From assembly GCA_035289385.1 (NCBI GenBank), contig DATDXI010000031.1, positions 1 to 57,227 of the forward strand: a stretch of 57,227 nucleotides of DNA, in the 5' to 3' direction. Positions 1 to 57,227 of the stretch are shown here, piece after piece. The position numbers and the translations under genes are program-made. Under the pieces are notes generated by a model, which was not told the DNA's origin, made no database searches, and worked only from the letters and a program-made list of their open reading frames with translations. Position 1 is the first letter of the stretch. Every line of letters starts with the position of its first letter. This stretch comes from Candidatus Nanoarchaeia archaeon. Its GTDB lineage: Archaea; Nanobdellota; Nanobdellia; Woesearchaeales; GW2011-AR9.

Positions 1-174
1 AAGTTGTTAAAGTTTAAGGTTGATATGGAAGAAAATATTGTCATGCTTGAAGAACAGATGGCTACTTTACAAAGTCATGATAAAGCCGTTCATTTATTTT
101 TGAATAGAAATTATCAAGATGATGTTAGGGCTTTGAAAAAAGGTATAGCATTAGTTGATGCGATGCTGAAGTAG
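1..174 (+). CDS. 3' end of a hypothetical CDS cut by the window edge
   Basis: Frame +1 is open from nt 1 to TAG at 172-174 (...DDVRALKKGIALVDAMLK*). No motif recognised. Confidence 0.3.
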   Translation, partial: KLLKFKVDMEENIVMLEEQMATLQSHDKAVHLFLNRNYQDDVRALKKGIALVDAMLK

Positions 175-439
175 GGTAATTCCGAGAGTATAAAAATGAA
201 AGTTATGATGAAGTGATTAAGAGAGTGGTATTCATCGCTAAAACCTGTAAAACGGAACCAGAACTCAGCCAAGAAACGATCAAAGCTATCGAAAAAGCAA
301 GAGAAAGAATACAAAAAGGCAAATTTCTAACTGAAGCAGAAGCAAGAAAGAGACTGGGATTATAATATATATAGAGCGGAAGTGACATCTACCATTATAT
401 CCCTAAATCTTTAAAAAGCGCTTCCATTCTTTCAGAGAA

Positions 440-952
440 ATGAATTACGTCATCTATAAGCCTTCAGAAACGGTCTTCTTGGTGGGAAGGGAACGGCAGC
501 AGATCCAGGATACTATTGAAAGAAAGATACAAGAGTATGACGCTGCTGGAAGGGAACATGGCCTTGTTGTCCCACGTGATGAACAGATCTTAGTCTGCGT
601 CAGGTTAGGCATAACTTGCGGTGTTGCTGATGTGGGAAGCGAAACAGCATATGCTGCCCCTGTTTTGGATAATGTGACATTGCATATGTATCCTCCTGCT
701 GTTAAACCAATTGTAGAGGAAGCTCGAGCTTATCAATCTTCTTCATCGGGGGAATTAGTTCTTTTTACTCCACGGCGTGGAAAATATATGTGGTATCTTC
801 CGGATGATATTATGGGAGCAATGAGAGATTACGATTGGGACAGATTTCTGAAACGGATGGCGCAGCAGCGTGGCGGAACAAAGAAAGCTGTTCTTCCAGC
901 AGATGTGGTTGATGATACGCAGGTGGATCAGTTTGGTAAGCAAAAACGCTAA
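440..952 (+). CDS. hypothetical protein (170 aa)
   Basis: Long ORF with a TCTTTAAAAAGC box at 408-419, about 25 nt upstream of the ATG. No family recognised. Confidence 0.6.
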   Translation: MNYVIYKPSETVFLVGRERQQIQDTIERKIQEYDAAGREHGLVVPRDEQILVCVRLGITCGVADVGSETAYAAPVLDNVTLHMYPPAVKPIVEEARAYQSSSSGELVLFTPRRGKYMWYLPDDIMGAMRDYDWDRFLKRMAQQRGGTKKAVLPADVVDDTQVDQFGKQKR

Positions 953-984
953 TATTTTCTTGCTACTCTATTTTCCCATCTTCT

Positions 985-1202
985 GTACGTATTTAGTTCC
1001 ACAACAAAAATAGTGGCATTGACCTGCAAGAGCTCACTCTTGCTCGCTCAGGTCACGGAAAATTCAGCCTGCCTCTCAGAATAAAAGCAATGATCATGTG
1101 TTGATTTAAGCATATGGTCAGGCAAGTTATCTTATTTTCAAAGTTCTTAATGAATTTTCCCTCTTGACCTTGCCACTATTTTCAACCGAACTAAATACGG
1201 AC
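985..1202 (+). mobile_element. MITE-like element, copy 1 (218 bp, with an extra 32-nt palindromic insert at 1019-1050)
   Basis: Inverted termini GTACGTATTTAG / CTAAATACGGAC and subterminal AAAATAGTGGCA / TGCCACTATTTT. Flanked by the 8-bp duplication CATCTTCT (977-984) / CATCTTTT (1203-1210). Homologous to the copies at 22303, 49335, 52892 and 56019. Confidence 0.9.
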
Positions 1203-2897
1203 CATCTTTTTTACTTCCTCAAGTGTTGTAGCCTGCTCTGCCTTTTTCTCTCTAAACCTGATGAAGCGCGGGAAACGTACAGCTATGCCTGCAGAATGAA
1301 AGGGGCTTTTTGTCAGTTCTGCACCAAGAACTTCTACAACATGATGAGGAGTAAACCAGATATCCGGATGCATCTCTTTCTTGGCAACCACTCTTGCTGG
1401 CTGTTTCTGAACTTCATCCTTTTTTAATTTCTCCGGTAATTCTTCTAAGACTTGATCCGTCAATCCTGTGCCTAACTTGCAGATAGTGAGAAATTGGTCA
1501 TTTTTTTCATCATAACAGGCGCAGAGCAATGCTCCATATGTTCCGGAACGTTTGCCTTTTCCATGAAATGCACCAATAATCACCAGATCAAGAGTATCTG
1601 ACATATCCTGCGTATAATCTTTTTTCCATTTGATCCAGTTCCAGCCTCGTGTTCCTGCTTGGTATTCCCCGTCATGAGATTTTACGATAACTCCTTCATA
1701 GCCTTCTTCAAGCATATTCTGGAAAAATTCATCCAGCTCTTCGATGCTCTCCGTACTGATCCGTTCCGTCAGCGTGATGTGTTTTGTCTTTTTGACGATC
1801 GATGCCAACTTTTTCTGCCGCTGAAGATAAGGCTCGTGAAGATATGTTGTTCCATCATCATACAGTACGTCAAATAATTTTACTTGGACAGGAATATCCT
1901 GGGCATATTGCTCGATGTCATATTTTCTTCTTCTCTGCATCAGAGTTTGAAAGGGCAGATGATTCCCTTCTTTATCGATGGCCACTATCTCTCCTTCAAG
2001 GATATAATCATCACCTTTCACCTGTTTTTGCAGCTCCTTTACCAGATCGGGAAACTGCTGTGTGATCGTATCTAAGCGTCGGGAGAACAGCGTGATCTTT
2101 CCTTTTTTGTCTTTATGAATCTGCACTCGCTCACCATCATATTTCGCTTCAACGGTAAATTGCCCTGTTATTTTTTTAGAAATTTCATCCAGCTGCTCGA
2201 CTCGCTGTGCCAACATCATCTTGATCGGCCGTCCAACTTTCACTTCGATCTTCTCGAGGCCTTTCAGCCCTTTTTTGACGACTGTTTCTGCTATGACTCC
2301 AACGTCTGGGCAGAGATTATATGCCTGTTCCAGATATTCCTTGTTCTTCTTTTCTCCGGTAAAGGCAATGGCTAGTGCATCAAGAACGGTCATATCCCCA
2401 ACTCCCATCCTTAATGTTCCCAAAGCTATCCGGCAGACATATTTTGCTCCTTGAGGGGAAGATTTTTGTAATAAAGAGACGAGGATGTTGCATTTTTGAT
2501 CTTGGCTTCCCGTGCCAGATGCAGTTGCTATCTTATGTAATTTCTCAAACAACTCATGAACGGTTAATGTTTCAAGAGGAACAAGGGTTTGAGGCTTTTT
2601 TTGCAGGACTTGTTCTGCTGTCAATCCAGCATCGCCAGTTTCCTGCATCTTCTTCTGGACTTTGCTGAGTTCTGTGCCGCCTGCTGAGGCAATCGCCTTT
2701 AAGACGGATTTATCGGCCATGCCTAAAACGACGCCTTCAAATTCAGAAGCGATGGTTCCCAGAGTAAGATAGCAGATAACTCCTATGTCTTCTGCAGGCA
2801 CATTTTTTAAGAAATTTGCGAGAATTTCTCTCATCTCGTTTCCGGAAGAGGTCTTTTCCAGATGTTCATAGAGGCTAACTAGCTTTTCAAAGTCCAT
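1191..2897 (-). CDS. lig: ATP-dependent DNA ligase (archaeal/eukaryotic type)
   Basis: 568 aa with the adenylation motif EAKYDGERVQIH, an N-terminal DNA-binding domain and an OB-fold C-terminal region. CCTTTAAATACC box upstream. The last 3 codons plus the stop lie inside MITE copy 1. Confidence 0.95.
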   Translation of the reverse strand: MDFEKLVSLYEHLEKTSSGNEMREILANFLKNVPAEDIGVICYLTLGTIASEFEGVVLGMADKSVLKAIASAGGTELSKVQKKMQETGDAGLTAEQVLQKKPQTLVPLETLTVHELFEKLHKIATASGTGSQDQKCNILVSLLQKSSPQGAKYVCRIALGTLRMGVGDMTVLDALAIAFTGEKKNKEYLEQAYNLCPDVGVIAETVVKKGLKGLEKIEVKVGRPIKMMLAQRVEQLDEISKKITGQFTVEAKYDGERVQIHKDKKGKITLFSRRLDTITQQFPDLVKELQKQVKGDDYILEGEIVAIDKEGNHLPFQTLMQRRRKYDIEQYAQDIPVQVKLFDVLYDDGTTYLHEPYLQRQKKLASIVKKTKHITLTERISTESIEELDEFFQNMLEEGYEGVIVKSHDGEYQAGTRGWNWIKWKKDYTQDMSDTLDLVIIGAFHGKGKRSGTYGALLCACYDEKNDQFLTICKLGTGLTDQVLEELPEKLKKDEVQKQPARVVAKKEMHPDIWFTPHHVVEVLGAELTKSPFHSAGIAVRFPRFIRFREKKAEQATTLEEVKKMVRI

Positions 2898-2984
2898 AGC
2901 TTCGTAAGAGAAATGTGGTATTTAAAGGTTTAGGAGTCTCTGGCTGAGGAGAAAGATAAACCAATAAAAAATAAAACTTTTTTT

Positions 2985-4004
2985 CTATTCAGCTACCGTC
3001 TCGATAATCTTGCTTAGCACTAAATAGGGGTTCATATTGGCAGCTGGCCTTCTATCTTCTAGATAGCCTCTCCCCGCTTCATGGACATGTAATGGAATAC
3101 GGATGCTTGCCCCACGGTCACTAACACCATGGCGGAAGGTATGGATATCACACGTTTCATGTTTTCCCGTGAGGCGGAGATTATTTCCTGCTCCATAGAC
3201 AGCAATATGCTCCTGATGCTTAGCTTCCATCTTTTTGGCAATGTGATGGAAATCGGCCTGGCCTTCGCGCATCGCTTTAGTAGAAAAGTTAGTATGCGCG
3301 CCTGCACCGTTCCAGTCTCCTTCTTTTGGCTTAGGGCTCAGAGAAACAGAAACACCATACTTTTCCCCGATGCGCTCCATTAAATAGCGCGCTACAATCA
3401 AATGGTCAGCAGCTTCCAATGGCCCTACCGCGCCAACTTGGAATTCCCATTGTCCTGGCATGACTTCTGCATTGATGCCACAGACACTTAATCCTGCGGC
3501 GAGACAAGCGTCAAGATGTTCTTCTACTATTTCTCTGCCATAAACTTTATCTGCGCCAGCACCACAGTAATATTTTCCCTGTGGCTCTGGTACGCCATTT
3601 ATCGGAAAGCCTAATGGTCTTCCATCCTTAAAAAAAGTGTACTCTTGCTCGATGCCAAACCAGAACTCCTGCCCGTTGGCTTTAGCTACAGCTTCTCGCA
3701 GTTTCAAGCGCTTATTGCTGGGGTGGGAAATATTTTTTGCTTGGAATACTTCATTTAAGACAAGAATATGTTTATTTGTACCATTATTTCGTAAGGGGTC
3801 CCAGCAGCTAAAGACCGGCTTTAAAATACAATCGGAGCTATGCCCTGCTGCTTGATTGGTGCTGCTGCCATCAAATCCCCATTCCGGAACTTCTATCTCC
3901 ATAAGATCAGCACCTTCTTGAACATCAAGAATCTTTGTTTTACTTCTGATGTGTGGTGTTGGCTCCGTACCATCTAACCATAAATATTCTGCTTTTATCT
4001 TCAT
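2985..4004 (-). CDS. glnII: glutamine synthetase, type II (eukaryote-like, short form)
   Basis: 339 aa. Motifs WFGIEQEYTF, GAGAHTNFST and ASIRIP match my memory of GSII/eukaryotic GS signatures. Confidence 0.85.
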   Translation of the reverse strand: MKIKAEYLWLDGTEPTPHIRSKTKILDVQEGADLMEIEVPEWGFDGSSTNQAAGHSSDCILKPVFSCWDPLRNNGTNKHILVLNEVFQAKNISHPSNKRLKLREAVAKANGQEFWFGIEQEYTFFKDGRPLGFPINGVPEPQGKYYCGAGADKVYGREIVEEHLDACLAAGLSVCGINAEVMPGQWEFQVGAVGPLEAADHLIVARYLMERIGEKYGVSVSLSPKPKEGDWNGAGAHTNFSTKAMREGQADFHHIAKKMEAKHQEHIAVYGAGNNLRLTGKHETCDIHTFRHGVSDRGASIRIPLHVHEAGRGYLEDRRPAANMNPYLVLSKIIETVAE

Positions 4005-4210
4005 TGTTCCACCCCTTCTTTTGTCTTTACTATCCTATCCCTCTTCATTATTTCTCCAGTAAAGGATATTTTATCGAATAAGACTAGCTGTGAGAATACA
4101 TATATTACTTTTATGTTCTTTTTAGTTAATATTTGTAGCATTATTTAAGAAAATTTATATAATCTGTAAATATTCTTTCCCTTATCTGGGGGAAAAATAA
4201 ACATTTGTCA

Positions 4211-4666
4211 ATGATTGATGCAACGGATAAAAAGATTCTGCAGATTTTGCAAGTAAATGCGCGGCTTTCTTTTCGTGAAGTGGCAAAGAAGGCGCAGGTT
4301 TCTGTCGTAACGGTCATGCATCGTGTCAAGGCGCTGCAGGAGCAGGGGATCATAACTTCCTATACTATTCTTTGTGATGAAGAGAAGCTAGGATATGATA
4401 TTCAAGCAGTAATTAACTTGCGTATTTCTAAAGGAAAGCTCTTTGAGGTAGAACGTTCTATTGCTATTCTTCCAGAAGTATTTGCCTTATATGACCTCAC
4501 GGGAGAGTTCGATGCCTTAATCATTGCTAAATTCAAGAGTAGGAAAAATTTAGATGCTTTTTTAAAGAGAATCCAGCGCTTTGATTTTGTGGAGCGCACC
4601 CAGACATCTTTAGTTTTGAATACGATTAAAGAGAAGCCGTTGGCTATATCTGAAGATCGAAAATAA
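4211..4666 (+). CDS. Lrp/AsnC family transcriptional regulator
   Basis: N-terminal HTH (DKKILQILQVNARLSFREVAKKAQVSVVTVMHRVKALQEQGII) plus a C-terminal AsnC/RAM-type domain. The ATG at 4211 is preferred over the TTG at 4205. Divergent from the GS gene. Confidence 0.9.
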   Translation: MIDATDKKILQILQVNARLSFREVAKKAQVSVVTVMHRVKALQEQGIITSYTILCDEEKLGYDIQAVINLRISKGKLFEVERSIAILPEVFALYDLTGEFDALIIAKFKSRKNLDAFLKRIQRFDFVERTQTSLVLNTIKEKPLAISEDRK

Positions 4667-4714
4667 ATAGCTTCTTTCACAATCTTTAAAAAGTGTTTCT
4701 ACTCATGAATAGTT

Positions 4715-5182
4715 ATGAGATTATCTGCGCTGCTTGTGACATTGGTTATGGTCATCCTGCTTTCTCTGGGTGTTCTTTCCTTAACAGAGAAACAGATTCC
4801 TTCCAGCCCTACTGTGGGGAAAGAAGTCTATTCTCCAAATGATTGGGTTAAAGAGAGTCAGATTAAGGTCTATCCGGAGAGGGTTATCTTAAACATCCCT
4901 CAATCGTCTTGGGCCAGCTTTACCGATACTAACTCGATGGATCCGTTTATTGATGCTGGTGCTAATGCTATCCAAATCAAGCCATTGCCAGGACAAGTAG
5001 GAGTAGGAGATGTCATTGCTTACCATAGCGCTTCTGGAACGATCATCCATAGGGTGATAGAACGTGGTATCGATGATAAGGGGATCTTTTATCTTGTAAA
5101 AGGAGACAATAATGCTTATCCTGATTCGATGAAAGTAAGGGATAATGATATTGTAGGTGTGGTTGTGGCAGTGGTGTATTGA
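4715..5182 (+). CDS. signal peptidase I, archaeal/Sec11-like (S26 family)
   Basis: N-terminal TM helix, Ser box SMDPF, His box IIHRVIE and a GDNN box. Confidence 0.8.
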   Translation: MRLSALLVTLVMVILLSLGVLSLTEKQIPSSPTVGKEVYSPNDWVKESQIKVYPERVILNIPQSSWASFTDTNSMDPFIDAGANAIQIKPLPGQVGVGDVIAYHSASGTIIHRVIERGIDDKGIFYLVKGDNNAYPDSMKVRDNDIVGVVVAVVY

Positions 5183-5259
5183 GGGAGAGATATAAAAACA
5201 GAAACCCATAAAAAGGGATTAACAATTATCAAACATAATTTAAGTGAGGAAATATAAGC

Positions 5260-5793
5260 ATGCCATGTCATGGTTCAGTTCAAAGTAAGATAGTTGGGGG
5301 TGGGGTTACTGAGAAAAAAACTCTTAAGAAAATTAGAGATCTCTATATCAAGATGTTTGAAGAAGAAGGATGGAAACTGAGAAAACAAGACGGAAACTCG
5401 TTCCAAATGGATACGGGTTCATTTATGGGAATTAAAAGTGACCAAATCATAATTCAGCTAAAGCCTTATGGGAAACAACTACTTATCACTTTGAACTTTC
5501 AAACGGGGCGTTCAGAATTGAGAGATGGTATTGATTTGAAGTACGAAACATTTGATTATTTTGATATATTCACAGAAACAATACCTGATATTATTAATGA
5601 AGAACTTGGAATTCCAACAAGTTTTGAGAAAGAGCGAGAAGAAGAAGAGGAAAGAAGAAAGGGTAATAAAGTTCACAAAATCGAAAGAAATATACCTCAA
5701 ATGCTCAAGGATTTAACAGAACTCTACCAACAAGGAATTTTAACAAAAAAAGAATTCCAAGAGAAGAAAAAGAAACTTATGGATCTTTTATAA
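5260..5793 (+). CDS. hypothetical protein with a C-terminal SHOCT-like motif
   Basis: 177 aa. The C-terminus LKDLTELYQQGILTKKEFQEKKKKLMDLL resembles the SHOCT short C-terminal domain. The start is not resolved. Confidence 0.55.
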   Translation: MPCHGSVQSKIVGGGVTEKKTLKKIRDLYIKMFEEEGWKLRKQDGNSFQMDTGSFMGIKSDQIIIQLKPYGKQLLITLNFQTGRSELRDGIDLKYETFDYFDIFTETIPDIINEELGIPTSFEKEREEEEERRKGNKVHKIERNIPQMLKDLTELYQQGILTKKEFQEKKKKLMDLL

Positions 5794-6162
5794 AACAATG
5801 ATGTCTAAAGAACATATCGAAAGAAACCTACTACTTGTCTTTGTTGGGATTATCTTCTGTTCGACTAACCAAAAAATAGACTAATTTGTAATAAATATGT
5901 GGCTACTATTAGTACTACTCTGATATACCTATTTTCATTAAAAAGGATTGACCTAAACAACACAAGACAAGGGTTCCGTTTAGTAAACGACTATTTAATA
6001 TCAGCTGTTCATTGTCGGGTGGAAATAGCCTCTTTTAAACCAAAAAAAACAAAAAGTTTATTAATAACCATTCTTTTTAAGACTTAACATGATCCCAAGT
6101 GTTCCTACGGGGACGCTTGATGAACCTATTTTCTAAAAGAGATTGGTGGTAGGTAATTTTTA

Positions 6163-6735
6163 ATGACACTCGAGAAAACAGCAGTACTTATAGATGGGGG
6201 ATATTTTGGTAAAATCTCTAAACATTTTGGTAATGGCAAACACCTATCGGTTAATATAGTAACATTTTCTAAATATTTGTCTATTAAAAAAGGTTTATGG
6301 ATGAATGAAATTATTTATTATACTGCCCCCCCATTTCAGAGTACTCCTCCGACAGAAGAAGAGATAAAAAGGAAAGGGGGTTATGATAGATTTATCTCAA
6401 AATTAACAAAACATCCCGAAGTTACCGTAAGAGAAGGGAGGGTTCAAAAACTAGAAGAATATAAACAAAAAGGAGTTGATACTTTGTTAGTGATGGATTT
6501 AATGAGTTTCGCAATTAGTAAGAAATACAAAAAGATTATTTTGTTGGCGTGTGATACTGATTTTGTACCTGTGATTAGAAAATTAGAAAAAGATGATGGA
6601 ATTACTACTATCTTATATTATTATTCGGATAGAATAAGAAAATCAAAATTTTCCATGTCAAACGAAATACTCGATATTTGTAGAGAGAAATCATTACTAA
6701 CAAAAGAACATTTTACTAGACATTTATATCATTAG
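6163..6735 (+). CDS. NYN-domain (LabA-like) putative RNase
   Basis: AVLIDGGYF, GVDTLLVMDL and ACDTDFVPVIRKL match the acidic NYN/PIN-like motifs. Confidence 0.8.
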   Translation: MTLEKTAVLIDGGYFGKISKHFGNGKHLSVNIVTFSKYLSIKKGLWMNEIIYYTAPPFQSTPPTEEEIKRKGGYDRFISKLTKHPEVTVREGRVQKLEEYKQKGVDTLLVMDLMSFAISKKYKKIILLACDTDFVPVIRKLEKDDGITTILYYYSDRIRKSKFSMSNEILDICREKSLLTKEHFTRHLYH

Positions 6736-6843
6736 AGTTTTATTTTTCCTCCCTTCTTTTACCAGCCTTCACTTACCACCTGATAGTTGAACGGAACCAT
6801 AAACAAGAAAAACTTATAAACCCCATCCATCTTCTAAAAAAAC

Positions 6844-6951
6844 ATGGCCAGAAAGATACATACAAGGATCAAAAGAAGGATGGGTATCCGCTCCAATAAG
6901 TCTGGGGCTAAAGAATTAAAAAGAAGAAAAATGAAACGGATGAAGCTTTAA
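6844..6951 (+). CDS. possible small, highly basic protein (35 aa)
   Basis: Encodes MARKIHTRIKRRMGIRSNKSGAKELKRRKMKRMKL*. A CTTATAAA box lies about 25-30 nt upstream, the same spacing as at other genes here. Too short for the ORF track. Confidence 0.35.
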   Translation: MARKIHTRIKRRMGIRSNKSGAKELKRRKMKRMKL

Positions 6952-7038
6952 GCTTATTCTTGCTGCTTCTTTAGTAGTGCATACTTTACGTTATATCTGC
7001 ATAATATTTATAAATCGCTTCCTTTTATAGGGGATAGT

Positions 7039-7782
7039 ATGGATTCTCCTGAAATGCAAAGTGGAATTGTGGAACAGCATTTGAAGAATGATCACCCATT
7101 ATTAAGGAAATATACTAATGGACGATTATCTTCAGGTGGTTCTGGTCCAGATTTTTTTTCTGCTTCATCTGAACTTTGTGGTTTACCAAATATTGATAAT
7201 AATAGTTATCTGCCCCATTTTGAGTTTAATGTTGGTTCTGCTTATCATATTGAAGTTAGTAGGGAAGTTATGTCTGGAGAAACAATATATCATAAGTCAG
7301 ATGGTATCCTCATGCACTTAAAATCGAGAGATGGAGACGGTCTAATTGAGGTTTGTTTTCCAACAGTATCAGGATTGTTTGATTTACGAAATTTGTCAAG
7401 ACAAGGTTCACTTTTAACTATCCCGCAAGTAAGAGACGAAGATAGAGAAAGGTTACCTATCGATAAAAGCCAAGTTCATGCTGGTTTTTATTTTAGGGCT
7501 TCTTCAACTTCGTATGGACAATTAGTTGCAAGAATGGAGATTGATCATCCTGCAGCAGAAGAAGTAATAATGGCATACTTAGAAACAATCGATCGAAGAT
7601 TTGCTGATTATAGCCAACTCCAGCAACATTTTACTGAAAGAGACGATAAAGGTAATCGTTTGTGGGAAGATCAAAATCAGCAGTCAAGGGGCTATAATAG
7701 AAAAAGAGGAAGATTACATAACGCTTTATTTGGTGAGCTGGCTGATATTTTAAAGAAAGCTGATCTTGAATTAAACCGCTAA
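7039..7782 (+). CDS. hypothetical protein (247 aa)
   Basis: Long ORF with an ATATTTATAAAT box about 30 nt upstream. No family recognised. Confidence 0.6.
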   Translation: MDSPEMQSGIVEQHLKNDHPLLRKYTNGRLSSGGSGPDFFSASSELCGLPNIDNNSYLPHFEFNVGSAYHIEVSREVMSGETIYHKSDGILMHLKSRDGDGLIEVCFPTVSGLFDLRNLSRQGSLLTIPQVRDEDRERLPIDKSQVHAGFYFRASSTSYGQLVARMEIDHPAAEEVIMAYLETIDRRFADYSQLQQHFTERDDKGNRLWEDQNQQSRGYNRKRGRLHNALFGELADILKKADLELNR

Positions 7783-7813
7783 GCTTTTATACTCCTAAAT
7801 TTTAGTTCTAGCT

Positions 7814-9052
7814 ATGGAGATAGGTGTTTTACTCAATTTTCTGCTGGCGATAGCTCTTGGTGCCTTGATAGGATTAGAGCGGGAATATGCACGATATCGG
7901 AATAAAGGTCATGCCTATGCAGGTATCCGTACATTTCCATTGATAGCCTTAGCCGGGGCATTAGCTGCTCTTCTTGGCCAAGCCTTGTCGATATGGATCC
8001 TGCTCATAAGCATTGGCTTTATGGGAATATTGGTTGTTGTTGCGTATTATGTGACCGCAGAATTAGATAGGACACATATCGGGACGACATCAGAAATAGC
8101 CGGCTTCATCACTTTTTTTATAGGTATCTTGACGTTCTACCAACAATATCTGTTAGCAGTTGCTTTAACGGCGCTGACGGCATTGATATTGTATGCAAGG
8201 TCATTGCTGCATCATTTTGCAGAAAAACTAACGAGGAAAGAGATGCTGGATACTATCGTTTTTGTGCTATTAGCATTTGTGATCCTTCCTTTGCTTCCTA
8301 ACAATTCTTATGGCCCTTTTGAGATATTTAACCCCTATATCACCGGGCTGATGGTTGTTTTGATTTCTGGAATAAGCTTTGTGGGTTATGGGTTGATGAA
8401 ATGGTTTGGAGAACGAGGTATTGGCTTATCTGGAATTTTTGGTGGGCTTGTCAGCAGTACGGTCGTTACGATGGATCTTGCCCAGAGAAGCAAGAAAGAA
8501 AAGGCGTTTTATGCGTTGGCTTTAGGAGTGATTTTAGCTAACGGTATCATGTTTATCCGGGTCCTGTTTGAAGTGTTTGTAGTTCATCGTCCTCTATTTG
8601 TTAAGCTGCTCATTCCACTTCTGGTGTTGTCTGGTATAACAGCAATCTTCTCTTTCTTCCTGTGGAGAAAAATAAAGAAAGTGAAGAGTAAGGTGGCGTT
8701 ATCTTCACCATTAGCATTAGTCCCGGCGGTAAAATTTGCTTTATTTTTCTCTTTCATGATTGCCGTTGTCAAAGTAACAGAAATGTACCTTTCATCGAGA
8801 GGTGTTTATATCGTCAGCTTCTTTTCTGGATTTGCTAATGTTGATGCCATTTCGTTATCTTTATCCCAATTAGCACGAGGCAACTTAGCGGTAGATGTTG
8901 CTGCTCGTGGTATTATCATTGCCGCTTTAACAAACATAGCGGTAAAAGGCGGCATGGCTTACTGGTTTGGTGGCAAGGCGTTTAGAAATCTGGTTGTGGG
9001 CTTATTTTCGGTGTTAATAGTCTTTGGGATTGTGATGATGATCTGGCTGTGA
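7814..9052 (+). CDS. MgtC/SapB-family membrane protein with a DUF4010-like extension
   Basis: 412 aa, polytopic. The N-terminus ALGALIGLEREY...GIRTFPLIAL is MgtC-like. Confidence 0.75.
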   Translation: MEIGVLLNFLLAIALGALIGLEREYARYRNKGHAYAGIRTFPLIALAGALAALLGQALSIWILLISIGFMGILVVVAYYVTAELDRTHIGTTSEIAGFITFFIGILTFYQQYLLAVALTALTALILYARSLLHHFAEKLTRKEMLDTIVFVLLAFVILPLLPNNSYGPFEIFNPYITGLMVVLISGISFVGYGLMKWFGERGIGLSGIFGGLVSSTVVTMDLAQRSKKEKAFYALALGVILANGIMFIRVLFEVFVVHRPLFVKLLIPLLVLSGITAIFSFFLWRKIKKVKSKVALSSPLALVPAVKFALFFSFMIAVVKVTEMYLSSRGVYIVSFFSGFANVDAISLSLSQLARGNLAVDVAARGIIIAALTNIAVKGGMAYWFGGKAFRNLVVGLFSVLIVFGIVMMIWL

Positions 9053-9161
9053 TTGTTGGTCCTAGGTGGTTCCTCGTTGTTTTAGATCCTCTTTGTTTTG
9101 TCAGGACGACATTGTTCAGACGACCTGATACCTTTATATACCATAACATTCTTATCATTTT

Positions 9162-9452
9162 ATGCCCGCTGTTAAATATAAAATGAAGTGTATACGGTGT
9201 AAGAAGAATTATGTCATCGTGACGTATAAGAATAAATTTCCATTATGTTATACTTGCCAACAGCCGGAGATGGTTGGTGAGATCACTGATCCAGCTATGA
9301 AAAAAATGTTTGACATCCCGGAAGAGTTCTATAAGGATAATGCTTTTTTACGAAGTATCAGGATCAATTACCTTAAATTTGGGCAATTAAGTGAGAAACA
9401 AGTGGAAGCGTTCCAGAAAGCTGTTGAAAAACTGAAGAAGGATAAGGTTTAA
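9162..9452 (+). CDS. hypothetical zinc-ribbon protein
   Basis: CxxC...CxxC (CIRCKK...CYTC) in a 96-aa ORF. CCTTTATATA box at 9131-9140. Confidence 0.6.
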   Translation: MPAVKYKMKCIRCKKNYVIVTYKNKFPLCYTCQQPEMVGEITDPAMKKMFDIPEEFYKDNAFLRSIRINYLKFGQLSEKQVEAFQKAVEKLKKDKV

Positions 9453-9490
9453 GCCAGCTGCTCAAAATTATTTTAACAGAAAGATAATGT

Positions 9491-9760
9491 TTAAAGAAAT
9501 TCTATTTTTGGTATTTCGGCTTTCTTTTCTTTTTGGGGGTTCGTTAAGTTGAGAAAACTGCTGAAATCTGGTGCTGTACCTTCCCCACTAGATTTTGCTG
9601 GTGCTGATGAATCAAACATATTCATCATGCTGGAAGTATCGACATTTTCTTGTGGTGCATTGGAATAGGAAGAATTAGTGGTGATATCGGCAAGAATCCG
9701 CATGACTTTCCGGATATCTTCATGGCTGTCTTCTTTTGTATCAATCGTTATCTTCATCAT
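9491..9760 (-). CDS. hypothetical acidic protein (89 aa)
   Basis: ORF only. No motif recognised. Confidence 0.45.
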   Translation of the reverse strand: MMKITIDTKEDSHEDIRKVMRILADITTNSSYSNAPQENVDTSSMMNMFDSSAPAKSSGEGTAPDFSSFLNLTNPQKEKKAEIPKIEFL

Positions 9761-10056
9761 ACACCTTTTTTTTAGTTTAGGAAGTGCTTATGCTATTTAA
9801 TATTTGCTGTTATGTCTCCGTAAGGTAAACAAGAGATTTTACCTTAAGGTAGTGGTGAGAAAGTATTTTATAATTCATTCCCTCAAAAAGCAGCGCTGGA
9901 GGCAGGCGAAAACTTGAGGAGTTGAGCTTAGAAAACCCATATGGTTCGCTTCGCGCGGTAAAGCTTCTCGTTCGCAAGTTGCCTCTAGCTTTCTTTGTTC
10001 TTCAATATAAATAAGATAAGCAAAAGCTTCTTAAACGGAAGAATAATTCTCAAGGT

Positions 10057-10698
10057 ATGAAAAAGGAAACAATTCTGGTCCTCAGCGCCCATACTGATGA
10101 TTTTGTCTTAGGGGCAGGAGGGATGATCATCACTGCCGTTCAGGATGGGAAGAAAGTTATTCCCATCGTTTTCTCTTTAGGTGAAAAGTCGCATTTTTGG
10201 ATAAAAGATAAAGTTATCAAGAAAGTAAGAGCTGATGAAACCATTGCAGCAACGAAGCTCTTGAAATGCAAAGAGATCATCCTTGATGTGAAGGATGGGC
10301 AGATCTATCAGGATTATAAGGATAAACATGTTGAAGAGCGCCTTTTAGAGATTATTGAAAAGGAAAAACCAACAAAGATCTTTACTCATAGCAATGAAGA
10401 TCCCCATCCTGATCATCGGGCAGTCAATAAGATTACTCTTGAACTTCTTGAAAAGACAAAGGAGAAGCCAGAAGTATACATCTATTCCATCTGGAATCCT
10501 GTTTCTTTGAAAACATCATATCCTGCATTATATGTCGATATCACCAACGTTTTTTCATTGAAGATGAAGGCGCTGAAGATGTTCCAGAGCCAAAAGGTCA
10601 TCTTATCTTATCCCTTGCTATTGCTGTTCATCAGAAATATCATTGATGGAATCAGGATTAGGAAGAGGTTTGCCGAGAAGTTTTACAAGATCAGGTGA
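10057..10698 (+). CDS. PIG-L/LmbE family deacetylase
   Basis: LVLSAHTDDFVLGAGG and HPDH metal-binding motifs. Confidence 0.85.
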   Translation: MKKETILVLSAHTDDFVLGAGGMIITAVQDGKKVIPIVFSLGEKSHFWIKDKVIKKVRADETIAATKLLKCKEIILDVKDGQIYQDYKDKHVEERLLEIIEKEKPTKIFTHSNEDPHPDHRAVNKITLELLEKTKEKPEVYIYSIWNPVSLKTSYPALYVDITNVFSLKMKALKMFQSQKVILSYPLLLLFIRNIIDGIRIRKRFAEKFYKIR

Positions 10699-10734
10699 TG
10701 ACCAACTGCAAGCTAATCTCCACTGGAAAAATCC

Positions 10735-11892
10735 ATGGCAAAACAAAAATTGCTGCTCGTAGCAGATACCTATTATCCAAAAGTAGATGGTATTCTGCGC
10801 TTTACTGAAGAATTTCTTAAAAGAGCAAGCTCTGATTTTGACATCTCTTTATTAGTTCCTGAATTTGAGCAGAAGAAGCGTCCAGAGAAGACCCATTTCA
10901 TTGTCCCGTCAAAGTATCTCTCCTTGTCGGGCTATCCCAACATGAAACTTTCTTTCAGGAATCTGAGAACGATAAAAGAATCTATCAAAGAGGCAGATAT
11001 CATCTTTATTCAGGGCCCAGCTCTGATCAGTTACCTGAGCATGTATTATGGGAAGAAGTATCAGAAGAAAGTAGTATCATATATGCATGTCATCCCTTGG
11101 GAATTGTTTGAAAAGTTTGTTCCTTTGTTTACGAATAAGGTGCTGTTTCATCTTATCAAAAAGCTGGCCATCTCTTTTTACAATAGATGCGATGAGATTT
11201 TAGTCCCATATCGTGATCTGTCTTTAGAGCTGCAGAAAGCAGGGATAAGGACAAAAATAACCGTTGCTGGGTTGGGAGTTGACATCAACCTCTTTTCTGT
11301 TCCTGCTAATAAAGTGCTGGCGAAAAAAAAGATCGGGCTTGATCCTCACGTCAAGGTTATAGGTTATGTTGGACGGATATCTAAAGAAAAAAACACAGAA
11401 GTCCTGCTTTCTGCATTCAAAAAACTAGATCATCAGAGTCATCTTTACCTTCTGCTGGTGGGTGATGGAACTCCTGAGCAGACGGCAAAATTTAAGGAAT
11501 TAGATAATTGCCGGATGACGGGATTTGTGACTAATGTCCAAGATTACCTCCAGGCGATGGATATTTTTGTCATGCCCAGCCTGACGGAAACTACTTCACT
11601 TGCTTCCTTAGAAGCGATGTCGACGGGCTTACCTATCATTTCAACAAAAGTAGGGTTTATCAAGAATTATATCGTCAAAGATTATAATGGCGTCTTTTTT
11701 TCCAAGAATAATTCCACGATGCTTTCCATCAAGATCCAGAAGCTGCTGGACAACAAGGAATTAGCACAAAGATTTGGCGCTAACGCTAGAAAGACAGTTG
11801 CTTACTCCTTTTCCTGGGAACGATCGATCAATAAGATCCGGAGAATCCTTGGTGGTTATGCTTCTTCCTGGCAGTCAGGAGAAGAATCCTAG
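10735..11892 (+). CDS. glycosyltransferase, GT4 family
   Basis: 385 aa, GT-B fold. C-terminal E-x7-E region (PSLTETTSLASLEAMSTGLPIIST). Confidence 0.9.
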   Translation: MAKQKLLLVADTYYPKVDGILRFTEEFLKRASSDFDISLLVPEFEQKKRPEKTHFIVPSKYLSLSGYPNMKLSFRNLRTIKESIKEADIIFIQGPALISYLSMYYGKKYQKKVVSYMHVIPWELFEKFVPLFTNKVLFHLIKKLAISFYNRCDEILVPYRDLSLELQKAGIRTKITVAGLGVDINLFSVPANKVLAKKKIGLDPHVKVIGYVGRISKEKNTEVLLSAFKKLDHQSHLYLLLVGDGTPEQTAKFKELDNCRMTGFVTNVQDYLQAMDIFVMPSLTETTSLASLEAMSTGLPIISTKVGFIKNYIVKDYNGVFFSKNNSTMLSIKIQKLLDNKELAQRFGANARKTVAYSFSWERSINKIRRILGGYASSWQSGEES

Positions 11893-11926
11893 TTGGCATG
11901 CGCTAAAAGTATATACCTCATAAAGG

Positions 11927-11940
11927 AAAGCTTTAAAAAC
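11927..11940 (+). promoter_or_regulatory. BRE/TATA-like box (AAAGCTTTAAAAAC)
   Basis: About 22 nt upstream of the ATG at 11962. The same AAGCTTTAAAAA core recurs at 39674, 52008 and 50765. Confidence 0.5.
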
Positions 11941-11961
11941 AACTCCCTAAAGTCGAAAACT

Positions 11962-12207
11962 ATGGATGACGACAATGTTGAAGGGGAAAAAGATGCTACG
12001 GAAGAGCAGTTAGTGGAAGCTGGGGGTTTAGATTCCACGGAAGAAGGCTTTATCAAAGGCTATGCCGATGATGATGAAGTCATTGAATGCGCAGAGTGCG
12101 GCTCTGCTGTACGGGAAGATAAGAAGATCGTGAAAGAGATCAATAGTGAAAGTTATACTTTCTGTTCCAAGGGCTGTGCGCAGGATTTTGAAGAGAGTAT
12201 CGTTTGA
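11962..12207 (+). CDS. small acidic protein with a TRASH/YHS-like Cys motif
   Basis: CAECGSAV...FCSKGCAQDF. The start is placed at the ATG downstream of the TATA-like box rather than at the track start 11893, which abuts the GT4 stop. Confidence 0.55.
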   Translation: MDDDNVEGEKDATEEQLVEAGGLDSTEEGFIKGYADDDEVIECAECGSAVREDKKIVKEINSESYTFCSKGCAQDFEESIV

Positions 12208-12262
12208 GAGGGTTTTGTTTTTTTAATATTATTTTTGATAACTACTATTGTATCTACTATCA

Positions 12263-13297
12263 TTATTCGCATTTTGAAAATACTTTCCAGCGCTCTTTGG
12301 CAAGGTCATCAATTGTTACCTTAAATTGTTCTTGAAGGATATCAGTAGCTCTGGCTGCTACCACTGTGCGGCTTCCTGAAAGGTGTTGCTGCCTTGCTAG
12401 CTCATAGGCCCAGTTAATCGCTTCTTGGTGAACGATGATCCCATCCTTTTCACCATCGCTGTCAGGTTGGTCCATCTCTTGGCACAAGTGGGATATGCTT
12501 ATGGGAATGGAAATAGGTGCAATAGGCGCAATAGGAGCAGGGGTTGCCTTTCTTTCAGGCTCTTGGAAGGCGAAAGAATACAACAATGAAAGGGCGACCG
12601 TCCCTACTGTTACCAGGGCAGCGCCTCCAATATACGTTCTTGGGTTGAAACGTTCTGGCTGCTGGTTGATAGCTTGAACTTCCAGAAGAAATAAGGAAAT
12701 CGGTTCCTCAGCTCCACGAGACAGATACATCTCTCGAATAGTGTTCAGCGGTGGTGGATTCATTCCTTCAAAATCAGGCTCTCTTATCAAATCTACATAA
12801 TCTCTCAATCTTCCGGAAGCGAAGAGATAGCGGTCTCCTTGCTGTAGCGGAGATTCATATCTCTTTATAGGTTCCTGTTGAAGAGGAGAAGTGCCAGTAT
12901 CATGATGGATGATAACTGTCGGTTCGTTCTCATAATCACGAGCTGGTCTACGTGAAACCACAAGCATCGTTTGCTCTTCTTTCCTGGTGATTTCAGAAGG
13001 AGCAGCATCTTTAGGGAAGTGGTAGATGGCAGCATCGCCCACCGTTAAAAGAGAAAGTGTTGTTCCTTGTATTCCGCCAGCAATAAAGCAACCTCCCAAA
13101 GATCTAGCGCCTAAAACAGCTTCTACCACTTGCTCTACATTTTTTGTTGTGCGGGCCATCAGAGAAAGGGTATGTTCTAGTGCTTCTCGCTCTGTCGCTT
13201 TACCCGAAGAATCTGCTAGCATAAAGAACTGTGGAGATGGTCGGTAGGTGAAAGGAAATGTTCCCCCTAAGCCTACTGCCTTATAGTTTATGGCCAT
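12263..13297 (-). CDS. membrane protein with a degenerate PP2C/SpoIIE-like N-terminal domain (tentative)
   Basis: 344 aa. LADSSG, TVGDAAIY and GDRYLFASGRL loosely resemble PP2C motifs. One TM helix (IGGAALVTVGTVALSLLY). Looks GC-richer than its neighbours by eye. Confidence 0.5.
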   Translation of the reverse strand: MAINYKAVGLGGTFPFTYRPSPQFFMLADSSGKATEREALEHTLSLMARTTKNVEQVVEAVLGARSLGGCFIAGGIQGTTLSLLTVGDAAIYHFPKDAAPSEITRKEEQTMLVVSRRPARDYENEPTVIIHHDTGTSPLQQEPIKRYESPLQQGDRYLFASGRLRDYVDLIREPDFEGMNPPPLNTIREMYLSRGAEEPISLFLLEVQAINQQPERFNPRTYIGGAALVTVGTVALSLLYSFAFQEPERKATPAPIAPIAPISIPISISHLCQEMDQPDSDGEKDGIIVHQEAINWAYELARQQHLSGSRTVVAARATDILQEQFKVTIDDLAKERWKVFSKCE

Positions 13298-13426
13298 CTT
13301 TTCTTCAGTACTTTACTTATTTATAAATTTTTTTCCACTAGTAGTTACATATCCTATGGGCTTAGACAGAACTAAATATGTACTCAAATCCAAAATATTT
13401 ATTAAGCTGAAGAATCTATCTGCCTT

Positions 13427-13951
13427 ATGAATATCAAAGCGAGGATTGTTTCAGTTGCCATTGCTGTCATTTTTGCTCTTTTTATCGGTTATGGCATTGA
13501 AGTGTTCTTTCCCACTCCTGAATATCAAGGCTATTGTCCAGATGTGTATTCTATCTATTCCCAAGAGGAATGTGCTTCTGCTGGTGGAGTATGGGTCTTT
13601 GAACCAAATGCGCCAATGAAAGTTGATACAAAGAATGGCACTGCTGAAGGGCTTCCAGGATATTGCCAGAATGATATGAAATGTAATGATGGATATACCT
13701 CTGCAGCTACGCAGCATGATCGTATTCTCTTTATCATTGCCGTCATCTTTGGTCTGTTATCGGTGATCGTAGGTATTATCTTACAGAAAGAAGCAGTTAG
13801 CTCAGGGTTAGTGGGCGGGGGCATCTTATTGATCCTTTATGGAACGATAAGGTATTGGCAGCATGCTAACAATATCTTGAAGTTTGTCTTGCTGGGTGTG
13901 GTTTTAGGTGTATTAGTATGGCTGGCGTATAAGAAGCTGGAGAAGAAGTAA
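13427..13951 (+). CDS. membrane protein with a Cys-rich extracytoplasmic loop
   Basis: N-terminal TM helix, 5 Cys in the loop and C-terminal TM helices. Confidence 0.6.
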   Translation: MNIKARIVSVAIAVIFALFIGYGIEVFFPTPEYQGYCPDVYSIYSQEECASAGGVWVFEPNAPMKVDTKNGTAEGLPGYCQNDMKCNDGYTSAATQHDRILFIIAVIFGLLSVIVGIILQKEAVSSGLVGGGILLILYGTIRYWQHANNILKFVLLGVVLGVLVWLAYKKLEKK

Positions 13952-14358
13952 TGTCCAAAAAGAACAAACCAGATAGTGTTTCAACAGCTTTAACTTTGCT
14001 TTGGATAAGTCTTGCTGTTGGAGTTTTGAATAGTATAATAAATTTTTCAAACTCCGTTGATTTAACAAAAGCTTCTGGTTTTGGTTCAGGATTTGTTATT
14101 TTTGTAACTCTTTTCACATTAGTTTTTATGGCTTTTTTTATATACCTGATTGGAGAAGGAAAAAATTGGGCGAGAATAACTTTTTTGGTTCTCTACATAA
14201 TAGGAATTCCTTTTTCAGTATTACCTGCGATAATGTTAATACTAACAAATCCAATATCTGCAATGTTTACAGTAGGTATAGGTATATTAGAACTAATTGC
14301 ACTGATTTTTTTATTTCAAAAAACCTCTTCTGACTGGTTTCATTCTATGAAGAAATAG
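13951..14358 (+). CDS. small polytopic membrane protein
   Basis: 135 aa, hydrophobic. Its ATG overlaps the upstream stop (TAATG). Confidence 0.55.
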   Translation: MSKKNKPDSVSTALTLLWISLAVGVLNSIINFSNSVDLTKASGFGSGFVIFVTLFTLVFMAFFIYLIGEGKNWARITFLVLYIIGIPFSVLPAIMLILTNPISAMFTVGIGILELIALIFLFQKTSSDWFHSMKK

Positions 14359-14542
14359 TATTCTTACAAACGACAATTTATTTTTCAATAACTACGATAA
14401 CAACGATTTTTTGGCGAGCCTTGAACTTCTCCTTTCGTTGACCACATTCAATTTTCACTCCACTTCGTTCCGTTCGGGGAGTTTAACAGCAATCTCAATG
14501 TTAAAATAAATTAGGGGCTGGCTTCCACAAAGGTTAAATTCC

Positions 14543-14929
14543 TTATGATGACTCTTCACTTGCCACCTTCAACTCACATCCACTTAAGCTTGCTAATCTG
14601 GCAAGTGGCTGCTCTCCAGGATAATTGTTTCCATCAATAACCCACGTTGGGAAACCTTCAACTCCTGCTTTGATGCAGGCATCTCGGTTAAGATCGCAGT
14701 CAACATAGTTTACATATTGAAATGCTGGGCCAAATAATGCTTTCTGGTTTTTGCAATGAGGACACCATTCTGTACCATACATGATAACTCCTTTCTCACT
14801 TAAACATTGGGCAAAACTGTCAGGCACTTTTGCTTGTGGCGAACAGCCAGCAATGAGCATTAAGCTGATGAGCATTAAACTGATGGCCACTTTTTGAATT
14901 AAATCTGAGGATAGGTATTTTTTTTTCAT
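14543..14929 (-). CDS. thioredoxin-fold lipoprotein (CPHC active site)
   Basis: Lipobox LIAGC followed by WCPHCKNQK. Confidence 0.8.
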   Translation of the reverse strand: MKKKYLSSDLIQKVAISLMLISLMLIAGCSPQAKVPDSFAQCLSEKGVIMYGTEWCPHCKNQKALFGPAFQYVNYVDCDLNRDACIKAGVEGFPTWVIDGNNYPGEQPLARLASLSGCELKVASEESS

Positions 14930-14991
14930 ATTGTCACCTTATTTTCTTTTTCCAGTATGGATTATTCTGTCAGAAATGCTTCTTCTTTATA

Positions 14992-15468
14992 TTATTTGCT
15001 TTCAATAGCCAGCCCTTTCCAGGAGTGATGATATATTCTGTAGGCTAGCATGAAGATCGTTAAGATGATCATCTGTGAAATCAAGCAGAATAAGCAGAAT
15101 GATTCAACGATAAACGTTTCTGCAAACGTAAGATATAGTGAGAAAACAAGGCTAAGAAGGGAAAATTCAAACAAAAATCTTTTGCTGATGATTCTAGCAA
15201 TACCTTTCCTTTTCATCCACTTCTTGTCTTCAAGCAAGAAAAAGCTGAGAAGACCGATGATCGTATAGGCAGCCAGCCCTAACAAAGGAACCGGTATGCC
15301 CGCAACTGTTGAAAAGGAACTTTGGCTTACCGTTGTACAAGAGAAGCGGTCATTAAAATCACAGAGCGTACTTTGAGAAGTTATATGGATCTGGGTTAAG
15401 TATAATGCTACTAAAATGCCTAAAAAAGAAAGAAAAAAAATAAATTGCAATGATTTTTTGTCTTGCAT
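14992..15468 (-). CDS. vitamin K epoxide reductase (VKOR) family protein
   Basis: Four TM helices, loop cysteines CDFNDRFSC, and CLFC in the last helix. Confidence 0.8.
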   Translation of the reverse strand: MQDKKSLQFIFFLSFLGILVALYLTQIHITSQSTLCDFNDRFSCTTVSQSSFSTVAGIPVPLLGLAAYTIIGLLSFFLLEDKKWMKRKGIARIISKRFLFEFSLLSLVFSLYLTFAETFIVESFCLFCLISQMIILTIFMLAYRIYHHSWKGLAIESK

Positions 15469-15470
15469 CC

Positions 15471-16274
15471 TTAGTTCAGCTGCGATTCAATAACCTGCTG
15501 GAATGCAGAGAATGGCTGTGCACCGCTTACTAAGACGCCATTGACAAAAAATGCTGGAGTTCCCTGCACACCTGCTTTTGAGCCGTCAGACATGTCTTTC
15601 CTGATCTCCGTAGCCATCTTTCCTGAATCTAAACAGGAATCAAAGTCAGCGCTGTTTAGGCCAAGATCTTTAGCATATGCTTTAAAGGAAGCAACACCGC
15701 CTTGCACACCTTGCCCGAAGAGCTTGTCATGCATTTCGTAATATTTCCCTTGCTCTCCTGCGCATTCAGCTGCTTCAGCTGCTTTTTGAGCTTGTTGATG
15801 GAAGCTCAGTGGGAAGTCACGATAGATCAACTTTACTTTCCCCGTTTTGTTGTACTGCTCATCTATCTGTCCCAATGTTTCAGAATAGAATCTGGCACAG
15901 AAAGGGCATTCATAATCACTAAATTCTACAATAGTTACTGGTGCATCTTTATCCCCTTTCACCGCATCATCATCCAGCAATGCTTCCACGTCAACTGTTG
16001 GCGCTGGACTTGGCGTAGGAGCAACTGCTGCTCCTGTGGGAGCTGAACCTACTGAATCACCTATGCCAGATAATCCTGATAATCCATTTACCAGGTATAA
16101 GGACAATGCTATCTGCACAACTACGGCAACGGCCAAGAATTTCTGGAAACCACTCCATGCTGCAGCTCCACTGCTTGCTTTAGCTGCTGGTTGCTGCGTT
16201 GCTTTAGGCTCATGGCTAAAAGTATGATGGTGTTCATCATGCCCCTCATGACCCTCTTTTTCAAAATACGTCAT
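15471..16274 (-). CDS. DsbA-like thiol:disulfide oxidoreductase with a His-rich N-terminal tail
   Basis: YECPFCARF active site. TM anchor after the N-terminal EGHEGHDEHHHTFSHE. Confidence 0.85.
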   Translation of the reverse strand: MTYFEKEGHEGHDEHHHTFSHEPKATQQPAAKASSGAAAWSGFQKFLAVAVVVQIALSLYLVNGLSGLSGIGDSVGSAPTGAAVAPTPSPAPTVDVEALLDDDAVKGDKDAPVTIVEFSDYECPFCARFYSETLGQIDEQYNKTGKVKLIYRDFPLSFHQQAQKAAEAAECAGEQGKYYEMHDKLFGQGVQGGVASFKAYAKDLGLNSADFDSCLDSGKMATEIRKDMSDGSKAGVQGTPAFFVNGVLVSGAQPFSAFQQVIESQLN

Positions 16275-16431
16275 ATTTCCACCTCAAATACGTTTTTTTT
16301 AGTTTAGGAATAAACATCTCTTTTTAATCTTTATGGTAGTAGAGTTGAGTGGAACGAAAGGTGATGGATTATAGAATACATATAGAATAATTCTAAAATA
16401 GTTATGCCGAATCGGCTAGGACATCCAATCA

Positions 16432-18078
16432 TCAGCTAGGACAGACAACATTACTCAGTTCTTCACCCCATGTTTTCTTATTTTCCGAATAATCGATGGG
16501 GCATTCTATCACCACTGGCCCTTGCAGTTGGAATGCTTTTTCAAGAATCTTTAAGAGGTCAGATGCTTTTTTAACCTTAAAACCATGTGCACCATAACTT
16601 TCCGCATATTTCACAAAGTCAGGATTACCATAATCTAAAGAAAAGTCGGCATAATTCATCTGCTGTTGTTTCCATTTGATGAATCCGTAGGCGTTATCAT
16701 TCAGGATCAATATGACCACATTGAGTTTCAGCCGCACAGCCGTTTCTAATTCCTGTGAATTCATCATAAAACCACCATCTCCCACAACTGCCAGAACTTT
16801 TTTGTAAGGGTTGATCAATTTTGCGGTCATCGCTGAGGGCAACCCAGCACCCATGGTAGCTAGCGTGTTGTCTAGCAAGAATGTTCCAATGCCATATGCT
16901 GGATAATGTCTTGAAAACCATAATTTGTAGATGCCATTGTCTAAGCAGAGGATGTCTTCTTTCCCTAATGCTTTTCGGCAGTCAGCAACTATTCTTCTGG
17001 GCTTTAGAGGATAGGAATCATCATCGTTCTGATTCTTAAATAGTTTTTTTTCCAGCTCTTTTTTTAGCTGCTCTTCAAACGATCCTTCATTTCTGAATGA
17101 CTGGAGCGCTTCTCTTAAAGAATCAAGTGAGGTAGCTATATCCCCAATAACTTCACCGATAGGGGCGTAAAAGGTATCATTTCTTGCTGGGGTAAAATCG
17201 ATATGCAGTATCTTTTTCTTCCCTTCAGCATTCCAAACATAAGGAGGATATTCTGCCGTTGAATAGCCTACGGTAATGATCAGGTCTGCTTTTTCCAGAA
17301 GGCAATTGACATAATCTTTTTTATGGATGCCGAATGAATGGAGGCAATTATGGTGGTCTGCCCGTAAAACTCCTTTTCCCAGCTGAGTGTGGACAACATA
17401 AAGGTTTGTGGCATCACAAAATTGTTCCAATGCTTCCTTAACTCTCGTTCTTTGTGCTCGGCTGGAGACTATGAGAACTGTTTTCTTTGCTTTCTTTATT
17501 TCATCTGCAGCAATTCTGATACTCTTGCTATCTGCTATCGGCCGGCGTAAGGCAATGACTGGTTGCGGGGTAAATCCTTTAACTTCTTCATCAGCAACAT
17601 CTTCCGGTAATTCTAGGTGACAGACACCTTGCCGTTCTGATGTTGCGAGCTTGAATGCATTTCTTACTTCTTTAGGGATGCTTTTTGGGCCAAGAATCTG
17701 GGTTGTATATTTAGTTATAGGGCGCATCATCTCTACAACGTTAACCACTTGAAAATTCCCTTGCCAATTTTCCCGGATGCCTTTCTGCCCAGTGATGACG
17801 ACTAATGGCATACCCCCTAACTGGGCATGAGCAACACCGGTAACAAGATTCGTCGCTCCGGGGCCGAGAGTTGACATGACCACACCTGCTTTTCCTGTCA
17901 ATCGCCCATACGTAGCAGCCATAAAGGCAGCAGCCTGTTCATGCCGGTTGACGATAACTTTGATCTTTGATTTTCGTAACGCTTCCAGAACATGCAGATT
18001 TTCTTCTCCAGGAACGGCAAAGATATACTCTACTTTCTCTTCTTCAAGACATTGTACGAATAGATCAGCTGCTTTCAT
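16432..18078 (-). CDS. thiamine-diphosphate enzyme, acetolactate synthase-like large subunit
   Basis: 548 aa with a three-domain TPP enzyme layout and the TPP motif GDGGFMMN...NDNAYG. Confidence 0.85.
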   Translation of the reverse strand: MKAADLFVQCLEEEKVEYIFAVPGEENLHVLEALRKSKIKVIVNRHEQAAAFMAATYGRLTGKAGVVMSTLGPGATNLVTGVAHAQLGGMPLVVITGQKGIRENWQGNFQVVNVVEMMRPITKYTTQILGPKSIPKEVRNAFKLATSERQGVCHLELPEDVADEEVKGFTPQPVIALRRPIADSKSIRIAADEIKKAKKTVLIVSSRAQRTRVKEALEQFCDATNLYVVHTQLGKGVLRADHHNCLHSFGIHKKDYVNCLLEKADLIITVGYSTAEYPPYVWNAEGKKKILHIDFTPARNDTFYAPIGEVIGDIATSLDSLREALQSFRNEGSFEEQLKKELEKKLFKNQNDDDSYPLKPRRIVADCRKALGKEDILCLDNGIYKLWFSRHYPAYGIGTFLLDNTLATMGAGLPSAMTAKLINPYKKVLAVVGDGGFMMNSQELETAVRLKLNVVILILNDNAYGFIKWKQQQMNYADFSLDYGNPDFVKYAESYGAHGFKVKKASDLLKILEKAFQLQGPVVIECPIDYSENKKTWGEELSNVVCPS

Positions 18079-18144
18079 TGTTTTTTTGTTTACTTATACC
18101 TATTTTTTATGATTTTTATTTTTTGTCATATGTAATTTCTATTT

Positions 18145-19527
18145 TTAAGGATTATATATATTAATTGGCTTGATGTTGACAAATTCTTTGATCCCATAAT
18201 GGCTTAATTCTCGGCCATAGCCGCTTTTCTTTATTCCTCCTAATGGTAATAGGGGATGGCTTTTTGAAGTGGAATTGAGGAATACTCCTCCCGCATTGAT
18301 CTTTCTGGCAAGACTTTCTCCTCGCCTTACATCATTTGTCCAGATGGATGCATTCAAGCCAAATTCAGAGGTGTTTGCTATACGGATTGCTTCATCATCA
18401 CTCTCTACAACGATCACTGGTGCAACTGGTCCAAAGGTTTCTTCCGTTACCACGTTCATGGTCGGTTTCGTATGGGTTATGACCGTTGGCTCAAAGTAGC
18501 AGCCAGGCTCTCGACGTTTTCCTCCTGCTGCAATGGTTGCTCCCTGTTTGATGGCATCTTGAACAAAGTTTTCCATATCAATAACTGCTTGCTTGTTGAC
18601 TAATGGCCCTATCTCTGTTTCTGCCTTCATAGGATCTCCAATTTTTAGCTTTGCCATGTTTTTTGCAAATAGTTGGCTGAATTTCTCTGCGACCTTTTTA
18701 TGAACAATAAAGCGTTTTGCCCCGATGCACATCTGTCCGGTATTAGAGATCCTGCCATGAGTTGCTCCCAGAGCAGCTTTTTCTACATCAGCATCATCTA
18801 AGACAATGAAAGGATCTGAACCGCCTAATTCCAAGACTGTTTTTTTGATATGCTTTCCGGCTTCAGCAGCAATCTTTGATCCTGCGCCAACAGAGCCAGT
18901 TAAGGAGACCGCTTGAACAACATCAGAGGCGATAAGTGCTGATGTTGTTTCATGATCGATGATCAGGCTTCTAAAGATATCTTTTGGGAAGCCAGCTTCC
19001 TGGAAAGCTTGCTCAATAGCTAAGGAACTTCCAGTGACATTTCGGGCATGTTTTAGGAGAATGGCGTTACCTGCAACTAATGGAGGAAGACCAACTTTGA
19101 TGACTTGCCAAAAAGGATAGTTCCAAGGCATGATGATGAGTACGGTGCCTAACGGCTCAAAGGTGATAAGATGCTGTTTTCCATCGGCAGTAATCTCTTC
19201 TTCTTTCAGCCATTGTTGTGCATGTTCTTGTAGTGTGTCACACAATGATGCGCATTTTTCAACTTCCGCTAAGGATTGCGTAATGACTTTCCCCATCTCT
19301 GTTGTCATCAGTTCTGCGTATTTCTGTTTATTCTTTCGAAGAACTAGAGCAAGTTTATTGACAAACTGAAGGCGTTTTTGTACGGGGAGCTCTTTCCACT
19401 CTTGAAAAGAAAGACTGGTAGATTTGGCAATGGATAATGCTTCACTCTCTGGCATGATATGATATTCAGCGATAGCTTGTTCAGTTGCCGGGTTGATGGT
19501 TGAAAATGTTATGGTATCTTTCTTCAT
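18145..19527 (-). CDS. NAD(P)-dependent aldehyde dehydrogenase (succinate-semialdehyde DH-like)
   Basis: ELGGSDP and the catalytic Cys in GQMCIGAKR. 460 aa. Confidence 0.9.
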   Translation of the reverse strand: MKKDTITFSTINPATEQAIAEYHIMPESEALSIAKSTSLSFQEWKELPVQKRLQFVNKLALVLRKNKQKYAELMTTEMGKVITQSLAEVEKCASLCDTLQEHAQQWLKEEEITADGKQHLITFEPLGTVLIIMPWNYPFWQVIKVGLPPLVAGNAILLKHARNVTGSSLAIEQAFQEAGFPKDIFRSLIIDHETTSALIASDVVQAVSLTGSVGAGSKIAAEAGKHIKKTVLELGGSDPFIVLDDADVEKAALGATHGRISNTGQMCIGAKRFIVHKKVAEKFSQLFAKNMAKLKIGDPMKAETEIGPLVNKQAVIDMENFVQDAIKQGATIAAGGKRREPGCYFEPTVITHTKPTMNVVTEETFGPVAPVIVVESDDEAIRIANTSEFGLNASIWTNDVRRGESLARKINAGGVFLNSTSKSHPLLPLGGIKKSGYGRELSHYGIKEFVNIKPINIYNP

Positions 19528-19623
19528 GGTATCTCCTGATTGAAGAAATCAATTCATCTATTAAAAGATATCTGTCAGGTTGTAATGATGATAAAGAATA
19601 GTTAAACCTGTTTTCATTACGTC

Positions 19624-20229
19624 CTATCTTTTCTGTCCCACTATCCAAACTGCAGAGTGTTTATGCTCACCTATAACCGGTAGATGATCTTCAACGATCT
19701 CACCTTCCAATCTCTCTTTTATATCAATATCTCTAAATAATTGATCAATTTCATCTAAGCTAGCCAATACTACTTCCTCCGTTCCATGTGAATCTGGAAG
19801 GGGTATTTTATCGGTCAGTGTGGTAAATAATATATATCCTTTTGGTCTAACACTACTCTGTAATTGTCTATGGACTTCCACTCTTTGATATTGAGGAAGG
19901 CAGTGAAAGAGGCCATATGATACCAAAGCGTCAAACTCTTCTCTCATGAATCCTGGTAGATCATCACACTGGTTATAATTTCCTTTAGGCTCTTTTCCTG
20001 CTCTTTTAAATCTCTCTCGTAATCCTTGTAAGGCAAATGGTGATTGATCAAATCCCACTACCTCAAATCCTTCTTGTTCTAAGAATAAGGCATTCTTGCC
20101 ATCTCCACAACCAGCATCTAAAACTCTTCCTCCTGCTAAAAATTCGCCAATTCTTTTAACAAGTCTCCCGGGTTGTTCACCCCATAAGATATTATCTTCT
20201 CTAGCTGCATATAAATGATCATAAGACAT
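19624..20229 (-). CDS. class I SAM-dependent methyltransferase
   Basis: Motif I VLDAGCGDGKNA. 201 aa. Confidence 0.85.
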   Translation of the reverse strand: MSYDHLYAAREDNILWGEQPGRLVKRIGEFLAGGRVLDAGCGDGKNALFLEQEGFEVVGFDQSPFALQGLRERFKRAGKEPKGNYNQCDDLPGFMREEFDALVSYGLFHCLPQYQRVEVHRQLQSSVRPKGYILFTTLTDKIPLPDSHGTEEVVLASLDEIDQLFRDIDIKERLEGEIVEDHLPVIGEHKHSAVWIVGQKR

Positions 20230-20279
20230 CCAATCAAAATATAGTTAATACCTTATAAATATTGTTTAGTATAGACACA

Positions 20280-21449
20280 TCACCCCTTCTCTCCACTCAG
20301 TACCTTTACTATCCTAAATAGTCCTATCCAGAAGGGGCTGAGGAAGAGGGTTAAGCCGATAGTGACGATAACGAGCTGGTAGGAAAATATAGGGAGCAAG
20401 CCCAGCTTTAATCCCATGGCGGCAATGATGAAACTGAATTCTCCAATCTGGGCAAGCATCGATCCGGAATACAAACTTTCTGGCCAGCTTTCACCAAAAT
20501 AGCGGAAGATGACGGAGTTGATGAAGGTATTGATCAGGAAAACAACGGCTACTAATAAGGCAATCAAACGAATATTCTCTTTTAGAAAGGAGGCATCGAG
20601 AAGCATGCCTATGGAGGCGAAGAACAGTGCTACAAAGAGCACCCTAAATGATTGAAGGCTGCCTTTAACCCAATGCGTTTCTTTCGTTTTAGCGATGACC
20701 ATCCCTGCTAGAAAAGCACCAAGAGCGGCAGAAAGATGGAATAAGGATGCTAATGCTGCCAAGCCAAAACAAGCGATCAAGGCAGCAAAGATCTGTAGTT
20801 CATAATCCACTTGGAAGCGATTCTTGAAGGGGATGGTTATCTCTGAATGATTGACGAGATATTTTGCCAACAGGACGAATAATGTTACTCCGATACATTG
20901 AAGAAATAGGGCTGAGAAGGTGATGTTTTCTGATCCCAATAATGAAACGATGATCAGCAATGGGGCAACAGCGATGTCCTGAACAAGCAGGATGCTGACG
21001 ATCTGCTTTCCTCTCTTATGCTGAAGCTCTTTTTTATCTTCAAGGATTTTTATTAAGATGGCAGTACTGCTTAAGCTGATGACAAAACCAAGCAGCAGAA
21101 CTTGGCTGGCACTCCAGTGAAAAAAGTAGCCAAATAAGGACATCATGGCAATACTCAGCAGGATCTGAAGATTTGTTCCCATGATAGCTGTACGCCAGTT
21201 GGAAAGGATCTCTGGCAGTGATACTTCCATTCCGATAAAGAATAGTAGCAAGATAATTCCTATTTCTCCCAGCTTGGAGATAGCATCATTGCTGGTAACC
21301 CAGCCTAATCCGGATGGACCGATAAGCATGCCGGTAAGGATATAGGCGATGATCGATGGCTGTTTAAAGTAACGGAGAATACCTCCTGTGATGACGATGA
21401 TTAGCGATCCCATCAGGATTGTTAAAATCAAAGAATTTTCCGCTGCCAT
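20280..21449 (-). CDS. cation:proton antiporter (CPA2/Kef-type membrane domain)
   Basis: 389 aa, about 12 TM helices, typical Na+/H+ exchanger family sequence. Confidence 0.85.
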   Translation of the reverse strand: MAAENSLILTILMGSLIIVITGGILRYFKQPSIIAYILTGMLIGPSGLGWVTSNDAISKLGEIGIILLLFFIGMEVSLPEILSNWRTAIMGTNLQILLSIAMMSLFGYFFHWSASQVLLLGFVISLSSTAILIKILEDKKELQHKRGKQIVSILLVQDIAVAPLLIIVSLLGSENITFSALFLQCIGVTLFVLLAKYLVNHSEITIPFKNRFQVDYELQIFAALIACFGLAALASLFHLSAALGAFLAGMVIAKTKETHWVKGSLQSFRVLFVALFFASIGMLLDASFLKENIRLIALLVAVVFLINTFINSVIFRYFGESWPESLYSGSMLAQIGEFSFIIAAMGLKLGLLPIFSYQLVIVTIGLTLFLSPFWIGLFRIVKVLSGEKG

Positions 21450-21463
21450 CGTGGGCAGATGAA
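21394..21463. repeat. 70-bp direct repeat, copy A (covers the antiporter start codon and first 19 codons)
   Basis: 64/70 identical to 23130-23199 by hand alignment. Confidence 0.9.
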
Positions 21464-21669
21464 AGCAGGTCGTATTTATATTTTTTTGTTTTGGGTAAAT
21501 AAGAGATCTGGCACAAAAATAAATGGTAAAAACTCATCAGATATTTTCTCTGGAACAGTAAGTATTCTTTACAAGGTGTGTGGTTATTCTTTACAGCTCA
21601 AAAACTTACAGAAATATTTAAATAGTTCTTACTTATCTTACTTGTAAGAATTTACAAAAGGAGATTAAA

Positions 21670-21918
21670 ATGCCACTATTAGAAATGAGAACTGCAACGG
21701 TAACAGAGAAAGGTCAGATTGCTATCCCTAAAAGTATAAGAAAACTGGAGGGTTTTAAAGAAGGAACAAAAGTGGCAATTCTAGCGTTTAACAACAAAGT
21801 AGAACTGCGGCCATTAAAGCAATTTAGTGAAAAGATGTTTTCTGCTTTAGCAAGTGAAAAATCTTTAGCAAAAGACTGGCTAACAAAAAAAGAGGATGAG
21901 GCATGGAAAGACTTGTAA
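21670..21918 (+). CDS. mazE: AbrB/SpoVT (MazE-type) antitoxin
   Basis: TEKGQIAIPKSIRK swapped-hairpin motif. Overlaps the toxin gene by 16 nt. Confidence 0.8.
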   Translation: MPLLEMRTATVTEKGQIAIPKSIRKLEGFKEGTKVAILAFNNKVELRPLKQFSEKMFSALASEKSLAKDWLTKKEDEAWKDL

Positions 21919-22235
21919 GAGGCGATGTTGTCGTTCTTCTTTTTCCCTTTTCGGATCTTAGCTCATCACGCAAACGACCGGCAGTTGTCGTGGCAAATCT
22001 GACTGGTGATGATCTCATCTTGGCACAGATAACAACGGCCTCTGCTCGTAGTGATGAATATGCAGTTTCTCTTGAGGCAAAAGATTTTCAGAAAGGAAAT
22101 CTGGCCATATCAAGTCTGGTTAGACCTAACAAGCTTTTCACTGCTGATATTTCAATCATTTCTTCAAAAATAGGTACTCTAAGAGAAGATAAAATTAAAG
22201 AAATCCAAAATTCTTTAGTGAACATGTTTAATTAA
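21903..22235 (+). CDS. mazF: MazF/PemK-family endoribonuclease toxin
   Basis: RGDVVVLLFPFSD...KRPAVVV...LILAQITT, typical of PemK/MazF. Confidence 0.85.
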   Translation: MERLVRGDVVVLLFPFSDLSSSRKRPAVVVANLTGDDLILAQITTASARSDEYAVSLEAKDFQKGNLAISSLVRPNKLFTADISIISSKIGTLREDKIKEIQNSLVNMFN

Positions 22236-22302
22236 ACACTATCAACTAACTACAAAGCTTAAAAATGTTAGAGATAACGATAGATAACTAGTACGAAGAC
22301 TA

Positions 22303-22486
22303 GTACGTATTTAGTTCCACGACAAAAATAGTGGCAGATCGTAAAATCCAGCCTGACTTTACGTGTAAAGTAATGATAAAGTATTTATTTTAAGCTAAAG
22401 TCAGGCAACTAGACATATCTCACGAAGCTCTTAATGGATTTTACCTCTTGACCAAGCCACTATTTTCAACCGAACTAAATGCGTAC
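22303..22486 (+). mobile_element. MITE-like element, copy 2 (184 bp)
   Basis: Termini GTACGTATTTAG / CTAAATGCGTAC. Perfect 8-bp duplication GAAGACTA at 22295-22302 and 22487-22494. Confidence 0.95.
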
Positions 22487-22530
22487 GAAGACTAGAAAAT
22501 AATATAAGTGAAGGTGTTATTGCTTTTGTT

Positions 22531-23127
22531 ATGGTTCTCGTTGATGGGAAGGAATTTCTGGATGCAAATAGGCTTCTGCTTGATTCATACAGATTAGCCA
22601 GAATGGTCCTGTTGTCAGAATTTAAACCGACGTTTATGATCGGCATCTGGCGCGGAGGCACGCCGATAGGCATCGCGGTCCAAGAATATTTAGCAGCCCA
22701 TGGTGTTTCTACTGATCATATTGCAATTAGAACTTCGGGATACCGTGCAGGAATTGACCAGCGGGAAGATGCTGTTGCCGTCCATGGTTTAGAATATATG
22801 GTTGAGCATGCTAATGCTTCTGACCGTCTGCTGATCGTCGATGATGTTTGGGATAAAGGCAGAAGCATCCAAGCTGTTAAGGAAACCTTGGAACGACGGA
22901 TGCGCAGGAATATTCCCGCGGACATCAAGGTGGCGACAATCCATTATAAGCCTAACCGGAATGAAATGAACGGAAAACCAGACTTTTATCTCTATGAGAC
23001 AGATGCCTGGTTGATTTATCCGCATGAATTGCATGGTCTTTCTACAGAGGAGATCAGGAAAGGCAAAGGGTATGCGGTCGCTGATCTGATGGTTCCAGAG
23101 CGGCTTGTTGGGAAGGATACTCCGTAA
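22531..23127 (+). CDS. phosphoribosyltransferase (purine PRT-like)
   Basis: PRPP-binding loop LLIVDDVWDKGRS. Confidence 0.8.
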   Translation: MVLVDGKEFLDANRLLLDSYRLARMVLLSEFKPTFMIGIWRGGTPIGIAVQEYLAAHGVSTDHIAIRTSGYRAGIDQREDAVAVHGLEYMVEHANASDRLLIVDDVWDKGRSIQAVKETLERRMRRNIPADIKVATIHYKPNRNEMNGKPDFYLYETDAWLIYPHELHGLSTEEIRKGKGYAVADLMVPERLVGKDTP

Positions 23128-23129
23128 TC

Positions 23130-23199
23130 ACGATGTTCAGTGATCCTATCAGGATTGTTAAAATCAAAGAATTTTCTGCTGCCATCGTGGGCTGATGAA
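23130..23199. repeat. 70-bp direct repeat, copy B (orphan copy of the antiporter 5' end)
   Basis: The minus strand reads ATG GCA GCA GAA AAT..., giving MAAENSLILTILIGSLNIVIT against the true MAAENSLILTILMGSLIIVIT. No gene body follows. Confidence 0.9.
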
Positions 23200-23240
23200 T
23201 AATAAGAAAGAGACAATAGATAATAAAAAAGAAATAGAGC

Positions 23241-23834
23241 TTATCTCTTCACCGCAGCAAATCTCTTCTGCACAACATCCCAGTCAATAGCATTAACGAA
23301 AGCAGTAATGTAGGCAGCCTTATCAGTATTATATTCAGTAATGTAGGCATGCTCAAAGACATCCATAACCAATAATGGGATAGCTCCTGCTAAATGGCCA
23401 ACATCATGCTCATTGACCCAGACATTGAACAGCTTGTCACCTATCGGATCATAATACATAACTACCCAGCCGATACCTCGCATGCTTCCCACGGAAGTAA
23501 ACGCTTTCATCCGCGCTTCAACAGATCCTAAGCTTTCTGCCATCTTTTTAGCTAAAGGAGAATTTGCTGGAAGAACTTTTTTCTCCTTACTCATATTTCC
23601 AAAGTAGAGTTCATGAAGTCTCATACCATTGAATTCCCAGCCAAATCTTCTTTTTAGCTCCGCAAATTCAGGAGTAGCTGCCTTCCCTTCTTTGATCATA
23701 GTTCCTAAGATGTCTACAAGCTTATTCGTATTATTGACATAGCCAAGGTACAGCTTAAAGTGTGTCTGTAAGAGCTTGTCGCTAAATCCAGGTGTTCCCA
23801 AAAGATGGGAATAATCTTGCTCTTTGTATGTCAT
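23241..23834 (-). CDS. sod: Fe/Mn superoxide dismutase
   Basis: DVFEHAYI signature, 197 aa. 1-nt gap to the upstream Prx gene. Confidence 0.95.
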   Translation of the reverse strand: MTYKEQDYSHLLGTPGFSDKLLQTHFKLYLGYVNNTNKLVDILGTMIKEGKAATPEFAELKRRFGWEFNGMRLHELYFGNMSKEKKVLPANSPLAKKMAESLGSVEARMKAFTSVGSMRGIGWVVMYYDPIGDKLFNVWVNEHDVGHLAGAIPLLVMDVFEHAYITEYNTDKAAYITAFVNAIDWDVVQKRFAAVKR

Positions 23835-23835
23835 C

Positions 23836-24558
23836 TTAGATCTTCCCCACTAAGTGTAATCCTGGCTTCAATGTTTCCTTGCCTGGCTGCCAGTTTGCTG
23901 GACAGACTTCTCCGCCATGTTCACGGACAAATTTCGCTGCTTTGATCTTTCTTAGAAGTTCTGCGCTGCTTCTGCCGATGCTGTTGTCATGGATTTCAAA
24001 TGCTTTTAAAACTCCATCAGGGTCGATGATGAATGTTCCACGTAAGCTTAGTCCTTCATGATGGATATAGGTGCCGTAAGCCTTGCAGATACTTCCCGTA
24101 GGGTCAGCGACCATGGGAAACTTGATTTTTTTGATGGTTGGTGAGTTATCCCACCATGCTTTATGGACGAAAACGGTGTCTGTGGATATGCTTAACACTT
24201 CAGCGCCTAATTTCTTGAATTCATCATAATTATCTGCTAAATCTCCCAGTTCTGTTGGGCAGATAAAGGTGAAATCGGCAGGATAAAAGACTAATACCAC
24301 CCATTTTCCACGATAATGGTCAAGCCTTACTTGCTTTACTTCATTGTTTTGGAAAGCCTGAGCCGCAAAATTGGGGGCCGGCCTATTGATCTCTAACCAT
24401 TCTGGAGATTGTTCTTTACAGCATCCTTCTTCCATCGTTTCTTCTTTACAACATCCTTCTTTCATTGTTCCTTCTTGGCAACATCCTTTTTCCATTGTTT
24501 CTTCTTTACAGCATCCTACCATTGTATGTTCCTCCACAGCATCTACTTGGCCCTTCAT
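23836..24558 (-). CDS. typical 2-Cys peroxiredoxin (AhpC/Prx1-like) with a Cys-rich N-terminal repeat extension
   Basis: Peroxidatic FTFICPTE and resolving EVCPANW motifs. N-terminal 4 x GCCKEETMEK-type repeat. Confidence 0.9.
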   Translation of the reverse strand: MKGQVDAVEEHTMVGCCKEETMEKGCCQEGTMKEGCCKEETMEEGCCKEQSPEWLEINRPAPNFAAQAFQNNEVKQVRLDHYRGKWVVLVFYPADFTFICPTELGDLADNYDEFKKLGAEVLSISTDTVFVHKAWWDNSPTIKKIKFPMVADPTGSICKAYGTYIHHEGLSLRGTFIIDPDGVLKAFEIHDNSIGRSSAELLRKIKAAKFVREHGGEVCPANWQPGKETLKPGLHLVGKI

Positions 24559-24742
24559 TCTTTATTGTTCTACTATTATCAAGGGCGTTGAGATGCTCTT
24601 TCCATCTTTATTCTTCCTCTTTTTGCTAATGTCTGATGAGAAAGCTATTATCTCTTTTTATGACTTTTTACTGATTTATATTAGTTATGAAACAGGTCTG
24701 TTAGGAGAGTATGATTAGTGCGATAGGTATCACCACATTCCC

Positions 24743-24756
24743 GCAACGTTTATATA
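24743..24756 (+). promoter_or_regulatory. BRE/TATA-like box (GCAACGTTTATATA)
   Basis: About 22 nt upstream of the ATG at 24778. The same GCAACGTTTATA 12-mer occurs at 33883 (+) and 36918-36929 (-). Confidence 0.55.
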
Positions 24757-24777
24757 CCTTCCAGCAATCATTTTTCT

Positions 24778-26502
24778 ATGAAAAAGACCGGTGCATGGGA
24801 TTTACGTGCTATTCAACCAAAAGATCTGGCGAAAGAGCTTAAGCAGATTGAGCAAAAAGCAGAACTGTTGGAAAAGAAGCGGCATATCCTGACTGATACT
24901 ATTTCCGTTTCGACGTTTATGGCCTTTCTCAAAGAATTAGAACAATTTCGTGCTTTAACTTCAAAGGTAGGGGCTTATGGAAGCTTAACATTTGCCGAAA
25001 ATTCAGCCAATCAAAAGGCAGTTGCGGAGATGTCCTTGATCGAGCAAAGTTTGACCAAAGTGAGCAATAGGCTCTTATTCTTTGGCTTATGGTTTAAGGA
25101 TTTACCAGATAAGAAGGCGAAGGAACTGATCAGTCATTCTGGCGATTATCGTTATCATTTAGAAGAAATACGTAAGACAAAGCCTTTTACTCTTCAGGAG
25201 AAAGAAGAACAGATCATCAATATTAAAGATGTTACCGGTGTTGGAGCATTAAATACTATTTATAGCCTGTTGACATCACAGTTTCATTTTACGTATAAGG
25301 GAAAAGCAGTCAGTCAGGAAGAGCTGATTGTCTTAGCTCGAGATTCATCTGCAAAAGTACGGAAGGAAGCCTATCATATCCTCCTTCAGAGATATAAGGA
25401 AAATAGCCAGGTTATCGGCGAAATCTACAAAAATATCATCAATGATTGGCGTGAAGAAAGCATTACACTTCGGGGATATAAGACACCTCTTCATGTTCGT
25501 AATGTGGCGAATGATATCCCTGATAAAGCAGTTGAAGCTCTTCTTCATGTCTGCGAGAAAAATAAAGGCATCTTTCAGGAATTCTTTGAGATCAAGCGCA
25601 AAAAGCTTGGTCTGAAAAAGATGTTGAGAACAGATATCTATGCACCTCTCAAAAAAGAAAAAGAGAAAAAGATTCCTTATGGTGAAGCGTTGGATATGGT
25701 TATAGATGTCTTTGGAAAATTTTCTCCAGAATTTCAGCAAGGTGCATTAAAGATAATTCAAGCTAACCATATTCATTCGAACGTGCAGAAGAATAAGCAA
25801 ACTGGCGCTTTCTGTTCCAGCGTCACGGCAAAACTTCCACCGTATTGCTTATGGAGTTATACCGGAACATTGCGTGATGTCTCAACTATTGCTCATGAGT
25901 TGGGGCATGGAGTACACCATATCTTGGCAAAAGAGCATAGTGAATTTACATTTCATGCCTGTCTGCCTTTGGCAGAGACGGCTTCTATCTTTGCTGAGAT
26001 GATCCTCTCCGAAAAGATTTTAGAAAAATATCCAGAAAAAGCGAAGGAATTATTATTCTATAAGGTAGATGACCTTTATGCATCTATCATCCGGCAAGCA
26101 GGCTTTGTCCAGTTTGAGATCAAGGCTCATGAGATGATGAAAGAGGGAAAAACGATTGAAGAGATGTCATCTCTTTATCTTTCAGAATTAAAGAAGCAGT
26201 TGGGAAATAAGGTTGTTATCGATGATGAGTTTGCTTATGAGTGGTGTTATGTGCCTCATATTTTCCATACGCCATTCTATTGCTATGCTTATGCTTTTGG
26301 CAATCTCTTGACGTTAGCGCTGTATGAGACCTATAAGGAGAAAGGCCAGGGGTTTGCTGAGAAGATCATTGCGCTGTTAGCTAAAGGGGGAAGCGATAGT
26401 CCAGAAAATATCACTAAAGCTGTTGGTATTGACATCTGCTCTGAAGAATTCTGGCAGAAAGGGTTTGATGTCATTAAGGAGATGATTGAGAAGGTGAGGT
26501 AA
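24778..26502 (+). CDS. pepF: oligoendopeptidase F-like M3 metallopeptidase
   Basis: 574 aa with the HELGHGVHH zinc motif. Confidence 0.9.
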   Translation: MKKTGAWDLRAIQPKDLAKELKQIEQKAELLEKKRHILTDTISVSTFMAFLKELEQFRALTSKVGAYGSLTFAENSANQKAVAEMSLIEQSLTKVSNRLLFFGLWFKDLPDKKAKELISHSGDYRYHLEEIRKTKPFTLQEKEEQIINIKDVTGVGALNTIYSLLTSQFHFTYKGKAVSQEELIVLARDSSAKVRKEAYHILLQRYKENSQVIGEIYKNIINDWREESITLRGYKTPLHVRNVANDIPDKAVEALLHVCEKNKGIFQEFFEIKRKKLGLKKMLRTDIYAPLKKEKEKKIPYGEALDMVIDVFGKFSPEFQQGALKIIQANHIHSNVQKNKQTGAFCSSVTAKLPPYCLWSYTGTLRDVSTIAHELGHGVHHILAKEHSEFTFHACLPLAETASIFAEMILSEKILEKYPEKAKELLFYKVDDLYASIIRQAGFVQFEIKAHEMMKEGKTIEEMSSLYLSELKKQLGNKVVIDDEFAYEWCYVPHIFHTPFYCYAYAFGNLLTLALYETYKEKGQGFAEKIIALLAKGGSDSPENITKAVGIDICSEEFWQKGFDVIKEMIEKVR

Positions 26503-26530
26503 TCAATACTCTATGTTGCTTAAATTCGTT

Positions 26531-26737
26531 TCAAGTGCGATATTCTAATCTGCCGTAAGCAATAGCTATTACGGACAAGCGGTCTTCTATCGCTTCATCA
26601 AATCTTACCAAACTTGTGTATAACCGGCAAGCTTCTTCAAGAAAAAGGTCTGCCCTACGAACATTGTTGGCTTGAATATGTCTCTCTGCTTCATCAAGCT
26701 TTCGATGAATCGTATCTCTAGGATCGATGATTCTCAT
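26531..26737 (-). CDS. hypothetical small protein (68 aa)
   Basis: 4-nt ATGA overlap with the bcp stop suggests co-transcription. Confidence 0.45.
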   Translation of the reverse strand: MRIIDPRDTIHRKLDEAERHIQANNVRRADLFLEEACRLYTSLVRFDEAIEDRLSVIAIAYGRLEYRT

Positions 26738-27207
26738 TGTTGTAACTCTCTTAGTTTTTTTGTTACTTCATCTACATGGCCATTGACTTTGACGTTATTC
26801 CAGATATGAGCTATCTTCCCATTGTGATCTATTAAGAACGTTGTTCTTACCGTGCCAAGAAATTCTCTGCCCATAAATTTTTTAGGTGCCCAAACACCAT
26901 ATTGTTCCTGTACTTCATGCTTTTCATCAGATAAGAGCATCACTTTTAGCTTCTGTTTCTTGATAAATGAGCAATGGGAAGAAGGTGGATCTCTGCTGAT
27001 CCCCAGAACTATAGCCTGTAATTTCTTTAATTCGGCTAAAGCATTGGTGAAGTCTATTGCTTCCGTTGTACAGCCCGGTGTGTCATCTTTTGGATAGAAA
27101 TATAAAATAACCCATTTCCTCCGAAATTGGCGGAGATTAACATTTTCTCCATCTTGGTTTTGGAGAATGAAGTCTGGCGCCTGTTGCGTGAATTTTAATG
27201 GTGTCAT
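26734..27207 (-). CDS. bcp: thiol peroxidase Bcp (atypical peroxiredoxin)
   Basis: YFYPKDDTPGCTTEA active-site motif. 157 aa. Confidence 0.9.
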   Translation of the reverse strand: MTPLKFTQQAPDFILQNQDGENVNLRQFRRKWVILYFYPKDDTPGCTTEAIDFTNALAELKKLQAIVLGISRDPPSSHCSFIKKQKLKVMLLSDEKHEVQEQYGVWAPKKFMGREFLGTVRTTFLIDHNGKIAHIWNNVKVNGHVDEVTKKLRELQQ

Positions 27208-27529
27208 AGGCTTAACAAAATCTTTATTCTTTAAATAATTTCTGCTCCATAGGGCTCAGTAGAAAATATCGCGAATGTCGCCAGCAGGCATTAAAAAGCT
27301 TCGTCAGATAAAGTACATTGCTGTTCATTTTACTCAGATTATATCTACTGAACAGCTGCCTGCGAGACATTTTCTACAGAGCCGCTCCATAGTTGAGGAT
27401 GTGACTGCTAATTGTGCTAGGAACAGTATTTTGTTAGAAATAGTATGGAGTTATCTTTATATATTATAGGAGTATCCTTCTCAAAAGTATAATAGTCTAT
27501 ATTCAAAGTGTTAAAAATGAGGTGTCAAG

Positions 27530-30097
27530 ATGAAAATAATACCGTTAATGATTTCTTTGTTGGTTGTGCTGCTGTCAGTTGCTGCTTTGGCTGAAGTCGG
27601 TGATGGTAGTCCTGGAGATATAACTATAACTGATGAAGGAAGTGATAGTGGAGATGAAGAAGGTATTGATGATGCTTTGACTGGTACTGATGATGTTCTT
27701 CCGAGCTCAGATGATAGTGCTGTTGATTCAGAAGATTCTGATGATTCTATTATGGATGATGATTTTGGATCAATTTCTGATGGACAAAATGATGCATCTG
27801 CTGAAGAAGCAGGCAGTGATGATGAATCTAGTAATGAAGGATCAGATTCATTTGATGAAGAATTTTCTAGTGTTATTGAAGAAGATATCTATCAGGATGT
27901 AGATGATGTCGCTTTAGAAGGGGAGGCTGGATTGACACCAGACAGCTCATTCTATGTTTTGGAAAATCTTGTGGAATCTGTTCTTGTTGGTGATGATCCG
28001 GTGAAAGCCTTAGAGTATAAAGAGGAGAAGATCTTAGAATTACAGGAGATGGTTGATCAAGGAGATGAAGAAGCTGCGGAGAAAGTATTGGAAAGAGTTG
28101 AGAAGTATAATGAGATCATCAAGAGAGAAGTTTCTCCAGATATGGAAAAGCAAGTGAGGGAAAGCAGTAAGGCGGTTAAAGGTATTTTGGAAGGATTAGA
28201 TTTAGAGGGTGATGAGTGGGAGGATATTCAAGAAAAGGTTGACGAGAATGCTAAAGAAGAAGATAAGATAGCCTTAGCTGCGAAAGTCTCTAAGAAAATA
28301 TCTGAGCTCTGTGAAGCTCTTTCGTCATTAGATCCATTGGAGTATTCAAAGGTTTGCCGGACTGGTGATGAAGCCCCTCAGTGGAAAAGAGACCAAGATA
28401 GGGAGTTGACGGCTGAACAGGAAAAGGAAGCAAAGAAATTTTTTGAGATAATGTCTAGCTGTTATCAGAATCCAGCAGAATGTAAATGTGAGGATATTTC
28501 CATAAAACCATTTGCGGAGCAATGTGCAGTTATTGCTCCTTTGGCTGCGGAATGTGAATCTGGCAATGAAGAAGCCTGTAAGAAGATGGATGATATCGGT
28601 GATCCCATTGACTTACTGCCAGATTATCTCCAAGATGTTATGGCAGATGTCGAAGATAGATATGGAGAAGCGAAGCATGACTTATTTATGCCTCCTGAAT
28701 GTGTTGAGGAAGGCGCTTTAACCAAAGAAGCCTGCTTTAAGGTCATGTTTCGCTTAAATGCGCCTCCAGAATGTCAGGAAGCATTAGAAGCGGGAAAAAT
28801 TGATCCAAAAAATGAGCGTGAAGCACGGGCAGCATGTGAAGAAATTATGTTTACGGCTAATGCCCCTGAGGAATGTCTTGAAGCAGGATTGAAAGATCAT
28901 CGTGACTGTGAAAGATTCATGTTCAAGCTTGATGCACCACAAGAGTGTTTGGATGCGGGCTTAACCGGTTCAGGCAGAGATGACTGGAAGAAATGTGAAG
29001 CCATCCGTTTTAAGCTTGATGCTCCAGAAGAATGTGTTGAAGCTGGCTTAACTGGTTCTGGCAGGGATGATTGGAGAAAATGTGATGCCATCCGATTTAG
29101 GCTAGATGCTCCACAGGAATGTCTTGATGCTGGAATAGATGGAACAGGAAAAGAGGATTGGAAGAAGTGTGAGCTCATCAAATTTAAACTAGAAGCGCCT
29201 CAGGAATGTTTAGATGCAGGGTTAACTGGTTCTGGCAGAGACGATTGGAAGAAATGTGAGAAGATACGATTCCTCCTAGACGCGCCAGAAGAATGTAAGC
29301 AGTTTGCTGATAAGCGTGATCCTTGGAAGGCCTGTCAACCAGTGCAGTTTAAGATGGATGCTCCTCAAGAATGTCTAGATGCTGGTCTTGATGGGACAGG
29401 GAGAGATGACTGGAAGAAGTGTGATAAGATCCGGATGGCCATGGAACAGCAGCAGCGTCCAGAAGGTGATCAGCGTGAAGGAGACTTTAGGCCAGATGAT
29501 CGGCGTGGAGAATTTCCTGGAAAAGAAGGTGAGAGGAGAGGTGATTTCCCACAGGAAGATCAGCGTGGACAACAGCAAGAAGATCAATGCCGTGATTGTT
29601 CTCAGAAATGTGGAGATAGGAGATGGAATTGTAATAATGGGCAATGTGAGTGCTTTGATGATGGGGATGATAGAGATGAAAGTCCTTCGGGGGATGATCA
29701 TCCAAGTGATTCTGGCAGCTTTGATTCTGATGATAGTCGTGATGATAGTGGCTCCAGCAGTGATTCTGGGAGTTCAGATTCAAGTGATGGTGGGTCTTCT
29801 GATAGCGGCAGTTCTGGATCAAGTGGTGATTCTGGGAGTTCAGATTCAAGCGATGGTGGATCTTCTGATAGTGGCAGTTCTGGATCAAGTGGTGATTCTG
29901 GATCAGGAGATAGCGGTTCTTCTGGCGGAGATTCTGGCTCAAGTGGAGATAGTGGCGGCTCAGAAGCATCTAGTGAGAGTTCCGGCGATAGTGTTACCGG
30001 ATCTGCCGTAAGAATCTTTAACCCAACCGGATCGGCGGTAAAGATATTTGATCCTTTAGGAGAGAAAAGATTTAGGGAACTTGGAAGATTCAGGTAA
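27530..30097 (+). CDS. secreted, highly acidic, cysteine-repeat protein (855 aa)
   Basis: Signal peptide MKIIPLMISLLVVLLSVAALA, a D/E/S-rich N-terminal region, 8-9 repeats of about 33 aa (F-K-L-D-A-P-Q-E-C-L-D-A-G-L-T-G-S-G-R-D-D-W-K-K-C) and an S/G/D low-complexity tail. Confidence 0.8.
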   Translation: MKIIPLMISLLVVLLSVAALAEVGDGSPGDITITDEGSDSGDEEGIDDALTGTDDVLPSSDDSAVDSEDSDDSIMDDDFGSISDGQNDASAEEAGSDDESSNEGSDSFDEEFSSVIEEDIYQDVDDVALEGEAGLTPDSSFYVLENLVESVLVGDDPVKALEYKEEKILELQEMVDQGDEEAAEKVLERVEKYNEIIKREVSPDMEKQVRESSKAVKGILEGLDLEGDEWEDIQEKVDENAKEEDKIALAAKVSKKISELCEALSSLDPLEYSKVCRTGDEAPQWKRDQDRELTAEQEKEAKKFFEIMSSCYQNPAECKCEDISIKPFAEQCAVIAPLAAECESGNEEACKKMDDIGDPIDLLPDYLQDVMADVEDRYGEAKHDLFMPPECVEEGALTKEACFKVMFRLNAPPECQEALEAGKIDPKNEREARAACEEIMFTANAPEECLEAGLKDHRDCERFMFKLDAPQECLDAGLTGSGRDDWKKCEAIRFKLDAPEECVEAGLTGSGRDDWRKCDAIRFRLDAPQECLDAGIDGTGKEDWKKCELIKFKLEAPQECLDAGLTGSGRDDWKKCEKIRFLLDAPEECKQFADKRDPWKACQPVQFKMDAPQECLDAGLDGTGRDDWKKCDKIRMAMEQQQRPEGDQREGDFRPDDRRGEFPGKEGERRGDFPQEDQRGQQQEDQCRDCSQKCGDRRWNCNNGQCECFDDGDDRDESPSGDDHPSDSGSFDSDDSRDDSGSSSDSGSSDSSDGGSSDSGSSGSSGDSGSSDSSDGGSSDSGSSGSSGDSGSGDSGSSGGDSGSSGDSGGSEASSESSGDSVTGSAVRIFNPTGSAVKIFDPLGEKRFRELGRFR
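29762..29893 (+). repeat. 66-nt tandem duplication inside the S/G/D tail coding region
   Basis: Units 29762-29827 and 29828-29893 differ at 3 positions (hand alignment). Confidence 0.85.
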
Positions 30098-30188
30098 TTT
30101 TTTTATATTTTTCTTTTTTTTAATTCCATTATCTTTATCTCTTAAAAATATCCTATAGTTTTTTAAATCAGACATCAAAGTTGTAGGT

Positions 30189-31001
30189 ATGGTTTACAAT
30201 GTTAGAGTCATAGAATGGGATGATGGGTCGAACTGCTGCTTGTTAGATTCAGGGCAAGGGTCTATTTTCTCAAAGGAGATGAAACCGGTAAGATTCTTAT
30301 CGAGATGGGGTTTTCGCGCTCCTCAACATCTCTTTTATCCTGATTTTGCTGTCAGTCGTATCTTGTTTTCTGTTGAGGATGTTATAAGACATGAGGCTAC
30401 TACACTAGGCTTATGGAAGGAAGCAGGTATTCCTTGTCCTATTGTTTTATCAGTTAGTGGAAATCGTATTGAAACGACTGGATTCCCTGAAGCTGTATCC
30501 TATTGGAACCTATTAAACAACAGCGATTCAGTAGAGAGTTATAAGCAGTTAGTTACAGTTTATTCTACTATTCGAGAAACGGCAAAGCGCTATGATGATC
30601 CTCGATATTTACATCCTGATCCAAGCTTATCAAATTTTCTATATCTTCCTGAAGAAAAAACTGCTTTAGCCATCGATCCTGGTAGGTTACTCAGAAGAGA
30701 TTTAGATCTTGCCAGCTTAGATATTTTGCTCCTTGTTGAACATCTTACCTCTCTATCTGCCCTTAATACTTCACAGGATGTTATTGCTGGCTATGTCCAG
30801 GAGTTAAGGTCATCTCTTACTAAAGTAGAAGCTGAAAGGATAAAAGCTCTTGACCATTCCAATCCTTTAGTTGCAAGATTATATTTCTCTCTACGAGAAG
30901 AGTTAGGATACAGGTTTAGAAAAAGAAAGAAGAAAAATCCTCCACTATCTTTGCAAAAATATTTGGAAAGCTATCAGAACTTCATTAAAGACCTACTATA
31001 A
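30189..31001 (+). CDS. hypothetical protein, possibly protein-kinase-like fold
   Basis: LHPDPSLSNFLY and LAIDPG loosely resemble the kinase catalytic-loop and DFG-type motifs. Tentative. Confidence 0.5.
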   Translation: MVYNVRVIEWDDGSNCCLLDSGQGSIFSKEMKPVRFLSRWGFRAPQHLFYPDFAVSRILFSVEDVIRHEATTLGLWKEAGIPCPIVLSVSGNRIETTGFPEAVSYWNLLNNSDSVESYKQLVTVYSTIRETAKRYDDPRYLHPDPSLSNFLYLPEEKTALAIDPGRLLRRDLDLASLDILLLVEHLTSLSALNTSQDVIAGYVQELRSSLTKVEAERIKALDHSNPLVARLYFSLREELGYRFRKRKKKNPPLSLQKYLESYQNFIKDLL

Positions 31002-31012
31002 TCCAGACATCA

Positions 31013-31396
31013 TCAATAAAATGTTCTTCGCACTTCTGTCTTTAGCTCTAAGATCGCTTTCTTAAAAGCTCGCTCATCAGGAACAGCTTTTCCAAAATCA
31101 GCAGCAGCCATCTTATTTCGTACGAGAAGATTGATCTGATCTACAATCTTTTCAGCTTCACGGTGACCGCCGCGCTGGACCTCTTCAAGAAGGACATTAT
31201 GCTGTTCAGAAAATGTTGCCATAAATTTCTGCAGGAAGTCTTCCCGAGCATTCGCTGTTTTCATGAATTCTGGCTTTCCTGGAGCAACAGGTGTAGGGCC
31301 TTGGCGATGGTATCTGTTGTACGACTTTAATAGACCTGCTTCAAAACGGTCAAGAAACAGTTGAGTGATCATAGTATGTACCTCTTTTAGCTTCAA
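31013..31396 (-). CDS. hypothetical protein (127 aa)
   Basis: ORF only. Confidence 0.5.
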   Translation of the reverse strand: MKLKEVHTMITQLFLDRFEAGLLKSYNRYHRQGPTPVAPGKPEFMKTANAREDFLQKFMATFSEQHNVLLEEVQRGGHREAEKIVDQINLLVRNKMAAADFGKAVPDERAFKKAILELKTEVRRTFY

Positions 31397-31516
31397 AAGT
31401 AAAAGGGATTTATGAACTTTTCTCTTCTGCAGGCTTTTGAAGAGATTTTGATCTTATGGTGCGATGCATAAACTCCTTAACGTTACATTTTTAAAATAGT
31501 CAGCTATTCCAACAAT

Positions 31517-31780
31517 ATGAATTACGATTTGGAATTAGAAAAAGTCATTCAAGAGATCAAGAAAGCGGATGCTAAGTTAGTATGTCTGCAGCTGCCGGAT
31601 GGCTTAAAGCCAGAAGCGAAGGCTATTGAAGCGGAAATAACTAAGAAAACAGGTGCAAAAGTGCTTATTTGGCTGGGAAGCTGTTTTGGTGCTTGTGATG
31701 TTCCTGTTGGCTTAAAGAATTTAGGGATTGACTTATTATTCAGTTGGGGACATAATACATTTAGAAAAGAGATGTGGTAG
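31517..31780 (+). CDS. dph2: Dph2 (diphthamide synthesis radical-SAM enzyme), N-terminal domain fragment
   Basis: 87 aa. LVCLQLPDGLKPEAKAIEAEI...GSCFGACDV...FSWGHNTF aligns with domain 1 of archaeal Dph2 as I recall it, including the first cluster Cys. TATA-like ATTTTTAAAATA box upstream. Confidence 0.8.
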   Translation: MNYDLELEKVIQEIKKADAKLVCLQLPDGLKPEAKAIEAEITKKTGAKVLIWLGSCFGACDVPVGLKNLGIDLLFSWGHNTFRKEMW

Positions 31781-31811
31781 GTTTTTTATAGTCATTTATT
31801 ATTCTCCATGC

Positions 31812-32819
31812 ATGCAAAAGAGGTTGTTGATAGTGTCTATATTGTTGATAGGAATGCTGCTCTTCCTTCTATCCTCTTGTAATGATAATGGAAATGAACT
31901 CCCTCAAAATGCTCCTTCTACCGTTGATAAAGAAGCGTTGTATGATCAAGCGATCAAGAAATTAACAGGGAACGAATCGGTCAATACTACACGTCTTGAT
32001 AAGCGCTTTACTGCCCTGGAACAGCAATTGTCTGGATTTGTTGATGGTGATGAAGAGATGGACATTGCCGAATTTACGAGAATAAAGATCGCGATGGATT
32101 ATCTTGAAGGAGAAGGATATGATCCTGGAAAAATTACCCGTCTTGAAACGATGTTTAAAGCGGCATATGCTGAAGCAGAAGGAAAGATCGAAGATATCGA
32201 TGGAAGTTTAGCTGACAGGTATAATGAGCTGAACAGGACGCTGCAACGGGTTTCTTCCGGTGATGACGTTTTGACACTACCACGCTATCTGGAGATGGAA
32301 AGAGGGATCAATGAACTGGAAAAAGATGGCTATATGATCGCTTCCAGGATCGCCAGCCTTCGTACTGGGCTTTTGCAGGCTGTTCTTCATGAATTGGAAA
32401 CAGCATTAATTCATTTTGAAGTGCCGGAAGAAGTTGGCGTAGAGCAATTGCCAGATGAAGAAGATGCTGTGGAAGGTGGTAGTGATGGAGATGAAAGCGA
32501 TGCTGTTGATGAAAGCGAAACAGATGTTGCTTCTGACGTTCCAGAAGAGTCTCTTCAGCCTGTGATACGTTTAGTTGATGGTGGCTTAGACAAAGAGAAA
32601 ATGACGGTAAAAGTTGGTCAAACCGTCATTTTTGAGAATGATCGCCAGGGGCATTATAAGCTGGGCTTTGTGGTTGGAAACAGGGTCTGCCGTGATCTCA
32701 AGAGCGGATTTTTTAATAGTGGAGAGAGTTATAACTGGACGTTTGTTGAGGAACAAACATGCTGGGTATCTGATGGGATATTTACGACAGAGGCGGTGAA
32801 GATTGTGGTGATAGGTTGA
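31812..32819 (+). CDS. lipoprotein with an acidic linker and a possible cupredoxin-like C-terminal domain
   Basis: The start is set at MQKRLLIVSILLIGMLLFLLSSC (lipobox). The C-terminus VKVGQTVIFENDRQGH... is beta-sandwich-like (tentative). Confidence 0.6.
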   Translation: MQKRLLIVSILLIGMLLFLLSSCNDNGNELPQNAPSTVDKEALYDQAIKKLTGNESVNTTRLDKRFTALEQQLSGFVDGDEEMDIAEFTRIKIAMDYLEGEGYDPGKITRLETMFKAAYAEAEGKIEDIDGSLADRYNELNRTLQRVSSGDDVLTLPRYLEMERGINELEKDGYMIASRIASLRTGLLQAVLHELETALIHFEVPEEVGVEQLPDEEDAVEGGSDGDESDAVDESETDVASDVPEESLQPVIRLVDGGLDKEKMTVKVGQTVIFENDRQGHYKLGFVVGNRVCRDLKSGFFNSGESYNWTFVEEQTCWVSDGIFTTEAVKIVVIG

Positions 32820-32832
32820 TTTTGGCTTTGAG

Positions 32833-33684
32833 TCATAACTTTTGTTGTGGCTTCTTTTTTGAGGAATTAGCTATCTTTTCTTCATCGGATTTTACTGTCT
32901 TCTGCAATTTTTGAATGTCCTCTTCAGGAGGCAGATCTTCTGGCCTAATACCGCTTTTTGCGAGGAGTTTTCTGACATCCTTATTATTTTTAACATGTTC
33001 TCTAGTTATTTTTGGTTCTTTCTCCATATCTTCTTTCTTAACATTAAAGTTTGTTATTTCTGTTGCTAAGTTTTTGGCAGTTATCGTAATTGTTGGTAAG
33101 AAATCAGCTAAAGGCCTTTTCTGTGGAATTTGTAACTTCTTCTTCATCTCCAAAGTAGAAAATCCGCCAAATAATGCTTCATCTCCCTTGCTTCTGATTC
33201 TGGCGAAACCTGCTTCATCTACACCTCGTTCATAGATAAGTTTTGAGAGTTCTGTTTCAGAAGCTACTAATTTTTGCCTTGCTGTTAATCGTTCCATGAG
33301 AGCTATCCTTTGCTCTATCAACTCTTGTTTTCTGGTTTGTACTGCAAAATAGCTTTGGGCAAATGCGATCTGCTCTTTCCTAGGGTCACCATTCTGGGCT
33401 ATAAGATAACAGGCATAGCGAGTGAGCATAAAATTGTCAATCTCTTTAGAAGCCCCTTTGGGCATAGCTATCGTTTTGTTGACGCCAACAAAATGATCAT
33501 TGATTTCCTGTCCAGCAGTTTTACAGGATGTTTTTGCCTTCTCTATCACATTCAGAAAGTTTCTCCATTCATCATAATCTAAGAGTTTCTGAAGATCACG
33601 GGCATACCAGAATTCTATACCATCTGCATTATGAGCATACTCTTCAAAGGTCTTTTGTAAGGTGGCGATAAGTGCTAATTTCAT
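32833..33684 (-). CDS. dinD: DNA-damage-inducible protein D (DinD)-like protein
   Basis: WYARDLQKLLDYDEWRNF...LTRYACYLIAQNGDPRKEQIAFAQSYFAVQTRKQE closely parallels E. coli DinD as I remember it. Confidence 0.8.
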   Translation of the reverse strand: MKLALIATLQKTFEEYAHNADGIEFWYARDLQKLLDYDEWRNFLNVIEKAKTSCKTAGQEINDHFVGVNKTIAMPKGASKEIDNFMLTRYACYLIAQNGDPRKEQIAFAQSYFAVQTRKQELIEQRIALMERLTARQKLVASETELSKLIYERGVDEAGFARIRSKGDEALFGGFSTLEMKKKLQIPQKRPLADFLPTITITAKNLATEITNFNVKKEDMEKEPKITREHVKNNKDVRKLLAKSGIRPEDLPPEEDIQKLQKTVKSDEEKIANSSKKKPQQKL

Positions 33685-33786
33685 GGTCTATCTTTTAAGG
33701 TGGTTTTCGGATTCTCTGTAGACTTTACCTTCCAGCTTCTTCTTTTATATTATAGAGTATTACTCCTTTATATATTCTACCCGCAC

Positions 33787-33850
33787 TTGCAAGAAATTAG
33801 GAAACTACCTAATTTCTGCACAGAAATATGATCTTTGTCATATTTCTTGT
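33787..33850. repeat. two adjacent bulged hairpins (TGCAAGAAAT-type stems)
   Basis: TGCAAGAAATTAGG-aaacta-CCTAATTTCTGCA is followed by ACAGAAATATGA-tctttg-TCATATTTCTTGT. The first stem is shared with the insert of MITE copies 3 and 4. Confidence 0.75.
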
Positions 33851-33882
33851 GTCCAGTGGCTAGTGGGTATACATACTTCTCA

Positions 33883-33896
33883 GCAACGTTTATAAA
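33883..33896 (+). promoter_or_regulatory. BRE/TATA-like box (GCAACGTTTATAAA)
   Basis: About 24 nt upstream of the ATG at 33920, giving the C-terminal dph2 fragment its own promoter. Confidence 0.55.
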
Positions 33897-33919
33897 ACAG
33901 TATTGATATCTTTACAAAT

Positions 33920-34615
33920 ATGAAAACGATCTTTTTGGAAGCGCCGTATTTAGGTAAGGTGCGGCTCTGTAAGAAGACTCTTGATTATCTTGCGAAAAAA
34001 AAAGTGAAAACTGTTGCCTTGTATGCAGCAGTGCAGTTCTGTAATAATCTTGAATTGATTAAGCAGCAATTAGTGGATGCTGGCGTTACTGTCATCTCCT
34101 CAAAGCCAAAGAGGACGGATGCCCATCAGCAGATTCTTGGCTGTGATGTCTATGAAGATTCGTTGCATCTTTCTGCTAAAGAACGAGAGAATATCGATGC
34201 TTTCTTATACATTGGTGATGGTAAATTTCATCCATTAGCTTTATTGCATGGGCAGAAAGCAGAAATAATATGTGATGATCCTATCGCTCAACGGATGGAG
34301 ATTCTTTCTCCCACTCTTATCGATCATATCAAAAAGAAGCAGAAAGGGGCATTGATAAAGTTTTATGCTCATCAAAACATAGGGGTTATTATCTCTACAA
34401 AGCCTGGACAGCAGTTCATGAAGAAAGCTTTTTCACTTGAAGAGAAGTATCCCCAGAAGAAATTTTATTATTTTGTCGATGACCAGATATCCTTTGACCA
34501 GCTGGAAAATTTTCCATTCATCGATGTCTGGGTGAATACGGCTTGCCCCAGGATAGGATTGGATGACATCGAGAAGTTCAGGAAAGGTGTTGTGAATCTC
34601 AGGGATGTGGTGTAG
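33920..34615 (+). CDS. dph2: Dph2, domains 2-3 fragment
   Basis: 231 aa. KTIFLEAPY..., ILGCDVY, YIGDGKFHPLAL and VNTACPRIGLDD align with the remainder of archaeal Dph2, including the second and third cluster Cys. Confidence 0.85.
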   Translation: MKTIFLEAPYLGKVRLCKKTLDYLAKKKVKTVALYAAVQFCNNLELIKQQLVDAGVTVISSKPKRTDAHQQILGCDVYEDSLHLSAKERENIDAFLYIGDGKFHPLALLHGQKAEIICDDPIAQRMEILSPTLIDHIKKKQKGALIKFYAHQNIGVIISTKPGQQFMKKAFSLEEKYPQKKFYYFVDDQISFDQLENFPFIDVWVNTACPRIGLDDIEKFRKGVVNLRDVV

Positions 34616-35012
34616 GTTGTTTGTCTTTTCTTACTTGTTCTAAAACAAGAGAACAAAGTGAGTCTATTTCCGAGTGTGTATCTCCCTCCAAAGAAAGAAT
34701 ATCTTCAGGAATATCTAATTGAATGACTTTTCTTCTCGTTGTCTTTTCATATGATCTTCCATCCATCAAAGGCACACACGCGGTGCTTCTTTCTTTTTCT
34801 TCATAAGCATTTTTTTGGACTAATTCCGATAAAGAAAAACCATCAAATTTCCTAGAATATGTTATTGACTGTCCTCCGCCAATTGCACCACTCCATTGTT
34901 GAATAATTGCTAGGGATTGATCAGTAAAATAGAAGATCCTATCCCCAAAATATCTTGTCCCATAACGACTATCTGATTCTGAGTATCTTTCGTCGACTAT
35001 CAATACTTTCAT
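34599..35012 (-). CDS. hypothetical protein (137 aa)
   Basis: ORF only. Convergent with and slightly overlapping the dph2 C-fragment. Confidence 0.45.
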   Translation of the reverse strand: MKVLIVDERYSESDSRYGTRYFGDRIFYFTDQSLAIIQQWSGAIGGGQSITYSRKFDGFSLSELVQKNAYEEKERSTACVPLMDGRSYEKTTRRKVIQLDIPEDILSLEGDTHSEIDSLCSLVLEQVRKDKQPTPHP

Positions 35013-35099
35013 ATTAATTCATGTTGAGAGATACTATATAAATCATTGTTGTCTAAAATTAGAAGAAAAGTTTAAATAGGGTATAATTTCATTAAAGCT

Positions 35100-35840
35100 A
35101 TGGATATACATCTGAAGGAAATATTGTTGAAAGTAGGGTTAACTTCAAGAGAATCTGAAGCTTATTTATCTTTACTGAAGAGAGGGGAAAGTTCAGCTTT
35201 TGAAGTCAGTAAAGACATCAAAGAATCAAGAACAAATGTTTATTCTACTTTACTTTCATTAATAAAGAGAGGATTAGTAACCTACATCATTAAGAGAAGC
35301 AAGAAGTTTTTTAAGGCGGCAAATCCTGAGATATTATTGGAAATAATCAAAGAGAGAGAACAATTACTCTCCACAAATATTAACTCTTTCTTGAATTATT
35401 ATCAGCCTTATCATGGCATTCAAGTAGAGGTTTATGAAGGAACTGAGGGTATAAAAACGATTTGGAATGAAGTGCTAAGGGAAGGTAAGGAGGTATTTGT
35501 TATTGGAAGTACAGGAGAAAGCACTGAAGTACTACAGGGATTTAATTTTATCAAGTTCCATAAGGCAAGATTAAGGAAGAAGATCAGATTAAAAATATTG
35601 GTGAATACCACAAAAAAAGCTATATCTCATGCAAAAAAGATTGTAAAAATTGGGAATGGGGAGTATAGGGTTCTTCCTTTTGATAAACCAGTGACCACTT
35701 ATATCTATGGAGATAATGTTGTCTTATTTGAATGGAAAAAAAGCCAATTAACTGCAGTTCATATTACGAGTAAGGGTATGGCAGAATCATTCAAAAGTCA
35801 ATTTAAGTTTATATGGGATAGATGCACTAGTTTTTCTTAA
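35100..35840 (+). CDS. TrmB-family transcriptional regulator
   Basis: N-terminal wHTH (GLTSRESEAYLSLLKRGESSAFEVSKDIKESRTNVYSTLLSLIKRGLV). AAAAGTTTAAATAGG box upstream. Confidence 0.8.
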   Translation: MDIHLKEILLKVGLTSRESEAYLSLLKRGESSAFEVSKDIKESRTNVYSTLLSLIKRGLVTYIIKRSKKFFKAANPEILLEIIKEREQLLSTNINSFLNYYQPYHGIQVEVYEGTEGIKTIWNEVLREGKEVFVIGSTGESTEVLQGFNFIKFHKARLRKKIRLKILVNTTKKAISHAKKIVKIGNGEYRVLPFDKPVTTYIYGDNVVLFEWKKSQLTAVHITSKGMAESFKSQFKFIWDRCTSFS

Positions 35841-35853
35841 AGGTTACAAATAC

Positions 35854-36882
35854 TTACACCATCTCATACGCTCTCAAAATAATCTCTTCCGTCTTTTCCC
35901 AGCCTAAACAGCTGTCAGTGATAGAAACTCCTTTCTGCAGCTGCTCTTGATGTGGATCTTGGCTTCCTTCCACTAAGTTTGATTCTATCATCACGCTAAA
36001 AATATGTTTATTCGTTTTCATCTGCTGGATGACAGAGAAAAAGACGTTTGGCTGATTGATATGATTCTTTCCAGAATTACCATGGCTGCAATCTACCATA
36101 ATCAATGGATCTAAACCACTCTGCTGCAGCTCTTTCTGGCATAGCCGGATATGCTCTTGAGAAAAGTTAGGTGTTGCTCCTCCTCTGAGTACAAGGTGGC
36201 AATATGGGTTGCCGGAAGAATGATGCTCCGTCAGCCGCCCTTCATCATTGACGAGAGCAAAACATTGCTGTTCCCGTGCTGTACTGATAGCATTAATCGC
36301 GGGAATGATCTCTCCTTGTGGGGTGTTCTTGAATCCGACTGGTAAATTTAGGCTAGAGACGACATGGCGATGGTGTGGCGATTCCACCGTTCTTGCTCCG
36401 ATAGTCGCCCAGGAAACTAGGTCAATATAATAGGGGATCAATGAGGGGGTTACGATCTCTACTCCTAATGCAACTCCGATAGCTGTAAGATCTACCAAGA
36501 GCTGTCGTGATATCTTTAGACCTTTATTGAGATTAAATGGCTTTTTGATGTCTGGCTCATGGATCAATCCAGTCCATCCCATCTTTGTCCTGGGCTTTTC
36601 AATATAAGCTCTCATCACAATCAAGAATTTATCCTGTACTCTGTCAGCAAGTTCTTTGAGTAAGTGAGCATATTCTTTTGCCTCGTTTACGTCATGGATT
36701 GAGCAGGGACCGACAATAAGGAGTTTTCTTTTATCTTTTCCCAGAATAATATCTTTGATCTCTTTCCTTGATTTTTGAATGAGCTTCCTGCTTTTATCAG
36801 AGAGAGGAAACTGTCTCTTGATCTCTCGAGGTGAAGCCAACAGTTTGCTTTTTGCTGTCTTTTTGGGTTGTGTTGTGGTCAT
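35854..36882 (-). CDS. 3-deoxy-7-phosphoheptulonate (DAHP) synthase, class I
   Basis: LLIVGPCSIHD and IEKPRTKMGWTGL motifs. The start is moved to MTTTQPKK because the conserved promoter box lies at 36916-36929. Confidence 0.9.
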   Translation of the reverse strand: MTTTQPKKTAKSKLLASPREIKRQFPLSDKSRKLIQKSRKEIKDIILGKDKRKLLIVGPCSIHDVNEAKEYAHLLKELADRVQDKFLIVMRAYIEKPRTKMGWTGLIHEPDIKKPFNLNKGLKISRQLLVDLTAIGVALGVEIVTPSLIPYYIDLVSWATIGARTVESPHHRHVVSSLNLPVGFKNTPQGEIIPAINAISTAREQQCFALVNDEGRLTEHHSSGNPYCHLVLRGGATPNFSQEHIRLCQKELQQSGLDPLIMVDCSHGNSGKNHINQPNVFFSVIQQMKTNKHIFSVMIESNLVEGSQDPHQEQLQKGVSITDSCLGWEKTEEIILRAYEMV

Positions 36883-36915
36883 TTGTTTTTTTATAAGGGC
36901 TGAGCTATCCTCTAT

Positions 36916-36929
36916 TTTATAAACGTTGC
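36916..36929 (-). promoter_or_regulatory. BRE/TATA-like box (GCAACGTTTATAAA on the minus strand)
   Basis: Third copy of the same 12-14-mer, about 33 nt upstream of the ATG at 36882. Confidence 0.5.
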
Positions 36930-37021
36930 TTTTGATTCTTAGATAGAGAGACAGTAGCACTTCACCGTGGCGGAGGGCCGTCTTCCGTCTTCCTCGCTTC
37001 GTGAGATAAGTGTCATAGTAT

Positions 37022-37060
37022 ATAATATCTTAAGTGATAATATCTTAAGTGATAATATCA
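37022..37060. repeat. 15-bp tandem repeat, about 2.6 copies (ATAATATCTTAAGTG)
   Basis: Units at 37022-37036 and 37037-37051, plus a partial unit at 37052-37060. Confidence 0.85.
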
Positions 37061-37246
37061 TAGAGGATGAAAGTAATTAATAATTTTCAGGTGGTTTTCA
37101 TCCAGGCATATCGTAACACTCGTCAGACATTTTAGCTAAGCCGCCCTCCGCTTCAGGATAGTGAGGAAGTACAGGGAATAGTTTCGGGTTATAACAGGGG
37201 AATAGTTAAGGGATACCACTAGAAAAAAAGTATAGTCCCCCAAAAA

Positions 37247-38626
37247 TCAGGTAAGCAGTCGTCTGCCGGGGATAGGCACGCCACTTTGTATCGCTTCCAA
37301 CTGCACGGAAAGAGCGGTTAATTTTGCGGAATAGGCAGAAGTGTTATAGATAGGGTGCCTATTAGCCAGCCAGGGATGGGATATGGCTTCTGTTCTTAAC
37401 TGTTCAGATTCCTGAACTCCGTCAAAATTAATTCTCCAAGCACGACCCCATCCGTCCTTATTCTCCACAGTATTTCTTAATTGCTCTTGAGCATCTTCCT
37501 TCTTCTTTGACCATGCTTCAACTAATTTTGGATGCTGCTTTTTTATTTCCTGAACGCAGTAATCTAATTTTTTTTCAGCCCTTGATTGAAAATTTTCCAT
37601 TAGCCTTGACAGGTAATATAAAATATCGGGAGTGGCCCCATAAACTGCCTGATCTCTCATTTTTTGCTCGGGGAAAATCTCACCAGGAAAAAGTGCAGGA
37701 GCGTATTCCCTGCGCCTTTCTGCAGCTCCAAATCCTTCAAAAAGAGACAAAAATTCAAGGGATGGAAACCCAGCGTGAATAGGTTTAGCAATTCCCCCCA
37801 CTGCTTTCTCTAATTTTCTCCGGACATCTGGAAAAATATCTAAATATTCATTCCTTTCCCAGTGTTTTTTACGCTCAATCCTGAACCGAATGCCGGCATA
37901 ATTTCCTGCCATCAGGTCAAGGGCATCATTCATGGCGCTGAATACTCCTGAACCAGGAATCCTAAACCTCCCCTCGACAATCATAGTCAGACGTTTTGCT
38001 AATCCTGGCTTTTCTTTGGCATACCTATCTAATTCTTCTAGGCATTGGTCCATCCTCTTCTGAAGGGGTTCGGAAGCTGCCCTATAAAATGAATCAATCA
38101 TTTTCTTGATTAGCTCTGCTTGGTGGAGTTCTGACTGAACAAATCTTGCCGTTGCTACCAAGTCTTCGTTTCCTTCAAAGTAGGCCCCCGTTGATACGCT
38201 TCTTATCATTGTTTGATCATCAGGATATTCTGTGGGATCATGGGTTGCAAAGTAGGTTACCCATTGTTCAGCTTTGCTCAGCTCGCCCTGCAATCGTTGC
38301 TCTTCTTCTCTTAAGAAGATGGTATTAGCCCTGGGAATGGGATCATCTTTCACTTTTGGATGATAGACTGACGTTACAATAAAATCGCAAATCTGCCGCA
38401 ATGACTCTTCACTGAATTCAGCAAATCCCAAGTGCCGTAAGAATGATGACAGCTCAAAATGCAATCCATAAAATTGCTCAATATCAGCCATAGGGTTGCC
38501 AAACTGTCGCAGCGCTTCAACCTGCTCATGCATATACGAGAGGCCTTCTTTGGCATCGCTCATCTGCATCTGAAAATGAGTCGCTCGTAATGCTGTCCCT
38601 ATCCTGCTTTCCAGATTGTCAGCCAT
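37247..38626 (-). CDS. hypothetical protein (459 aa, helical)
   Basis: Long ORF. No family recognised. Confidence 0.6.
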   Translation of the reverse strand: MADNLESRIGTALRATHFQMQMSDAKEGLSYMHEQVEALRQFGNPMADIEQFYGLHFELSSFLRHLGFAEFSEESLRQICDFIVTSVYHPKVKDDPIPRANTIFLREEEQRLQGELSKAEQWVTYFATHDPTEYPDDQTMIRSVSTGAYFEGNEDLVATARFVQSELHQAELIKKMIDSFYRAASEPLQKRMDQCLEELDRYAKEKPGLAKRLTMIVEGRFRIPGSGVFSAMNDALDLMAGNYAGIRFRIERKKHWERNEYLDIFPDVRRKLEKAVGGIAKPIHAGFPSLEFLSLFEGFGAAERRREYAPALFPGEIFPEQKMRDQAVYGATPDILYYLSRLMENFQSRAEKKLDYCVQEIKKQHPKLVEAWSKKKEDAQEQLRNTVENKDGWGRAWRINFDGVQESEQLRTEAISHPWLANRHPIYNTSAYSAKLTALSVQLEAIQSGVPIPGRRLLT

Positions 38627-38647
38627 AGTGTATCATTTTGGTTATCT

Positions 38648-39508
38648 TTACCTATTCTTCCTTCTCCACAAGAGTGAGAGGGTTATGCCCAGAGCCAGCC
38701 CGCTCCCTGCACCTGCGGCAGTATATATTCCCATCTGAGTAGAATGCTCATCTGATTTTTGCAGGTACGTGCTTATTTCCTGTCTTTTCTCCTGCTGTGC
38801 TTGATTTATTATACTTGTAGTAACTCCTCCAAACCAAGGTATCCACCCTACTGCTCCTTTGACAGTATTAATAGCCCCATTAACAGCCCCTTCCACTCCT
38901 TCTTGTACATCATTAATAAGCTCTTTATCTCCATCTCCTTGTTCTTTGTCCGGAGAAAAAACATCCCACTTTTTCATTTTTTGATAGGATTCAAAACCTT
39001 GTTTTATTCCATAGGCACGGATAATGGGATTACTTTCCATAATCCTTAATTCTTCTGCCAATGGTGTATAACGGCTTACGGAGAAACCAGCATACGCACC
39101 ACCTAAAGTTAAAGCCAAGATCAGAGTATATTCCGCTGCTTTCTTAAGAAAAGTACCAGGAATAGTGGCAAGATTTCTTCTCTGCATTCCTCTTTCTGGA
39201 TAATTAGCAGGTACCATATAATGGCGAACGCCCTCCTGATAGGGCTCCTCTTCCCCTAGAACAGTCTCTATGGTGGAAGAATCTCTAAGAGGAGAAACAG
39301 CTATTCTTCTTCCTGACGGTGTGCCCATCGGTGGTAACTGAAAAGCCTGTTTATTTGTTGTTTGTGCCTGAAATTCAGCTAATAAGCCATATCTTTCTGC
39401 TCGGGTGGTACAGGCATCTGGATGCACTCCTGTTTTTTTTTCTATTATGGCCTTGTCTTCCGGCGTTAAAGAATTCCATACTTGATTCAGCTGGCGAGAG
39501 ATACTCAT
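38648..39508 (-). CDS. hypothetical membrane protein with a C-terminal TM anchor and basic tail
   Basis: Internal TM helix (YTLILALTLGGAYAGFSV) and the C-terminus AAGAGSGLALGITLSLLWRRKNR. Confidence 0.6.
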   Translation of the reverse strand: MSISRQLNQVWNSLTPEDKAIIEKKTGVHPDACTTRAERYGLLAEFQAQTTNKQAFQLPPMGTPSGRRIAVSPLRDSSTIETVLGEEEPYQEGVRHYMVPANYPERGMQRRNLATIPGTFLKKAAEYTLILALTLGGAYAGFSVSRYTPLAEELRIMESNPIIRAYGIKQGFESYQKMKKWDVFSPDKEQGDGDKELINDVQEGVEGAVNGAINTVKGAVGWIPWFGGVTTSIINQAQQEKRQEISTYLQKSDEHSTQMGIYTAAGAGSGLALGITLSLLWRRKNR

Positions 39509-39673
39509 AAGTAGTTAAAAAATTTAAAAGTTTATAAATTATCACTCCTATTTCTCCATTTTCTCCTCATTGAGGCTCTGAGAATTGTTTGGGAAAAGCA
39601 TCAAATAGAGGTCCAAAATCCTCAACTATAGATAAAAAAACCCTCCAATATCAGCCTAAAACCATCCTCTCCC

Positions 39674-39687
39674 AAAGCTTTAAAAAT
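39674..39687 (+). promoter_or_regulatory. BRE/TATA-like box (AAAGCTTTAAAAAT)
   Basis: About 22 nt upstream of the ATG at 39709. Confidence 0.5.
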
Positions 39688-39708
39688 ACTGGCAGAAATC
39701 ATAGGCTT

Positions 39709-40740
39709 ATGTTAACTGATAAAGATGTCGCACTTTTACGGGAAGAATTAGCTACAGCCCAGAATCCATTGTTCTTCTATGATGGTGATGGCGATGGCTT
39801 ATCTTCATTTTTGCTCTTGTACCGGATGCATCGGGAAGGGAAAGGCATTGCCTTGACGATGACTTCTAAACTTGATGTTGAAGCCTTAAGGAAAGTCCAG
39901 GAATTAGAGCCAGACAAGATATTTGTGTTAGATGTTCCCATCATCTCCCAGGAATTTCTTGATCAAGTGAAACGGCCCGTCTTTTGGATCGATCATCATC
40001 CCCCATTAAAACGGACAAAAGTCAAATATTTTAACCCGAGATTAGAAAATCCCGATGCTTATATTCCTACCTCCAGGATGTGTTGGCAGGTTTCTCAGCG
40101 AGATGAAGATAGGTGGATAGCCATTTTAGGAAATTTAGCAGATTATTATCTTCCGGAATATTTGGATCAATTTATCGAGCAATATCCACAGTATTTAGAT
40201 AAGCCTTATGACTTGCCGACGATCCTCTATAAGAAGCCGCTGGGGAAATTAGTAAAACTATTATTTTTTATTCAGAAAGGTCCGACGTCCGAGGTAAGGA
40301 AATCAGTGAAGATCCTTACCAGAATAAAATCGCCGGATGAAATATTTCAGCAGACGACGGCGCAAGGAAAATTCTTGTACCGCCGCTTTGTTAAGATCAA
40401 TGAGATGTATGAGGAATTGCTAGAAGAAGCAAAAAAAGTGGTGACGAAAGAGCATTTCATTTTATTCTTCTATACGGAGAAGAAATGGTCGTTTACGGCT
40501 AATCTTTCCAATGAGCTGTTTGGTCTTTATCCTAAGAAAATGATCATCATCGCCAGAAGAAAATCTGGTGAAGTAAAATGTAGCTTACGAGGCAAAAATG
40601 TTCTTACCTATCTCCAGAAAGCACTAGAAGGAGTTGAAGGACATGGTGGCGGCCATCCGGATGCCTGCGGTGCTGTCATCAAAGAAAAAGATTGGGAGAA
40701 ATTTTTAGAACAGTTTAAGAGAGAAATGAACGATGTTTGA
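39709..40740 (+). CDS. DHH-family phosphoesterase (RecJ/GAN-like)
   Basis: DGDGDGLSS, WIDHHP and GGGHPDACGA (DHH and DHHA1 motifs). The ATG at 39709 is preferred over the TTG at 39589. Confidence 0.8.
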   Translation: MLTDKDVALLREELATAQNPLFFYDGDGDGLSSFLLLYRMHREGKGIALTMTSKLDVEALRKVQELEPDKIFVLDVPIISQEFLDQVKRPVFWIDHHPPLKRTKVKYFNPRLENPDAYIPTSRMCWQVSQRDEDRWIAILGNLADYYLPEYLDQFIEQYPQYLDKPYDLPTILYKKPLGKLVKLLFFIQKGPTSEVRKSVKILTRIKSPDEIFQQTTAQGKFLYRRFVKINEMYEELLEEAKKVVTKEHFILFFYTEKKWSFTANLSNELFGLYPKKMIIIARRKSGEVKCSLRGKNVLTYLQKALEGVEGHGGGHPDACGAVIKEKDWEKFLEQFKREMNDV

Positions 40741-41122
40741 TCTTATCATAGGTATATTTGGGCTTGTTGGAGGCGCGATCTTATCGCTTATCGCCGTTGA
40801 AGAGCTCGTTGCTGGAAGAAGATATTTTATCCTGATGAAGAGGATGCTATTTTTGATAATCTCTCTTTTGATCTTTTATTTTTTCAGAGAAAAAATAGTA
40901 TTTCTTATCATCTTTTTCCTTGCTGCAGTATTGTTGTTCACCATCGAATTTTATGGGAAGTCATCATGGAAAGAGTTGGGCAATTATGCTTTTGTCGTGC
41001 TTGCCTATGCCTTAAGTTCCAACGGGAATTATCATCTGCTATTGTCATCATTCCTTTTCCTCTATGGGTTGCCGACGGGCACATTATTATGGCAAGCAAG
41101 AAAGATCTTGAAGAGACGCTGA
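40733..41122 (+). CDS. small membrane protein
   Basis: 129 aa, 4 predicted TM helices. 8-nt overlap with the upstream gene. Confidence 0.55.
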   Translation: MFDLIIGIFGLVGGAILSLIAVEELVAGRRYFILMKRMLFLIISLLIFYFFREKIVFLIIFFLAAVLLFTIEFYGKSSWKELGNYAFVVLAYALSSNGNYHLLLSSFLFLYGLPTGTLLWQARKILKRR

Positions 41123-41727
41123 AAGGAAAAATTTCTCCCCTCTTAGAAGAGACGATGGAGAAAAGCTGGGGGATTACTATTCCTCAATTAGAGTCAGACA
41201 TCACGGATAAGCTTAAAAATCCCCAGCTGCAGATCTATGTTTCTCCTCATCTTCCTTTTTCTACAGCAAAAAAGAAATTTAAATCAGAATTTCTGAAGAA
41301 AGAGTTGCGTTTACATCTGGGGAATATATCTCATCTTGCCAAAACATTAGGTATCGATAGAAGAAGCATCCATCGGGCGATAAAATCTCTGGAGATAGAT
41401 ATTGAATCTGCTCGCTATCAAGAAGTGAGGACGGCAAAAGAGGAGGAGATCAATGCGACCATCAGAACATCATTAGAGCAATATAAAGAGTTTATTCAGC
41501 CTCAGCAGATGGAAAAGATGTATGCAGAAGTTCCGGCATTATCGAGAAACATCGCTCAGATGCTGCCTCATACGGACATCGGCTGGAAGGAAGCGGAGAA
41601 AGAGTTTGAGAAACAATTCTTGGCAAAATCTCTGAAGGAACATGGAGGAAATGTTATTGAGACAGCGAAGCAGCTCCGTATCCGTGTGGAAACTTTGTAT
41701 AGGAAGATGAAGAAGCTGGGGTTATAG
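41089..41727 (+). CDS. protein with two Fis-type (HTH_8) helix-turn-helix motifs
   Basis: LAKTLGIDRRSIHRAIKSL and TAKQLRIRVETLYRKMKKLG. The start is set at MASKKDLEE. Confidence 0.6.
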   Translation: MASKKDLEETLKGKISPLLEETMEKSWGITIPQLESDITDKLKNPQLQIYVSPHLPFSTAKKKFKSEFLKKELRLHLGNISHLAKTLGIDRRSIHRAIKSLEIDIESARYQEVRTAKEEEINATIRTSLEQYKEFIQPQQMEKMYAEVPALSRNIAQMLPHTDIGWKEAEKEFEKQFLAKSLKEHGGNVIETAKQLRIRVETLYRKMKKLGL

Positions 41728-41852
41728 GCTTGCGGATTTTGGGAGTATGGAGATATGGCCTTCTGAAGTTCATAAATCGAAACGCTTAAAAACATCAAAA
41801 TTTTAGTAGGTTTTAGAATTGAATAAATAATTCGAGAAAAAAAGGTGATACG

Positions 41853-42563
41853 ATGAAACTTATCCTCAATAAAAAACCTAAAGATGTTACCATCATTGAA
41901 GGATTTCCGGGCTTTGGGCTCATTGGAACTATTGCCACAGAATTCTTGATGGAGCATCTTCAGACAGAAAAGATTGGCATCATTGAGATGGAGGAGATTC
42001 CTGCCATGATTGCCATCCATCAAAATAAAGTAATTGAGCCTATTTCTATCCACTATAACAAGCAATACAATATGGTTTTGATTCATGCCATCAATATTGG
42101 TAAAGATATGGGTTGGAAAGTAGCAGCAGTCATTGAGGATTTAGCAAAAGTGCTTCAAGCTAAAGAGATCATTTCATTAGAGGGTGTTGGCTCGCCGAAT
42201 CCGTCGACAGGAAGAAGAGTATTTTTTTACAGCAGCCGCAATGGGAAAGTGTCGCAGAAATTAACTGCAGCAGCACAGCCGTTGATGGAGGGCATTATCG
42301 TCGGTGTTACCGGTGCTTTGTTAGCGAAGCAAATATCAGTGCCTATAGTTGCCTTGTTTGCTGAAGCGAAGAGTAATCTCCCCGACAGCCAGGCGGCAGC
42401 AGAGATCATTAAGGCACTTGATGCTTATACCGGATTAAAAGTTGATCCCAAGCCGTTGCTAAAACAAGCAGAAATGTTTGAAAAGAAGTTGAAGTCACTC
42501 CTTCAGAAAAGTCAGGAAGCAGAAGAGATCCATGAGGATAAGAAGTTAAGTTACGTTGGATAA
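41853..42563 (+). CDS. PAC2 (proteasome assembly chaperone) family protein
   Basis: IIEGFPGFGLIGTIATEFL N-terminal signature. GGTGAT Shine-Dalgarno-like site 5 nt upstream of the ATG. Confidence 0.8.
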   Translation: MKLILNKKPKDVTIIEGFPGFGLIGTIATEFLMEHLQTEKIGIIEMEEIPAMIAIHQNKVIEPISIHYNKQYNMVLIHAINIGKDMGWKVAAVIEDLAKVLQAKEIISLEGVGSPNPSTGRRVFFYSSRNGKVSQKLTAAAQPLMEGIIVGVTGALLAKQISVPIVALFAEAKSNLPDSQAAAEIIKALDAYTGLKVDPKPLLKQAEMFEKKLKSLLQKSQEAEEIHEDKKLSYVG

Positions 42564-42842
42564 GTGATTGAAATGGCAAAAAAAGAGATTCAACTGCCTC
42601 CACAGAAGCCAGTAATCTCTCTTCCTGGAACAAAAACAATCTCTTATTTCCCAAAGAAGAGGCTTCTCTATGGTATTCTTCTCCTTGCCGTAGGAGTAGC
42701 AGATTATCTGCAGATAGGTCCAACTATCCCTAAGATAGTTCTTCATATTTTATTGGTTCTTTCAGGTATTTGGTTTCTTCTGCTATCGGTAGATTCGGCT
42801 TCTTCTAACCGACGGCGAGCATTGATGAAGAAGTATATTTGA
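42564..42842 (+). CDS. small membrane protein (92 aa)
   Basis: Two hydrophobic helices. Starts directly after the PAC2 stop. Confidence 0.45.
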   Translation: MIEMAKKEIQLPPQKPVISLPGTKTISYFPKKRLLYGILLLAVGVADYLQIGPTIPKIVLHILLVLSGIWFLLLSVDSASSNRRRALMKKYI

Positions 42843-43042
42843 TTATTTTTGATAGGCATACCCTATTTAATTTATGATTGTTGATTAAATTATTTAGTTT
42901 TAAATACTTTTAGTTTTAATCTGGTTTTTTGTTGGTTATACTAGTGTAATATTGTAGTTGAAGATTAAATGTTTTAGATTTTGATGATTTCAAACAAATA
43001 TATAGTTTACTTTTTAATAATAAATATTATCATAATAATTAT

Positions 43043-43057
43043 TAATCTTTGCTTAAA
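43043..43057. repeat. 15-bp direct repeat TAATCTTTGCTTAAA (left copy)
   Basis: Identical 15-mer at 44161-44175, with looser similarity extending upstream (AAATATTAT...). Confidence 0.8.
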
Positions 43058-43096
43058 CATTTTATTAAAAGAAGGGTGAAAAAACTAACAAAAAGA

Positions 43097-43717
43097 CTAC
43101 CCAAACACATTTCCTACCTTTTCTTGTAATTCTTTATCCATCTCGCTGATACTTTTCGTTCCATAGAGGTCCATCGTTGTCTTATAAGAAAGGTGTCCCA
43201 GCACCTTTTGTACCACTTCCAAGCTTAATCCTCGATCTTTTAATATTCGTGCACAGGAATGCCGTAAGATGTGGGGATTGATGTTCTTAAGCTCAGGAAT
43301 AGGGTTATGAAGCTGAGCGCGTTGTCCTGCTTGAGCCACGATTCTATTGATTTGAGTAGGAGTAATATGCCCCTGGTTATTTAAACTGGAGACTGCCGGG
43401 AAAAGATAGCCCGTTTTTGGATTATTGAGAACATATTGCATATAAATCTTGAGATCTTCAACGAGCTGGTCTGAAAACATAGTTGCTAACCTATCAATAT
43501 TCTTCTTTCCTAGAATCCTTATCTTATTCGTTATGAGATCAATATCCTCAATCTTTATTTTTGCCAGTTCAAACCGCCGCAAGCCACAGTATGCTAAAAG
43601 CTTGATGATAACCTTATCTCGTAATTTATCTGCATGTTTCACTAATTGTCGAATCTGTTCTTCAGAAAGATGAAACTGGCTCCTGCTATGTCCTTTCTTC
43701 ACCACTTTTTCATTCAT
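43097..43717 (-). CDS. tyrosine recombinase/integrase (short, catalytic domain only)
   Basis: AYCGLRRFE (Arg I), HILRHSCA (H-x-x-R) and LGHLSYKTTMDLY (His/Tyr). Confidence 0.85.
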   Translation of the reverse strand: MNEKVVKKGHSRSQFHLSEEQIRQLVKHADKLRDKVIIKLLAYCGLRRFELAKIKIEDIDLITNKIRILGKKNIDRLATMFSDQLVEDLKIYMQYVLNNPKTGYLFPAVSSLNNQGHITPTQINRIVAQAGQRAQLHNPIPELKNINPHILRHSCARILKDRGLSLEVVQKVLGHLSYKTTMDLYGTKSISEMDKELQEKVGNVFG

Positions 43718-43815
43718 AGGGGGTAGAAATGTAACAGATTATTTAAATATTACGTTTTTAGCATATTTTATTACTTTTTATGTAACATTCTGTATAAAGT
43801 GTTACGTAATGCGTC

Positions 43816-43934
43816 GGAGGTGATATTTTAGTGAAAATGGTAGGCGTCTTTGTTGCTGAATAGGGGGGGTTATTTTAGCGAAAAATACTAAATCTTTGCG
43901 GTAGAGAAATAAGGGGGGATATTTTGAGGTGAAG
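43816..43934. repeat. three iteron-like repeats (G-run followed by TATTTTAG/GAAAA), spaced about 46-50 bp
   Basis: GGAGGTGATATTTTAGTGAAAATGG (43816-43840), GGGGGGGTTATTTTAGCGAAAAATAC (43864-43889) and GGGGGGATATTTTGAGGTGAAG (43913-43934). Confidence 0.55.
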
Positions 43935-44160
43935 CTTTTTTCAAGAAAGAAAGATTTGGTCGCCCAAGGATCACAGTAGTTAGAACAGGTTGATTATTAT
44001 AACATTACGGAGATACTTCCCCTTGTTCTAAAATGTTTAATCAACAATTGTATGTTTAGATTATAAAAATAATAACTGTTGATTGCTTGTTTTATCTTAC
44101 TCTATTATCTTTTATCTATTAAAACTAATTTTAAATGAAATATTATATTTTATAAACTAC

Positions 44161-44175
44161 TAATCTTTGCTTAAA
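44161..44175. repeat. 15-bp direct repeat TAATCTTTGCTTAAA (right copy)
   Basis: Identical to 43043-43057. Confidence 0.8.
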
Positions 44176-44179
44176 TCTT

Positions 44180-44941
44180 CTATGTCTGTTGATGTGCTGC
44201 TTCTCTAGCTCTTCGTTGCAGGTTTACTTCCCATTTTTCTGCTCGGGGATTATCTGATTCTTGTTGTGTGAAGTAAAATCCCTGCGTTCTCCAGGAAATG
44301 AGTCTTTTCGTAGTATGGTCTAGGCATTCGATAGCGCTAAGCAGTCTTTCAACAACACTTAAGTCATAAGTAACCAAGGCAACTCTCCCACTCGTGTTGC
44401 TGTGATCTAGGGCATATCCTAATGTGGCAGCAACTAAGCTTTGATCAATATCATCATTTCCAAAAACTTCCCCATAGGGTAAATCCTGATCGATAAAATA
44501 AGCTGCAGTTACATTGGTGATATCCATAAGTGCATTGATTGCGTTTATAACATTAGGATCCATTCCCTTTCTTAGAACCAATGGATTAAACATCTTTGTT
44601 TTCCCATCGGCCATTTTTGTTTTACTGGGGAAATAGCCAGTAACTTCTTCAAAGAACTCTGCGCATCTTTTGCTTAATGCAGCGTAAAATCTGCGATGCT
44701 CTAAAAGAACACCAATAGTAGTGTGAACATTTTCTGCGCTTAATAGCTGTTGGAGCTCTTCTGCTCTTCGAAGATAATCTTCCAAGCGATCAAGATGTGG
44801 TGCTAAGTCACTTGCTGTTTCTATTTGCTGTAAGTCTCTGTGGAGATATCTCATGCCAGGAACAGAACTTAGAACATTATTGTCTATCAGCACGTGATCA
44901 TATCGTTCAACAATTTGAAGAAGAGTATAACCTGAATCCAT
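44180..44941 (-). CDS. hypothetical protein, possibly a PIN-like fold with a helical insert
   Basis: VLIDNNVL, DIDQSLVAATLGYAL and LVTYDLSV are spaced like PIN acidic motifs. Tentative. Confidence 0.5.
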   Translation of the reverse strand: MDSGYTLLQIVERYDHVLIDNNVLSSVPGMRYLHRDLQQIETASDLAPHLDRLEDYLRRAEELQQLLSAENVHTTIGVLLEHRRFYAALSKRCAEFFEEVTGYFPSKTKMADGKTKMFNPLVLRKGMDPNVINAINALMDITNVTAAYFIDQDLPYGEVFGNDDIDQSLVAATLGYALDHSNTSGRVALVTYDLSVVERLLSAIECLDHTTKRLISWRTQGFYFTQQESDNPRAEKWEVNLQRRAREAAHQQT

Positions 44942-45010
44942 AATAAGAGTTATTTAGAATCCATTTAAAAGATTACCTCTTTTTGAGTCTATATATAGAT
45001 TCTGCTAACT

Positions 45011-45427
45011 TCAAATAAAGCTCTTCAAGCTCAAGTTAACGATGTTTTCCTTCGCCTGCAAATCCTTAAAATCTTTGTTCAAGGCAAAGAAGAATTGCCC
45101 GTTGCAGAATGATCTTTGCAGAGGAACGCTTTTATTTACTAACGAAGAGATATTCTCTTTTGCTGTCACCAGATCTATCCTGCTCTTTTGAGCTACTTCT
45201 TCAAACGTAAGAGCATGCTCTTCAGTGTATAACACTAAAAATATCTTTTTTTCTGTTGTGGTCAACGGCTCGATACTTAATCTTTCAGCAGAGAGATCTT
45301 GATTGAGCTGAAGGCGGTCTAACCGTTCTGATAATCTGTCTACTTTTTTCTCTACATCGTTGAGGTAATCAAATAGTACCTGGATTTCTCCGGTGTTATC
45401 ATTGATGGAGGAGAGATGTTCTTCCAA
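45011..45427 (-). CDS. hypothetical coiled-coil plus winged-helix-like protein
   Basis: KKIFLVLYTEEHALTFEEVAQKSRIDLVTAKENISSLVNKSV resembles a wHTH. Confidence 0.5.
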   Translation of the reverse strand: MEEHLSSINDNTGEIQVLFDYLNDVEKKVDRLSERLDRLQLNQDLSAERLSIEPLTTTEKKIFLVLYTEEHALTFEEVAQKSRIDLVTAKENISSLVNKSVPLQRSFCNGQFFFALNKDFKDLQAKENIVNLSLKSFI

Positions 45428-45711
45428 AATCTTTTTTATGCTGTCAAAACTTTCGTGAACGATAGTGCATCACCTGCTCTCTATTTTTTGAAATAGTACA
45501 TCTCAAGGATAACGCAACTTACCGACGACAAAACACCGGCTGAGCTGCCTTTCTCCTTGCTAATTTCTACCACAACCCCTGCTTTTTGGAAAACTTTTCG
45601 CCTTTATATAGATTTCTATTTTGTGGATTCTTATGAGGAAAAGACATAAATAGGATCGTTCTTTTTTAGGAAGGTATTAGTATATATTTGTGCGATGATT
45701 GGTGAAAAGAG

Positions 45712-46179
45712 ATGACTAAAATTTCAGCTATCGATCAATTTGCAGATATGGTTAATAGATATATCAAGAAGGATATTCGAAATATTCGCTCAAAGATATC
45801 AGCATTCTATGATGTTATGGGAAAAGCCAAGGAAAAAGATGTAACTCACATGAGAAATGAGCTTTCTGCTTTTGTGTTGCTGTCCAAAAATAATCTCCTT
45901 GCGCATTTAGTAAGCATTGAAGCGGAGTTTCCTGTGTTTCCAAACCATCTTAAAGAAACGTATGAATTGGAGGTTGTCCACTGGGAACTTGTTCAGCGAG
46001 AAGTCGATAAGCTAAACTATTCCCTTGCTAAAAAAACAAGAAATGCTACCGATTTTCTACGTGCTGTTTGCGCTAGGATAGAGCCGTTGATCAGCCAAAC
46101 GGAAGATGAATATATTCAACTGAAGGAATTATTACATGATTGGGAAAATGATATGAAAAACCTTCGTTCTGCATCCTAG
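45712..46179 (+). CDS. hypothetical helical protein (155 aa)
   Basis: ORF only. Confidence 0.5.
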   Translation: MTKISAIDQFADMVNRYIKKDIRNIRSKISAFYDVMGKAKEKDVTHMRNELSAFVLLSKNNLLAHLVSIEAEFPVFPNHLKETYELEVVHWELVQREVDKLNYSLAKKTRNATDFLRAVCARIEPLISQTEDEYIQLKELLHDWENDMKNLRSAS

Positions 46180-46245
46180 TTATTACTTCTAAGTAACATT
46201 TATAAACTACACCTCTTTCAAGCACGTTGAGGTTAATCCTTATCG

Positions 46246-46770
46246 ATGGCTATACCACTATTTCCTGAAACAAGCATTGGGTTACTGGAATTGGTAGATA
46301 GAGGTTTTGAGATAGGTAGGCCAAGGCATTTAGGTATCACTATGGTTCGTGGTCCAAAAGACCATCTTCGTTCTTCAGAGTTAGGTTCTATTGATGTTTA
46401 TGCTGTGCGTTTTGATTATGCGTTGTTGGTTTCTGGTGAGATCTCCTGTATTTTGTCAGCAAGAGATCCTGATGTAACTGGTGTAGTAGCTTATTCTCGA
46501 AGACATGACCCTCATTTTCGAAATCCTTCGCTGCAGCGCTATAACGAGGAAGTTGGTGAACGCTTAGCTGATTGCGCTCTTGATCATTGGCTTGAACGAA
46601 GCAGAGGTGATGCGGCAAATACCAATGTTGAGGGGGTATTTGGAGTACATGTTTATTCTCGGTTATCTCGGGGGAGGATGGCGCTTGTTCTACTGGCTGA
46701 TTCTGATGAAAGAAAAGATAGAATCGTTTCACCCTCAGAAGTACAATACCGTGTTCTGAGCGGGAGATGA
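46246..46770 (+). CDS. hypothetical protein (174 aa)
   Basis: ORF only. ACATTTATAAACT box about 40 nt upstream. Confidence 0.5.
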   Translation: MAIPLFPETSIGLLELVDRGFEIGRPRHLGITMVRGPKDHLRSSELGSIDVYAVRFDYALLVSGEISCILSARDPDVTGVVAYSRRHDPHFRNPSLQRYNEEVGERLADCALDHWLERSRGDAANTNVEGVFGVHVYSRLSRGRMALVLLADSDERKDRIVSPSEVQYRVLSGR

Positions 46771-46846
46771 ATCATGTTTCCATTGCAAGGAGTAGGAATT
46801 CAGACCCAACAAACAATTTAAATAGATTTAGAGATTCTTTTTGGAT

Positions 46847-47656
46847 ATGGTGAATGTTGAAGTAGGTATGTTAAGTCATAAAGAGCATGATAAGGCTTTT
46901 CGAGGCATTGAGGGGGTTATTGACTTGCTTCATCATGAAAAAGATAGATTAACTTCACTAACCGCTTTTACCGACAGAAAAATAATTTTCTTATTGGAAG
47001 GAACAGGCCTTTTTCATGATAACTTTGTAAATACTATAGGGCAGCTCAATGATTTTTTGCAGCAGCTTTCTGAAGCAACAACTTTTGAAAACTTTGCTGC
47101 CACCAATAGTGGTATACGCCGTTGCATCGAAAAGATAGAGACGATGATGAGGGCAGCTTATGATTTTATTACCAAAGCATTAGCTTGGACAGCACAACTT
47201 TTAGAAGATGAGCATAGGATCAGATTATTGGTTGCTGATTATTATCATAAGGGGAGGATAAGTGGATTGACTGATGAAGAAGAAGCAGAGATGGCTCGAG
47301 TTGCGGAACTTATTAGTAAGGACATTCAAAATTTATCTTTAGCATTACAGCGTCTGCAGCAGCTGTTTATCATAGGTAGAGGAAAAAAAGGGCTTCTACC
47401 CGTTCTTCTCGCATTATTAAAGGAGTATAATCCATCAAAAGGATATGACCGAAATTTTACCATTAAGTTTCGCCAGCAAGTTCGGGATATAGCAGAACGT
47501 ATGAACAGATTGAAGATAGGTGTCATCAATATCGAAAGGCATCTTGCAAAAGAAGAGCATACTATTGAAAATGCCTTATCTGTCCGCGAACAATTTCTCC
47601 ACCAGCTCGTGGGTAAGAAAATTATTGTAGAAGAGAGGGCAAGAAGGAGTGCTTAG
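46847..47656 (+). CDS. hypothetical coiled-coil protein
   Basis: ORF with a CAATTTAAATAG box about 25 nt upstream of the ATG at 46847. The track start 46841 is a TTG. Confidence 0.5.
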   Translation: MVNVEVGMLSHKEHDKAFRGIEGVIDLLHHEKDRLTSLTAFTDRKIIFLLEGTGLFHDNFVNTIGQLNDFLQQLSEATTFENFAATNSGIRRCIEKIETMMRAAYDFITKALAWTAQLLEDEHRIRLLVADYYHKGRISGLTDEEEAEMARVAELISKDIQNLSLALQRLQQLFIIGRGKKGLLPVLLALLKEYNPSKGYDRNFTIKFRQQVRDIAERMNRLKIGVINIERHLAKEEHTIENALSVREQFLHQLVGKKIIVEERARRSA

Positions 47657-47764
47657 GGGGTTATCGTGCATGAGGAAGAATTCTCTTTCTAAATAGTTCT
47701 CTTTCTAAATAGTAGTGTAAATAGTACAATAACTATTATAAATAGGAATATTTGCTGATCATTT

Positions 47765-48610
47765 ATGGGTATAGAATTGGTTGTTCTGGATTGGGATGGA
47801 ACAGTAACAAAAGTAGATGAAGAAGCTGGTCCTGCGGTTGATGGTTGGAGAGAAGATGTTGGTGTTGAATTGAAACTTTCTACCTTTGAAATTGAAAGAA
47901 GATGGTCAGCAGCACAAGCTACAATAGAAGCGCATCCAGGCAAATATGGATGGTACTTTGGTAAAGAGAAGCGAATCGTTGCTCCTGCTTATGCTGATCC
48001 CCTTATCATGGCTAGAACGATCACGGAATTATTATTTGATGAAGCAGGAGTTCTTATGAATAGAGAAGAAAGAGAAGAGATTTTACAGAACAGATTCTTT
48101 TTGGGAAATTATCCTAAAATGCTTACTGTTTTTAAGGAAGATGCTGATACCTTTTTGACAGAACTTCGTGCAAGATATGATGTTGTTATTGTAACAAATT
48201 CTGGAACGGAGGGAGTCGCAAAGAAGGTTGCACAATTGCCAACAGATCATTCGGCTCTTCGAATTCATGGAGATGCTAAAAAATACGTTCTGGATTTAGA
48301 ATGGAAAGATGTTCCTGAAAGTGTTGAAAGAGCAGGTTATGGAAGACCATTGTTTTTACAAAGGAAGCAGTATAATGATGTTCTTTTACGATTGATGGGT
48401 GAAAGAGGTTTGAATCCAAGACAAGTTGCCGTTGTAGGAGATATTTATGAACTGGATTTATTGGTGCCGGAACATTTAGGTATGAATATTGTCTTAACAC
48501 CTCGTGCAAGCACGCCTCAATTTGAGGTTAATGCGGTGAGAACATCTTCTTTTGGGTACGTTACACAAACATTGAGAGAAGCACTTCCGCATCTAGAATC
48601 TTGCCGATGA
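47765..48610 (+). CDS. HAD-superfamily hydrolase
   Basis: Motif I VVLDWDGTVT, motif II VTNSG, and VGDIYELD near the C-terminus. Confidence 0.75.
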   Translation: MGIELVVLDWDGTVTKVDEEAGPAVDGWREDVGVELKLSTFEIERRWSAAQATIEAHPGKYGWYFGKEKRIVAPAYADPLIMARTITELLFDEAGVLMNREEREEILQNRFFLGNYPKMLTVFKEDADTFLTELRARYDVVIVTNSGTEGVAKKVAQLPTDHSALRIHGDAKKYVLDLEWKDVPESVERAGYGRPLFLQRKQYNDVLLRLMGERGLNPRQVAVVGDIYELDLLVPEHLGMNIVLTPRASTPQFEVNAVRTSSFGYVTQTLREALPHLESCR

Positions 48611-48716
48611 GAAGCGGGATTTCTTGGAGGTATACTCTAGTTTATCAGCTGATTTTTCTAAGGCTATATTTAATAAATGATTCTCTATTTACTGTTATAA
48701 CCCATTCATCGTCCCC

Positions 48717-49346
48717 ATGATACAATCAAAAAAATCGTTAGAGCTGGAGTTAAGCAAGCTAAAGGTCTTTGAAAAGCCATCTCTTCAGCTGGAACAATAT
48801 GCCACCCCTAGTCATATCGCTGCAGATTGGATCTGGATCATGGCCATGAGGGGAGAAGTTATGGGAAGAACCATCCTTGATGCAGCTGCCGGTCCGGGAA
48901 TTTTAGGCCTGGGATTATTGTTGATGGGTGCTAAAAAAGTGTATTTTGTTGACAAAGATCCAGTAATTTTACAGGTTTGTAGTGATAATTACCATCAAAT
49001 TAAAGAGGAATATGAAGTTGGAGAAGCAGAGTTTATTACGTCAGACATCAGCTTGTTCGATGAGCATGTTGATCTTGTCGTGCAGAATCCGCCATTTGGC
49101 ACGAAAGATGAGCATATCGACAAACTCTTTTTAGAAAAAGCATTTGTTGCTGCACCATTAGTGTATAGTATGCATAAATTCTCTACAAAACAATTTGTGG
49201 AAGCGATCAGTAAGGATTATGGATTTATGATTACGGGAGTCTGGCGTTATGAATTTCCGATCAAAGCGCAGTTTTCTTTTCATAAGAAGCTGGTAAGGAA
49301 TATTGATGTGGGATTGTGGAGAATGGAAAAGAAGGTACGTATTTAG
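48717..49346 (+). CDS. METTL5-like N6-adenine/RNA methyltransferase
   Basis: Motif I ILDAAAGPGILG and motif IV VVQNPPFGT. The final V-R-I-stop is encoded by MITE copy 3. Confidence 0.85.
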   Translation: MIQSKKSLELELSKLKVFEKPSLQLEQYATPSHIAADWIWIMAMRGEVMGRTILDAAAGPGILGLGLLLMGAKKVYFVDKDPVILQVCSDNYHQIKEEYEVGEAEFITSDISLFDEHVDLVVQNPPFGTKDEHIDKLFLEKAFVAAPLVYSMHKFSTKQFVEAISKDYGFMITGVWRYEFPIKAQFSFHKKLVRNIDVGLWRMEKKVRI

Positions 49347-49571
49347 TTTGGTTGAAAATAGTGGCAAGGTCAAGAGGTAAAATCCATAAAGAGCTTCGTA
49401 AGATCATAAAAATCTAGAGATTTTTAGGATGCAGAAATCAGAGAGATTTCTTGCATAAGTCTAGTTGCGAGGCTTTACGCTTAAACAGATAGTTATCATA
49501 TGGTTCTTAATGAAAGCCTCACTGGATTTTACGACCTGCCACTATTTTCTTTTATCGAACTAAATACGTAC
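49335..49571 (-). mobile_element. MITE-like element, copy 3 (237 bp long variant, inverted orientation)
   Basis: Termini GTACGTATTTAG / CTAAATACGTAC. 8-bp duplication AAAAGAAG (49327-49334) / AAAAGAAA (49572-49579). Confidence 0.95.
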
Positions 49572-49586
49572 AAAAGAAAAAATAAT

Positions 49587-50189
49587 TTAGATTGATCTGC
49601 CGATCCATAAGACAACAAGTATCCCTAACGTATTCAACAGGTAAGATATCACGGAGAAATACTTTGTGGAAATTGTTCTAGAAGCAGCCAATAAAGAAAC
49701 GCCGATCTCATCAGGCAAAGGAGAAGCGATAATAAATCCGGCAAAGACCGTCAGAAGATATTTTTTAAATACGGTTGGAAGATGATTATTCCAGCGTTGC
49801 ATTGCCTGTATCGCTTTCTCTTGAGATAATTTTTTTATTTCGTCTGCGGAAGTATATCGTATATATCTAAAGATGATTAAGTCTCCTAACAATGCACCAA
49901 AGCCGGCTAGAGAAGCGGCTAAAAAAATATGTTGTTCTTTTCCCAGAATCAATAACAAAGCTGTTGCTGGAGCAGCAGTAAAGCCATAAGCAAAGAATAT
50001 TCCTGCCAGGAAAGTTCCTAAATATCCTAACGCTGATAGCAGATCATGAACAACAGATACATTACTGCCAATCAATAGAACGTAAGCAACGATGAAGGTG
50101 AAGAGTAGGAACAGTAGTTTAGGATATTTTATTCTACGATGCTTTCTCTTTGTCATAATTTTCATTGCAGCCATAGCATCTAACCCCAT
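49587..50189 (-). CDS. integral membrane protein (200 aa)
   Basis: About 5 TM helices. Its start overlaps the msrA stop by 10 nt. Confidence 0.6.
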   Translation of the reverse strand: MGLDAMAAMKIMTKRKHRRIKYPKLLFLLFTFIVAYVLLIGSNVSVVHDLLSALGYLGTFLAGIFFAYGFTAAPATALLLILGKEQHIFLAASLAGFGALLGDLIIFRYIRYTSADEIKKLSQEKAIQAMQRWNNHLPTVFKKYLLTVFAGFIIASPLPDEIGVSLLAASRTISTKYFSVISYLLNTLGILVVLWIGRSI

Positions 50190-50740
50190 ACCTTCTTCTT
50201 GAACTGCACTCTTCCTGAACCGGCTTCATACGCTTTATAGTGAGTGGGATTTTTCTTATAAAACTGTTGATGAAAGCTTTCTGCTTTCCAAAACTTCTTT
50301 AAGGGTATAATCTCCGTGACGATAGGTTTATCAAATTTTTTTGATTTCTCTAGCTTCCTCTTTGAAGCTTCAGCGATCTTTTTCTCCTCATCATTCTGGT
50401 AGAAAATAGCCGTATTATATGATTTGCCACGATCAGCAAACTGGCCCCCATTATCTGTCGGATCGATCTGTTTCCAGAAATGCTCGACTAAATGGGAATA
50501 GCTAACTATCACTGCGTCATACTGCACTTCAATCGCTTCACGGTGTTCTGTCTTACCATAGGTAACATCTTCATAGCTTGGATTAAGCTCATCACCACCA
50601 CAATATCCTGGCAGAACATTCTTGACACCTTCCAAATTTGCAAACGCCGGCTCCATGCACCAAAAACAGCCACCAGCAAAATAGGCTTTATTTAGTTTAT
50701 GTTCTTTGTCTACTTTATGTTTTTTATCCATGGCTACCAT
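50180..50740 (-). CDS. msrA: peptide-methionine (S)-S-oxide reductase
   Basis: GGCFWCMEP active site. The start is placed at MVAMDKK because the track start 50764 lies only about 10 nt from the shared TATA-like box. Confidence 0.9.
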   Translation of the reverse strand: MVAMDKKHKVDKEHKLNKAYFAGGCFWCMEPAFANLEGVKNVLPGYCGGDELNPSYEDVTYGKTEHREAIEVQYDAVIVSYSHLVEHFWKQIDPTDNGGQFADRGKSYNTAIFYQNDEEKKIAEASKRKLEKSKKFDKPIVTEIIPLKKFWKAESFHQQFYKKNPTHYKAYEAGSGRVQFKKKVWG

Positions 50741-50764
50741 GTATTCGTTTACAAAGGATATCAA

Positions 50765-50781
50765 GAAAGTTTAAAAAGCTT
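50765..50781. promoter_or_regulatory. shared AT box (GAAAGTTTAAAAAGCTT) between divergent msrA and the radical SAM gene
   Basis: About 19 nt before the ATG at 50800 (+) and about 25 nt before the ATG at 50740 (-). Confidence 0.5.
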
Positions 50782-50799
50782 CGGGCAGCTCAGCAGGGC

Positions 50800-51963
50800 A
50801 TGAAAAAAAATCAGTATCATTCTTACCAGCATGGCGAGTTGCCGAAAGGATGCCAATATTGTGTCAAAGGTGAAAAATTAGTCTTGTTTGTTACTGGAAT
50901 CTGTCCTAGAAAATGCCATTTCTGTCCAGTATCTGATGAAAAATATCAAAAGGACGTTCAATTTGCCAATGAGAGAAAAATGTTAGAAGCAACGTCTGTT
51001 GAAGAGCTGATGAAAGAAGCGGAAATGATGCAGGCGAAAGGTGCTGGTATTACCGGTGGTGATCCTTTAGCCAGATTAGATAGGACCTGTTCTTATATCC
51101 AGAGATTAAAAGAAAAATTTGGGAAAAGTTTTCATATTCATCTCTATACGTCACTTAATCTTATCACCATGGATACTTTACAAAAATTATATGATTCTGG
51201 CTTAGATGAAATACGCTTCCACCTCGATCTTGATGATAAGAAGTTTTGGGATAGATTATCTCTTACCAAAAAAATGAGCTGGGATGTAGGGGTTGAAGTG
51301 CCTTTAGTTGTGGGAAAGGAAAAGGAATTGAAAGAGATGATCGATTTTATCTCTGGAAAGGATGACCATATCCTAAAAGCAGATTTTCTGAACCTGAATG
51401 AATTAGAGCTGGCAGATAATGAGCATTATACTCAAGAAGGAAAAGCGAAGAATGAGACTAGTTATGCTATCGAAGGGAGTGAAGGATTAGGCTTAAGGCT
51501 TTTGGATTATGTGGAGAAGAATGCATACAAGCTCAATGCACATCTCTGCACAGCAAAGCTCAAGGATGGCGTCCAATTGGCGGAAAGGATAAAGCGTGAA
51601 TCAGTGATGATGAGAAGAAAATTTGATCAGGTAGATGAAGAAGGAATGCTTATCCGTGGGGCATTATATCTCCCAGAGCTGATGCCTGGCTTCAATTATC
51701 GGGAGAAATTAAAGCTGCTTCCAGCAACAGAGAAAGAGGAAATCCTAAAAAAGCTGCAAGTATTCTATGAAAGGATCAAAAAGAAGTTCAAGCTAGGTGA
51801 TGATGAGATCAGCCTTGATTCTGAAAAATGCCGGATTCTCCTTTCCAGAAGATTATGCAAGAAAAAAGCAGGGTACTTTTCAGAGATGGGATTAAAGCCG
51901 GCTGCGGTCATCGAATATCCTACTGCTGACCAGTTAGAGATTGAAGTGGAGTTCTGGGAGTAA
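50800..51963 (+). CDS. radical SAM protein
   Basis: CPRKCHFC (CX3CX2C) near the N-terminus. The start is set at MKKNQYHSY downstream of the TATA-like box. Confidence 0.85.
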   Translation: MKKNQYHSYQHGELPKGCQYCVKGEKLVLFVTGICPRKCHFCPVSDEKYQKDVQFANERKMLEATSVEELMKEAEMMQAKGAGITGGDPLARLDRTCSYIQRLKEKFGKSFHIHLYTSLNLITMDTLQKLYDSGLDEIRFHLDLDDKKFWDRLSLTKKMSWDVGVEVPLVVGKEKELKEMIDFISGKDDHILKADFLNLNELELADNEHYTQEGKAKNETSYAIEGSEGLGLRLLDYVEKNAYKLNAHLCTAKLKDGVQLAERIKRESVMMRRKFDQVDEEGMLIRGALYLPELMPGFNYREKLKLLPATEKEEILKKLQVFYERIKKKFKLGDDEISLDSEKCRILLSRRLCKKKAGYFSEMGLKPAAVIEYPTADQLEIEVEFWE

Positions 51964-52007
51964 ATTCTTGATGGATCCACAATCCTGCTTTTTTACAATA
52001 ATGAAAG

Positions 52008-52022
52008 GAAGCTTTAAAAATA
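52008..52022 (+). promoter_or_regulatory. BRE/TATA-like box (GAAGCTTTAAAAATA)
   Basis: About 60 nt upstream of the csp ATG. This implies a leader of roughly 35 nt that carries a GGAG Shine-Dalgarno-like site. Confidence 0.45.
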
Positions 52023-52081
52023 GGCTTAGAATTTATCGATAAAAGTGCTCAAGAAAGAGCATCGAAGGAGTGAGAAGTAAA

Positions 52082-52384
52082 ATGGAAGGAAAAGTAAAAT
52101 TTTTTAACAGAGTGAAAGGCTTCGGTTTCATCACCGGAGACAACGGTAAGGACTACTTTGTCCACTATTCTGGAATTACGCCAGGAACTTTTATCCGTGA
52201 AGGAGACGTAGTCTCATTTGACGGCTCTGAAGGGGATAGAGGATTGAAGGCTGAAAATGTCACGTTACTGAAGAAGGCCAGTGAATTGGCAGGCAGTGGA
52301 TCATCTCCAGCTGCTCCTCAAGAAGCTGACAACGAAGAAGCTGACGAAGAGTCTGAAGATTCTGACGAAGATCAGGAAGAATAA
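52082..52384 (+). CDS. cold-shock domain protein with an acidic C-terminal tail
   Basis: KVKFFNRVKGFGFI (RNP1) and FVHYSGI (RNP2). Tail ...EADNEEADEESEDSDEDQEE. Confidence 0.85.
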   Translation: MEGKVKFFNRVKGFGFITGDNGKDYFVHYSGITPGTFIREGDVVSFDGSEGDRGLKAENVTLLKKASELAGSGSSPAAPQEADNEEADEESEDSDEDQEE

Positions 52385-52447
52385 GATCATTCTTTCTTTT
52401 TATTATTTTTCTTTATTCTCTTTACTATTCTCTTTATTTATAGTATC

Positions 52448-52819
52448 TTAAGAGTTTCTAGGGATACTCTCTGATAATGGTATTTTGATGCTGTCCCCTA
52501 CATTACAACACCTTGCTTTTTCTCGAGAATCTTTATCTCCCAATTCGATAACATACATTGCTTTTGTATCAGAATTCCAGAAGGAGAAGGGCTGGAAAGC
52601 CCGCTTTATTTCTATAACCTCTCGTTGTTCATTCAACAGCAGTACATCAATGGGGTAAAAGACCATCAGCATATGCAGGGAGATCTTTCTTTCAGAAGGA
52701 AAGATCATGACGAGATTCTGCCTCTTTCTAAACATCAAACCCAGCATCTGGGTGAGGTGAGTCCTGCATATTTTTTCTTTAGTAGAGAATACTATTTTCT
52801 TATTATTGTTGATGAGCAT
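52448..52819 (-). CDS. DUF192-family protein
   Basis: GLMFRK...MIFP...HMLMVFYPIDVLLLNEQREV...YVIEL matches the DUF192 pattern as I recall it. Confidence 0.7.
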   Translation of the reverse strand: MLINNNKKIVFSTKEKICRTHLTQMLGLMFRKRQNLVMIFPSERKISLHMLMVFYPIDVLLLNEQREVIEIKRAFQPFSFWNSDTKAMYVIELGDKDSREKARCCNVGDSIKIPLSESIPRNS

Positions 52820-52891
52820 TGTGGCGAGGTATCATTTTAATAATGATAAGCCATAAATAACATTTAAAATTAATAAATGTGCCTATTTCTT

Positions 52892-53127
52892 CTACGTATT
52901 TAGTTTCATAAAGAAAATAGTGGCAGGTCGGAAAATTCAGCGAGACTTTACGTAGGAAAGGAATGAAAAACACTATATTTAAGCTCAAAGTCTCGCAGCT
53001 AATCTTGTGCAAGAAATCTCTATGATTTCTGCATCCTAAAAATCTGTTGATTTTTATGATCTTACGAACCTCTTAATGAATTTTCCATCTTGACCAAGCC
53101 ACTATTTTAATAGAACTAAATACGTAC
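52892..53127 (+). mobile_element. MITE-like element, copy 4 (236 bp long variant)
   Basis: Termini CTACGTATTTAG / CTAAATACGTAC. 8-bp duplication TATTTCTT (52884-52891) / TATATCTT (53128-53135). The right duplication overlaps the leuS stop codon by 2 nt. Confidence 0.95.
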
Positions 53128-53133
53128 TATATC

Positions 53134-55971
53134 TTACTCTAGCAATATCCCAACTTTACCCGGCCAAGCCTGTTTCGCTTTCGCTTCAGTAGAATCTTCT
53201 GCTGAAACTATCTTGATTTCGCAGCCAGCTTCTTTTGCTAGAAACTCCTTAGCTTCCTTCATCACGTTCAATTCATCTTCCGCTGATGTAACATGGCTCG
53301 GCAGCTTTGAGACATCCTTTACTATAGCCTGAACAATCTTGGTAACTTCTTTACCCTTCAGCTTCATCTGCTCTGCTTCCAAGACTTTTCTCATGATCTC
53401 TCCGATATCTCTGGTTATTTTTATTTCTGAGGACAATATCTTGAAGAGTTCATACAACCAGCTCTCTGCAATAAAAAGAGTGCAGGCCTTTACTTTCTCC
53501 ACCTTGGCCAGCTTTACGACTTGCCTGATGCCTTCAAGAGTAGACTTGACCAATTCTTCCCCAGCTTCAGCTGAATGATCTATCTTTTCCTGCACCACCT
53601 GCGGCCAGGCTTGAGTAGAAGCTAGTTCTCCATTACTTAGTTTTCCATCACTATTAAGCTCTTCACTCAGATGAGGAGTGATGGGATTCATGATTCTAGA
53701 CCAGATACTGATATATTCCTCAATAACCTGCCGGTTGCTTCCTCCCCTCCTAGAATACCAGCGAAAGTTATCATAGAAGGTAAAATAAGCGATAGAAGCA
53801 AGCTCGCGCAGATCATATTTTTCCATAACAGTATGGATTTTCTTCAGCTGCTGATGCGCCATGGAAATCAGCCAGCGGTCAATGACGGCTTCTTCTTTGT
53901 TAGCAATTTTCCTAAGATCTTGACATACTACAAAGATCCTTTCCAGAGCTTGCTTGTAGTTTAAGACAACATCTTCATCCCATTGCACATCAACATGAGG
54001 ACTGGCGATATGGGCATAGTACAACCTCATGGCGTCAACACCATACTTGGCTATCGCTTCAGGAATAGGCTCAGCGCCACCTTTACTTTTAGAGATCTTG
54101 CTTCCTTTACCGATGACCCACCAGTTGACAAAAATTCCTCGTGGCCACTTCTCTTCTGGAAGAATAGCTATGTGATTCATCAAAAAGACAGGGAAATGCA
54201 CCGTCTGATGCTCTTTTCCACCGAGATTCATATCTAATGGATAGAAGTAATCAAATTCTTCCTTGATCGGTTTCCATTCTTTCTTCCCTTCACCTTTTCC
54301 CAGAAAGACATAGTCAAAAAATTCTTCCGTAAGGTCCTGGCTGGAGATGGTACTATTGTTAACATATTTTGAAACGATATAGTATGCCGGATAAAGCGTA
54401 GAATCGCTGATCGGCTCAACAGTCCAGGTTTCATCAAAAGGGAACTTGCTTCCCAACCAGGTTCCTAATCTGGCACAAGCCCTATCCTGGAACCAATCTA
54501 AGACAGAGGGCAGATTATGATGATATTCTGTAGGAAATATCCTCATCTCTCTAGCCTGCTCTTTGCTGCGTTCGGTAAGCTCTTGGTCAGAATATTTGAT
54601 AAACCATTGGTCATCAACTCTCTTGATAACAACTTGCGAACCACAACGGCAGACAACTTCCTCACTAAGGTCATGAAAGAGGTCTGCTTGACCTTTTTCA
54701 ATAAGTTCTGCTTTCACTAATTCCTTTGCTTCTTCTACATTCTTGCCGCTATATTTCCCGCTGATCTCTAGCATAATGCCAGTATGATGCTCTGCGCGAT
54801 AAATTTCACGTTTCGCTTCTTCTAACTTTTCAACCTCTGTCTGGCTGGTGATGTTCATCTTCTTGCAGATCTCTTCTGCGGGATGAACACCCCAATCTTT
54901 TGTTTTTATTAAGGGGATAGGGTAAATGGCTTGCACCTCTTTCTGGTTAAGCCTATATCTTTTGCATTCAGCACTATTTTTTTTGATATCTTCCAAGGCA
55001 ATCCAATCATAAGGAGCGTGGCTAGGTACGCAAGTGACGATGCCAGAACCTATCTTTGGATCGACGAAAGATGCAGGCAGGATCATAATCTCTCGCTCAG
55101 CTCCTGGAGCGAGAGCCAATTGGCCGATCATCGCCTTGATATCAACATCACCTTTTAAGATAACATCATCTTTTTGATACTTTATCTTCTCTGCAGCTTC
55201 CTTGCTGAGTACCCATATTTCACCATCCACCTCTATCCGAACATATTCAGCATAAGGATTTATCCAGAGATTTGTCTGGCCATAGACCGTTTCAGGTCGT
55301 AGCGTAGCAGCAACGAGGTATTCTTTTCCAAGCTTAAATTTCAATAAGGTATACTCATTCTTTTCCGCATTTCCACCCTTGGAGATGTCTGTTTCCGATG
55401 GATCGACAGCTACCGGACCGTCTTTGATGCAAGCAGTAGCAAAGTAGGGTTTCTGTACTAAAAGATCTTTCTGCTTCAGTTTCCTGAACTGCCACTGGAT
55501 GAATTTTTCATAATCCGGAAATGTCGTGCAGGTAAATCTCTCCCAGTCTGCTAAGAAGCCAAATTTTTTCCAATATTGGTTCACGTAAACATCATTAAAA
55601 TACTCAATAACCTTGCTTGGCTCTATCAATTGCTTGATCTTTTCTGATGGGCAGCCATTTCTCTGCAGATATTCTAGCCACGTCTTATCCTTATTCTTGA
55701 CTTTATTGGCAAAAGCTATGGCCTGATTGCCTGAAGCGTGTGTGCCAACAGGAAACAATACTTCTTTGCCTTGCAGACGTTCAAAGCGGCAGATGGCATC
55801 AGTATAAGAAAAGCCGCGCATATGGCCAACGTGAAGAAAACCTGAAATACCGGGATAAGCAAAGATCATCATAAATTTCTCTTTTTCCTTCCTGACTGAA
55901 GCTCTGCCTATCTGAGCTGTTTCCCAGGCTTTCTGCCACTTCTCTTGGATGATATTCCAGTCTAATGCCAT
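53134..55971 (-). CDS. leuS: leucyl-tRNA synthetase, archaeal type
   Basis: 945 aa from MALDWNIIQEKW. HVGH (HIGH-type) and KISKSKG (KMSKS-type) motifs. The track's 52 extra N-terminal codons run into MITE copy 5. Confidence 0.95.
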   Translation of the reverse strand: MALDWNIIQEKWQKAWETAQIGRASVRKEKEKFMMIFAYPGISGFLHVGHMRGFSYTDAICRFERLQGKEVLFPVGTHASGNQAIAFANKVKNKDKTWLEYLQRNGCPSEKIKQLIEPSKVIEYFNDVYVNQYWKKFGFLADWERFTCTTFPDYEKFIQWQFRKLKQKDLLVQKPYFATACIKDGPVAVDPSETDISKGGNAEKNEYTLLKFKLGKEYLVAATLRPETVYGQTNLWINPYAEYVRIEVDGEIWVLSKEAAEKIKYQKDDVILKGDVDIKAMIGQLALAPGAEREIMILPASFVDPKIGSGIVTCVPSHAPYDWIALEDIKKNSAECKRYRLNQKEVQAIYPIPLIKTKDWGVHPAEEICKKMNITSQTEVEKLEEAKREIYRAEHHTGIMLEISGKYSGKNVEEAKELVKAELIEKGQADLFHDLSEEVVCRCGSQVVIKRVDDQWFIKYSDQELTERSKEQAREMRIFPTEYHHNLPSVLDWFQDRACARLGTWLGSKFPFDETWTVEPISDSTLYPAYYIVSKYVNNSTISSQDLTEEFFDYVFLGKGEGKKEWKPIKEEFDYFYPLDMNLGGKEHQTVHFPVFLMNHIAILPEEKWPRGIFVNWWVIGKGSKISKSKGGAEPIPEAIAKYGVDAMRLYYAHIASPHVDVQWDEDVVLNYKQALERIFVVCQDLRKIANKEEAVIDRWLISMAHQQLKKIHTVMEKYDLRELASIAYFTFYDNFRWYSRRGGSNRQVIEEYISIWSRIMNPITPHLSEELNSDGKLSNGELASTQAWPQVVQEKIDHSAEAGEELVKSTLEGIRQVVKLAKVEKVKACTLFIAESWLYELFKILSSEIKITRDIGEIMRKVLEAEQMKLKGKEVTKIVQAIVKDVSKLPSHVTSAEDELNVMKEAKEFLAKEAGCEIKIVSAEDSTEAKAKQAWPGKVGILLE

Positions 55972-56018
55972 ATATAAGATGGAAATAAGTTGATGGTTTT
56001 TAAAGATTGCGTGGGTGG

Positions 56019-56201
56019 GTACGTATTTACTTCCATACCAAAAATAGTGGCAGGTCGTAAAATCCAGCGTGGCTGTATGTCGAACAGTAGTACATCTCTT
56101 TGTTTTGAGCAGAAAGCCACGCAACAAATCTTCTCTTACGAGGCTCTAAATGGATTTTACCTCTTGACCAAGCCACTATTTTAATAGAACTAAATATGTA
56201 C
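56019..56201 (+). mobile_element. MITE-like element, copy 5 (183 bp)
   Basis: Termini GTACGTATTTAC / CTAAATATGTAC. Perfect 8-bp duplication GTGGGTGG at 56011-56018 and 56202-56209. Confidence 0.95.
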
Positions 56202-56238
56202 GTGGGTGGTCGCTCTATTTCTTTATAACTTCTACATT

Positions 56239-56553
56239 TCAGCCTGTTCTTAATGCCTCAAAAACAGCATAGGCTCTAGCTAAAGGGGTGTATTGTGGAT
56301 TGTCATAATCTATGCCAAAGAAGCTGCAAGCCCTTCTGCTGTAACAAATGTCTGTTAAGCACTTCATTACTGCTCCTTGCTGTTGCTGGTTAAGTGCAGG
56401 TATCTGCCGCTCAACGTATGCTTCCAGCAGTTCCGGTTCCTTACCTCCAACGGCAGCATACAGCGGCTCTACATCAACGATATCAGAGGACATACCTAAC
56501 CTTACCAACAGCTTTTTTAAAAAGCTTTGTGAAAAATATAGAGAATATGCCAA
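56239..56553 (-). CDS. hypothetical protein (104 aa)
   Basis: ORF only. Confidence 0.45.
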   Translation of the reverse strand: MAYSLYFSQSFLKKLLVRLGMSSDIVDVEPLYAAVGGKEPELLEAYVERQIPALNQQQQGAVMKCLTDICYSRRACSFFGIDYDNPQYTPLARAYAVFEALRTG

Positions 56554-56568
56554 ATGGGTGATTCCAAG

Positions 56569-56605
<37 letters not shown>

Positions 56606-56634
56606 TTTCTAAAACTATTTTAGGTCTTCAATTT

Positions 56635-56937
56635 TTACCTGCTTCCATATTGCTGAAGAGCGGTAACTACCTGATCTCCAACAGCGACAGGCGTGTCATG
56701 CTCTAAATCAATACCCTGGCGCATTTGAGCTTGATCATATCTGAAAAGCTTAGCCGTGGATGGTCTTGTTGGATCTTCAAAAGTAAGAATTTCCATTCCA
56801 TTGTTTACTGTCCACCGATACATAAATGGCCTTGGCCCTATAATTAAATGATCCCTACTTGTTGGTTCTCTTTCACTATGAGCAAAATTTGCTCCATCAC
56901 TTGCTAACACTTCTAGATTTATACTAGCTTGATTCAT
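56635..56937 (-). CDS. hypothetical protein (100 aa)
   Basis: ORF only. Confidence 0.45.
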   Translation of the reverse strand: MNQASINLEVLASDGANFAHSEREPTSRDHLIIGPRPFMYRWTVNNGMEILTFEDPTRPSTAKLFRYDQAQMRQGIDLEHDTPVAVGDQVVTALQQYGSR

Positions 56938-57042
56938 TTCAATTCACCTTATTTTTGGCAAAACCAGCTATTCTTAATAAATCTTATGAGTAATAACAAC
57001 CCACAGCAGTAACTGGATATATGACGGGAGCATTTCGGCTTT

Positions 57043-57227
57043 TTACCTATACGGATTTGGCTTAAAAAAAGGACGGTCCATAGGTATAATTCTTCTCTGC
57101 AGCAGCGGCAAATATTCTGTCAATTCTAGCCCCCGTGACAAAAATTCCTGATACCGTTCACGATAGCTCCGCCGTTCGCTGATGAGTTCATCAAGTTCAT
57201 TATGCTGCCGTTGGCGAAAACGGACAT
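57043..57227 (-). CDS. 3' end of a hypothetical CDS whose 5' part lies beyond the window
   Basis: The minus-strand frame is open from the window edge to TAA at 57043-57045 (...ELDELISERRSYRERYQEFLSRGLELTEYLPLLQRRIIPMDRPFFKPNPYR*). Confidence 0.4.
   Translation of the reverse strand, partial: VRFRQRQHNELDELISERRSYRERYQEFLSRGLELTEYLPLLQRRIIPMDRPFFKPNPYR

Follow-up and report, generated by a model that had tools for sequence, protein, structure and literature searches.

In about two-thirds of 64 independent insertions of a non-coding MITE, carried on Woesearchaeota contigs from groundwater, the 8-bp target-site duplication (TSD) borders the BRE on its upstream side, at a distance of exactly 6 bp from the TATA box downstream. 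The best explanation of this placement is promoter-targeted insertion. The status of the element as a mobile MITE with 8-bp TSDs is nearly certain, and the joint claim, that it is such a MITE and that its TATA-adjacent position results from targeting, is probable. Three features of this family are new: the 6-bp spacing to the TATA box, the insertions into last codons where the element terminus supplies the stop, and the covarying branched hairpin that carries added hairpin modules.

The five copies in the window and their family

The window is the whole stretch of 57,227 nucleotides that was analysed. A search with a five-copy profile recovered all the five copies proposed in the preliminary description at their positions (E 1e-49 to 1e-55 each). 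They align end to end as homologous elements of 183–237 bp, with the termini GTACGTATTTAG and an 8-bp TSD each. The duplicated 8-mers were also borne out, with flanking identities of 7/8, 8/8, 7/8, 7/8 and 8/8 for copies 1–5. A sixth copy was not found in the window with a 47-copy profile. The terminal 12-mer occurs 12 times in the window (≤2 mismatches) versus 2.1 expected from shuffles, and the inner box AAAATAGTGGCA 11 times versus 0.45 expected; neither count was matched in any shuffle. In agreement with what had been noted, Pfam assigned no transposase domain to any called gene of the window, and the sole recombinase is a Phage_integrase ORF of ∼200 aa (43097–43717). No tRNA or tmRNA genes were found in the window.

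Two of the copies lie between convergent genes and end the reading frame of one of them. Copy 1 (985–1202, plus strand; 218 bp, consisting of the 184-bp core and hairpin module A placed after GTGGCA) is flanked by CATCTTCT at 977–984 and CATCTTTT at 1203–1210, between the convergent 3′ ends of a 170-aa ORF and the DNA ligase gene, lig (ORF 1191–2897, minus strand). The lig stop codon (1191–1193, minus strand) falls within the terminus of this copy; the product now ends in ...KKM-VRI*, and from our reading of the sequence its end before the insertion was probably ...KKMGK*. Copy 3 (49335–49571, minus strand; 237 bp, the core and the 52-nt double-hairpin module D), with the TSD AAAAGAAG at 49327–49334 and AAAAGAAA at 49572–49579, is located between a METTL5-like methyltransferase gene and a convergent 200-aa ORF. 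Its terminus provides the methyltransferase stop codon (49344–49346, plus strand), and the protein ends in ...WRMEKK-VRI* where its homologues, named Candidatus Woesearchaeota, end in ...WRMEKR* or ...WRMEKK*. The terminus GTA CGT ATT TAG reads V-R-I-stop, which is the in-frame stop in both these genes.

The other three copies adjoin promoters. Copy 2 (22303–22486, plus strand), of the 184-bp core form, is inserted between mazF (PemK) and a phosphoribosyltransferase gene, with the TSD GAAGACTA at 22295–22302 and 22487–22494. The host promoter follows directly (22495–22508, plus strand) as a BRE-like GAAAAT and then a TATA-like octamer, AATATAAG, whose start is 6 bp past the TSD; the ATG of the phosphoribosyltransferase gene (22531) is 44 nt from the end of the copy, and the Pfam PRT domain starts from residue 7. 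Copy 4 (52892–53127, plus strand; 236 bp, core and module D) is flanked by TATTTCTT at 52884–52891 and TATATCTT at 53128–53135. On the right, the TSD runs into the leuS stop TAA (53134–53136, minus strand), and the left TSD is 6 bp from the TATA box TTTATTAA (52870–52877, minus strand) of a DUF192 gene (ORF 52448–52819, minus strand). Copy 5 (56019–56201, plus strand), a 183-bp core with the TSD GTGGGTGG at 56011–56018 and 56202–56209, has the leuS TATA box TTTAAAAA (55997–56004, minus strand) 6 bp from its left TSD, and the leuS ATG (55971) is 47 nt from its end. The insertions are therefore at gene boundaries and, at lig, the METTL5-like gene and leuS, close to stop codons, as the preliminary description had it. 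Adjacency to promoter boxes also stood, but three copies (2 on the right, 4 and 5 on the left) are so placed rather than the two that were counted.

Searches beyond the window yielded 126 profile hits and at least 78 distinct full-length copies of 154–297 bp (mode 184–186 bp), drawn from several related genomes in metagenome assemblies rather than from one closed genome. A comparison of the copies found no common ORF. In the 184–186-bp core, each end is a bipartite inverted repeat of ∼40 bp, in which a terminal box GTACGTATTTAGTT is followed by a variable 6–9-nt spacer and an inner box AAAATAGTGGC(A/T)..GGTC. The terminal inverted repeats (TIRs) are thus GTACGTATTTAGTT...AACTAAATACGTAC, with the inner box AAAATAGTGGC on both arms. 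Added hairpin modules account for the length variants; modules A–E were considered as independent micro-elements and rejected, as they were found solely inside MITE copies. Syntenic contigs of the host lineage are ∼85–94% identical. The density in this lineage is ∼6 copies per 76 kb (∼80 copies per Mb), and in a bulk census of 2024, which gives no detail on families, one Woesearchaeal genome has 105 MITEs per Mb (PMC11602168). No similarity to plasmids or phages was found in the collections searched.

Mobility and the position of insertions relative to the TATA box

The TSD has a constant length of 8 bp and a variable sequence; it is perfect in 44 of the 78 copies and has one mismatch in another 12. 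Comparisons of occupied and empty sites between related genomes also agreed with the duplication reading of the preliminary description: eight collapse to or near one 8-mer, and in four of these the empty site is identical to the occupied 8-mer or differs from it by one base. The empty site for copy 3 is present in a related contig, L157. Syntenic relatives carry MITE copies at differing positions, and these polymorphic and empty sites contradict the view that the copies are seen solely at orthologous positions. The median nearest-neighbour identity among the copies is 87%; they are fairly diverged, so that the transposition seen here may lie in the past.

The information profile around the TSD has symmetric peaks at +15 to +20 and −13 to −6. 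A TATA-like octamer was observed at offset 14 in 47 of 128 ends, compared to ∼5 at each other offset. With a stricter TATA pattern on the 64 independent sites, 30 ends had the box at this offset against a background of 1.55 per offset (Poisson P 5e-28); both TATA definitions and the ORF calls are ad hoc heuristics. The element is found next to the TATA box in either orientation, without bias relative to the promoters (20 versus 17).

Most of these octamers are real promoters. A co-oriented ORF starts after 39 of the 51 TATA-adjacent ends, most often 22 nt on, and one such end precedes an intron-containing tRNA gene. Start codons cluster 44 nt from the element end (14 exactly at 44), and TATA boxes before the ORFs of this genome in general peak at −30 relative to the ATG. 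The TATA boxes were already present in the empty sites. The gene-boundary placement that had earlier been listed case by case thus obeys a rule that is exact to the nucleotide and defined relative to the TATA box; in the window, copies 2, 4 and 5 follow it.

About one-fourth to one-third of the insertions have no TATA box at the fixed spacing. These are mostly in the A-rich last codons of genes, between convergent genes. Two of the three frames of the consensus terminus meet a stop within 4–6 codons, and because of this the last-codon insertions survive.

Could the same positions arise from random insertion into AT-rich intergenic DNA, the TATA-adjacent ones being what purifying selection left in a very compact genome? 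The intergenic regions are short, any insertion that damaged the promoter (BRE or TATA box) or a coding sequence would be eliminated, and a minority of the copies lie elsewhere, between convergent 3′ ends; these points speak for selection. However, selection gives a boundary and not a single-nucleotide peak, and the counts at offsets 17–50 are at background although free intergenic sequence is available beyond the element (median 78 nt, up to 673 nt). Genes with 5′ leaders retain the 6-bp spacing, so the distance is set by the TATA box and not by the ATG. We therefore consider random insertion followed by selection unlikely, and targeting the probable cause of the TATA-adjacent position.

The conserved fold and the putative transposase

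The fold of the element is a long hairpin that bears a side branch; compensatory substitutions keep its pairs. In the alignment, 98.1% of the cells are paired, compared to 33–45% in slid controls, and both-sided changes were observed in 115 cells, whereas shuffles gave 40 ± 7 and none of 500 came to 115. The minimum free energy is −64.4 kcal/mol (z −9.7). The internal stem of the type seen in copy 2 (22351–22406, plus strand; GCCTGAC at 22351–22357 pairs with GTCAGGC at 22400–22406) varies in sequence among the copies and retains its complementarity. The pairing of the arms could partly have another source, namely that both arms track one transposase specificity, and templated mutation within palindromes can mimic compensatory change.

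Such a strong, covarying secondary structure might suggest that the repeats are primarily genes for structured small RNAs or cis-regulatory RNA motifs (terminators, insulators or 3′-UTR stabilisers) whose copy number arises from their function. Both strands fold far better than their shuffles, TTTAAG is nearly invariant within an otherwise variable loop, and G-U pairs exceed A-C ones (33 versus 21), with a conserved G-U at columns 38/150, all of which would fit an RNA family. Against this, TSDs of unrelated sequence at 56 of the 78 copies and the empty sites demand transposition, and the absence of orientation bias relative to promoters also speaks against it, as do the Rfam searches (Rfam 15), which gave no match at the gathering score in the window and none even at E ≤1 for copy 2. 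A primarily RNA-based origin of the repeats is accordingly very improbable; an RNA role acquired after insertion could coexist with mobility. Among transposon families, the 8-bp duplication and ends starting with GTA recall the IS66 family (ISBst12 group), and the element could be a deletion derivative of such an IS, moved by the transposase of that family. IS66 ends typically begin with GTAA. The likeness amounts to three nucleotides and a TSD length, and 8 bp are also duplicated by other families (IS256, ISL3, IS6, IS1595, ISH6 and the ISH1 group). No IS66-type gene was found in the window, its flanks or ∼1 Mb of related loci. Descent from IS66 is improbable.

No autonomous copy was found with the end pattern TATTTAGTT-N(6-12)-AAAATAGTGGC, applied so that both boxes of one end had to match exactly, among 24 genome loci (species representatives), 115 metagenome loci (JGI) and 3 viral loci. 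The matches were MITE-sized or due to chance, in line with the earlier view that the copies are non-autonomous. A generic scan for IS with TIR plus TSD in ∼1 Mb of loci found nothing with an 8-bp TSD.

Several candidate partners were rejected. Paired 14-mer termini 400–8000 bp apart in two contigs (L002 and L079) each include a terminus that belongs to an ordinary MITE copy, and ordinary genes lie between the pair in L002. The 1.6-kb segment that takes the place of the MITE in the comparison of L067 and L126 is an ordinary small-gene cassette and not an IS. Two apparent solo ends (in L052 and L086) turned out to be one variant MITE and one truncated end, both adjoining an unannotated 171-aa ORF or its remnant. 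The transposase in L086 is of IS630 type (HTH_33 + DDE_3), is frameshifted and lies outside the adjacent MITE end. In the window, the ORF at 12263–13297 next to a terminus-like 14-mer has no Pfam domain, no second end and a profile E of 1.6.

The searches gave neither an autonomous copy nor a candidate transposase; judged from the TIR and TSD, the enzyme would be of DDE type. Supplied in trans, it would cut the target with an 8-bp stagger and give rise to the observed 8-bp duplication. In about two-thirds of the insertions the 8-bp target lies 6 bp upstream of the TATA box, directly outside the BRE; relative to a leaderless start codon it spans about −44 to −37, and insertion there spares the core promoter. 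The transpososome may read the promoter either as A-tract/TATA sequence and shape or as a DNA-bound TBP/TFB complex. The fold, as extruded DNA or as RNA, may be required for propagation, possibly by joining the two ends of so short an element; a need for it in transposition is an even guess at best, and somewhat short of that in our judgement. The most specific version, in which a putative archaeal transposase picks its target via promoter-bound TBP/TFB or the DNA distortion this causes, inserts at one exact nucleotide position on the upstream border of the BRE and has the covarying fold as part of its transposition mechanism, is put forward tentatively and is rather doubtful.

Known systems and significance

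Genomes of DPANN archaea are among the smallest and densest cellular ones, yet this lineage bears a dense MITE. The data suggest a route to tolerance, namely placement outside core promoters or in last codons with an own stop. If the placement is directed by the enzyme, this would be, to our knowledge, the first example in archaea of integration that takes its position from the initiation complex or from the TATA box, and the insertions would serve as a natural probe that marks BRE/TATA positions in an uncultivated lineage. Our literature searches, which were not exhaustive, found no report of comparable positional precision for archaeal mobile elements and nothing relevant on promoter-anchored insertion in archaea. 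The covarying fold and modular hairpins also make the family a good case for studying why MITEs stay palindromic.

Archaeal MITEs are described in a 2024 review from Sulfolobus, Halobacterium, Haloquadratum and Desulfurococcus (PMC10969869). Like prokaryotic MITEs in general (Correia, ERIC and RUP in bacteria), the present element is short and non-coding, has TIRs and a TSD of fixed length, occurs in many, mostly intergenic copies and can fold into a long hairpin. It differs from them in several respects: no parent IS can be identified, it resides in a DPANN archaeon whose genome is reduced, the distance between insertion and TATA box is constant to the nucleotide, compensatory changes maintain the fold, and subfamilies are distinguished by added hairpin modules.

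With the ISBst12 group of IS66 it shares the 8-bp duplication and ends of a similar start (GT(A/G) in that family, GTAC here), but the sequence similarity goes no further, and a transposase of that family was not found nearby. An IS630-type transposase occurs in the same population (contig L086); the IS630/Tc1-mariner family duplicates TA, and a derivation from it was rejected since the duplication here is a variable 8 bp. PATEs derived from IS200/IS605 and REP/REPIN elements also have conserved stem-loops at their centre, but they insert without duplication and lack TIRs; the presence of both TIR and TSD ruled out an element of this type.

The yeast Ty3 and Dictyostelium TRE elements target initiation complexes that contain TBP (TFIIIB). 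They resemble the present case in the fixed short distance from a TBP/TFIIB-like factor, the compact genomes and the gene-sparing 'safe haven'. Those are retrotransposons at Pol III genes, for which contacts between integrase and factor have been shown experimentally, whereas here a DNA transposon inserts at general archaeal promoters and the contact with TBP/TFB is a conjecture. If recognition of TBP/TFB proves true, Ty3/TFIIIB targeting would have a counterpart among prokaryotic DNA transposons, which would allow the element to attain ∼80 copies per Mb in a reduced DPANN genome while the genes stay unbroken.

Five homologous copies of a mobile element

The termini and the abutting duplicated 8-mers, read directly at 985-1202 (+), 22303-22486 (+), 49335-49571 (-), 52892-53127 (+) and 56019-56201 (+) (copies 1 to 5), match the preliminary description exactly. 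The homology proposed there for the five copies holds end to end across all of them in the alignment, where the differences in length resolve into two discrete insertions. The same arms were recovered by an independent repeat search. Compared to the shuffled window sequence, the terminal 12-mer (12 occurrences, 2.1 expected) and the inner box AAAATAGTGGCA (11 occurrences, 0.45 expected) are both over-represented, and each copy matches the profile HMM at E 1e-49 to 1e-55. A 47-copy profile detected no further copy in the window (best other match 13370-13383, E 1.6); one additional copy lies just past its right end. The match at 13370-13383 is a lone 14-mer, AACTAAATATGTAC, which shares 13 of its 14 bases with the MITE terminus, and no second end was found for it. 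It sits at the border of a 1.16-kb segment that is absent from a relative, L089, and contains an ORF of 344 aa (12263-13297) with no Pfam match.

We retrieved the family by the exact end pattern TATTTAGTT-N(6-12)-AAAATAGTGGC, which favours well-conserved ends and not particular flanks. With one genome per species, the pattern returned ten contigs, all belonging to one Woesearchaeota MAG (JACOZM01), and 14 other loci that look like chance matches; the JGI metagenomes yielded 115 stretches, mostly from Rifle-type samples. The sequences are metagenome assemblies of several related genomes. Searches with nhmmer gave 126 non-overlapping matches, 92 of full length and 78 distinct by element and flanks. 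Sizes are 154-297 bp, most often 184-186 bp. Copies are a median of 87% identical (maximum 97.8%) to their nearest neighbour at another locus, which marks the family as diversified and not the product of one recent burst.

Once the copy ends had been refined on the terminal motif, the 8-bp target-site duplication (TSD) was perfect in 44 of the 78 distinct copies, with one mismatch in 12 and two in 8. Syntenic contig pairs, ∼85-94% identical, carry copies at different positions. Empty sites were searched for by fusing the flanks of each copy with one 8-mer kept, and seven contiguous matches were obtained. Three are L103 against L079 (ATTCTTCC), L036 against L092 (GAAGAAGC) and L024 against L027 (TTTTTTCC), all from the retrieved loci; the remaining four fit less well, one differing at 2/8 positions and three having gaps or several changes. 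The site of copy 3 is empty in a relative, L157, whose methyltransferase is 90% identical and where the sequence reads uninterrupted as ATG GAG AAA AGA TAA, and both flanks of copy 3 overlap there at the 8-mer. Empty sites therefore collapse to, or near, a single 8-mer in this and the seven other comparisons, as the preliminary description had expected. From the TSDs, the copies at different syntenic positions and the empty sites, we conclude that the element is a transposon with an 8-bp TSD.

In L027, a complete MITE (1663-1890) is followed by its TSD, GGTTATAA, and a 30-nt lone left end (GTACGTATTTAGTTCCATACGAAGAATAGC), which could mean that the MITE inserted right next to a decayed, older copy or that an event was aborted. 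In the window, leuS lies between the same-orientation copies 4 and 5 (52892-56201), each having its own TSD. With outer ends that would form a valid inverted pair, the 3.3-kb unit could be a composite transposon; no sign of its past movement was seen.

The window genes are archaeal in content (ATP-dependent ligase, PriS primase, diphthamide synthase, archaeal ribosomal proteins), and homologues of the METTL5-like methyltransferase carry the label Candidatus Woesearchaeota or Nanoarchaeota in their sources. Identical sequences of four window proteins are encoded on ENA contig ERZ4903072 k141_790870 (103,788 bp) and on Rifle-type groundwater contigs (JGI 3300025317, 3300025323, 3300002502; ANAN16 assemblies). 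Other repeats were also observed. A 76-nt direct repeat (21388-21463 and 23124-23199, 89% identical), copying the 5' end of a Na+/H+ exchanger gene, encloses a 1.7-kb segment with mazE, mazF, copy 2 and the PRT gene, by appearance either an islet that was inserted or a rearrangement associated with the MITE; synteny with L089 ends at 21497, where L089 carries its own MITE. Tandem 87-bp repeats and 66-bp Ser/Asp/Gly-rich repeats (28906-29433 and 29749-29880) lie inside an 855-aa ORF (27530-30097) with no Pfam match, probably a repetitive surface protein. Four tandem 30-bp units (24412-24547) fall in the 5' part of a peroxiredoxin ORF (23836-24558, minus).

Insertion sites and the TATA box

The start codons nearest to the elements pile up 44 nt from the element end, with 14 ends at exactly this distance and most others in the pile at 42-47 nt. 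Outward from the end, the flank consists of the TSD (8 nt), a purine-rich BRE-like 6-mer (e.g. AAAACC or GAAAAT) and a TATA octamer (TTTATAAA, TTTAAATA or TTTATATA) at offset 14. TATA boxes and ORFs were defined heuristically. Under a loose definition, TATA occurs at offset 14 in 47 of 128 ends, against ∼5 at other offsets, and on at least one side of 42 of 64 elements; manual inspection of the negative remainder added about six. With a stricter pattern, the box stands at offset 14 in 30 ends of the 64 independent sites, where the mean background is 1.55 (Poisson P 5e-28); a further peak at offset 13 comes from counting the same box twice. The information profile of reconstructed empty sites shows peaks at +15..+20 and -13..-6, placed symmetrically about the TSD.

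Upstream of the window genome's own ORFs, TATA boxes peak at -30 relative to the ATG, indicating leaderless transcripts. A co-oriented long ORF follows 39 of 51 TATA-adjacent ends, most commonly 22 nt past the octamer; of the other twelve, several precede short ORFs and one an intron-containing tRNA gene. At genes with 5' leaders the 6-bp spacing is fixed to the TATA box and not to the ATG, and the boxes are already present in empty sites. On these sequence features, the octamers qualify as real promoters. The tRNA case is a MITE at L083 3792-4022, with a TATA 6 bp from the TSD and, ∼24 nt on, a tRNA-Ala(CGC) gene (ARAGORN, introns allowed); the spacing rule hence also holds at a tRNA promoter. 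In the window, the promoter boxes previously noted at the PRT gene and leuS were borne out as TATA boxes at the fixed spacing, on the right of copy 2 (ATG 22531, 44 nt from the element; Pfam domain from ORF residue 7) and the left of copy 5. The DUF192 gene has its TATA at the same spacing on the left of copy 4.

Selection alone, removing insertions elsewhere, might have left the elements beside TATA boxes without any targeting. We consider this unlikely, as it would not concentrate insertions at a single position when a median of 78 nt of intergenic DNA is free on the far side of TATA-adjacent elements. This free space and the single-position peak make it probable that integration is steered to the BRE's upstream edge, whether through DNA read-out or through contact with TBP/TFB. 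Orientation is free (TATA on the left side only in 20, on the right only in 17).

No TATA stands at the fixed spacing in roughly a quarter to a third of insertions, most of which lie between convergent gene ends; on manual reading, TATA is truly absent from 16 of 22 sites listed as negative. Several of these insertions overlap the last codons of a gene, which then takes its stop from the element terminus: GTA CGT ATT TAG reads V-R-I-stop in frame 1, and frame 3 stops at TAA, nt 18-20 of the consensus. An overlap of -12 recurs at five ends, including window lig and METTL5, where the methyltransferase ends in WRMEKKVRI and its homologues in WRMEKR or WRMEKK. TATA-less examples in the window are 977-984 with 1203-1210 and 49327-49334 with 49572-49579. 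In the element's orientation, the TSD at the 16 sites is pyrimidine-rich (∼CTTTTCT) in 12 and purine-rich in 2, a bias absent from promoter-adjacent sites.

A covarying fold and hairpin modules

From a MAFFT alignment of 47 core copies, RNAalifold gave a consensus of 39 pairs, in which the arms pair mutually and a separate internal hairpin branches off. Paired cells amount to 98.1%, falling to 33-45% after the partners are shifted by 1-3 columns. Changes on both sides were found in 13 pairs and in 115 cells, against 40.2 ± 7.1 in column shuffles (0 of 500 reaching 115). The internal stem varies as CCTGAC/GTCAGG, CGAGGC/GCCTCG, CGAGAC/GTCTCG and CAAGGC/GCCTTG, and the arm stem as GTAAAATCC/GGATTTTAC and GGAAAATTC/GAATTTTCC. 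Predicted folding energies for copy 2 are -64.4 kcal/mol (plus strand, z -9.7) and -61.7 kcal/mol (minus strand, z -6.3).

The pairing between arms could arise if both track one transposase specificity, which cannot explain the internal hairpin. Compensatory changes might possibly come from templated mutation within palindromes, and an RNA role is another possible reason for keeping the fold. As copies 13-19% diverged from one another almost never have broken stems, the constraint seems to act on propagating lineages, suggesting that the fold matters for transposition.

Length variants are produced by five recurrent hairpin modules (32-52 nt) at fixed insertion points, confined to MITE copies and sharing TGCAAG...CTTGCA-type stems. 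Module A is present in copy 1 and module D in copies 3 and 4. In L137, a MITE locus, one module has the mirror position and orientation on the opposite arm.

Autonomous partner and relation to known elements

The copies had been described as non-autonomous in a window devoid of transposase genes. In agreement, all end-pattern matches were MITE-sized, truncated at contig ends or due to chance, and the genes called in the window and 10 kb on each side contain no transposase domain. Candidate partner loci were rejected as ordinary gene cassettes or variant or truncated MITEs. An IS630-type gene was also rejected, being unrelated, frameshifted and outside the element. This gene (HTH_33 and DDE_3) is at L086 462-1753, on a Woesearchaeal contig, 160 bp from a truncated MITE end, and is the only transposase noticed in the loci around MITE copies, a minority of whose ORFs were scanned. 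No element with an 8-bp TSD emerged when ∼1 Mb of loci was scanned generically for TIRs plus TSD, and plasmid, phage and Rfam searches gave no match. The sole recombinase gene in the window, a Phage_integrase (tyrosine recombinase) ORF (43097-43717, minus; 206 aa in the ORF scan, 201 aa in the gene call), lies between 58-nt imperfect direct repeats (43008-43065 and 44126-44183, 72% identical); 43008-44183 may be the remnant of an integrated element.

The element has all structural and behavioural features of a MITE except an identified parent, and does not fit IS630-derived or IS200/REP-like elements. In a 2024 census, one Woesearchaeal genome is recorded at 105 MITEs per Mb, without a family description (PMC11602168). 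DPANN archaea are absent from the examples in a 2024 review of prokaryotic MITEs, whose text, on a term search, makes no mention of TATA (PMC10969869). A non-exhaustive literature search found no archaeal element with promoter-anchored insertion. As a MITE the element is ordinary; its nucleotide-precise placement beside BRE/TATA and its covarying fold are unusual. The TIRs and TSD, the features used for this assignment, suggest a transposase of the DDE class. The 8-bp TSD and GTA start of our element resemble IS66/ISBst12, where an 8-bp repeat and the TIRs GTGACT.../GTAACT... are described for ISDge4 (PMC12898284); this resemblance serves as a lead and not as a test.

Follow-up and report, generated by a model that had tools for sequence, protein, structure and literature searches.

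Within the window, meaning the whole 57,227-nt stretch of DNA that was analysed, a gene for a cation:proton antiporter and a pair of genes encoding sod and peroxiredoxin (prx) enclose a mazEF module, a MITE, and a phosphoribosyltransferase (PRT) gene (Table 1). The start of the antiporter gene occurs twice, once in place (copy A) and once as an orphan near the sod stop codon (copy B). Pfam assigns the flanking genes to Na_H_Exchanger, Sod_Fe, and AhpC/Prx. The gene content that a first-pass annotation had reported between the repeats was confirmed by matches to MazE, PemK/MazF, and Pribosyltran, and the MITE is real; as these are the only Pfam matches in the bracketed segment, the accompanying statement that it contains no integrase also holds. 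Neither tRNA genes nor Rfam matches were found in the window. The antiporter matches TIGR00932 (CPA2 subfamily; E=2.7e-59) with 201 bits, under the model's cutoff of 238.3 bits, and displays 97% amino acid identity to its orthologue in a sister species.

Table 1. Coordinates of features at the antiporter-sod locus, numbered along the window.
Feature	Position	Strand	Remarks
CPA2 family cation:proton antiporter gene, 389 aa	20280..21449	-	PF00999, E=2.5e-56
Repeat copy A	21388..21463	-	14 nt upstream of start codon plus antiporter codons 1-21
Putative antiporter promoter segment	21464..21494	-	A-rich tract plus TATAAATA, ~25-32 nt upstream of ATG; 30/31 vs sister species
Spacer, window-specific	21495..21607		Between putative native promoter and mazEF module
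mazEF module	21608..22235	+	mazE 21670-21918, mazF 21903-22235, 62 nt upstream operator/promoter
MITE, 184 nt	22295..22494		22303-22486 without target duplications; terminal inverted repeats, 8-bp target-site duplication, multicopy
PRT gene, HPRT-like, 198 aa	22531..23127	+	PF00156; weak TIGR01203 HGPRTase match
Repeat copy B	23124..23199	-	Orphan antiporter 5' stub; overlaps PRT stop codon; 41 nt from sod stop
Spacer, copy B to sod stop, 41 nt	23200..23240		blastn, window vs sister species
sod	23241..23834	-	Conserved left frame of slot; Pfam
prx	23836..24558	-	Conserved left frame of slot; Pfam

Composition of the bracketed segment

The two genes of the mazEF module, mazE (PF04014, MazE_antitoxin) and mazF (PF02452, PemK_toxin), overlap by 16 nt and constitute a type II toxin-antitoxin pair. 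This 628-nt module has the same nucleotide boundaries in three genomic contexts, that of the window included, with identities to the other two of 74.5% (L103-L110) and 85.7%, ungapped (L111-L113). The MITE is bounded by terminal inverted repeats, GTACGTATTTAGTTC, as aligned from six family copies, and by an 8-bp target-site duplication, GAAGACTA, at 22295-22302 and 22487-22494. Its family has at least five copies in the window (the others near 1056-1198, 49336-49582, 52893-53126, and 56018-56196) and one in the sister species at a different site; no cognate transposase for the MITE was identified. Because mazEF keeps fixed boundaries in three contexts and the MITE carries its own target-site duplication, the bracketed DNA is not one element but a mosaic, assembled from modules that moved or were acquired independently and have separate histories.

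The PRT is a housekeeping-type gene, with thousands of homologues at 55-70% identity and chromosomal contexts in the two loci that were read; its closest homologues (70% and 62%) lie in unrelated contexts. The 3' end of its reading frame, stop codon included, extends into copy B, and a C-terminal alignment shows the encoded protein exceeding its closest homologue by 2 residues, which together indicate that the PRT end probably meets the antiporter stub in a direct illegitimate junction. At the antiporter end of the segment, the spacer upstream of mazEF has no homologue in the sister species or in any fetched locus, and spacer segments sought elsewhere gave no match. At the sod end, 23218-23240 is common to the 3' flank of the sister's sod, and 23200-23217 is window-specific.

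Extent and authenticity of the repeat

A repeat search of the window aligned the two copies at 68/76 identical positions without gaps. The 70-nt repeat originally described at 21394-21463 and 23130-23199 is thus real and sits within a slightly longer block. Mismatches flank, on both sides, a perfect 29-nt core (21412-21440 and 23148-23176), which has two matches in the window against 0 expected from 100 shuffles. Past either end of the 76-nt block, comparison of the flanks of copy A and copy B revealed no similarity. A gapped extension of the repeat by 10 nt coincides with conserved PRT codons and probably reflects chance. When the repeat was searched for across the window, as the first-pass annotation had proposed for the genome, only the two copies were found, even with up to 18 substitutions permitted. 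Copy A had been said to hold the first 19 codons of the antiporter gene; in fact it begins 14 nt before the ATG (21449) and extends through codon 21. Likewise, copy B had been placed 3 nt after the PRT stop, yet that stop (TAA, 23125-23127) falls inside it; its distance from the sod stop (23241), given as about 40 nt, was measured at 41 nt.

Could the duplication be false, the product of an assembly artefact or chimera? Some contigs of this population are indeed mosaic, with a patch in one of them (L002) identical to the sister species, itself present in the same sample. However, at least nine independent metagenome assemblies, built from different samples and with different assemblers, contain the locus and its repeat in the same arrangement, at 99.3-99.9% identity. 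The copies are also mismatched at 8/76 positions, and their longest identical stretch, 29 bases, falls below the k-mer lengths used. Given this recurrence, the artefact that had been named as a possible refutation is not borne out, and we accord it a vanishingly small probability.

Comparison with a sister species

In the sister species (L094-L099; about 87-90% nucleotide identity to the window), the order is prx-sod-(310-aa gene + MITE)-promoter-antiporter-Aldedh. A search of the intervening slot revealed no mazEF, no PRT, no orphan, and no repeat. Homology between window and sister ends at 23218 on one side and at 21494 on the other, such that the stretch of ~1.72 kb separating sod from the antiporter gene (21495-23217) is lineage-specific. 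As the sister keeps both flanks with different content between them, sod and the antiporter gene frame a variable slot.

Among 80 GTDB loci with sod at 57-68% identity, the prx-sod pair is kept in most archaeal (DPANN) and several CPR-bacterial genomes; no antiporter, PRT, or mazEF lies within 10 kb in these loci. The genes around two antiporter homologues read in context (55% and 51% identity) are unrelated to those of the window. Of the ancestral prx-sod-antiporter order first proposed, the framing of a slot by sod and the antiporter gene is borne out, but sod directly before the antiporter gene was found neither in the sister, nor in the 80 GTDB loci, nor in the two distant antiporter contexts. 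These distant sod, antiporter, and PRT homologue loci are too far removed to polarise the event, the antiporter is known in two lineages only, with no outgroup to polarise the ancestral slot, and a loss of the orphan in the sister is conceivable.

Copy A is 74/77 identical to the sister orthologue, and its three differences are all synonymous (4-fold-site K=0.43), as expected for vertical descent. Among strains it is invariant, bar one SNP in L101. The antiporter gene and copy A are as diverged from the sister as the neighbouring genes are, with no sign of foreign origin. Upstream, the 31-nt TATA-bearing segment adjoins copy A only, with unrelated sequence upstream of copy B; from archaeal TATA-box geometry, we infer that this segment is the native antiporter promoter. 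By these comparisons, copy A together with this promoter is the orthologous, vertically inherited copy. Two origins for the duplication were rejected. For an RNA-mediated copy beginning at the transcription start, the TATA position would imply a near-leaderless mRNA, so that position -14 would not be the start. For a transposase target-site duplication, 76 nt is far longer than the 8-9-bp duplications of the local MITE, and the promoter would have stayed with the distal copy.

[quoted passage not shown] Under this model, the 1.66-kb segment would be an integrative element or its remnant, with the 76-nt repeats as attL and attR and attB at the antiporter 5' end, and the integrase would have been lost or would act in trans. 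Elements that target a gene end and supply its replacement include phage 21 and e14 in icd. Integration at a 5' end with replacement sequence is exemplified by SXT/R391 in prfC, where, as here, gene-start direct repeats bracket accessory DNA with a toxin-antitoxin module (PMC2791158). Such modules are typical cargo, direct repeats with a perfect core and mismatches on either side are consistent with att sites, and the window does encode a tyrosine recombinase (43097-43717). This model, however, predicts the original upstream region of the gene at the distal, orphan copy, and the promoter segment instead adjoins copy A. The recombinase, the only one in the 57 kb, is a short XerA-like ORF of 206 aa, 20 kb away, with no integrase in or beside the segment. 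The segment itself is a mosaic of separately mobile parts, and the corresponding slot of the sister holds a different gene without repeats. All same-species contigs carry the cassette, none being an empty-site variant, and neither a circular junction nor an empty site was recovered in IMG/VR or JGI metagenome contigs. IMG/VR contained no match to a degenerate pattern of the repeat, and among JGI metagenome contigs this pattern matched the sister's antiporter start only; no relatives of mazF or PRT were found in IMG/VR, and no second instance of the cassette was found. Finally, the orphan mutates freely among strains (see below) and is thus not maintained as an att site. Differing from SXT/R391-type elements in having no integrase, conserved element, empty attB, or second occurrence, as well as in its mosaic cargo and a repeat unconserved among strains, the locus does not support site-specific integration, which we regard as decidedly improbable. 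Capture of an integrase-less miniature cassette at the antiporter 5' end, via the 76-nt homology or a recombinase acting in trans (e.g., the XerA-like protein), is an improbable variant. If true, the captured cassette would have given the gene a new promoter and start, displacing the original start that survives as the orphan, and DPANN archaea would possess a cassette system that targets gene 5' ends.

Polymorphism and age of the orphan copy

Copy B had been reported to retain a readable antiporter frame on the minus strand. This is correct for the window, which alone among the assemblies compared has an unbroken "MAAENS..." frame, but does not hold elsewhere: in 8/10 assemblies the ATG has become ATA and a 1-nt deletion in codon 7 shifts the frame, and in L101 the start is likewise ATA, without the frameshift. 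With start and frame lost in most strains and copy A invariant, the orphan is decaying. Its two strain alleles are 8 substitutions and 1 indel apart, amounting to ~10% divergence compared to ~0.1% in their flanks, from which it follows that a third, unsampled lineage carrying the same orphan must exist. Gene conversion from copy A was rejected as the source of this polymorphism, since the states peculiar to each allele are new ones that alternate along the sequence and do not form A-like tracts. A diversity-generating retroelement was also rejected; the segment encodes no RT, the mismatches show no preference for adenines, and it is the in-gene copy that does not vary.

The sister species has no copy B. 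Measured from the inferred ancestor, one orphan allele has 7 changes and the other 9 plus the indel, fewer than the ~14-17 expected had the orphan predated the species split, so that it probably arose after the split, in the window lineage; this dating draws on 77 nt only and assumes that the orphan evolves at the 4-fold-site rate (P about 0.01-0.1). Both alleles have three coding changes in common, the oldest in the orphan, and all of these are synonymous (3/3; P about 0.02), as are 6/8 of all coding differences between copies A and B (P about 0.006-0.02). The former result hints that the source of the orphan may once have belonged to an allele that was functional and slightly diverged, for which displacement by incoming DNA would fit better than a local copy.

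A present function for copy B was also considered, in which a 3' UTR on the PRT strand would be antisense to the antiporter leader and codons 1-21, thereby coupling antiporter translation to PRT/mazEF expression. With its stop inside the repeat, PRT would be transcribed into copy B, and the predicted transcript is complementary to the antiporter 5' end at 68/76 positions, including a perfect 29-nt stretch. In most strains, however, this complementarity is eroded, with the second orphan allele (B2) breaking the 29-nt stretch through a deletion and substitutions. Moreover, a T-run (AATTTTC) in copy B may end archaeal transcription early, and there is no Rfam match. We thus judge such an antisense role to be highly improbable.

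Origin of the orphan copy

One means of duplicating an anchor around foreign DNA without an integrase is recombination through the ~77-nt homology itself, by Campbell single crossover (circular DNA) or homology-facilitated illegitimate recombination (HFIR; linear DNA). The ancestral antiporter gene would have lain 41 nt downstream of sod, and the incoming DNA would have carried PRT...mazEF, a promoter, and an antiporter 5' end. Copy B would then be the displaced original 5' end, copy A and its promoter having arrived with the insert, and the sister would later have replaced the islet and lost the orphan secondarily. This would account for the direct duplication of the anchor and for the one tight illegitimate junction, between PRT and codon 21/22. 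The synonymous bias in the oldest orphan changes and in the A-B coding differences is as anticipated for two once-functional alleles, and recombination patches derived from the sister are present in this population. Experimentally, single-crossover integration at E. coli lacZ yielded duplications of 109-950 bp (PMC3240628); there, as here, a short direct duplication brackets foreign DNA, with no need for a site-specific recombinase. The Campbell model, however, predicts the original upstream region at the distal copy, and here the conserved promoter is at the proximal one. That promoter would have to be cargo, yet the sister has it without the cargo or the orphan. The orphan would also have to predate the species split, but its divergence is about half of that prediction. 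Furthermore, the antiporter gene and copy A are no more diverged from the sister than their neighbours, and the postulated sod-antiporter adjacency was found in none of the genomes compared. We hence consider this insertion possible but unlikely.

The explanation that we favour, with a confidence only slightly better than even, is that copy B is a non-functional, decaying 5' stub of the antiporter gene, left by recombination as a scar where the mosaic, lineage-specific islet borders on the sod side. The PRT end of the islet would have become joined to the sod flank by illegitimate (non-site-specific) joining, producing the orphan with a junction at codon 21/22 and with the PRT's own stop codon removed or replaced. 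As to its source, the nearby antiporter start may have been copied over a short length, as a templated or ectopic patch; alternatively, the orphan may be the remnant of a gene copy that was displaced or of a duplication that was partial. To our knowledge, templated patches at junctions have not been documented for archaea. The repeat would be recognised by no recombinase and would have no present function.

Relation to known systems

The closest parallels for such a scar are the C-terminal orphans of Rhs/CDI loci and the effector-immunity arrays of the Vibrio cholerae T6SS, and HFIR has been proposed for the orphan gene stubs of T6SS and Rhs loci (PMC5361080). As at the antiporter locus, a fragment of a conserved gene is stranded beside acquired DNA at a variable locus, there is no integrase, one junction would be homologous and the other illegitimate, and the stubs decay. 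Those stubs are 3' toxin tips, whereas here the stub is the 5' end of a housekeeping transporter gene. In place of an array, the locus has one stub only, selective logic of the kind seen in retention of immunity is lacking, and the host is a DPANN-type archaeon. From the position of the promoter, the stub may be a secondary copy and not the displaced original. The locus also resembles strain-variable genomic islets, in which a conserved frame (here prx-sod and antiporter-Aldedh) surrounds differing content, with toxin-antitoxin modules and MITEs as typical occupants (here a mobile mazEF module and MITEs), although a 76-nt duplicate of a gene start at the border is no regular feature of these.

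The stub reveals no new type of mobile element and no new function, and is an ordinary feature. The locus nonetheless illustrates in detail how the genome of an uncultured groundwater DPANN-type archaeon undergoes flux on a small scale: two co-occurring sister species have a common prx-sod...antiporter frame with different slot genes, toxin-antitoxin modules and MITEs move independently in the slot, and short recombination patches cross between lineages. One event of this kind has left the orphan stub as a scar that can be dated. For annotation purposes, the 43-codon ORF at 23054-23185 should be recorded as a pseudogene fragment and not as a gene.

Extent and uniqueness of the direct repeat

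Reading of positions 19000-25500 together with a repeat search revealed a gap-free direct repeat of 76 nt (68/76 identical), within which sits the 70-nt block (64/70) reported in the first-pass annotation; the gene calls made there were all confirmed by Pfam. Copy A, at the start of the antiporter gene, spans position -14 to codon 21, i.e., two codons beyond the 19 first counted. Copy B, an orphan antiporter 5' stub near the superoxide dismutase gene (sod), contains the stop codon (23125-23127) of the phosphoribosyltransferase (PRT) gene, previously placed 3 nt outside it, and is separated from the sod stop by 41 nt, close to the ~40 nt first estimated. A search for further copies, as that annotation had proposed, was run on the 57-kb window and found only A and B at up to 18 substitutions; the perfect 29-nt core has two occurrences, compared with none expected from shuffles. 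Local alignments of the stretches immediately beyond and immediately within the ends of the block were no better than shuffled controls, and the repeat is thus sharp-ended. A gapped 10-nt extension from the fuzzy search covers PRT codons that the closest homologue also conserves and is probably due to chance.

Features of the locus and its surroundings (window coordinates)
Feature	Positions	Strand	Basis
TehB-like SAM methyltransferase	19577-20291		
CPA2-type Na/H exchanger (antiporter)	20280-21449	-	Pfam
Copy A	21388-21463		Repeat search
Segment upstream of copy A	21464-21494		
Window-specific segment	21495-23217		Sister comparison
mazEF module	21608-22235		
mazE	21670-21918	+	Pfam
mazF	21903-22235	+	Pfam
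MITE	22303-22486		
PRT	22531-23127	+	Pfam
Copy B	23124-23199		Repeat search
Fe/Mn superoxide dismutase (sod)	23241-23834	-	Pfam
Peroxiredoxin (prx)	23836-24558	-	Pfam
prx tandem repeats	24412-24547		
855-aa protein	27530-30097		
Dph2-like homology	31517-34615		
Bro-N domain gene	32833-33684	-	
XerA-like tyrosine recombinase	43097-43717	-	PF00589
ORFs without Pfam match	44180-47656		

Recurrence of the locus and a cassette-free sister species

At least nine independent assemblies, drawn from several samples, contain this locus at 99.3-99.9% identity, as exact-protein look-ups showed, and the cassette (mazEF, MITE, and PRT) with both repeat copies is present in all same-species assemblies wherever the contig reaches them. 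This excludes an assembly artefact, which the first-pass annotation had named as a finding that would refute it; no empty site was found among these assemblies.

A sister species (L094-L099; at least four assemblies) was found via a degenerate repeat pattern matching one JGI contig (L094), with its sod then obtained by cluster look-up. It displays 87-90% DNA identity, with a 4-fold-site divergence from the window of K=0.43. The sister locus reads pepF, prx, sod, an oppositely oriented 310-aa gene, a MITE, the antiporter, aldehyde dehydrogenase, and a TPP enzyme; mazEF, PRT, the post-antiporter methyltransferase, and the orphan copy are all absent from this locus, and only 51 nt separate the sod stop from the 310-aa gene. 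Homology with the window ends at 23218 on the sod side and at 21494 on the antiporter side, so that the intervening segment, copy B included, is window-specific. This comparison supports a slot between sod and the antiporter that would be prone to insertion. The prx-sod-antiporter ancestry first proposed survives as a variable slot, with no genome showing direct adjacency: sod followed directly by the antiporter was absent from the sister, from 80 prx-sod GTDB loci, and from the contexts read for two distant antiporter homologues.

The sister slot gene (L095:10640-11572, minus strand) encodes a product without Pfam or NCBIfam match and without homologue in the window. Directly downstream of the antiporter, the sister has 42 nt in place of the methyltransferase gene; the antiporter is therefore bordered on both sides by lineage-specific single-gene insertions. 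The gene most diverged between the two species (~82% nucleotide identity, repeat-register shifts) encodes the 855-aa secreted-looking protein, with acidic low-complexity ends and ~8 internal Cys-containing 'DAPxEC...GxxDWKKCE' repeats.

Upstream DNA and islet content

Copy A is preceded by 31 nt (21494 to 21464; CCAAAACAAAAAAATATAAATACGACCTGCT, given in gene orientation) that contain a TATA-like box ~25-32 nt before the antiporter ATG and are 30/31 identical in the cassette-free sister; the upstream flank of copy B is unrelated to them. Any insertion at the repeat, whether by integrase, Campbell single crossover, or long target-site duplication, would leave the original upstream DNA beside the distal copy. 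The conserved upstream DNA adjoins the proximal, functional copy A, the opposite of this expectation. In the simplest reading, promoter and copy A would represent the vertically inherited gene start, with copy B being secondary. Between copy A and its sister counterpart there are just three differences, all synonymous, in line with genome-wide divergence.

The cassette is a mosaic. The mazEF module recurs with the same nucleotide boundaries in two further genomic contexts (74.5% identity in loci L103-L110; 85.7%, gap-free, in L111-L113) and is a discrete mobile toxin-antitoxin (TA) module. These other homes are TA-rich (L103-L107, around 6001-7700; L111, 1462-8569), one having DUF2283/DUF4258 pairs and the other two HEPN/nucleotidyltransferase pairs, which suggests TA-accumulating hotspots in these small archaeal genomes. 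The MITE, whose family numbers at least five copies in the window, is bounded by terminal inverted repeats and has an 8-bp duplication of its own (GAAGACTA); the sister copy has a different insertion point, adjoining the antiporter promoter. PRT belongs to a very large HPRT-like family, and its two closest homologues with loci read lie in unrelated chromosomal contexts. No relatives of mazF or PRT were found in IMG/VR.

Gene content bears out the earlier statement that the bracketed segment holds no integrase; the sole recombinase gene anywhere in the window, a short XerA-like ORF, lies 20 kb away. With the promoter on the wrong side, a mosaic cargo, and no integrase, the site-specific integration into a gene 5' end that the first-pass annotation proposed, as for SXT in the 5' end of prfC (PMC2791158), is very improbable; it lacks four of the five defining features tested.

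The XerA-like product (206 aa) scores below cutoff for NF040815, and several ORFs without Pfam match follow its gene; this may mark an integrated element, or else a truncation of xerA.

Alleles, decay, and age of the orphan

Copy A is invariant across strains save for one SNP. Copy B exists as two alleles, B1 (window and assembly L101) and B2 (eight other assemblies), which are set apart by eight substitutions and one single-nucleotide deletion, all within 48 nt. ATG has become ATA in B2 and L101, and B2 is additionally frameshifted in codon 7; the 43-codon orphan ORF, first noted as still readable, is thus not conserved across strains. A regulatory antisense role for copy B in the PRT 3' UTR is conceivable but very improbable, as complementarity is eroded in most strains.

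Copy B accounts for nine of the 24 differences that separate the window from L001 over 21 kb (P about 1e-16 for a given 77-nt block). Since clustered SNP patches occur elsewhere too, one of them (in L002) identical to the sister, the dimorphism is most readily explained by an allele, either imported or old, that stems from an unsampled lineage also carrying the orphan. Measured against the inferred ancestor, B1 has accumulated seven changes and B2 nine plus an indel, versus about 14-17 expected for neutral sequence as old as the species split (P about 0.01-0.1). This favours an orphan that probably arose in the window lineage after the split, with which its absence from the sister is consistent. 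As a counter-hint, the three oldest coding changes (common to B1 and B2) are all synonymous (P about 0.02), as expected if the orphan source was once in a functional, slightly diverged allele.

Origin of copy B

PRT reaches into or up against the stub with its last two codons and stop, and it exceeds its closest homologue by two residues; this indicates that the PRT end is fused directly to codon 21/22 of an antiporter fragment, an illegitimate junction. We lean towards copy B being the scar of non-site-specific recombination, made during islet assembly beside the sod flank; it would then be either a small stretch copied from the nearby gene start, ectopically or by templating, or what remains of a partial duplication. 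The main rival, though unlikely, is homology-anchored insertion by Campbell crossover, for which 109-950-bp duplications have been shown experimentally (PMC3240628), or by homology-facilitated illegitimate recombination, proposed for orphan stubs in T6SS and Rhs loci (PMC5361080). There, incoming DNA would have brought promoter and gene start, with copy B as the displaced original; the topology and the synonymous bias in the orphan both fit. However, this scenario needs orphan loss in the sister, against dating that favours a post-split origin, and a promoter carried as cargo, against the same promoter in the cassette-free sister. Overall, we read the feature as an ordinary scar of recombination within a mosaic islet; of the first-pass annotation, the repeat and the variable slot between sod and antiporter stand, whereas site-specific integration is without evidence.

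Host and further observations

Neighbour genes (diphthamide synthase, XerA-like recombinase) and the names of nearest homologues (Woesearchaeota, Nanoarchaeota, Aenigmarchaeota) indicate a DPANN-type archaeon. The Dph2-like diphthamide-synthase homology falls into two pieces, a short N-terminal ORF and a C-terminal ORF of 231 aa, between which lie a ~335-aa ORF and the Bro-N domain gene, the latter in this species only; a homologue of the Bro-N gene lies directly downstream of sod in two other DPANN genomes (L017, L056). The patch in the same-species contig L002 (approx. 7300-7900; window 18229-18751) covers ~520 nt of aldehyde dehydrogenase, is 581/581 identical to the co-occurring sister species, and reflects either inter-species recombination or chimeric assembly; SNPs also cluster on a smaller scale at window 17566-17593 and 18832-18868. 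At the peroxiredoxin N-terminus, tandem 30-nt repeats encode Cys-rich decapeptides (CCKEETMEEG-like), and protein length follows their variable copy number (240 aa in the window, 228 aa in other strains, 218 aa in the sister species).

Follow-up and report, generated by a model that had tools for sequence, protein, structure and literature searches.

The whole stretch of DNA analysed here (the window, 57,227 nt) has a G+C content of about 40%, carries archaeal genes, including those for an ATP-dependent DNA ligase and a class I LeuRS, and belongs to a Woesearchaeota-like DPANN archaeon. Here, we describe the characterization of five copies of one 184-bp repeat in this window, with 15-bp terminal inverted repeats (TIRs) and an 8-bp target duplication (TSD). 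Each copy opens with GTACGTATTTAGTT and closes with its reverse complement. The copies, numbered in order along the window, are listed below with the inserts and target duplications located in them.

985-1202, plus strand: MITE copy 1, with its hairpin at 1067-1123 (GCCTG/CAGGC plus CC/GG)
1019-1055: nested self-folding insert of copy 1, 37 nt
22303-22486, plus strand: MITE copy 2, 184 bp long, to which the first-pass annotation of this DNA refers; nhmmer profile match of 181 bits, boundaries from the alignment
22295-22302 and 22487-22494: left and right TSD of copy 2, GAAGACTA, matching at 8 of 8 positions
49335-49571, minus strand: MITE copy 3, with hairpin arms at 49513-49522 / 49467-49476 and one T:G pair; its spacer holds the same 52-nt double-hairpin insert as copy 4
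52892-53127, plus strand: MITE copy 4, with its hairpin at 52940-52996
53007-53058: double-hairpin insert of copy 4, 52 nt
56019-56201, plus strand: MITE copy 5, with its hairpin at 56067-56122
56011-56018 and 56202-56209: TSD of copy 5, GTGGGTGG, a perfect 8-bp direct repeat

The first-pass annotation had reported that every copy forms an internal hairpin; its stem coordinates in copies 2, 3, 4 and 5 are all exact, and the shorter GCCTG/CAGGC stem that it gave for copy 1 is present at 1067-1071/1119-1123. The number of copies in 57 kb agrees with a published MITE census that places a Woesearchaea genome among the MITE-richest archaea, at 105 per Mb (PMC11602168). At 13330-13383, between two divergent ORFs, a lone and degenerate right end (CCACTA...AGAACTAAATATGTAC) is probably what remains of a sixth copy.

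Several repeats of other kinds are also present in the window. A 76-nt segment over the start of a Na+/H+ exchanger gene (21388-21463) is repeated 1.7 kb away at 23124-23199 with 89% identity, and the two segments bracket MITE copy 2 together with a phosphoribosyltransferase gene. Tandem in-frame repeats occur at 28906-29433 and 29705-29880, as 87-nt and 66-nt units in an ORF of 855 aa (27530-30097) that is Ser/Gly/Asp-rich and contains DUF5667, and at 24412-24547, as 30-nt units in ORF 23836-24558.

Further copies were collected by exact-pattern scans of representative genomes and metagenomes, followed by a profile search over the fetched DNA. The scan of representative genomes found 7 full copies in the Candidatus Woesearchaeota groundwater MAG JACOZM01, and the metagenome scan found at least 117 loci, mostly out of two related samples; locus L107 overlaps the window end with 99% identity. 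In all fetched DNA, the profile search located the element at 87 places. Of these, 75 hold full-length copies; the 72 that are unique come mostly from groundwater metagenomes and from one Woesearchaeota genome. All copies entered the sample by an exact match of 17-19 nt to the right arm, which biases it to well-preserved copies. Fold and stem types were analysed in 68 copies, and covariation in the 47 copies without large inserts (alignment A2; MAFFT, structure-blind). Elements without inserts are 183-187 bp long.

These repeats are genuine copies of a MITE, a non-autonomous DNA transposon. Their TIRs (GTACGTATTTAGTTC / GAACTAAATACGTAC) are 15 bp long with 94.5% of cells paired, and the flanking 8 bp, which have no fixed sequence, agree fully in 35 of 67 copies and at 7 of 8 positions in another 10. 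One clean filled/empty pair was found, with the element at 5915-6099 of locus L118 and an empty site with a single GGAAGAAT near 1435 of locus L083, the two loci being 91% identical around the site. All copies are intergenic with zero ORF overlap, and the element has no coding capacity. The TIRs, the TSD of fixed length and the small, non-coding, dispersed copies by which a MITE is recognised are all found here, and the perfect duplications and the filled/empty pair bear out the earlier assignment to this class.

An autonomous parent was sought in about 875 kb of surrounding and fetched DNA, in which no pair of TIRs 0.4-4 kb apart encloses an ORF (orphan ends were also searched), no multi-copy (paralogous) ORF family was found, and no transposase or longer element with these ends was detected. 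Pfam identified no transposase domain among the window ORFs, and neither RAYT nor TnpA genes were encountered. A BLAST search with the element gave no match in plasmid and phage collections, and a scan of IMG/VR by arm pattern gave one chance match that is not a copy. At locus L089, an IS630/Tc1-like two-ORF transposase (462-1540 and 1698-1754) lies beside an orphan right MITE arm, the body of which points off from the transposase and toward a 171-aa ORF; this gene was rejected as the parent, as it is outside the adjacent orphan arm and the IS630 family makes TA duplications. An element of IS200/IS605 type (PATE, REP/REPIN) is ruled out by the TIRs and the 8-bp TSD, which likewise contradict the proposal that a hairpin-recognising HUH (IS200/IS605-type) transposase acts on the stem, and a Correia-type MITE is ruled out by an 8-bp TSD without fixed sequence. 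Terminal inverted repeats and a TSD fixed at 8 bp are usually the mark of DDE transposases, whose substrate is duplex DNA, and we know of no DDE transposase family that needs an internal single-strand hairpin. Apart from its parent, the element passes the tests for a MITE.

Consensus folding of 68 copies (RNAalifold) yielded the same structure on both strands, in which the hairpin is predicted to be one helix, P5, within a branched fold-back of the whole element. Copy 2 alone folds as a long branched fold-back, with z = -8.0 for DNA and -9.7 for RNA. The helices are listed below by element column, each with its coordinates in copy 2 where assigned (all on the plus strand).

P1, terminal repeat, columns 1-15/170-184: 5' strand GTACGTATTTAGTTC at 22303-22317, partner at 22472-22486
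P2, columns 23-33/155-165: 5' strand AAAATAGTGGC at 22325-22335, partner GCCACTATTTT at 22456-22466
P3, columns 35-38/149-152: adjoins an internal loop (1x2) and the CTCTT bulge listed next
Bulge CTCTT between P4 and P3: 22445-22449, conserved, 5 nt
P4, columns 39-48/134-143: 5' strand GTAAAATCCA at 22341-22350, partner TGGATTTTAC at 22435-22444
P5, hairpin with a 41-nt loop, columns 49-56/98-105: 5' arm GCCTGACTTTA at 22351-22361, 3' arm TAAAGTCAGGC at 22396-22406
P5 loop of copy 2: 22362-22395, AT-rich and divergent, with a conserved TTTAAG toward the 3' side
Spacer AACTAGACATATCTCACGAAGCTCTTAA: 22407-22434, conserved, mostly unpaired, 28 nt, with a 2-bp mini-stem

The P2 core is the best-conserved part of both arms (10 exact sites in the window vs 1.2 expected), and the CTCTT bulge, the 1x2 internal loop and a sharp stem/loop boundary are kept in all subfamilies. 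The 41-nt loop was rejected as a hidden extended stem (mean z vs shuffles of +0.24), and K-turn, BHB splicing motif, H/ACA, C/D box and attC were all rejected by eye because the defining sequence or geometry is absent from the bulges and loops. The two unpaired bases facing A34 (columns 153-154; AA at window positions 22454-22455 in copy 2) read AA in 44 copies and TT in 19, with almost no intermediates and with both states in every stem subfamily; the dinucleotide has flipped either recurrently or through recombination. The CpG in the terminal GTACGTA (columns 4-5 and 180-181, e.g. window positions 22306-22307 and 22482-22483) is a mutation hot spot, with TG or CA in its place in 22 of the 68 left ends and in 13 of the 68 right ends, the pattern expected of methylated-cytosine deamination at an ACGT or GTAC site.

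Pairing in P5 is kept by compensatory changes. In alignment A2, 97.9% of the cells of the 8-bp stem are paired, compared to 82.3% for shuffled partners (0/500) and 15-39% when the partner is slid by 1-3 columns, and the covariation score is 0.424 vs 0.161. The variable pairs are found as CG23/GC16/AU6, UA24/AU21 and AU35/GC11. Among the 68 copies, the 7-bp core is perfectly paired in 51, or in 58 with G:T allowed, and six perfectly paired stems occur (GCCTGAC, GCGAGAC, GCGAGGC, GCAAGGC, GCCTGAT and, in one copy only, GCGTGGC). Four different stems are found within this single 57-kb stretch of one genome. All four allele combinations occur at the variable pairs in columns 52 and 54, and the double substitutions in P5 number at least 5, or 8 on an NJ tree.

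The covariation that had been described for this hairpin is confirmed, and it is not peculiar to P5, as the interior covaries as a whole. Over the whole fold, 96.6% of cells are paired compared to 91.8% when shuffled (0/500) and 30-40% with slid partners, and double changes occur at 17 pairs, 4 of them in P5 (A2). Covariation in P4 is as strong as in P5 (TA/GC, AT/CG, CG/TA and AT/GC pairs), with the variants GTAAAATCCA/TGGATTTTAC, GGAAAATTCA/TGAATTTTCC and GTCAAATCTG/CAGATTTGAC and double changes at pairs 42/148, 43/147, 48/142, 50/141 and 51/140, and the spacer mini-stem changes from C-G to T-A in seven copies. P4 and P5 types combine in many ways among copies, and MI analysis shows strong subfamily linkage among stem positions and loop positions. 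Modules have evidently been shuffled between copies and the count of independent events is modest, since with strong subfamily structure and such shuffling the many concordant copies are not independent. Collecting more copies, the check put forward in the first-pass annotation, upheld pairing above chance, six stems and at least five double substitutions, and also brought out this strong subfamily structure.

Constraint is also seen within subfamilies. Among copies that share a 5' arm, diversity of the 3' arm is 0.03-0.09, compared to 0.16-0.48 for the loop and 0.17-0.26 for the spacer; relative to the loop it is lower by a factor of 3-10, and the 3' arm is conserved as much as the P2 arm core. 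In the oldest family, GCGAGAC, loop diversity is 0.48 and 3' arm diversity 0.028. The length of the hairpin is 56-58 nt in 61 of 64 copies, with loop sequence near saturation, which replaces the variable 35-45-nt loop of the original description; of the two loop motifs named there, TTTAAG is nearly invariant and ATGAT is subfamily-specific. P5 pairing is kept by something other than neutral decay, and the view that the structure itself is selected gains from the low 3' arm diversity and is tempered by the modest number of independent double substitutions (5-8).

Larger inserts inside copies are self-folding hairpins in every case (z of -2 to -6). They occupy few, fixed positions. The P2/P3 bulge can hold a hairpin of 37 nt and the spacer a double hairpin of 52 nt, and both strands of P4 can hold GTGACYTGCWAGC...GTCAC palindromes of 42-49 nt; such inserts were found at loci L005, L040, L056, L078, L080, L083, L086, L098 and L106. 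All 19 matches to the GTGAC modules are inside MITE copies. Other variants have the same arms and a different body (L119 1288-1461, which is the same as L041 12444-12617, and L043 6001-6165), one variant type has its interior replaced by GTGAC-type palindromes, and a 95-nt mini copy (L083 460-555) has the same arms and zero interior. With the same arms on different bodies, arms and interior behave as separable modules.

Element ends were also found at a fixed distance from host promoters, which are sharply defined in these genomes (TTTAWATA at -30 from the ATG, leaderless transcripts). Outward from either end of the element, the 8-bp TSD is followed by a 6-bp BRE-like sequence (A-rich positions 10-12) and then by the TATA box. 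Of 132 non-redundant flanks, 32 (24%) have this box beginning exactly at position 15, compared to 1.1% for intergenic positions chosen at random (p = 2e-33); up to 14 others have it at position 17, and each remaining position accounts for 0-4 flanks. This layout is present on at least one side of 40 of 71 elements, with 23 left and 21 right ends facing the promoter, and orientation relative to neighbouring genes is random, with no pattern. In over 20 copies, among them copies 2 and 5 of the window, the outward gene has its ATG at a distance of 45-47 nt, and tRNA genes or promoters are also targeted. The relevant flanks in the window are given below.

22487-22533: right flank of copy 2, with the host TATA-like box AATATAAG at 22501-22508, 15 nt from the element end
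From 22531, plus strand: gene downstream of AATATAAG
55969-56018: left flank of copy 5, with the LeuRS promoter (TATA at 55997-56004 and ATG at 55971, both on the minus strand)

The side opposite the promoter has a median of 65 nt of non-coding DNA, so shortage of space does not dictate the position. Single-base precision was also noted in the flanks of loci L004-L119. Integration seems to be directed to the upstream promoter edge, and the geometry suggests that it may be tethered to TBP/TFB. Our literature search found no account of base-precise promoter targeting by an archaeal transposon, and insertion 6 bp upstream of the TATA box (in the order TSD, BRE, TATA) would be the first found for archaeal transposons. 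In genomes of uncultured DPANN archaea, these MITE insertions offer a natural means of marking where promoters lie, and this side finding may outweigh that of the hairpin.

The strands of the interior appear to differ in the mismatches that they tolerate. Counted on a tree, mismatch events in P5 comprise 13 G:T vs 2 A:C (p=0.007; the copies are related and the numbers small), or 10 vs 2 without the terminal pair, and those in P4 comprise 19 G:T vs 13 A:C, compared to a symmetric count in P1 (about 24 vs about 24). The single T:G wobble that had been read as tolerated in one orientation of copy 3 is in this way general to the P5 stem. The G:T excess points to one strand folding alone: a duplex protein site, a cruciform or arm-to-arm copying is expected to give symmetry, and a single folded plus strand to give the bias observed. 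A biased interior with a symmetric P1 is what is expected if one interior strand folds and the termini act as duplex DNA. P5 folding energies favour the plus strand in 31 copies vs 4, and were given no weight because they are confounded by loop and terminal-mismatch terms and by relatedness. Among 51 copies at loci of at least 4 kb, 34 have the element plus strand on the strand that is locally richer in G (p=0.02, without independence between copies), and the count is 17 vs 8 in strongly skewed loci. This orientation hints at exposure of the plus strand on the lagging-strand template, which it fits if GC skew marks replication direction.

Our tentatively preferred reading, to which we give slightly less than even confidence, is that P5 is a cis-acting, strand-specific structural module kept by the element's own propagation, most probably as single-stranded DNA. 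On this reading, arms P1-P3 (about 40 bp each) would be ordinary double-stranded transposon ends, and the interior, comprising P4, P5 with its fixed-length 41-nt loop and the conserved 28-nt spacer, would be maintained as structure and not as sequence. The hairpin would be a cis-acting structural signal for the element's own propagation, and the lineages that keep transposing would be those whose single-stranded plus strand can still form P4 and P5. The folded form would most probably be single-stranded DNA exposed in replication or transposition, with a transcript as the second candidate. Pairing, compensatory changes, the strand bias of mismatches, conserved length and mobility are what was observed; that mobilisation is the selective agent and single-stranded DNA the folded molecule, we infer. 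Selection in cis would have each diverging lineage keep its own pairing, and a trans-acting product would not be so kept. The four stems that coexist in one genome argue against one sequence-specific protein partner, and the self-folding nature of all larger inserts was counted for a folded strand. Against a needed interior stands the mini copy without one, which has no recognisable TSD. The weakest link is the enzyme: no transposase was found in about 875 kb, and elements with TIRs and a TSD normally move as duplex DNA.

A possible though clearly less probable explanation is that the fold acts as RNA, with the P4-P5-spacer segment (about 105 nt) transcribed by read-through or from a non-canonical promoter and acting on behalf of the host or an unseen transposase, either as a regulatory RNA or as a 3' structure with a stabilising or terminating role. 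RNA pairing predicts the excess of G:T over A:C, and the presence of this bias in P4 and P5 and its absence from the terminal repeat look as if the interior alone were functional. The three-way junction with a single-stranded 28-nt spacer is like those of structured small RNAs, the RNA folding z of copy 2 is strongly negative, and the Bacillus repeat bcr1 offers a precedent, being transcribed with compensatory changes at the RNA level (PMC3184786). These points are countered by the apparent lack of a promoter. No element column on either strand has a median PWM score above 4 for an internal BRE/TATA, compared to 11.6 for real promoters, and TTTAAG was rejected as an internal TATA box, as it scores low and is not used at the promoter position in these genomes. 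With either end facing the promoter about equally often, read-through would yield the plus strand in only about half of copies. Rfam 15 gave no matches at gathering thresholds over the whole window, and inside the element gave only chance-level matches (E of 1.8 or above) in a search up to E 10. The suggestion of an element-borne small RNA with its own promoter is not supported by the promoter and Rfam results. In addition, the only matches to the spacer as an antisense sequence in 875 kb are other MITE copies, and a trans-acting RNA leaves the lineage-by-lineage pairing unexplained.

It is unlikely that the P5 (and P4) arms are half-sites of a dimeric protein that binds duplex DNA, either a transposase or a host factor, with subfamilies reflecting co-evolution of protein and site and with a hairpin that never forms. 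The same logic accounts for matching transposon ends, the constant 41-bp spacing of the arms fits a fixed protein geometry, and stem types are strongly structured by subfamily. At least six stems and three to four P4 variants in many combinations, several of them in one genome, would however demand many specificities at once, hairpin insertions of 37-52 nt are tolerated elsewhere in the interior, and a duplex site predicts G:T and A:C events in equal numbers.

A little less probable still is a process without selection, in which template switching or gene conversion within the molecule re-creates one arm as a copy of the other and a mutation in either arm is mirrored automatically. Rearrangements at the DNA level do occur in this family, as nested palindromic modules, shuffling of P4 and P5 modules and a 21-nt tandem duplication in L039, and the P4 double transversion TA -> GC arises 9 times on the tree, implausibly often, which suggests copying over point mutation. 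Yet such copying should erase the asymmetric CTCTT bulge, the 1x2 loop and the stem/loop boundary, all of which are conserved, predicts no mismatch strand bias, and leaves unexplained why the stem is less diverse than the loop and why loop length is fixed. A founder effect, in which a few ancient master copies had paired stems and inheritance overstates the statistics, draws on the strong MI linkage among stem and loop positions, the minimum of only five double substitutions and the single copy behind GCGTGGC, and is very improbable, as five double substitutions without any mismatched family left are unlikely under neutrality and the contrast between 3' arm and loop in the GCGAGAC family shows constraint within families too.

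A broader conjecture, which we consider doubtful, joins the cis-acting fold to the insertion sites: this would be a new kind of archaeal element, whose non-coding body has to fold strand-specifically into a branched structure to propagate and which integrates with single-base precision at the upstream BRE/TATA edge, via a TBP/TFB-bound or TBP-bent promoter. It is equally doubtful that the enzyme of such an element would be something other than a conventional resident IS transposase, of which none was found in the 875 kb.

MITEs are usually treated as decaying deletion derivatives in which the ends are the sole functional parts. Here, a MITE interior appears to be under long-term selection for structure, in genomes of about 1 Mb with roughly 90 copies per Mb, which makes this family a tractable case for studying what the folded body of a transposon does, be it in synapsis, in recognition of a single strand or as RNA.

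Among known systems, bcr1 of the Bacillus cereus group, reportedly studied by Klevan et al. in 2007 and by Kristoffersen et al. in 2011, is similar in several respects. A summary in PMC3184786 describes bcr1 as a non-autonomous mobile repeat of about 150-180 bp in which compensatory changes keep a branched or cruciform fold, and which is transcribed and has 5-bp direct repeats (PMC3184786). Both are small, multi-copy mobile repeats with short flanking direct repeats and compensatory changes. The bcr1 repeat is bacterial and has no sequence similarity to the element described here, which is archaeal with 15-bp TIRs and an 8-bp TSD. Like REP/REPIN sequences, this element conserves structure over sequence and shows compensatory hairpin change, and REPINs also have a strand-specific function as single-stranded DNA; unlike it, they are without DDE-type TIRs or TSD. 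REP/REPIN sequences are mobilised by RAYT (IS200/IS605-type HUH Y1) transposases. Correia elements of Neisseria (CREE/NEMIS) are MITEs of similar size with fold-back arms that lie beside genes and can affect transcription, but they have a TA duplication, 26-bp TIRs and an IHF site in place of the 8-bp TSD found here and, to our knowledge, no report has them maintaining an internal side hairpin through covariation. The attC sites of integrons are likewise imperfect palindromes with a variable centre and a conserved fold of which one strand is recognised, whereas this element has TIRs and a TSD and is without the R/L box consensus (RYYYAAC/GTTRRRY), integrase or cassette context. For the insertion site only, the likeness is to Ty3, and also to Ty1 and Tf1, which share insertion, independent of orientation, at a fixed, base-precise distance from a promoter element to which TBP and a TFB/Brf-type factor bind. 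In yeasts, Ty3, Ty1 and Tf1 direct integration to promoters bound by TFIIIB/TBP. They are LTR retrotransposons with integrases, in contrast to a small DNA transposon in an archaeon. If insertion is indeed targeted via a TBP/TFB-bound or TBP-bent promoter, this MITE would be an archaeal counterpart of Ty3/TFIIIB.

Follow-up and report, generated by a model that had tools for sequence, protein, structure and literature searches.

The window (the whole 57,227-nt stretch of DNA analysed here) carries dph2 as two separate ORFs, and both predicted ORFs were verified, dph2N at 31517-31780 (87 aa) and dph2C at 33920-34615 (231 aa). The 2139-nt gap between them holds the two genes that an earlier note on this DNA had placed there, a lipoprotein gene and an opposite-strand dinD-like gene; the former was verified by its lipobox and the latter by its match to NF008573. 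The features of 31487-34615 are as follows.

31487-31498, plus strand: TATA-like box of dph2N (ATTTTTAAAATA), seen in the sequence, its centre about 25 nt 5' of the ATG
31517-31780, plus strand: dph2N, 87-aa N-terminal part of Dph2 (PF01866, TIGR00322, TIGR03682 and PDB Dph2 matches)
31812-32819, plus strand: lipoprotein gene, 335 aa (ORF with signal peptide and LSSC lipobox)
32830-32863, plus strand: hairpin and T-run 3' of the lipoprotein gene (terminator-like site, consensus scan)
32833-33684, minus strand: dinD, 283 aa, with a Bro-N domain (NF008573, PF02498, PADLOC PDC-S13)
33792-33847, no strand: two adjacent perfect palindromes in the divergent dinD/dph2C intergenic region
33888-33898, plus strand: TATA-like box of dph2C (GTTTATAAAAC), seen in the sequence, its centre 27 nt 5' of the ATG
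33920-34615, plus strand: dph2C, 231-aa C-terminal part of Dph2 (PF01866, TIGR03682 and PDB Dph2 matches)

The window has no further dph2-like sequence besides these halves. Neither dph5, dph6 nor EF-2 was found among the 28 window ORFs scanned, and the window has no ORF of EF-2 size (about 730 aa); Dph5 in Woesearchaeota is reported by Narrowe et al. (2018; PMC6143161).

We found that dph2N matches PF01866 at positions 1-57 (37.5 bits), TIGR00322 at positions 1-82 (69.2 bits) and TIGR03682 at positions 2-65 (51.3 bits), and that dph2C matches PF01866 at positions 76-284 (125.5 bits), TIGR00322 (125.7 bits) and TIGR03682 at positions 72-291 of 308 (140 bits); the cutoffs are 33.2 bits for PF01866 and 35 bits for TIGR00322. 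Jointly the halves cover the whole profile of the Dph2 family, 2-(3-amino-3-carboxypropyl)histidine synthase (PF01866/TIGR00322/TIGR03682), and as their spans do not overlap and leave at most about six profile positions unaligned, the two are consecutive pieces. The equivalog cutoff of TIGR03682, 202.8 bits, exceeds the score of each half and also their simple sum (191.3 bits), a shortfall that fragments of a diverged DPANN ortholog can be expected to show. The PDB alignments agree with the profiles, and both bear out the reading of the ORFs as consecutive parts of Dph2: matches to Dph2 chains reach E = 8.6e-14 for dph2N and 1.1e-19 for dph2C, and against 6q2d, residues 3-81 of the N half align with 7-85 and residues 18-226 of the C half with 110-309, which leaves unaligned 23 residues of the split pair and 24 of the single chain.

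By these alignments, dph2N makes up most of domain 1 and contributes the first Fe-S ligand, C60, with the adjoining D61, and dph2C spans the last strand of domain 1 together with domains 2 and 3, where the ligand positions are C75 (LGCD) and C209 (ACPR). The published [4Fe-4S] ligands of PhDph2 are Cys59 (which adjoins Asp60), Cys163 and Cys287, one per domain (PMC11048331). Counterparts of all three, which the earlier note had recognised, are indeed present: GACDV (C60-D61), LGCDVY and TACPRIG were all found and align with GACD, LGC and TACPR of the PDB chains. None of the three cysteines varies when 25 N halves and 30 C halves are aligned, and they are invariant across alignments A1, A2 and A3. 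Every invariant column is retained, 18 of 18 in dph2N (alignment A2), where C60-D61 and a GH motif are themselves invariant, and 49 of 49 in dph2C (alignment A1).

An AlphaFold model of the concatenated halves (pLDDT 77.8, pTM 0.62) gave a consistent picture. Its top 15 Foldseek matches are Dph2 structures only (6q2d, 6bxm, 3lzd and others; TM 0.61-0.72), matches at E <= 0.001 are restricted to archaeal Dph2 crystal structures and extend over 313-325 columns, and the next match below the Dph2 set has a TM of 0.23. Residues 56-89 of the model, at the junction, have pLDDT below 50 because there is no alignment depth there. That the break falls within the sheet of domain 1 is accordingly read from the sequence alignment and from weak DSSP calls. 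Profiles, alignments and model all point to the same conclusion, that the halves are jointly a three-domain archaeal Dph2.

The division is widespread. We found 722 stand-alone homologs of dph2N, of which the best 120 are all 82-102 aa long, and 1909 homologs of dph2C, of which 119 of the best 120 are 225-271 aa long, the remaining one (346 aa) having a miscalled start. Amino-acid identity to homologs is 60-77% for the N half and 54-76% for the C half, so that the N half is the better conserved. Relatives that carry a source name are Woesearchaeota, Nanoarchaeota or Pacearchaeota, and many binchicken records are titled 'uncultured Methanosarcinales archaeon'. A genome scan of 80 species-representative loci found no fused gene: the N half lies upstream of the C half, on the same strand and within 1.8 kb, at 76 loci; three more distant loci (L078, L079 and L083) have no N half within the available flank of about 10 kb upstream, and one is cut off by a contig end.

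The junction itself was tabulated for 76 loci (74 from the scan, plus L001 and L003). The break point is identical in all of them, the N half ending in ...GH-x(5-10) and the C half beginning with M-x-x-(L/I)F. At 41 of the 76, the distance from N stop to C start is -10 to +3 nt, with all three relative frames represented; ORFs sit between the halves at another 24. L001 is the closest relative with both halves on one contig (76-77% aa identity), and there the two ORFs overlap by 7 nt (ATGGTAA). The earlier note's statement that dph2 is split by a 2.1 kb insert is thus not supported, as at least 76 loci share the break, most of them are insert-free and the L001 halves overlap. It had also offered two readings, a functional split gene or a recent disruption; comparative data and selection support the first, and the second is refuted. 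From these comparisons, we consider it very probable that the split is ancient, that it runs as a lineage-wide trait through Woesearchaeales and Pacearchaeales-type DPANN archaea and that the two genes make a functional Dph2. The window is intermediate between coupled and fully unlinked halves, both of which extremes are seen in relatives.

At tightly linked loci, the stop codon overlaps the start codon or is 0-3 nt away from it, and the conserved ...EGW tail of the N half encodes an SD-like GGAGG; at the level of the sequence, the halves of most relatives are translationally coupled. We surveyed 79 C-half starts for a strict SD-like 4-mer at -16 to -4 and a TATA-like motif at -36 to -21, and found the former at 49 and the latter at nine. 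Eight of the nine TATA-bearing starts are also without an SD-like 4-mer, and these eight belong to insert-bearing or unlinked loci. The start of dph2C in the window has the TATA-like motif and no SD-like motif between box and ATG. Upstream of dph2N, TATA-like motifs peak at -32 to -28 from the ATG in 75 relatives, and the box in the window is centred about 25 nt 5' of the ATG, a spacing that implies a leaderless mRNA; 31487-31498 would be the dph2N promoter. Each fragment does have its own TATA-like box, as had been claimed, the second at 33888-33898. We take dph2C to be most likely transcribed alone, as a leaderless mRNA from the box at -27. The window C half seems to have exchanged an SD site for a TATA box of its own, and the halves appear to be transcribed independently in the source organism.

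The genes found between halves raise the question of whether the junction is a dedicated integration hotspot, integron-like or homing-endonuclease-like, that would explain both the split and its recurrent cargo. The ORFs at the 24 interrupted loci are of at least 10 unrelated kinds (among them UDG-like, HicB-like, DUF1016/YhcG (PDC-S02), NYN, LigT-like, M23 peptidase and several unknowns), insert-bearing states are scattered across the C-half tree, and in L046, L059 and L066 the 3' end of the N half recurs in degenerate, duplicated form before the C half. However, other syntenic same-strand gene pairs at these loci are interrupted about equally often (5 of 19, 17 of 35 and 2 of 14, compared with 21 of 65 for the N-C pair), no integrase, attC-like site or endonuclease is consistently found, and most inserts fit the gap so tightly that recombination sites have no space. 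Furthermore, no residues were gained or lost at the break, so that the split needs no insertion. We regard a dedicated hotspot as improbable. A looser version, which we rate a little higher and still as unlikely, is that the dph2 junction is a preferred landing site, with accessory genes coming and going there time and again in Woesearchaeota. The cargo would include defence candidates, namely DinD (PDC-S13), YhcG (PDC-S02), NYN, HicB-like and UDG-like proteins, and might be carried along by an operon held together by selection. If this were true, the series from coupled through cargo-separated (the window) to unlinked halves would be a stepwise record of split-gene drift in DPANN archaea and of the gain of own promoters by split genes.

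Selection bears on a second alternative, in which the C half alone is the working enzyme and the N half is dispensable or has another role. For dph2N compared with L091, which has the same order of N half and lipoprotein gene, dN is 0.044-0.047 and dS 0.9-1.26 (omega 0.04-0.05), and the flanking genes have a higher omega, 0.07-0.18. For dph2C compared with L001 and L087, dN is 0.17-0.21 and dS is saturated; its three non-synonymous and three synonymous differences from L002, a 99.8% identical strain, are too few for a test. Taken together, the substitution patterns argue that both halves are under purifying selection. The C half does contain domains 2 and 3 and, of the three ligand cysteines, two, and three more distant loci have no N half near it. 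Yet absence within 10 kb is not absence from the genome, and the N half is kept beside the C half at 76 of 79 informative loci, is better conserved than its partner, retains C60-D61 and the GH motif and is under strong purifying selection; we give this alternative very little weight.

The lipoprotein gene starts 32 nt 3' of dph2N and is probably co-transcribed with it; its ORF matches no Pfam or NCBIfam family. Orthologs lie just upstream of dph2N in L001 (53% aa identity), directly 3' of dph2N in L091 (69%) and upstream of dph2C in L087 (43%), which marks the gene as a relocated native neighbour rather than foreign DNA. The hairpin and T-run at 32830-32863, which overlap the 3' end of dinD, are a possible end of the dph2N-lipoprotein transcript, a weak call given that terminator-like sites are not more numerous than shuffling leads one to expect. 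The dinD product matches NF008573 (354 bits, cutoff 242; E = 4.5e-106), PF02498 and the PADLOC defence candidate PDC-S13 (E = 9e-115). Other genomes have homologs with 73-85% identity, and where their source is named it is Woesearchaeota or Nanoarchaeota; L086 has an 84%-identical dinD in an unrelated context, where DNA similarity stops at the ORF borders; dinD looks like a mobile accessory gene, and is the only part of the insert that does. The insert encodes the lipoprotein and DinD only, with no transposase or integrase, and its flanks have neither direct nor inverted repeats above the chance level, nor is its GC content shifted. Because the split is common to at least 76 loci and the L001 ORFs overlap, the insert entered a gene that was already split; as far as these comparisons go, it is secondary and composite, not one foreign block.

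These results leave almost no probability to a recent disruption, in which 2.1 kb of foreign DNA broke an intact dph2 and left decaying pseudogenes. Two unrelated genes do part the halves, one of them on the opposite strand, and dinD is a mobile accessory gene; but 76 relatives share the break point and 41 of these have nothing inserted there, an intact gene is found in no relative, both ORFs retain every invariant residue, dph2N has its low omega within the lineage having the separated layout, the insert shows none of the marks of mobility sought, and half of it is a native neighbour. Recent disruption is rejected by the comparative data. So is an assembly error: L084 and L085, other assemblies from different samples, repeat the order N half, lipoprotein gene, dinD, C half at 99.98% and 99.95% identity, and L002 agrees with the window over the part that it covers.

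Equally negligible is production of a single full-length protein by programmed frameshifting or stop readthrough, RNA trans-splicing or a split intein. Readthrough is conceivable at the 8 of 41 tight loci where the halves are in frame with only a stop between them (gap 0 or 3 nt), but close relatives use all three relative frames, so that no single recoding mechanism fits, L078, L079 and L083 have no N half within about 10 kb, and the window halves lie 2.1 kb apart with an antisense gene between them, so that no recoding event could restore a single chain. A split intein is rejected in particular, as the window N half ends in ...KEMW and the C half begins with MKTIF, C halves begin with M-K/E/D and not with a Cys, Ser or Thr nucleophile, and the summed length is that of a one-piece Dph2, with no intein-like extra and no extra domains. 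The window locus would thus argue, as a natural example, for an enzyme that functions in the form of two polypeptides.

On the preferred reading, that of an old split with a functional two-gene product, Dph2, the radical-SAM enzyme of the first diphthamide step, would have been divided when a domain 1 loop, the one that follows the conserved GH motif and precedes the next strand, acquired a stop codon and a start codon, with zero residues lost or gained. The 87-aa N protein would supply most of domain 1 and the first cysteine ligand (C60, with D61 adjacent), and the 231-aa C protein the remaining domain 1 strand, domains 2 and 3 and the other two ligands. The two chains would join non-covalently, so that the [4Fe-4S] cluster is held by cysteines of both, and the resulting N-C unit presumably pairs as in the homodimeric archaeal Dph2. 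In the window lineage, coupling would have been lost as the lipoprotein gene came to lie 3' of dph2N and a mobile dinD entered in the opposite orientation.

The DPANN split of Dph1/2 is already published, and our finding mainly confirms a known oddity. Split Dph1/2 (arCOG04112) in DPANN archaea is described in the relevant passages of Narrowe et al. (2018; PMC6143161) and summarised in those of Dombrowski et al. (2019; PMC6349945); protein, phenomenon and taxa are the same as in the window, and to these passages we add the break point, gene arrangement and expression signals. What is new in comparative terms is modest: a clade-wide identical break point, coupling as the default, frequent genes between the halves and, for the window, the apparently independent transcription of the two. 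The nanoarchaeon Nst1 also has a split DPH2, encoded by Nst 222 and Nst 440 (Podar et al. 2013; PMC3655853). Like the split protein genes of Nanoarchaeum equitans, it is a case of a housekeeping protein in two unlinked ORFs of a reduced DPANN genome, with presumed post-translational assembly (PMC3655853). Judged by gene numbers, the Nst1 halves are far apart, whereas those of the window lie 2.1 kb apart in ancestral order and orientation. Eukaryotic Dph1-Dph2 resembles the predicted product in being a two-polypeptide complex in which each chain aids radical-SAM/Fe-S chemistry (PMC11048331). Dph1 and Dph2, however, are paralogs of full length that each have three domains and a cluster of their own, whereas in the window one protomer is cut within domain 1 and one cluster would span two chains.

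One Fe-S cluster is probably shared between two Dph2 polypeptides, which, if true, would make the pair a handy system for studying how fragments of a radical-SAM enzyme complement each other. In annotation, short 'diphthamide synthesis protein' ORFs that come as a pair in Woesearchaeota should not be labelled pseudogenes, and the split halves should not be counted as a duplicated or missing marker gene. A further parallel is the nrdA gene of Aeromonas phage Aeh1, which is split by mobE, a free-standing homing endonuclease gene, and whose halves reassemble into an active enzyme. As in the window, two ORFs encode the enzyme and a further gene lies between them. In Aeh1 the inserted selfish gene caused the split, whereas the dph2 split is older than its inserts; these vary from lineage to lineage, and a recognised homing endonuclease is not among them.

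Finally, the hairpin pair that the earlier note had seen at 33787-33850 is real. It consists of two perfect 10-bp palindromes, AGAAATTAGG-N6-CCTAATTTCT at 33792-33817 and AGAAATATGA-N6-TCATATTTCT at 33822-33847, with a DNA fold z of -6.6 for the pair, and both are members of a hairpin-repeat family present elsewhere in Woesearchaeota.

The dph2 pair is very probably a functional split gene. Both open reading frames lie where the earlier note had placed them, their coordinates being confirmed on the sequence, and the lipoprotein gene, the opposite-strand dinD-like gene and the hairpin pair reported between them are all present:

31487-31498, + strand: TATA-like box of dph2N, ATTTTTAAAATA
31517-31780, + strand: dph2N (N half), 87 aa, C-terminus FSWGHNTFRKEMW; matches PF01866 1-57, TIGR00322 1-82 and TIGR03682 2-65
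31812-32819, + strand: lipoprotein gene, signal peptide and LSSC lipobox, no family match
32833-33684, - strand: dinD, NF008573 (E 4.5e-106), Bro-N domain
33792-33847: two perfect 10-bp palindromes, between the halves and upstream of dinD, DNA fold z = -6.6
centre 27 nt before the dph2C ATG: TATA-like box of dph2C, GTTTATAAAAC; no Shine-Dalgarno (SD) motif
33920-34615, + strand: dph2C (C half), 231 aa, N-terminus MKTIFLEAPY; matches PF01866 76-284 and TIGR03682 72-291 of 308

We found that dph2C takes up the Dph2 alignment where dph2N ends, as had been proposed: the halves match consecutive profile segments and give consecutive structure alignments. Residues 7-85 of Methanobrevibacter smithii Dph2 (6q2d) correspond to the N half and residues 110-309 to the C half, leaving 23 residues unaligned in between for the split pair as against 24 for the one-piece enzyme; with P. 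horikoshii Dph2 these lengths are 18 and 19. No Dph2 residues were lost or gained at the split. An AlphaFold model of the halves joined end to end has a pLDDT of 77.8, the alignment behind it covering the C half only and its N part and junction being uncertain; at E <= 0.001 it matched only archaeal Dph2 crystal structures (TM 0.61-0.72 over 313-325 columns), and its next-best match reached TM 0.23. A model made without an alignment was poor (pLDDT 48). The three cysteines named in the earlier note are all present, and none of them varies across the aligned homologs (25 N halves, 30 C halves). The first ligand site in the window is C60-D61; the published cluster ligands in P. horikoshii Dph2 are Cys59, beside Asp60, with Cys163 and Cys287 (PMC11048331). 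The window holds no second copy of dph2, and the two chains would assemble around a shared Fe-S cluster. When N and C halves were co-aligned (alignments A4 and A5), MAFFT placed the first half of the C half (domain 2) over the N half, pairing GACD with LGCD and WGH with GDGKFHP. Resemblance of Dph2 domain 1 to domain 2 may explain this, or it may be an alignment artefact; co-aligning dph2 fragments is a trap for automated alignment.

Protein searches returned 1909 C-half and 722 N-half relatives, with lowest identities of 54% and 60%, respectively, and those with a source name are labelled Woesearchaeota or Nanoarchaeota. Homologs are 82-102 aa long in all of the best 120 of 722 for the N half, and 225-271 aa in 119 of the best 120 of 1909 for the C half. 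The only long match, P0113 (346 aa), was rejected as a fused relative, its unrelated N-terminal extension arising from a miscalled start. A genome scan with one genome per species returned 80 loci, among which no fused dph2 was seen. In 76 of the 80, a same-strand N half is found within 1.8 kb upstream of the C half. One locus is truncated by a contig end, and in three more distant ones (~41% identity) the C half stands alone, with an in-frame stop 7-32 codons ahead of it and no N half in about 10 kb of upstream flank, even by profile search. Many of the species-representative MAGs with this split dph2 (L004, L007, L009 and others, from binchicken assemblies) are titled 'uncultured Methanosarcinales archaeon', which looks like a taxonomy label error.

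Junctions were tabulated for 76 loci, namely 74 scan loci plus two further relatives, L001 and L003. The distance from N stop to C start is -10 to +3 nt in 41 of them, with junctions such as ATGGTAA, TAAATG and TAAGATG, and all three relative reading frames of N and C occur. The conserved ...EGW tail of the N half encodes an SD-like GGAGG or GGTGG. On sequence grounds, the junction is a signature of translational coupling of two separate proteins, not of a frameshift or readthrough site. In L001, the closest relative with both halves on one contig (76-77% aa identity), no insert is present and the two halves share 7 nt. The earlier note had described dph2 as split by the 2.1 kb insert; this does not hold, as the split is common to relatives, the 41 tight junctions have no insert and the L001 halves overlap. 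The split is an old one, and a causal role for the insert is rejected. Some relatives have 86-136 nt without an ORF between the halves (L046 9864-10001, L059 9873-10001, L066 9914-10001). At the end of these spacers the 3' end of the N half is repeated in degenerate form, e.g. TTAACAAAAAGGTGGGATGGTAA right before the C-half ATG; they could be scars of a lost insert, or a duplication made on insertion.

Of the two options given in the earlier note, a functional split gene is supported by the old, shared split, the retention of every invariant residue in both halves and the low omega of dph2N. Compared with L091 (78% nucleotide identity), dph2N has dN 0.044-0.047, dS 0.9-1.26 and omega 0.04-0.05; two flanking genes are looser (omega 0.07-0.18). 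The earlier note had proposed a dN/dS estimate for each fragment; for dph2C against L001 and L087, dS is saturated and only dN (0.17-0.21) is usable. The other option, a recent disruption by inserted DNA, would have the fragments decaying on either side of the insert; the shared break point, the conserved residues and the dph2N omega led us to reject it. An assembly error is dismissed by two independent assemblies from other samples that repeat the order dph2N-lipoprotein-dinD-dph2C (L084, ENA ERZ28563625, 99.98% identical over 12.9 kb; L085, JGI 3300025317, 99.95% over 10.6 kb); a third, L002, begins inside dinD and agrees with the window over the part covered. Also from a different sample, L002 is 99.84% identical to window 33427-37778 (7 differences in 4352 nt). 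Six of the seven differences fall inside dph2C, where the amino-acid changes L46F, V52A and V56I sit within one 11-codon stretch (codons 46-56, ~34055-34087); these could be a small recombination tract or strain micro-heterogeneity.

The functional split gene of the window is an instance of a published phenomenon. Split Dph1/2 in DPANN archaea is described by Narrowe et al. (PMC6143161), Dombrowski et al. 2019 (PMC6349945) list Parvarchaeota, Pacearchaeota, Woesearchaeota and Altiarchaeota, and Podar et al. 2013 (PMC3655853) reported a split DPH2, encoded by the unlinked genes 222 and 440, in nanoarchaeon Nst1. What is added to it here is the common break point, the signals of coupling, the secondary composite insert and an apparent promoter switch.

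The 2139-nt insert is not a single foreign block. In L001, the lipoprotein ortholog (53% aa identity) is the immediate upstream neighbour of dph2N, with the same DUF5667-family gene on its other side. L091 has the order of the window (127-aa gene on the - strand, dph2N, lipoprotein), and in L087, whose C half is 73% identical, the order runs lipoprotein, unrelated 187-aa gene on the - strand, dph2C; given these identities, the separated layout has persisted through considerable divergence. Homologs of dinD in other genomes are 73-85% identical (aa), versus 54-76% for Dph2, and those with a source name are from Woesearchaeota or Nanoarchaeota. One copy (84% identical, L086) sits in an unrelated neighbourhood, with DNA similarity ending at the ORF borders. 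Among PADLOC single-gene defence candidates, the DinD protein has a match to PDC-S13 (E 9e-115); it also matches a type I restriction specificity-subunit model in part. The gene appears to move horizontally among these archaea as an accessory or defence gene. The insert contains no transposase or integrase, and a search around it for target-site duplications, terminal or flanking repeats and GC anomaly found none convincing; the insert as a whole was rejected as a mobile element on the lack of repeats and GC anomaly. The upstream gene (27530-30097, + strand), DUF5667-like in its L001 ortholog, encodes an 855-aa secreted protein in which about seven cysteine-rich modules (LDAPxECLDAGLTGSGRDDWKKCE...) follow one another in tandem and which has a long acidic Ser/Gly/Asp tail; the DNA repeats at ~28920-29435 share 68-78% identity.

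In the junction table, 24 of the 76 loci carry ORFs between the halves. This cargo comprises UDG-superfamily proteins (6 loci), an unknown family of ~220 aa (6 loci), HicB-like proteins (5 loci), DUF1016/YhcG with a PDC-S02 match (2 loci), a second unknown family (2 loci), an M23 peptidase on the opposite strand, a LigT-like protein, an NYN-domain protein and others. In a neighbour-joining tree built from the C halves, cargo states are interleaved with the coupled state, which implies a dozen or so gains and losses. An insertion hotspot at the junction was considered. By crude gene calls, the N-C pair is interrupted in 21 of 65 cases, and other same-strand syntenic pairs, from the same loci and calls, in 17 of 35, 5 of 19 and 2 of 14; these rates being comparable, the hotspot was downgraded. 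The cargo is most simply read as a generally fluid gene order, under selection that holds N and C in sequence and near each other; it does not call for a dedicated integration site. Of the linked halves seen, those of the window are the furthest apart, and few loci, the window, L065 and L087 among them, have an antisense gene immediately before the C half.

The earlier note had assigned each half its own TATA-like box, and both were found. TATA-like motifs pile up at -32..-28 from the ATG upstream of dph2N (75 starts), the position of the box in the window, which indicates that dph2N transcripts are probably leaderless. A strict SD-like 4-mer at -16..-4 precedes 49 of 79 dph2C starts, and only nine have a TATA-like motif at -36..-21. 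Eight of these nine also lack the SD-like 4-mer (L012, L019, L024, L065, L075, L078, L079, L083, the only ones listed by name), and in these eight the C half is insert-bearing or unlinked. In the window, the opposite-strand dinD would have cut dph2C off from the dph2N transcript, and dph2C would then have shifted from an operon-internal, SD-led gene to a promoter-proximal, leaderless one. The dph2C promoter was rejected as a copy of that of dph2N, the local alignment being non-significant (59 of 500 shuffles score as well). About 50 related loci (e.g. L019, L025, L034, L065) have two TATA-like boxes at fixed positions before dph2N, a distal ATATATAAA near -30 and a proximal CTATAAAAA near -16; the window (31487-31498) and L001 have the distal one only. 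The last 17 nt of dph2C (34599-34615) are shared with the 3' end of a convergent 137-aa ORF (34599-35012, - strand) that has no confident family match and is seen only in near-identical contigs.

The hairpin pair noted earlier is real. It is part of a repeat family whose tandem units are perfect palindromes of ~30 nt, with a stem of 9 and a loop of 6, GAAAT...ATTTC as their outer part and linkers such as TGCACA; the family recurs in Woesearchaeota contigs:

L121: 279-344
L027: 3826-3990
L038: 5080-5162 and 12737-12790
L019: 8562-8725
L043: 6239-6292
L064: 6497-6578
also L094, L109, L114, L116, L106, L120 and others

Rfam has no family at the hairpin region, or anywhere in the window, at gathering scores. 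L121 carries the two-hairpin element of the window, with hairpin 1 identical and hairpin 2 keeping its loop TCTTTG through four compensated stem changes. Both-sided changes occur at 12 of 18 pairs in an 11-sequence alignment, a count that is partly circular as the sequences were chosen for perfect stems. A role as a dinD signal was rejected: the L086 dinD copy lacks hairpins, and hairpins occur elsewhere in unrelated contexts. Pairs precede dinD in the window and a gene starting MEYIYAAMLLHKAGKK in L120, and large, putatively RNR-like genes (1064-1431 aa) have arrays of 4-6 conserved units 165-282 nt ahead of them. The family is possibly a REP/BIME-like repeat, an operator array or a leader RNA.
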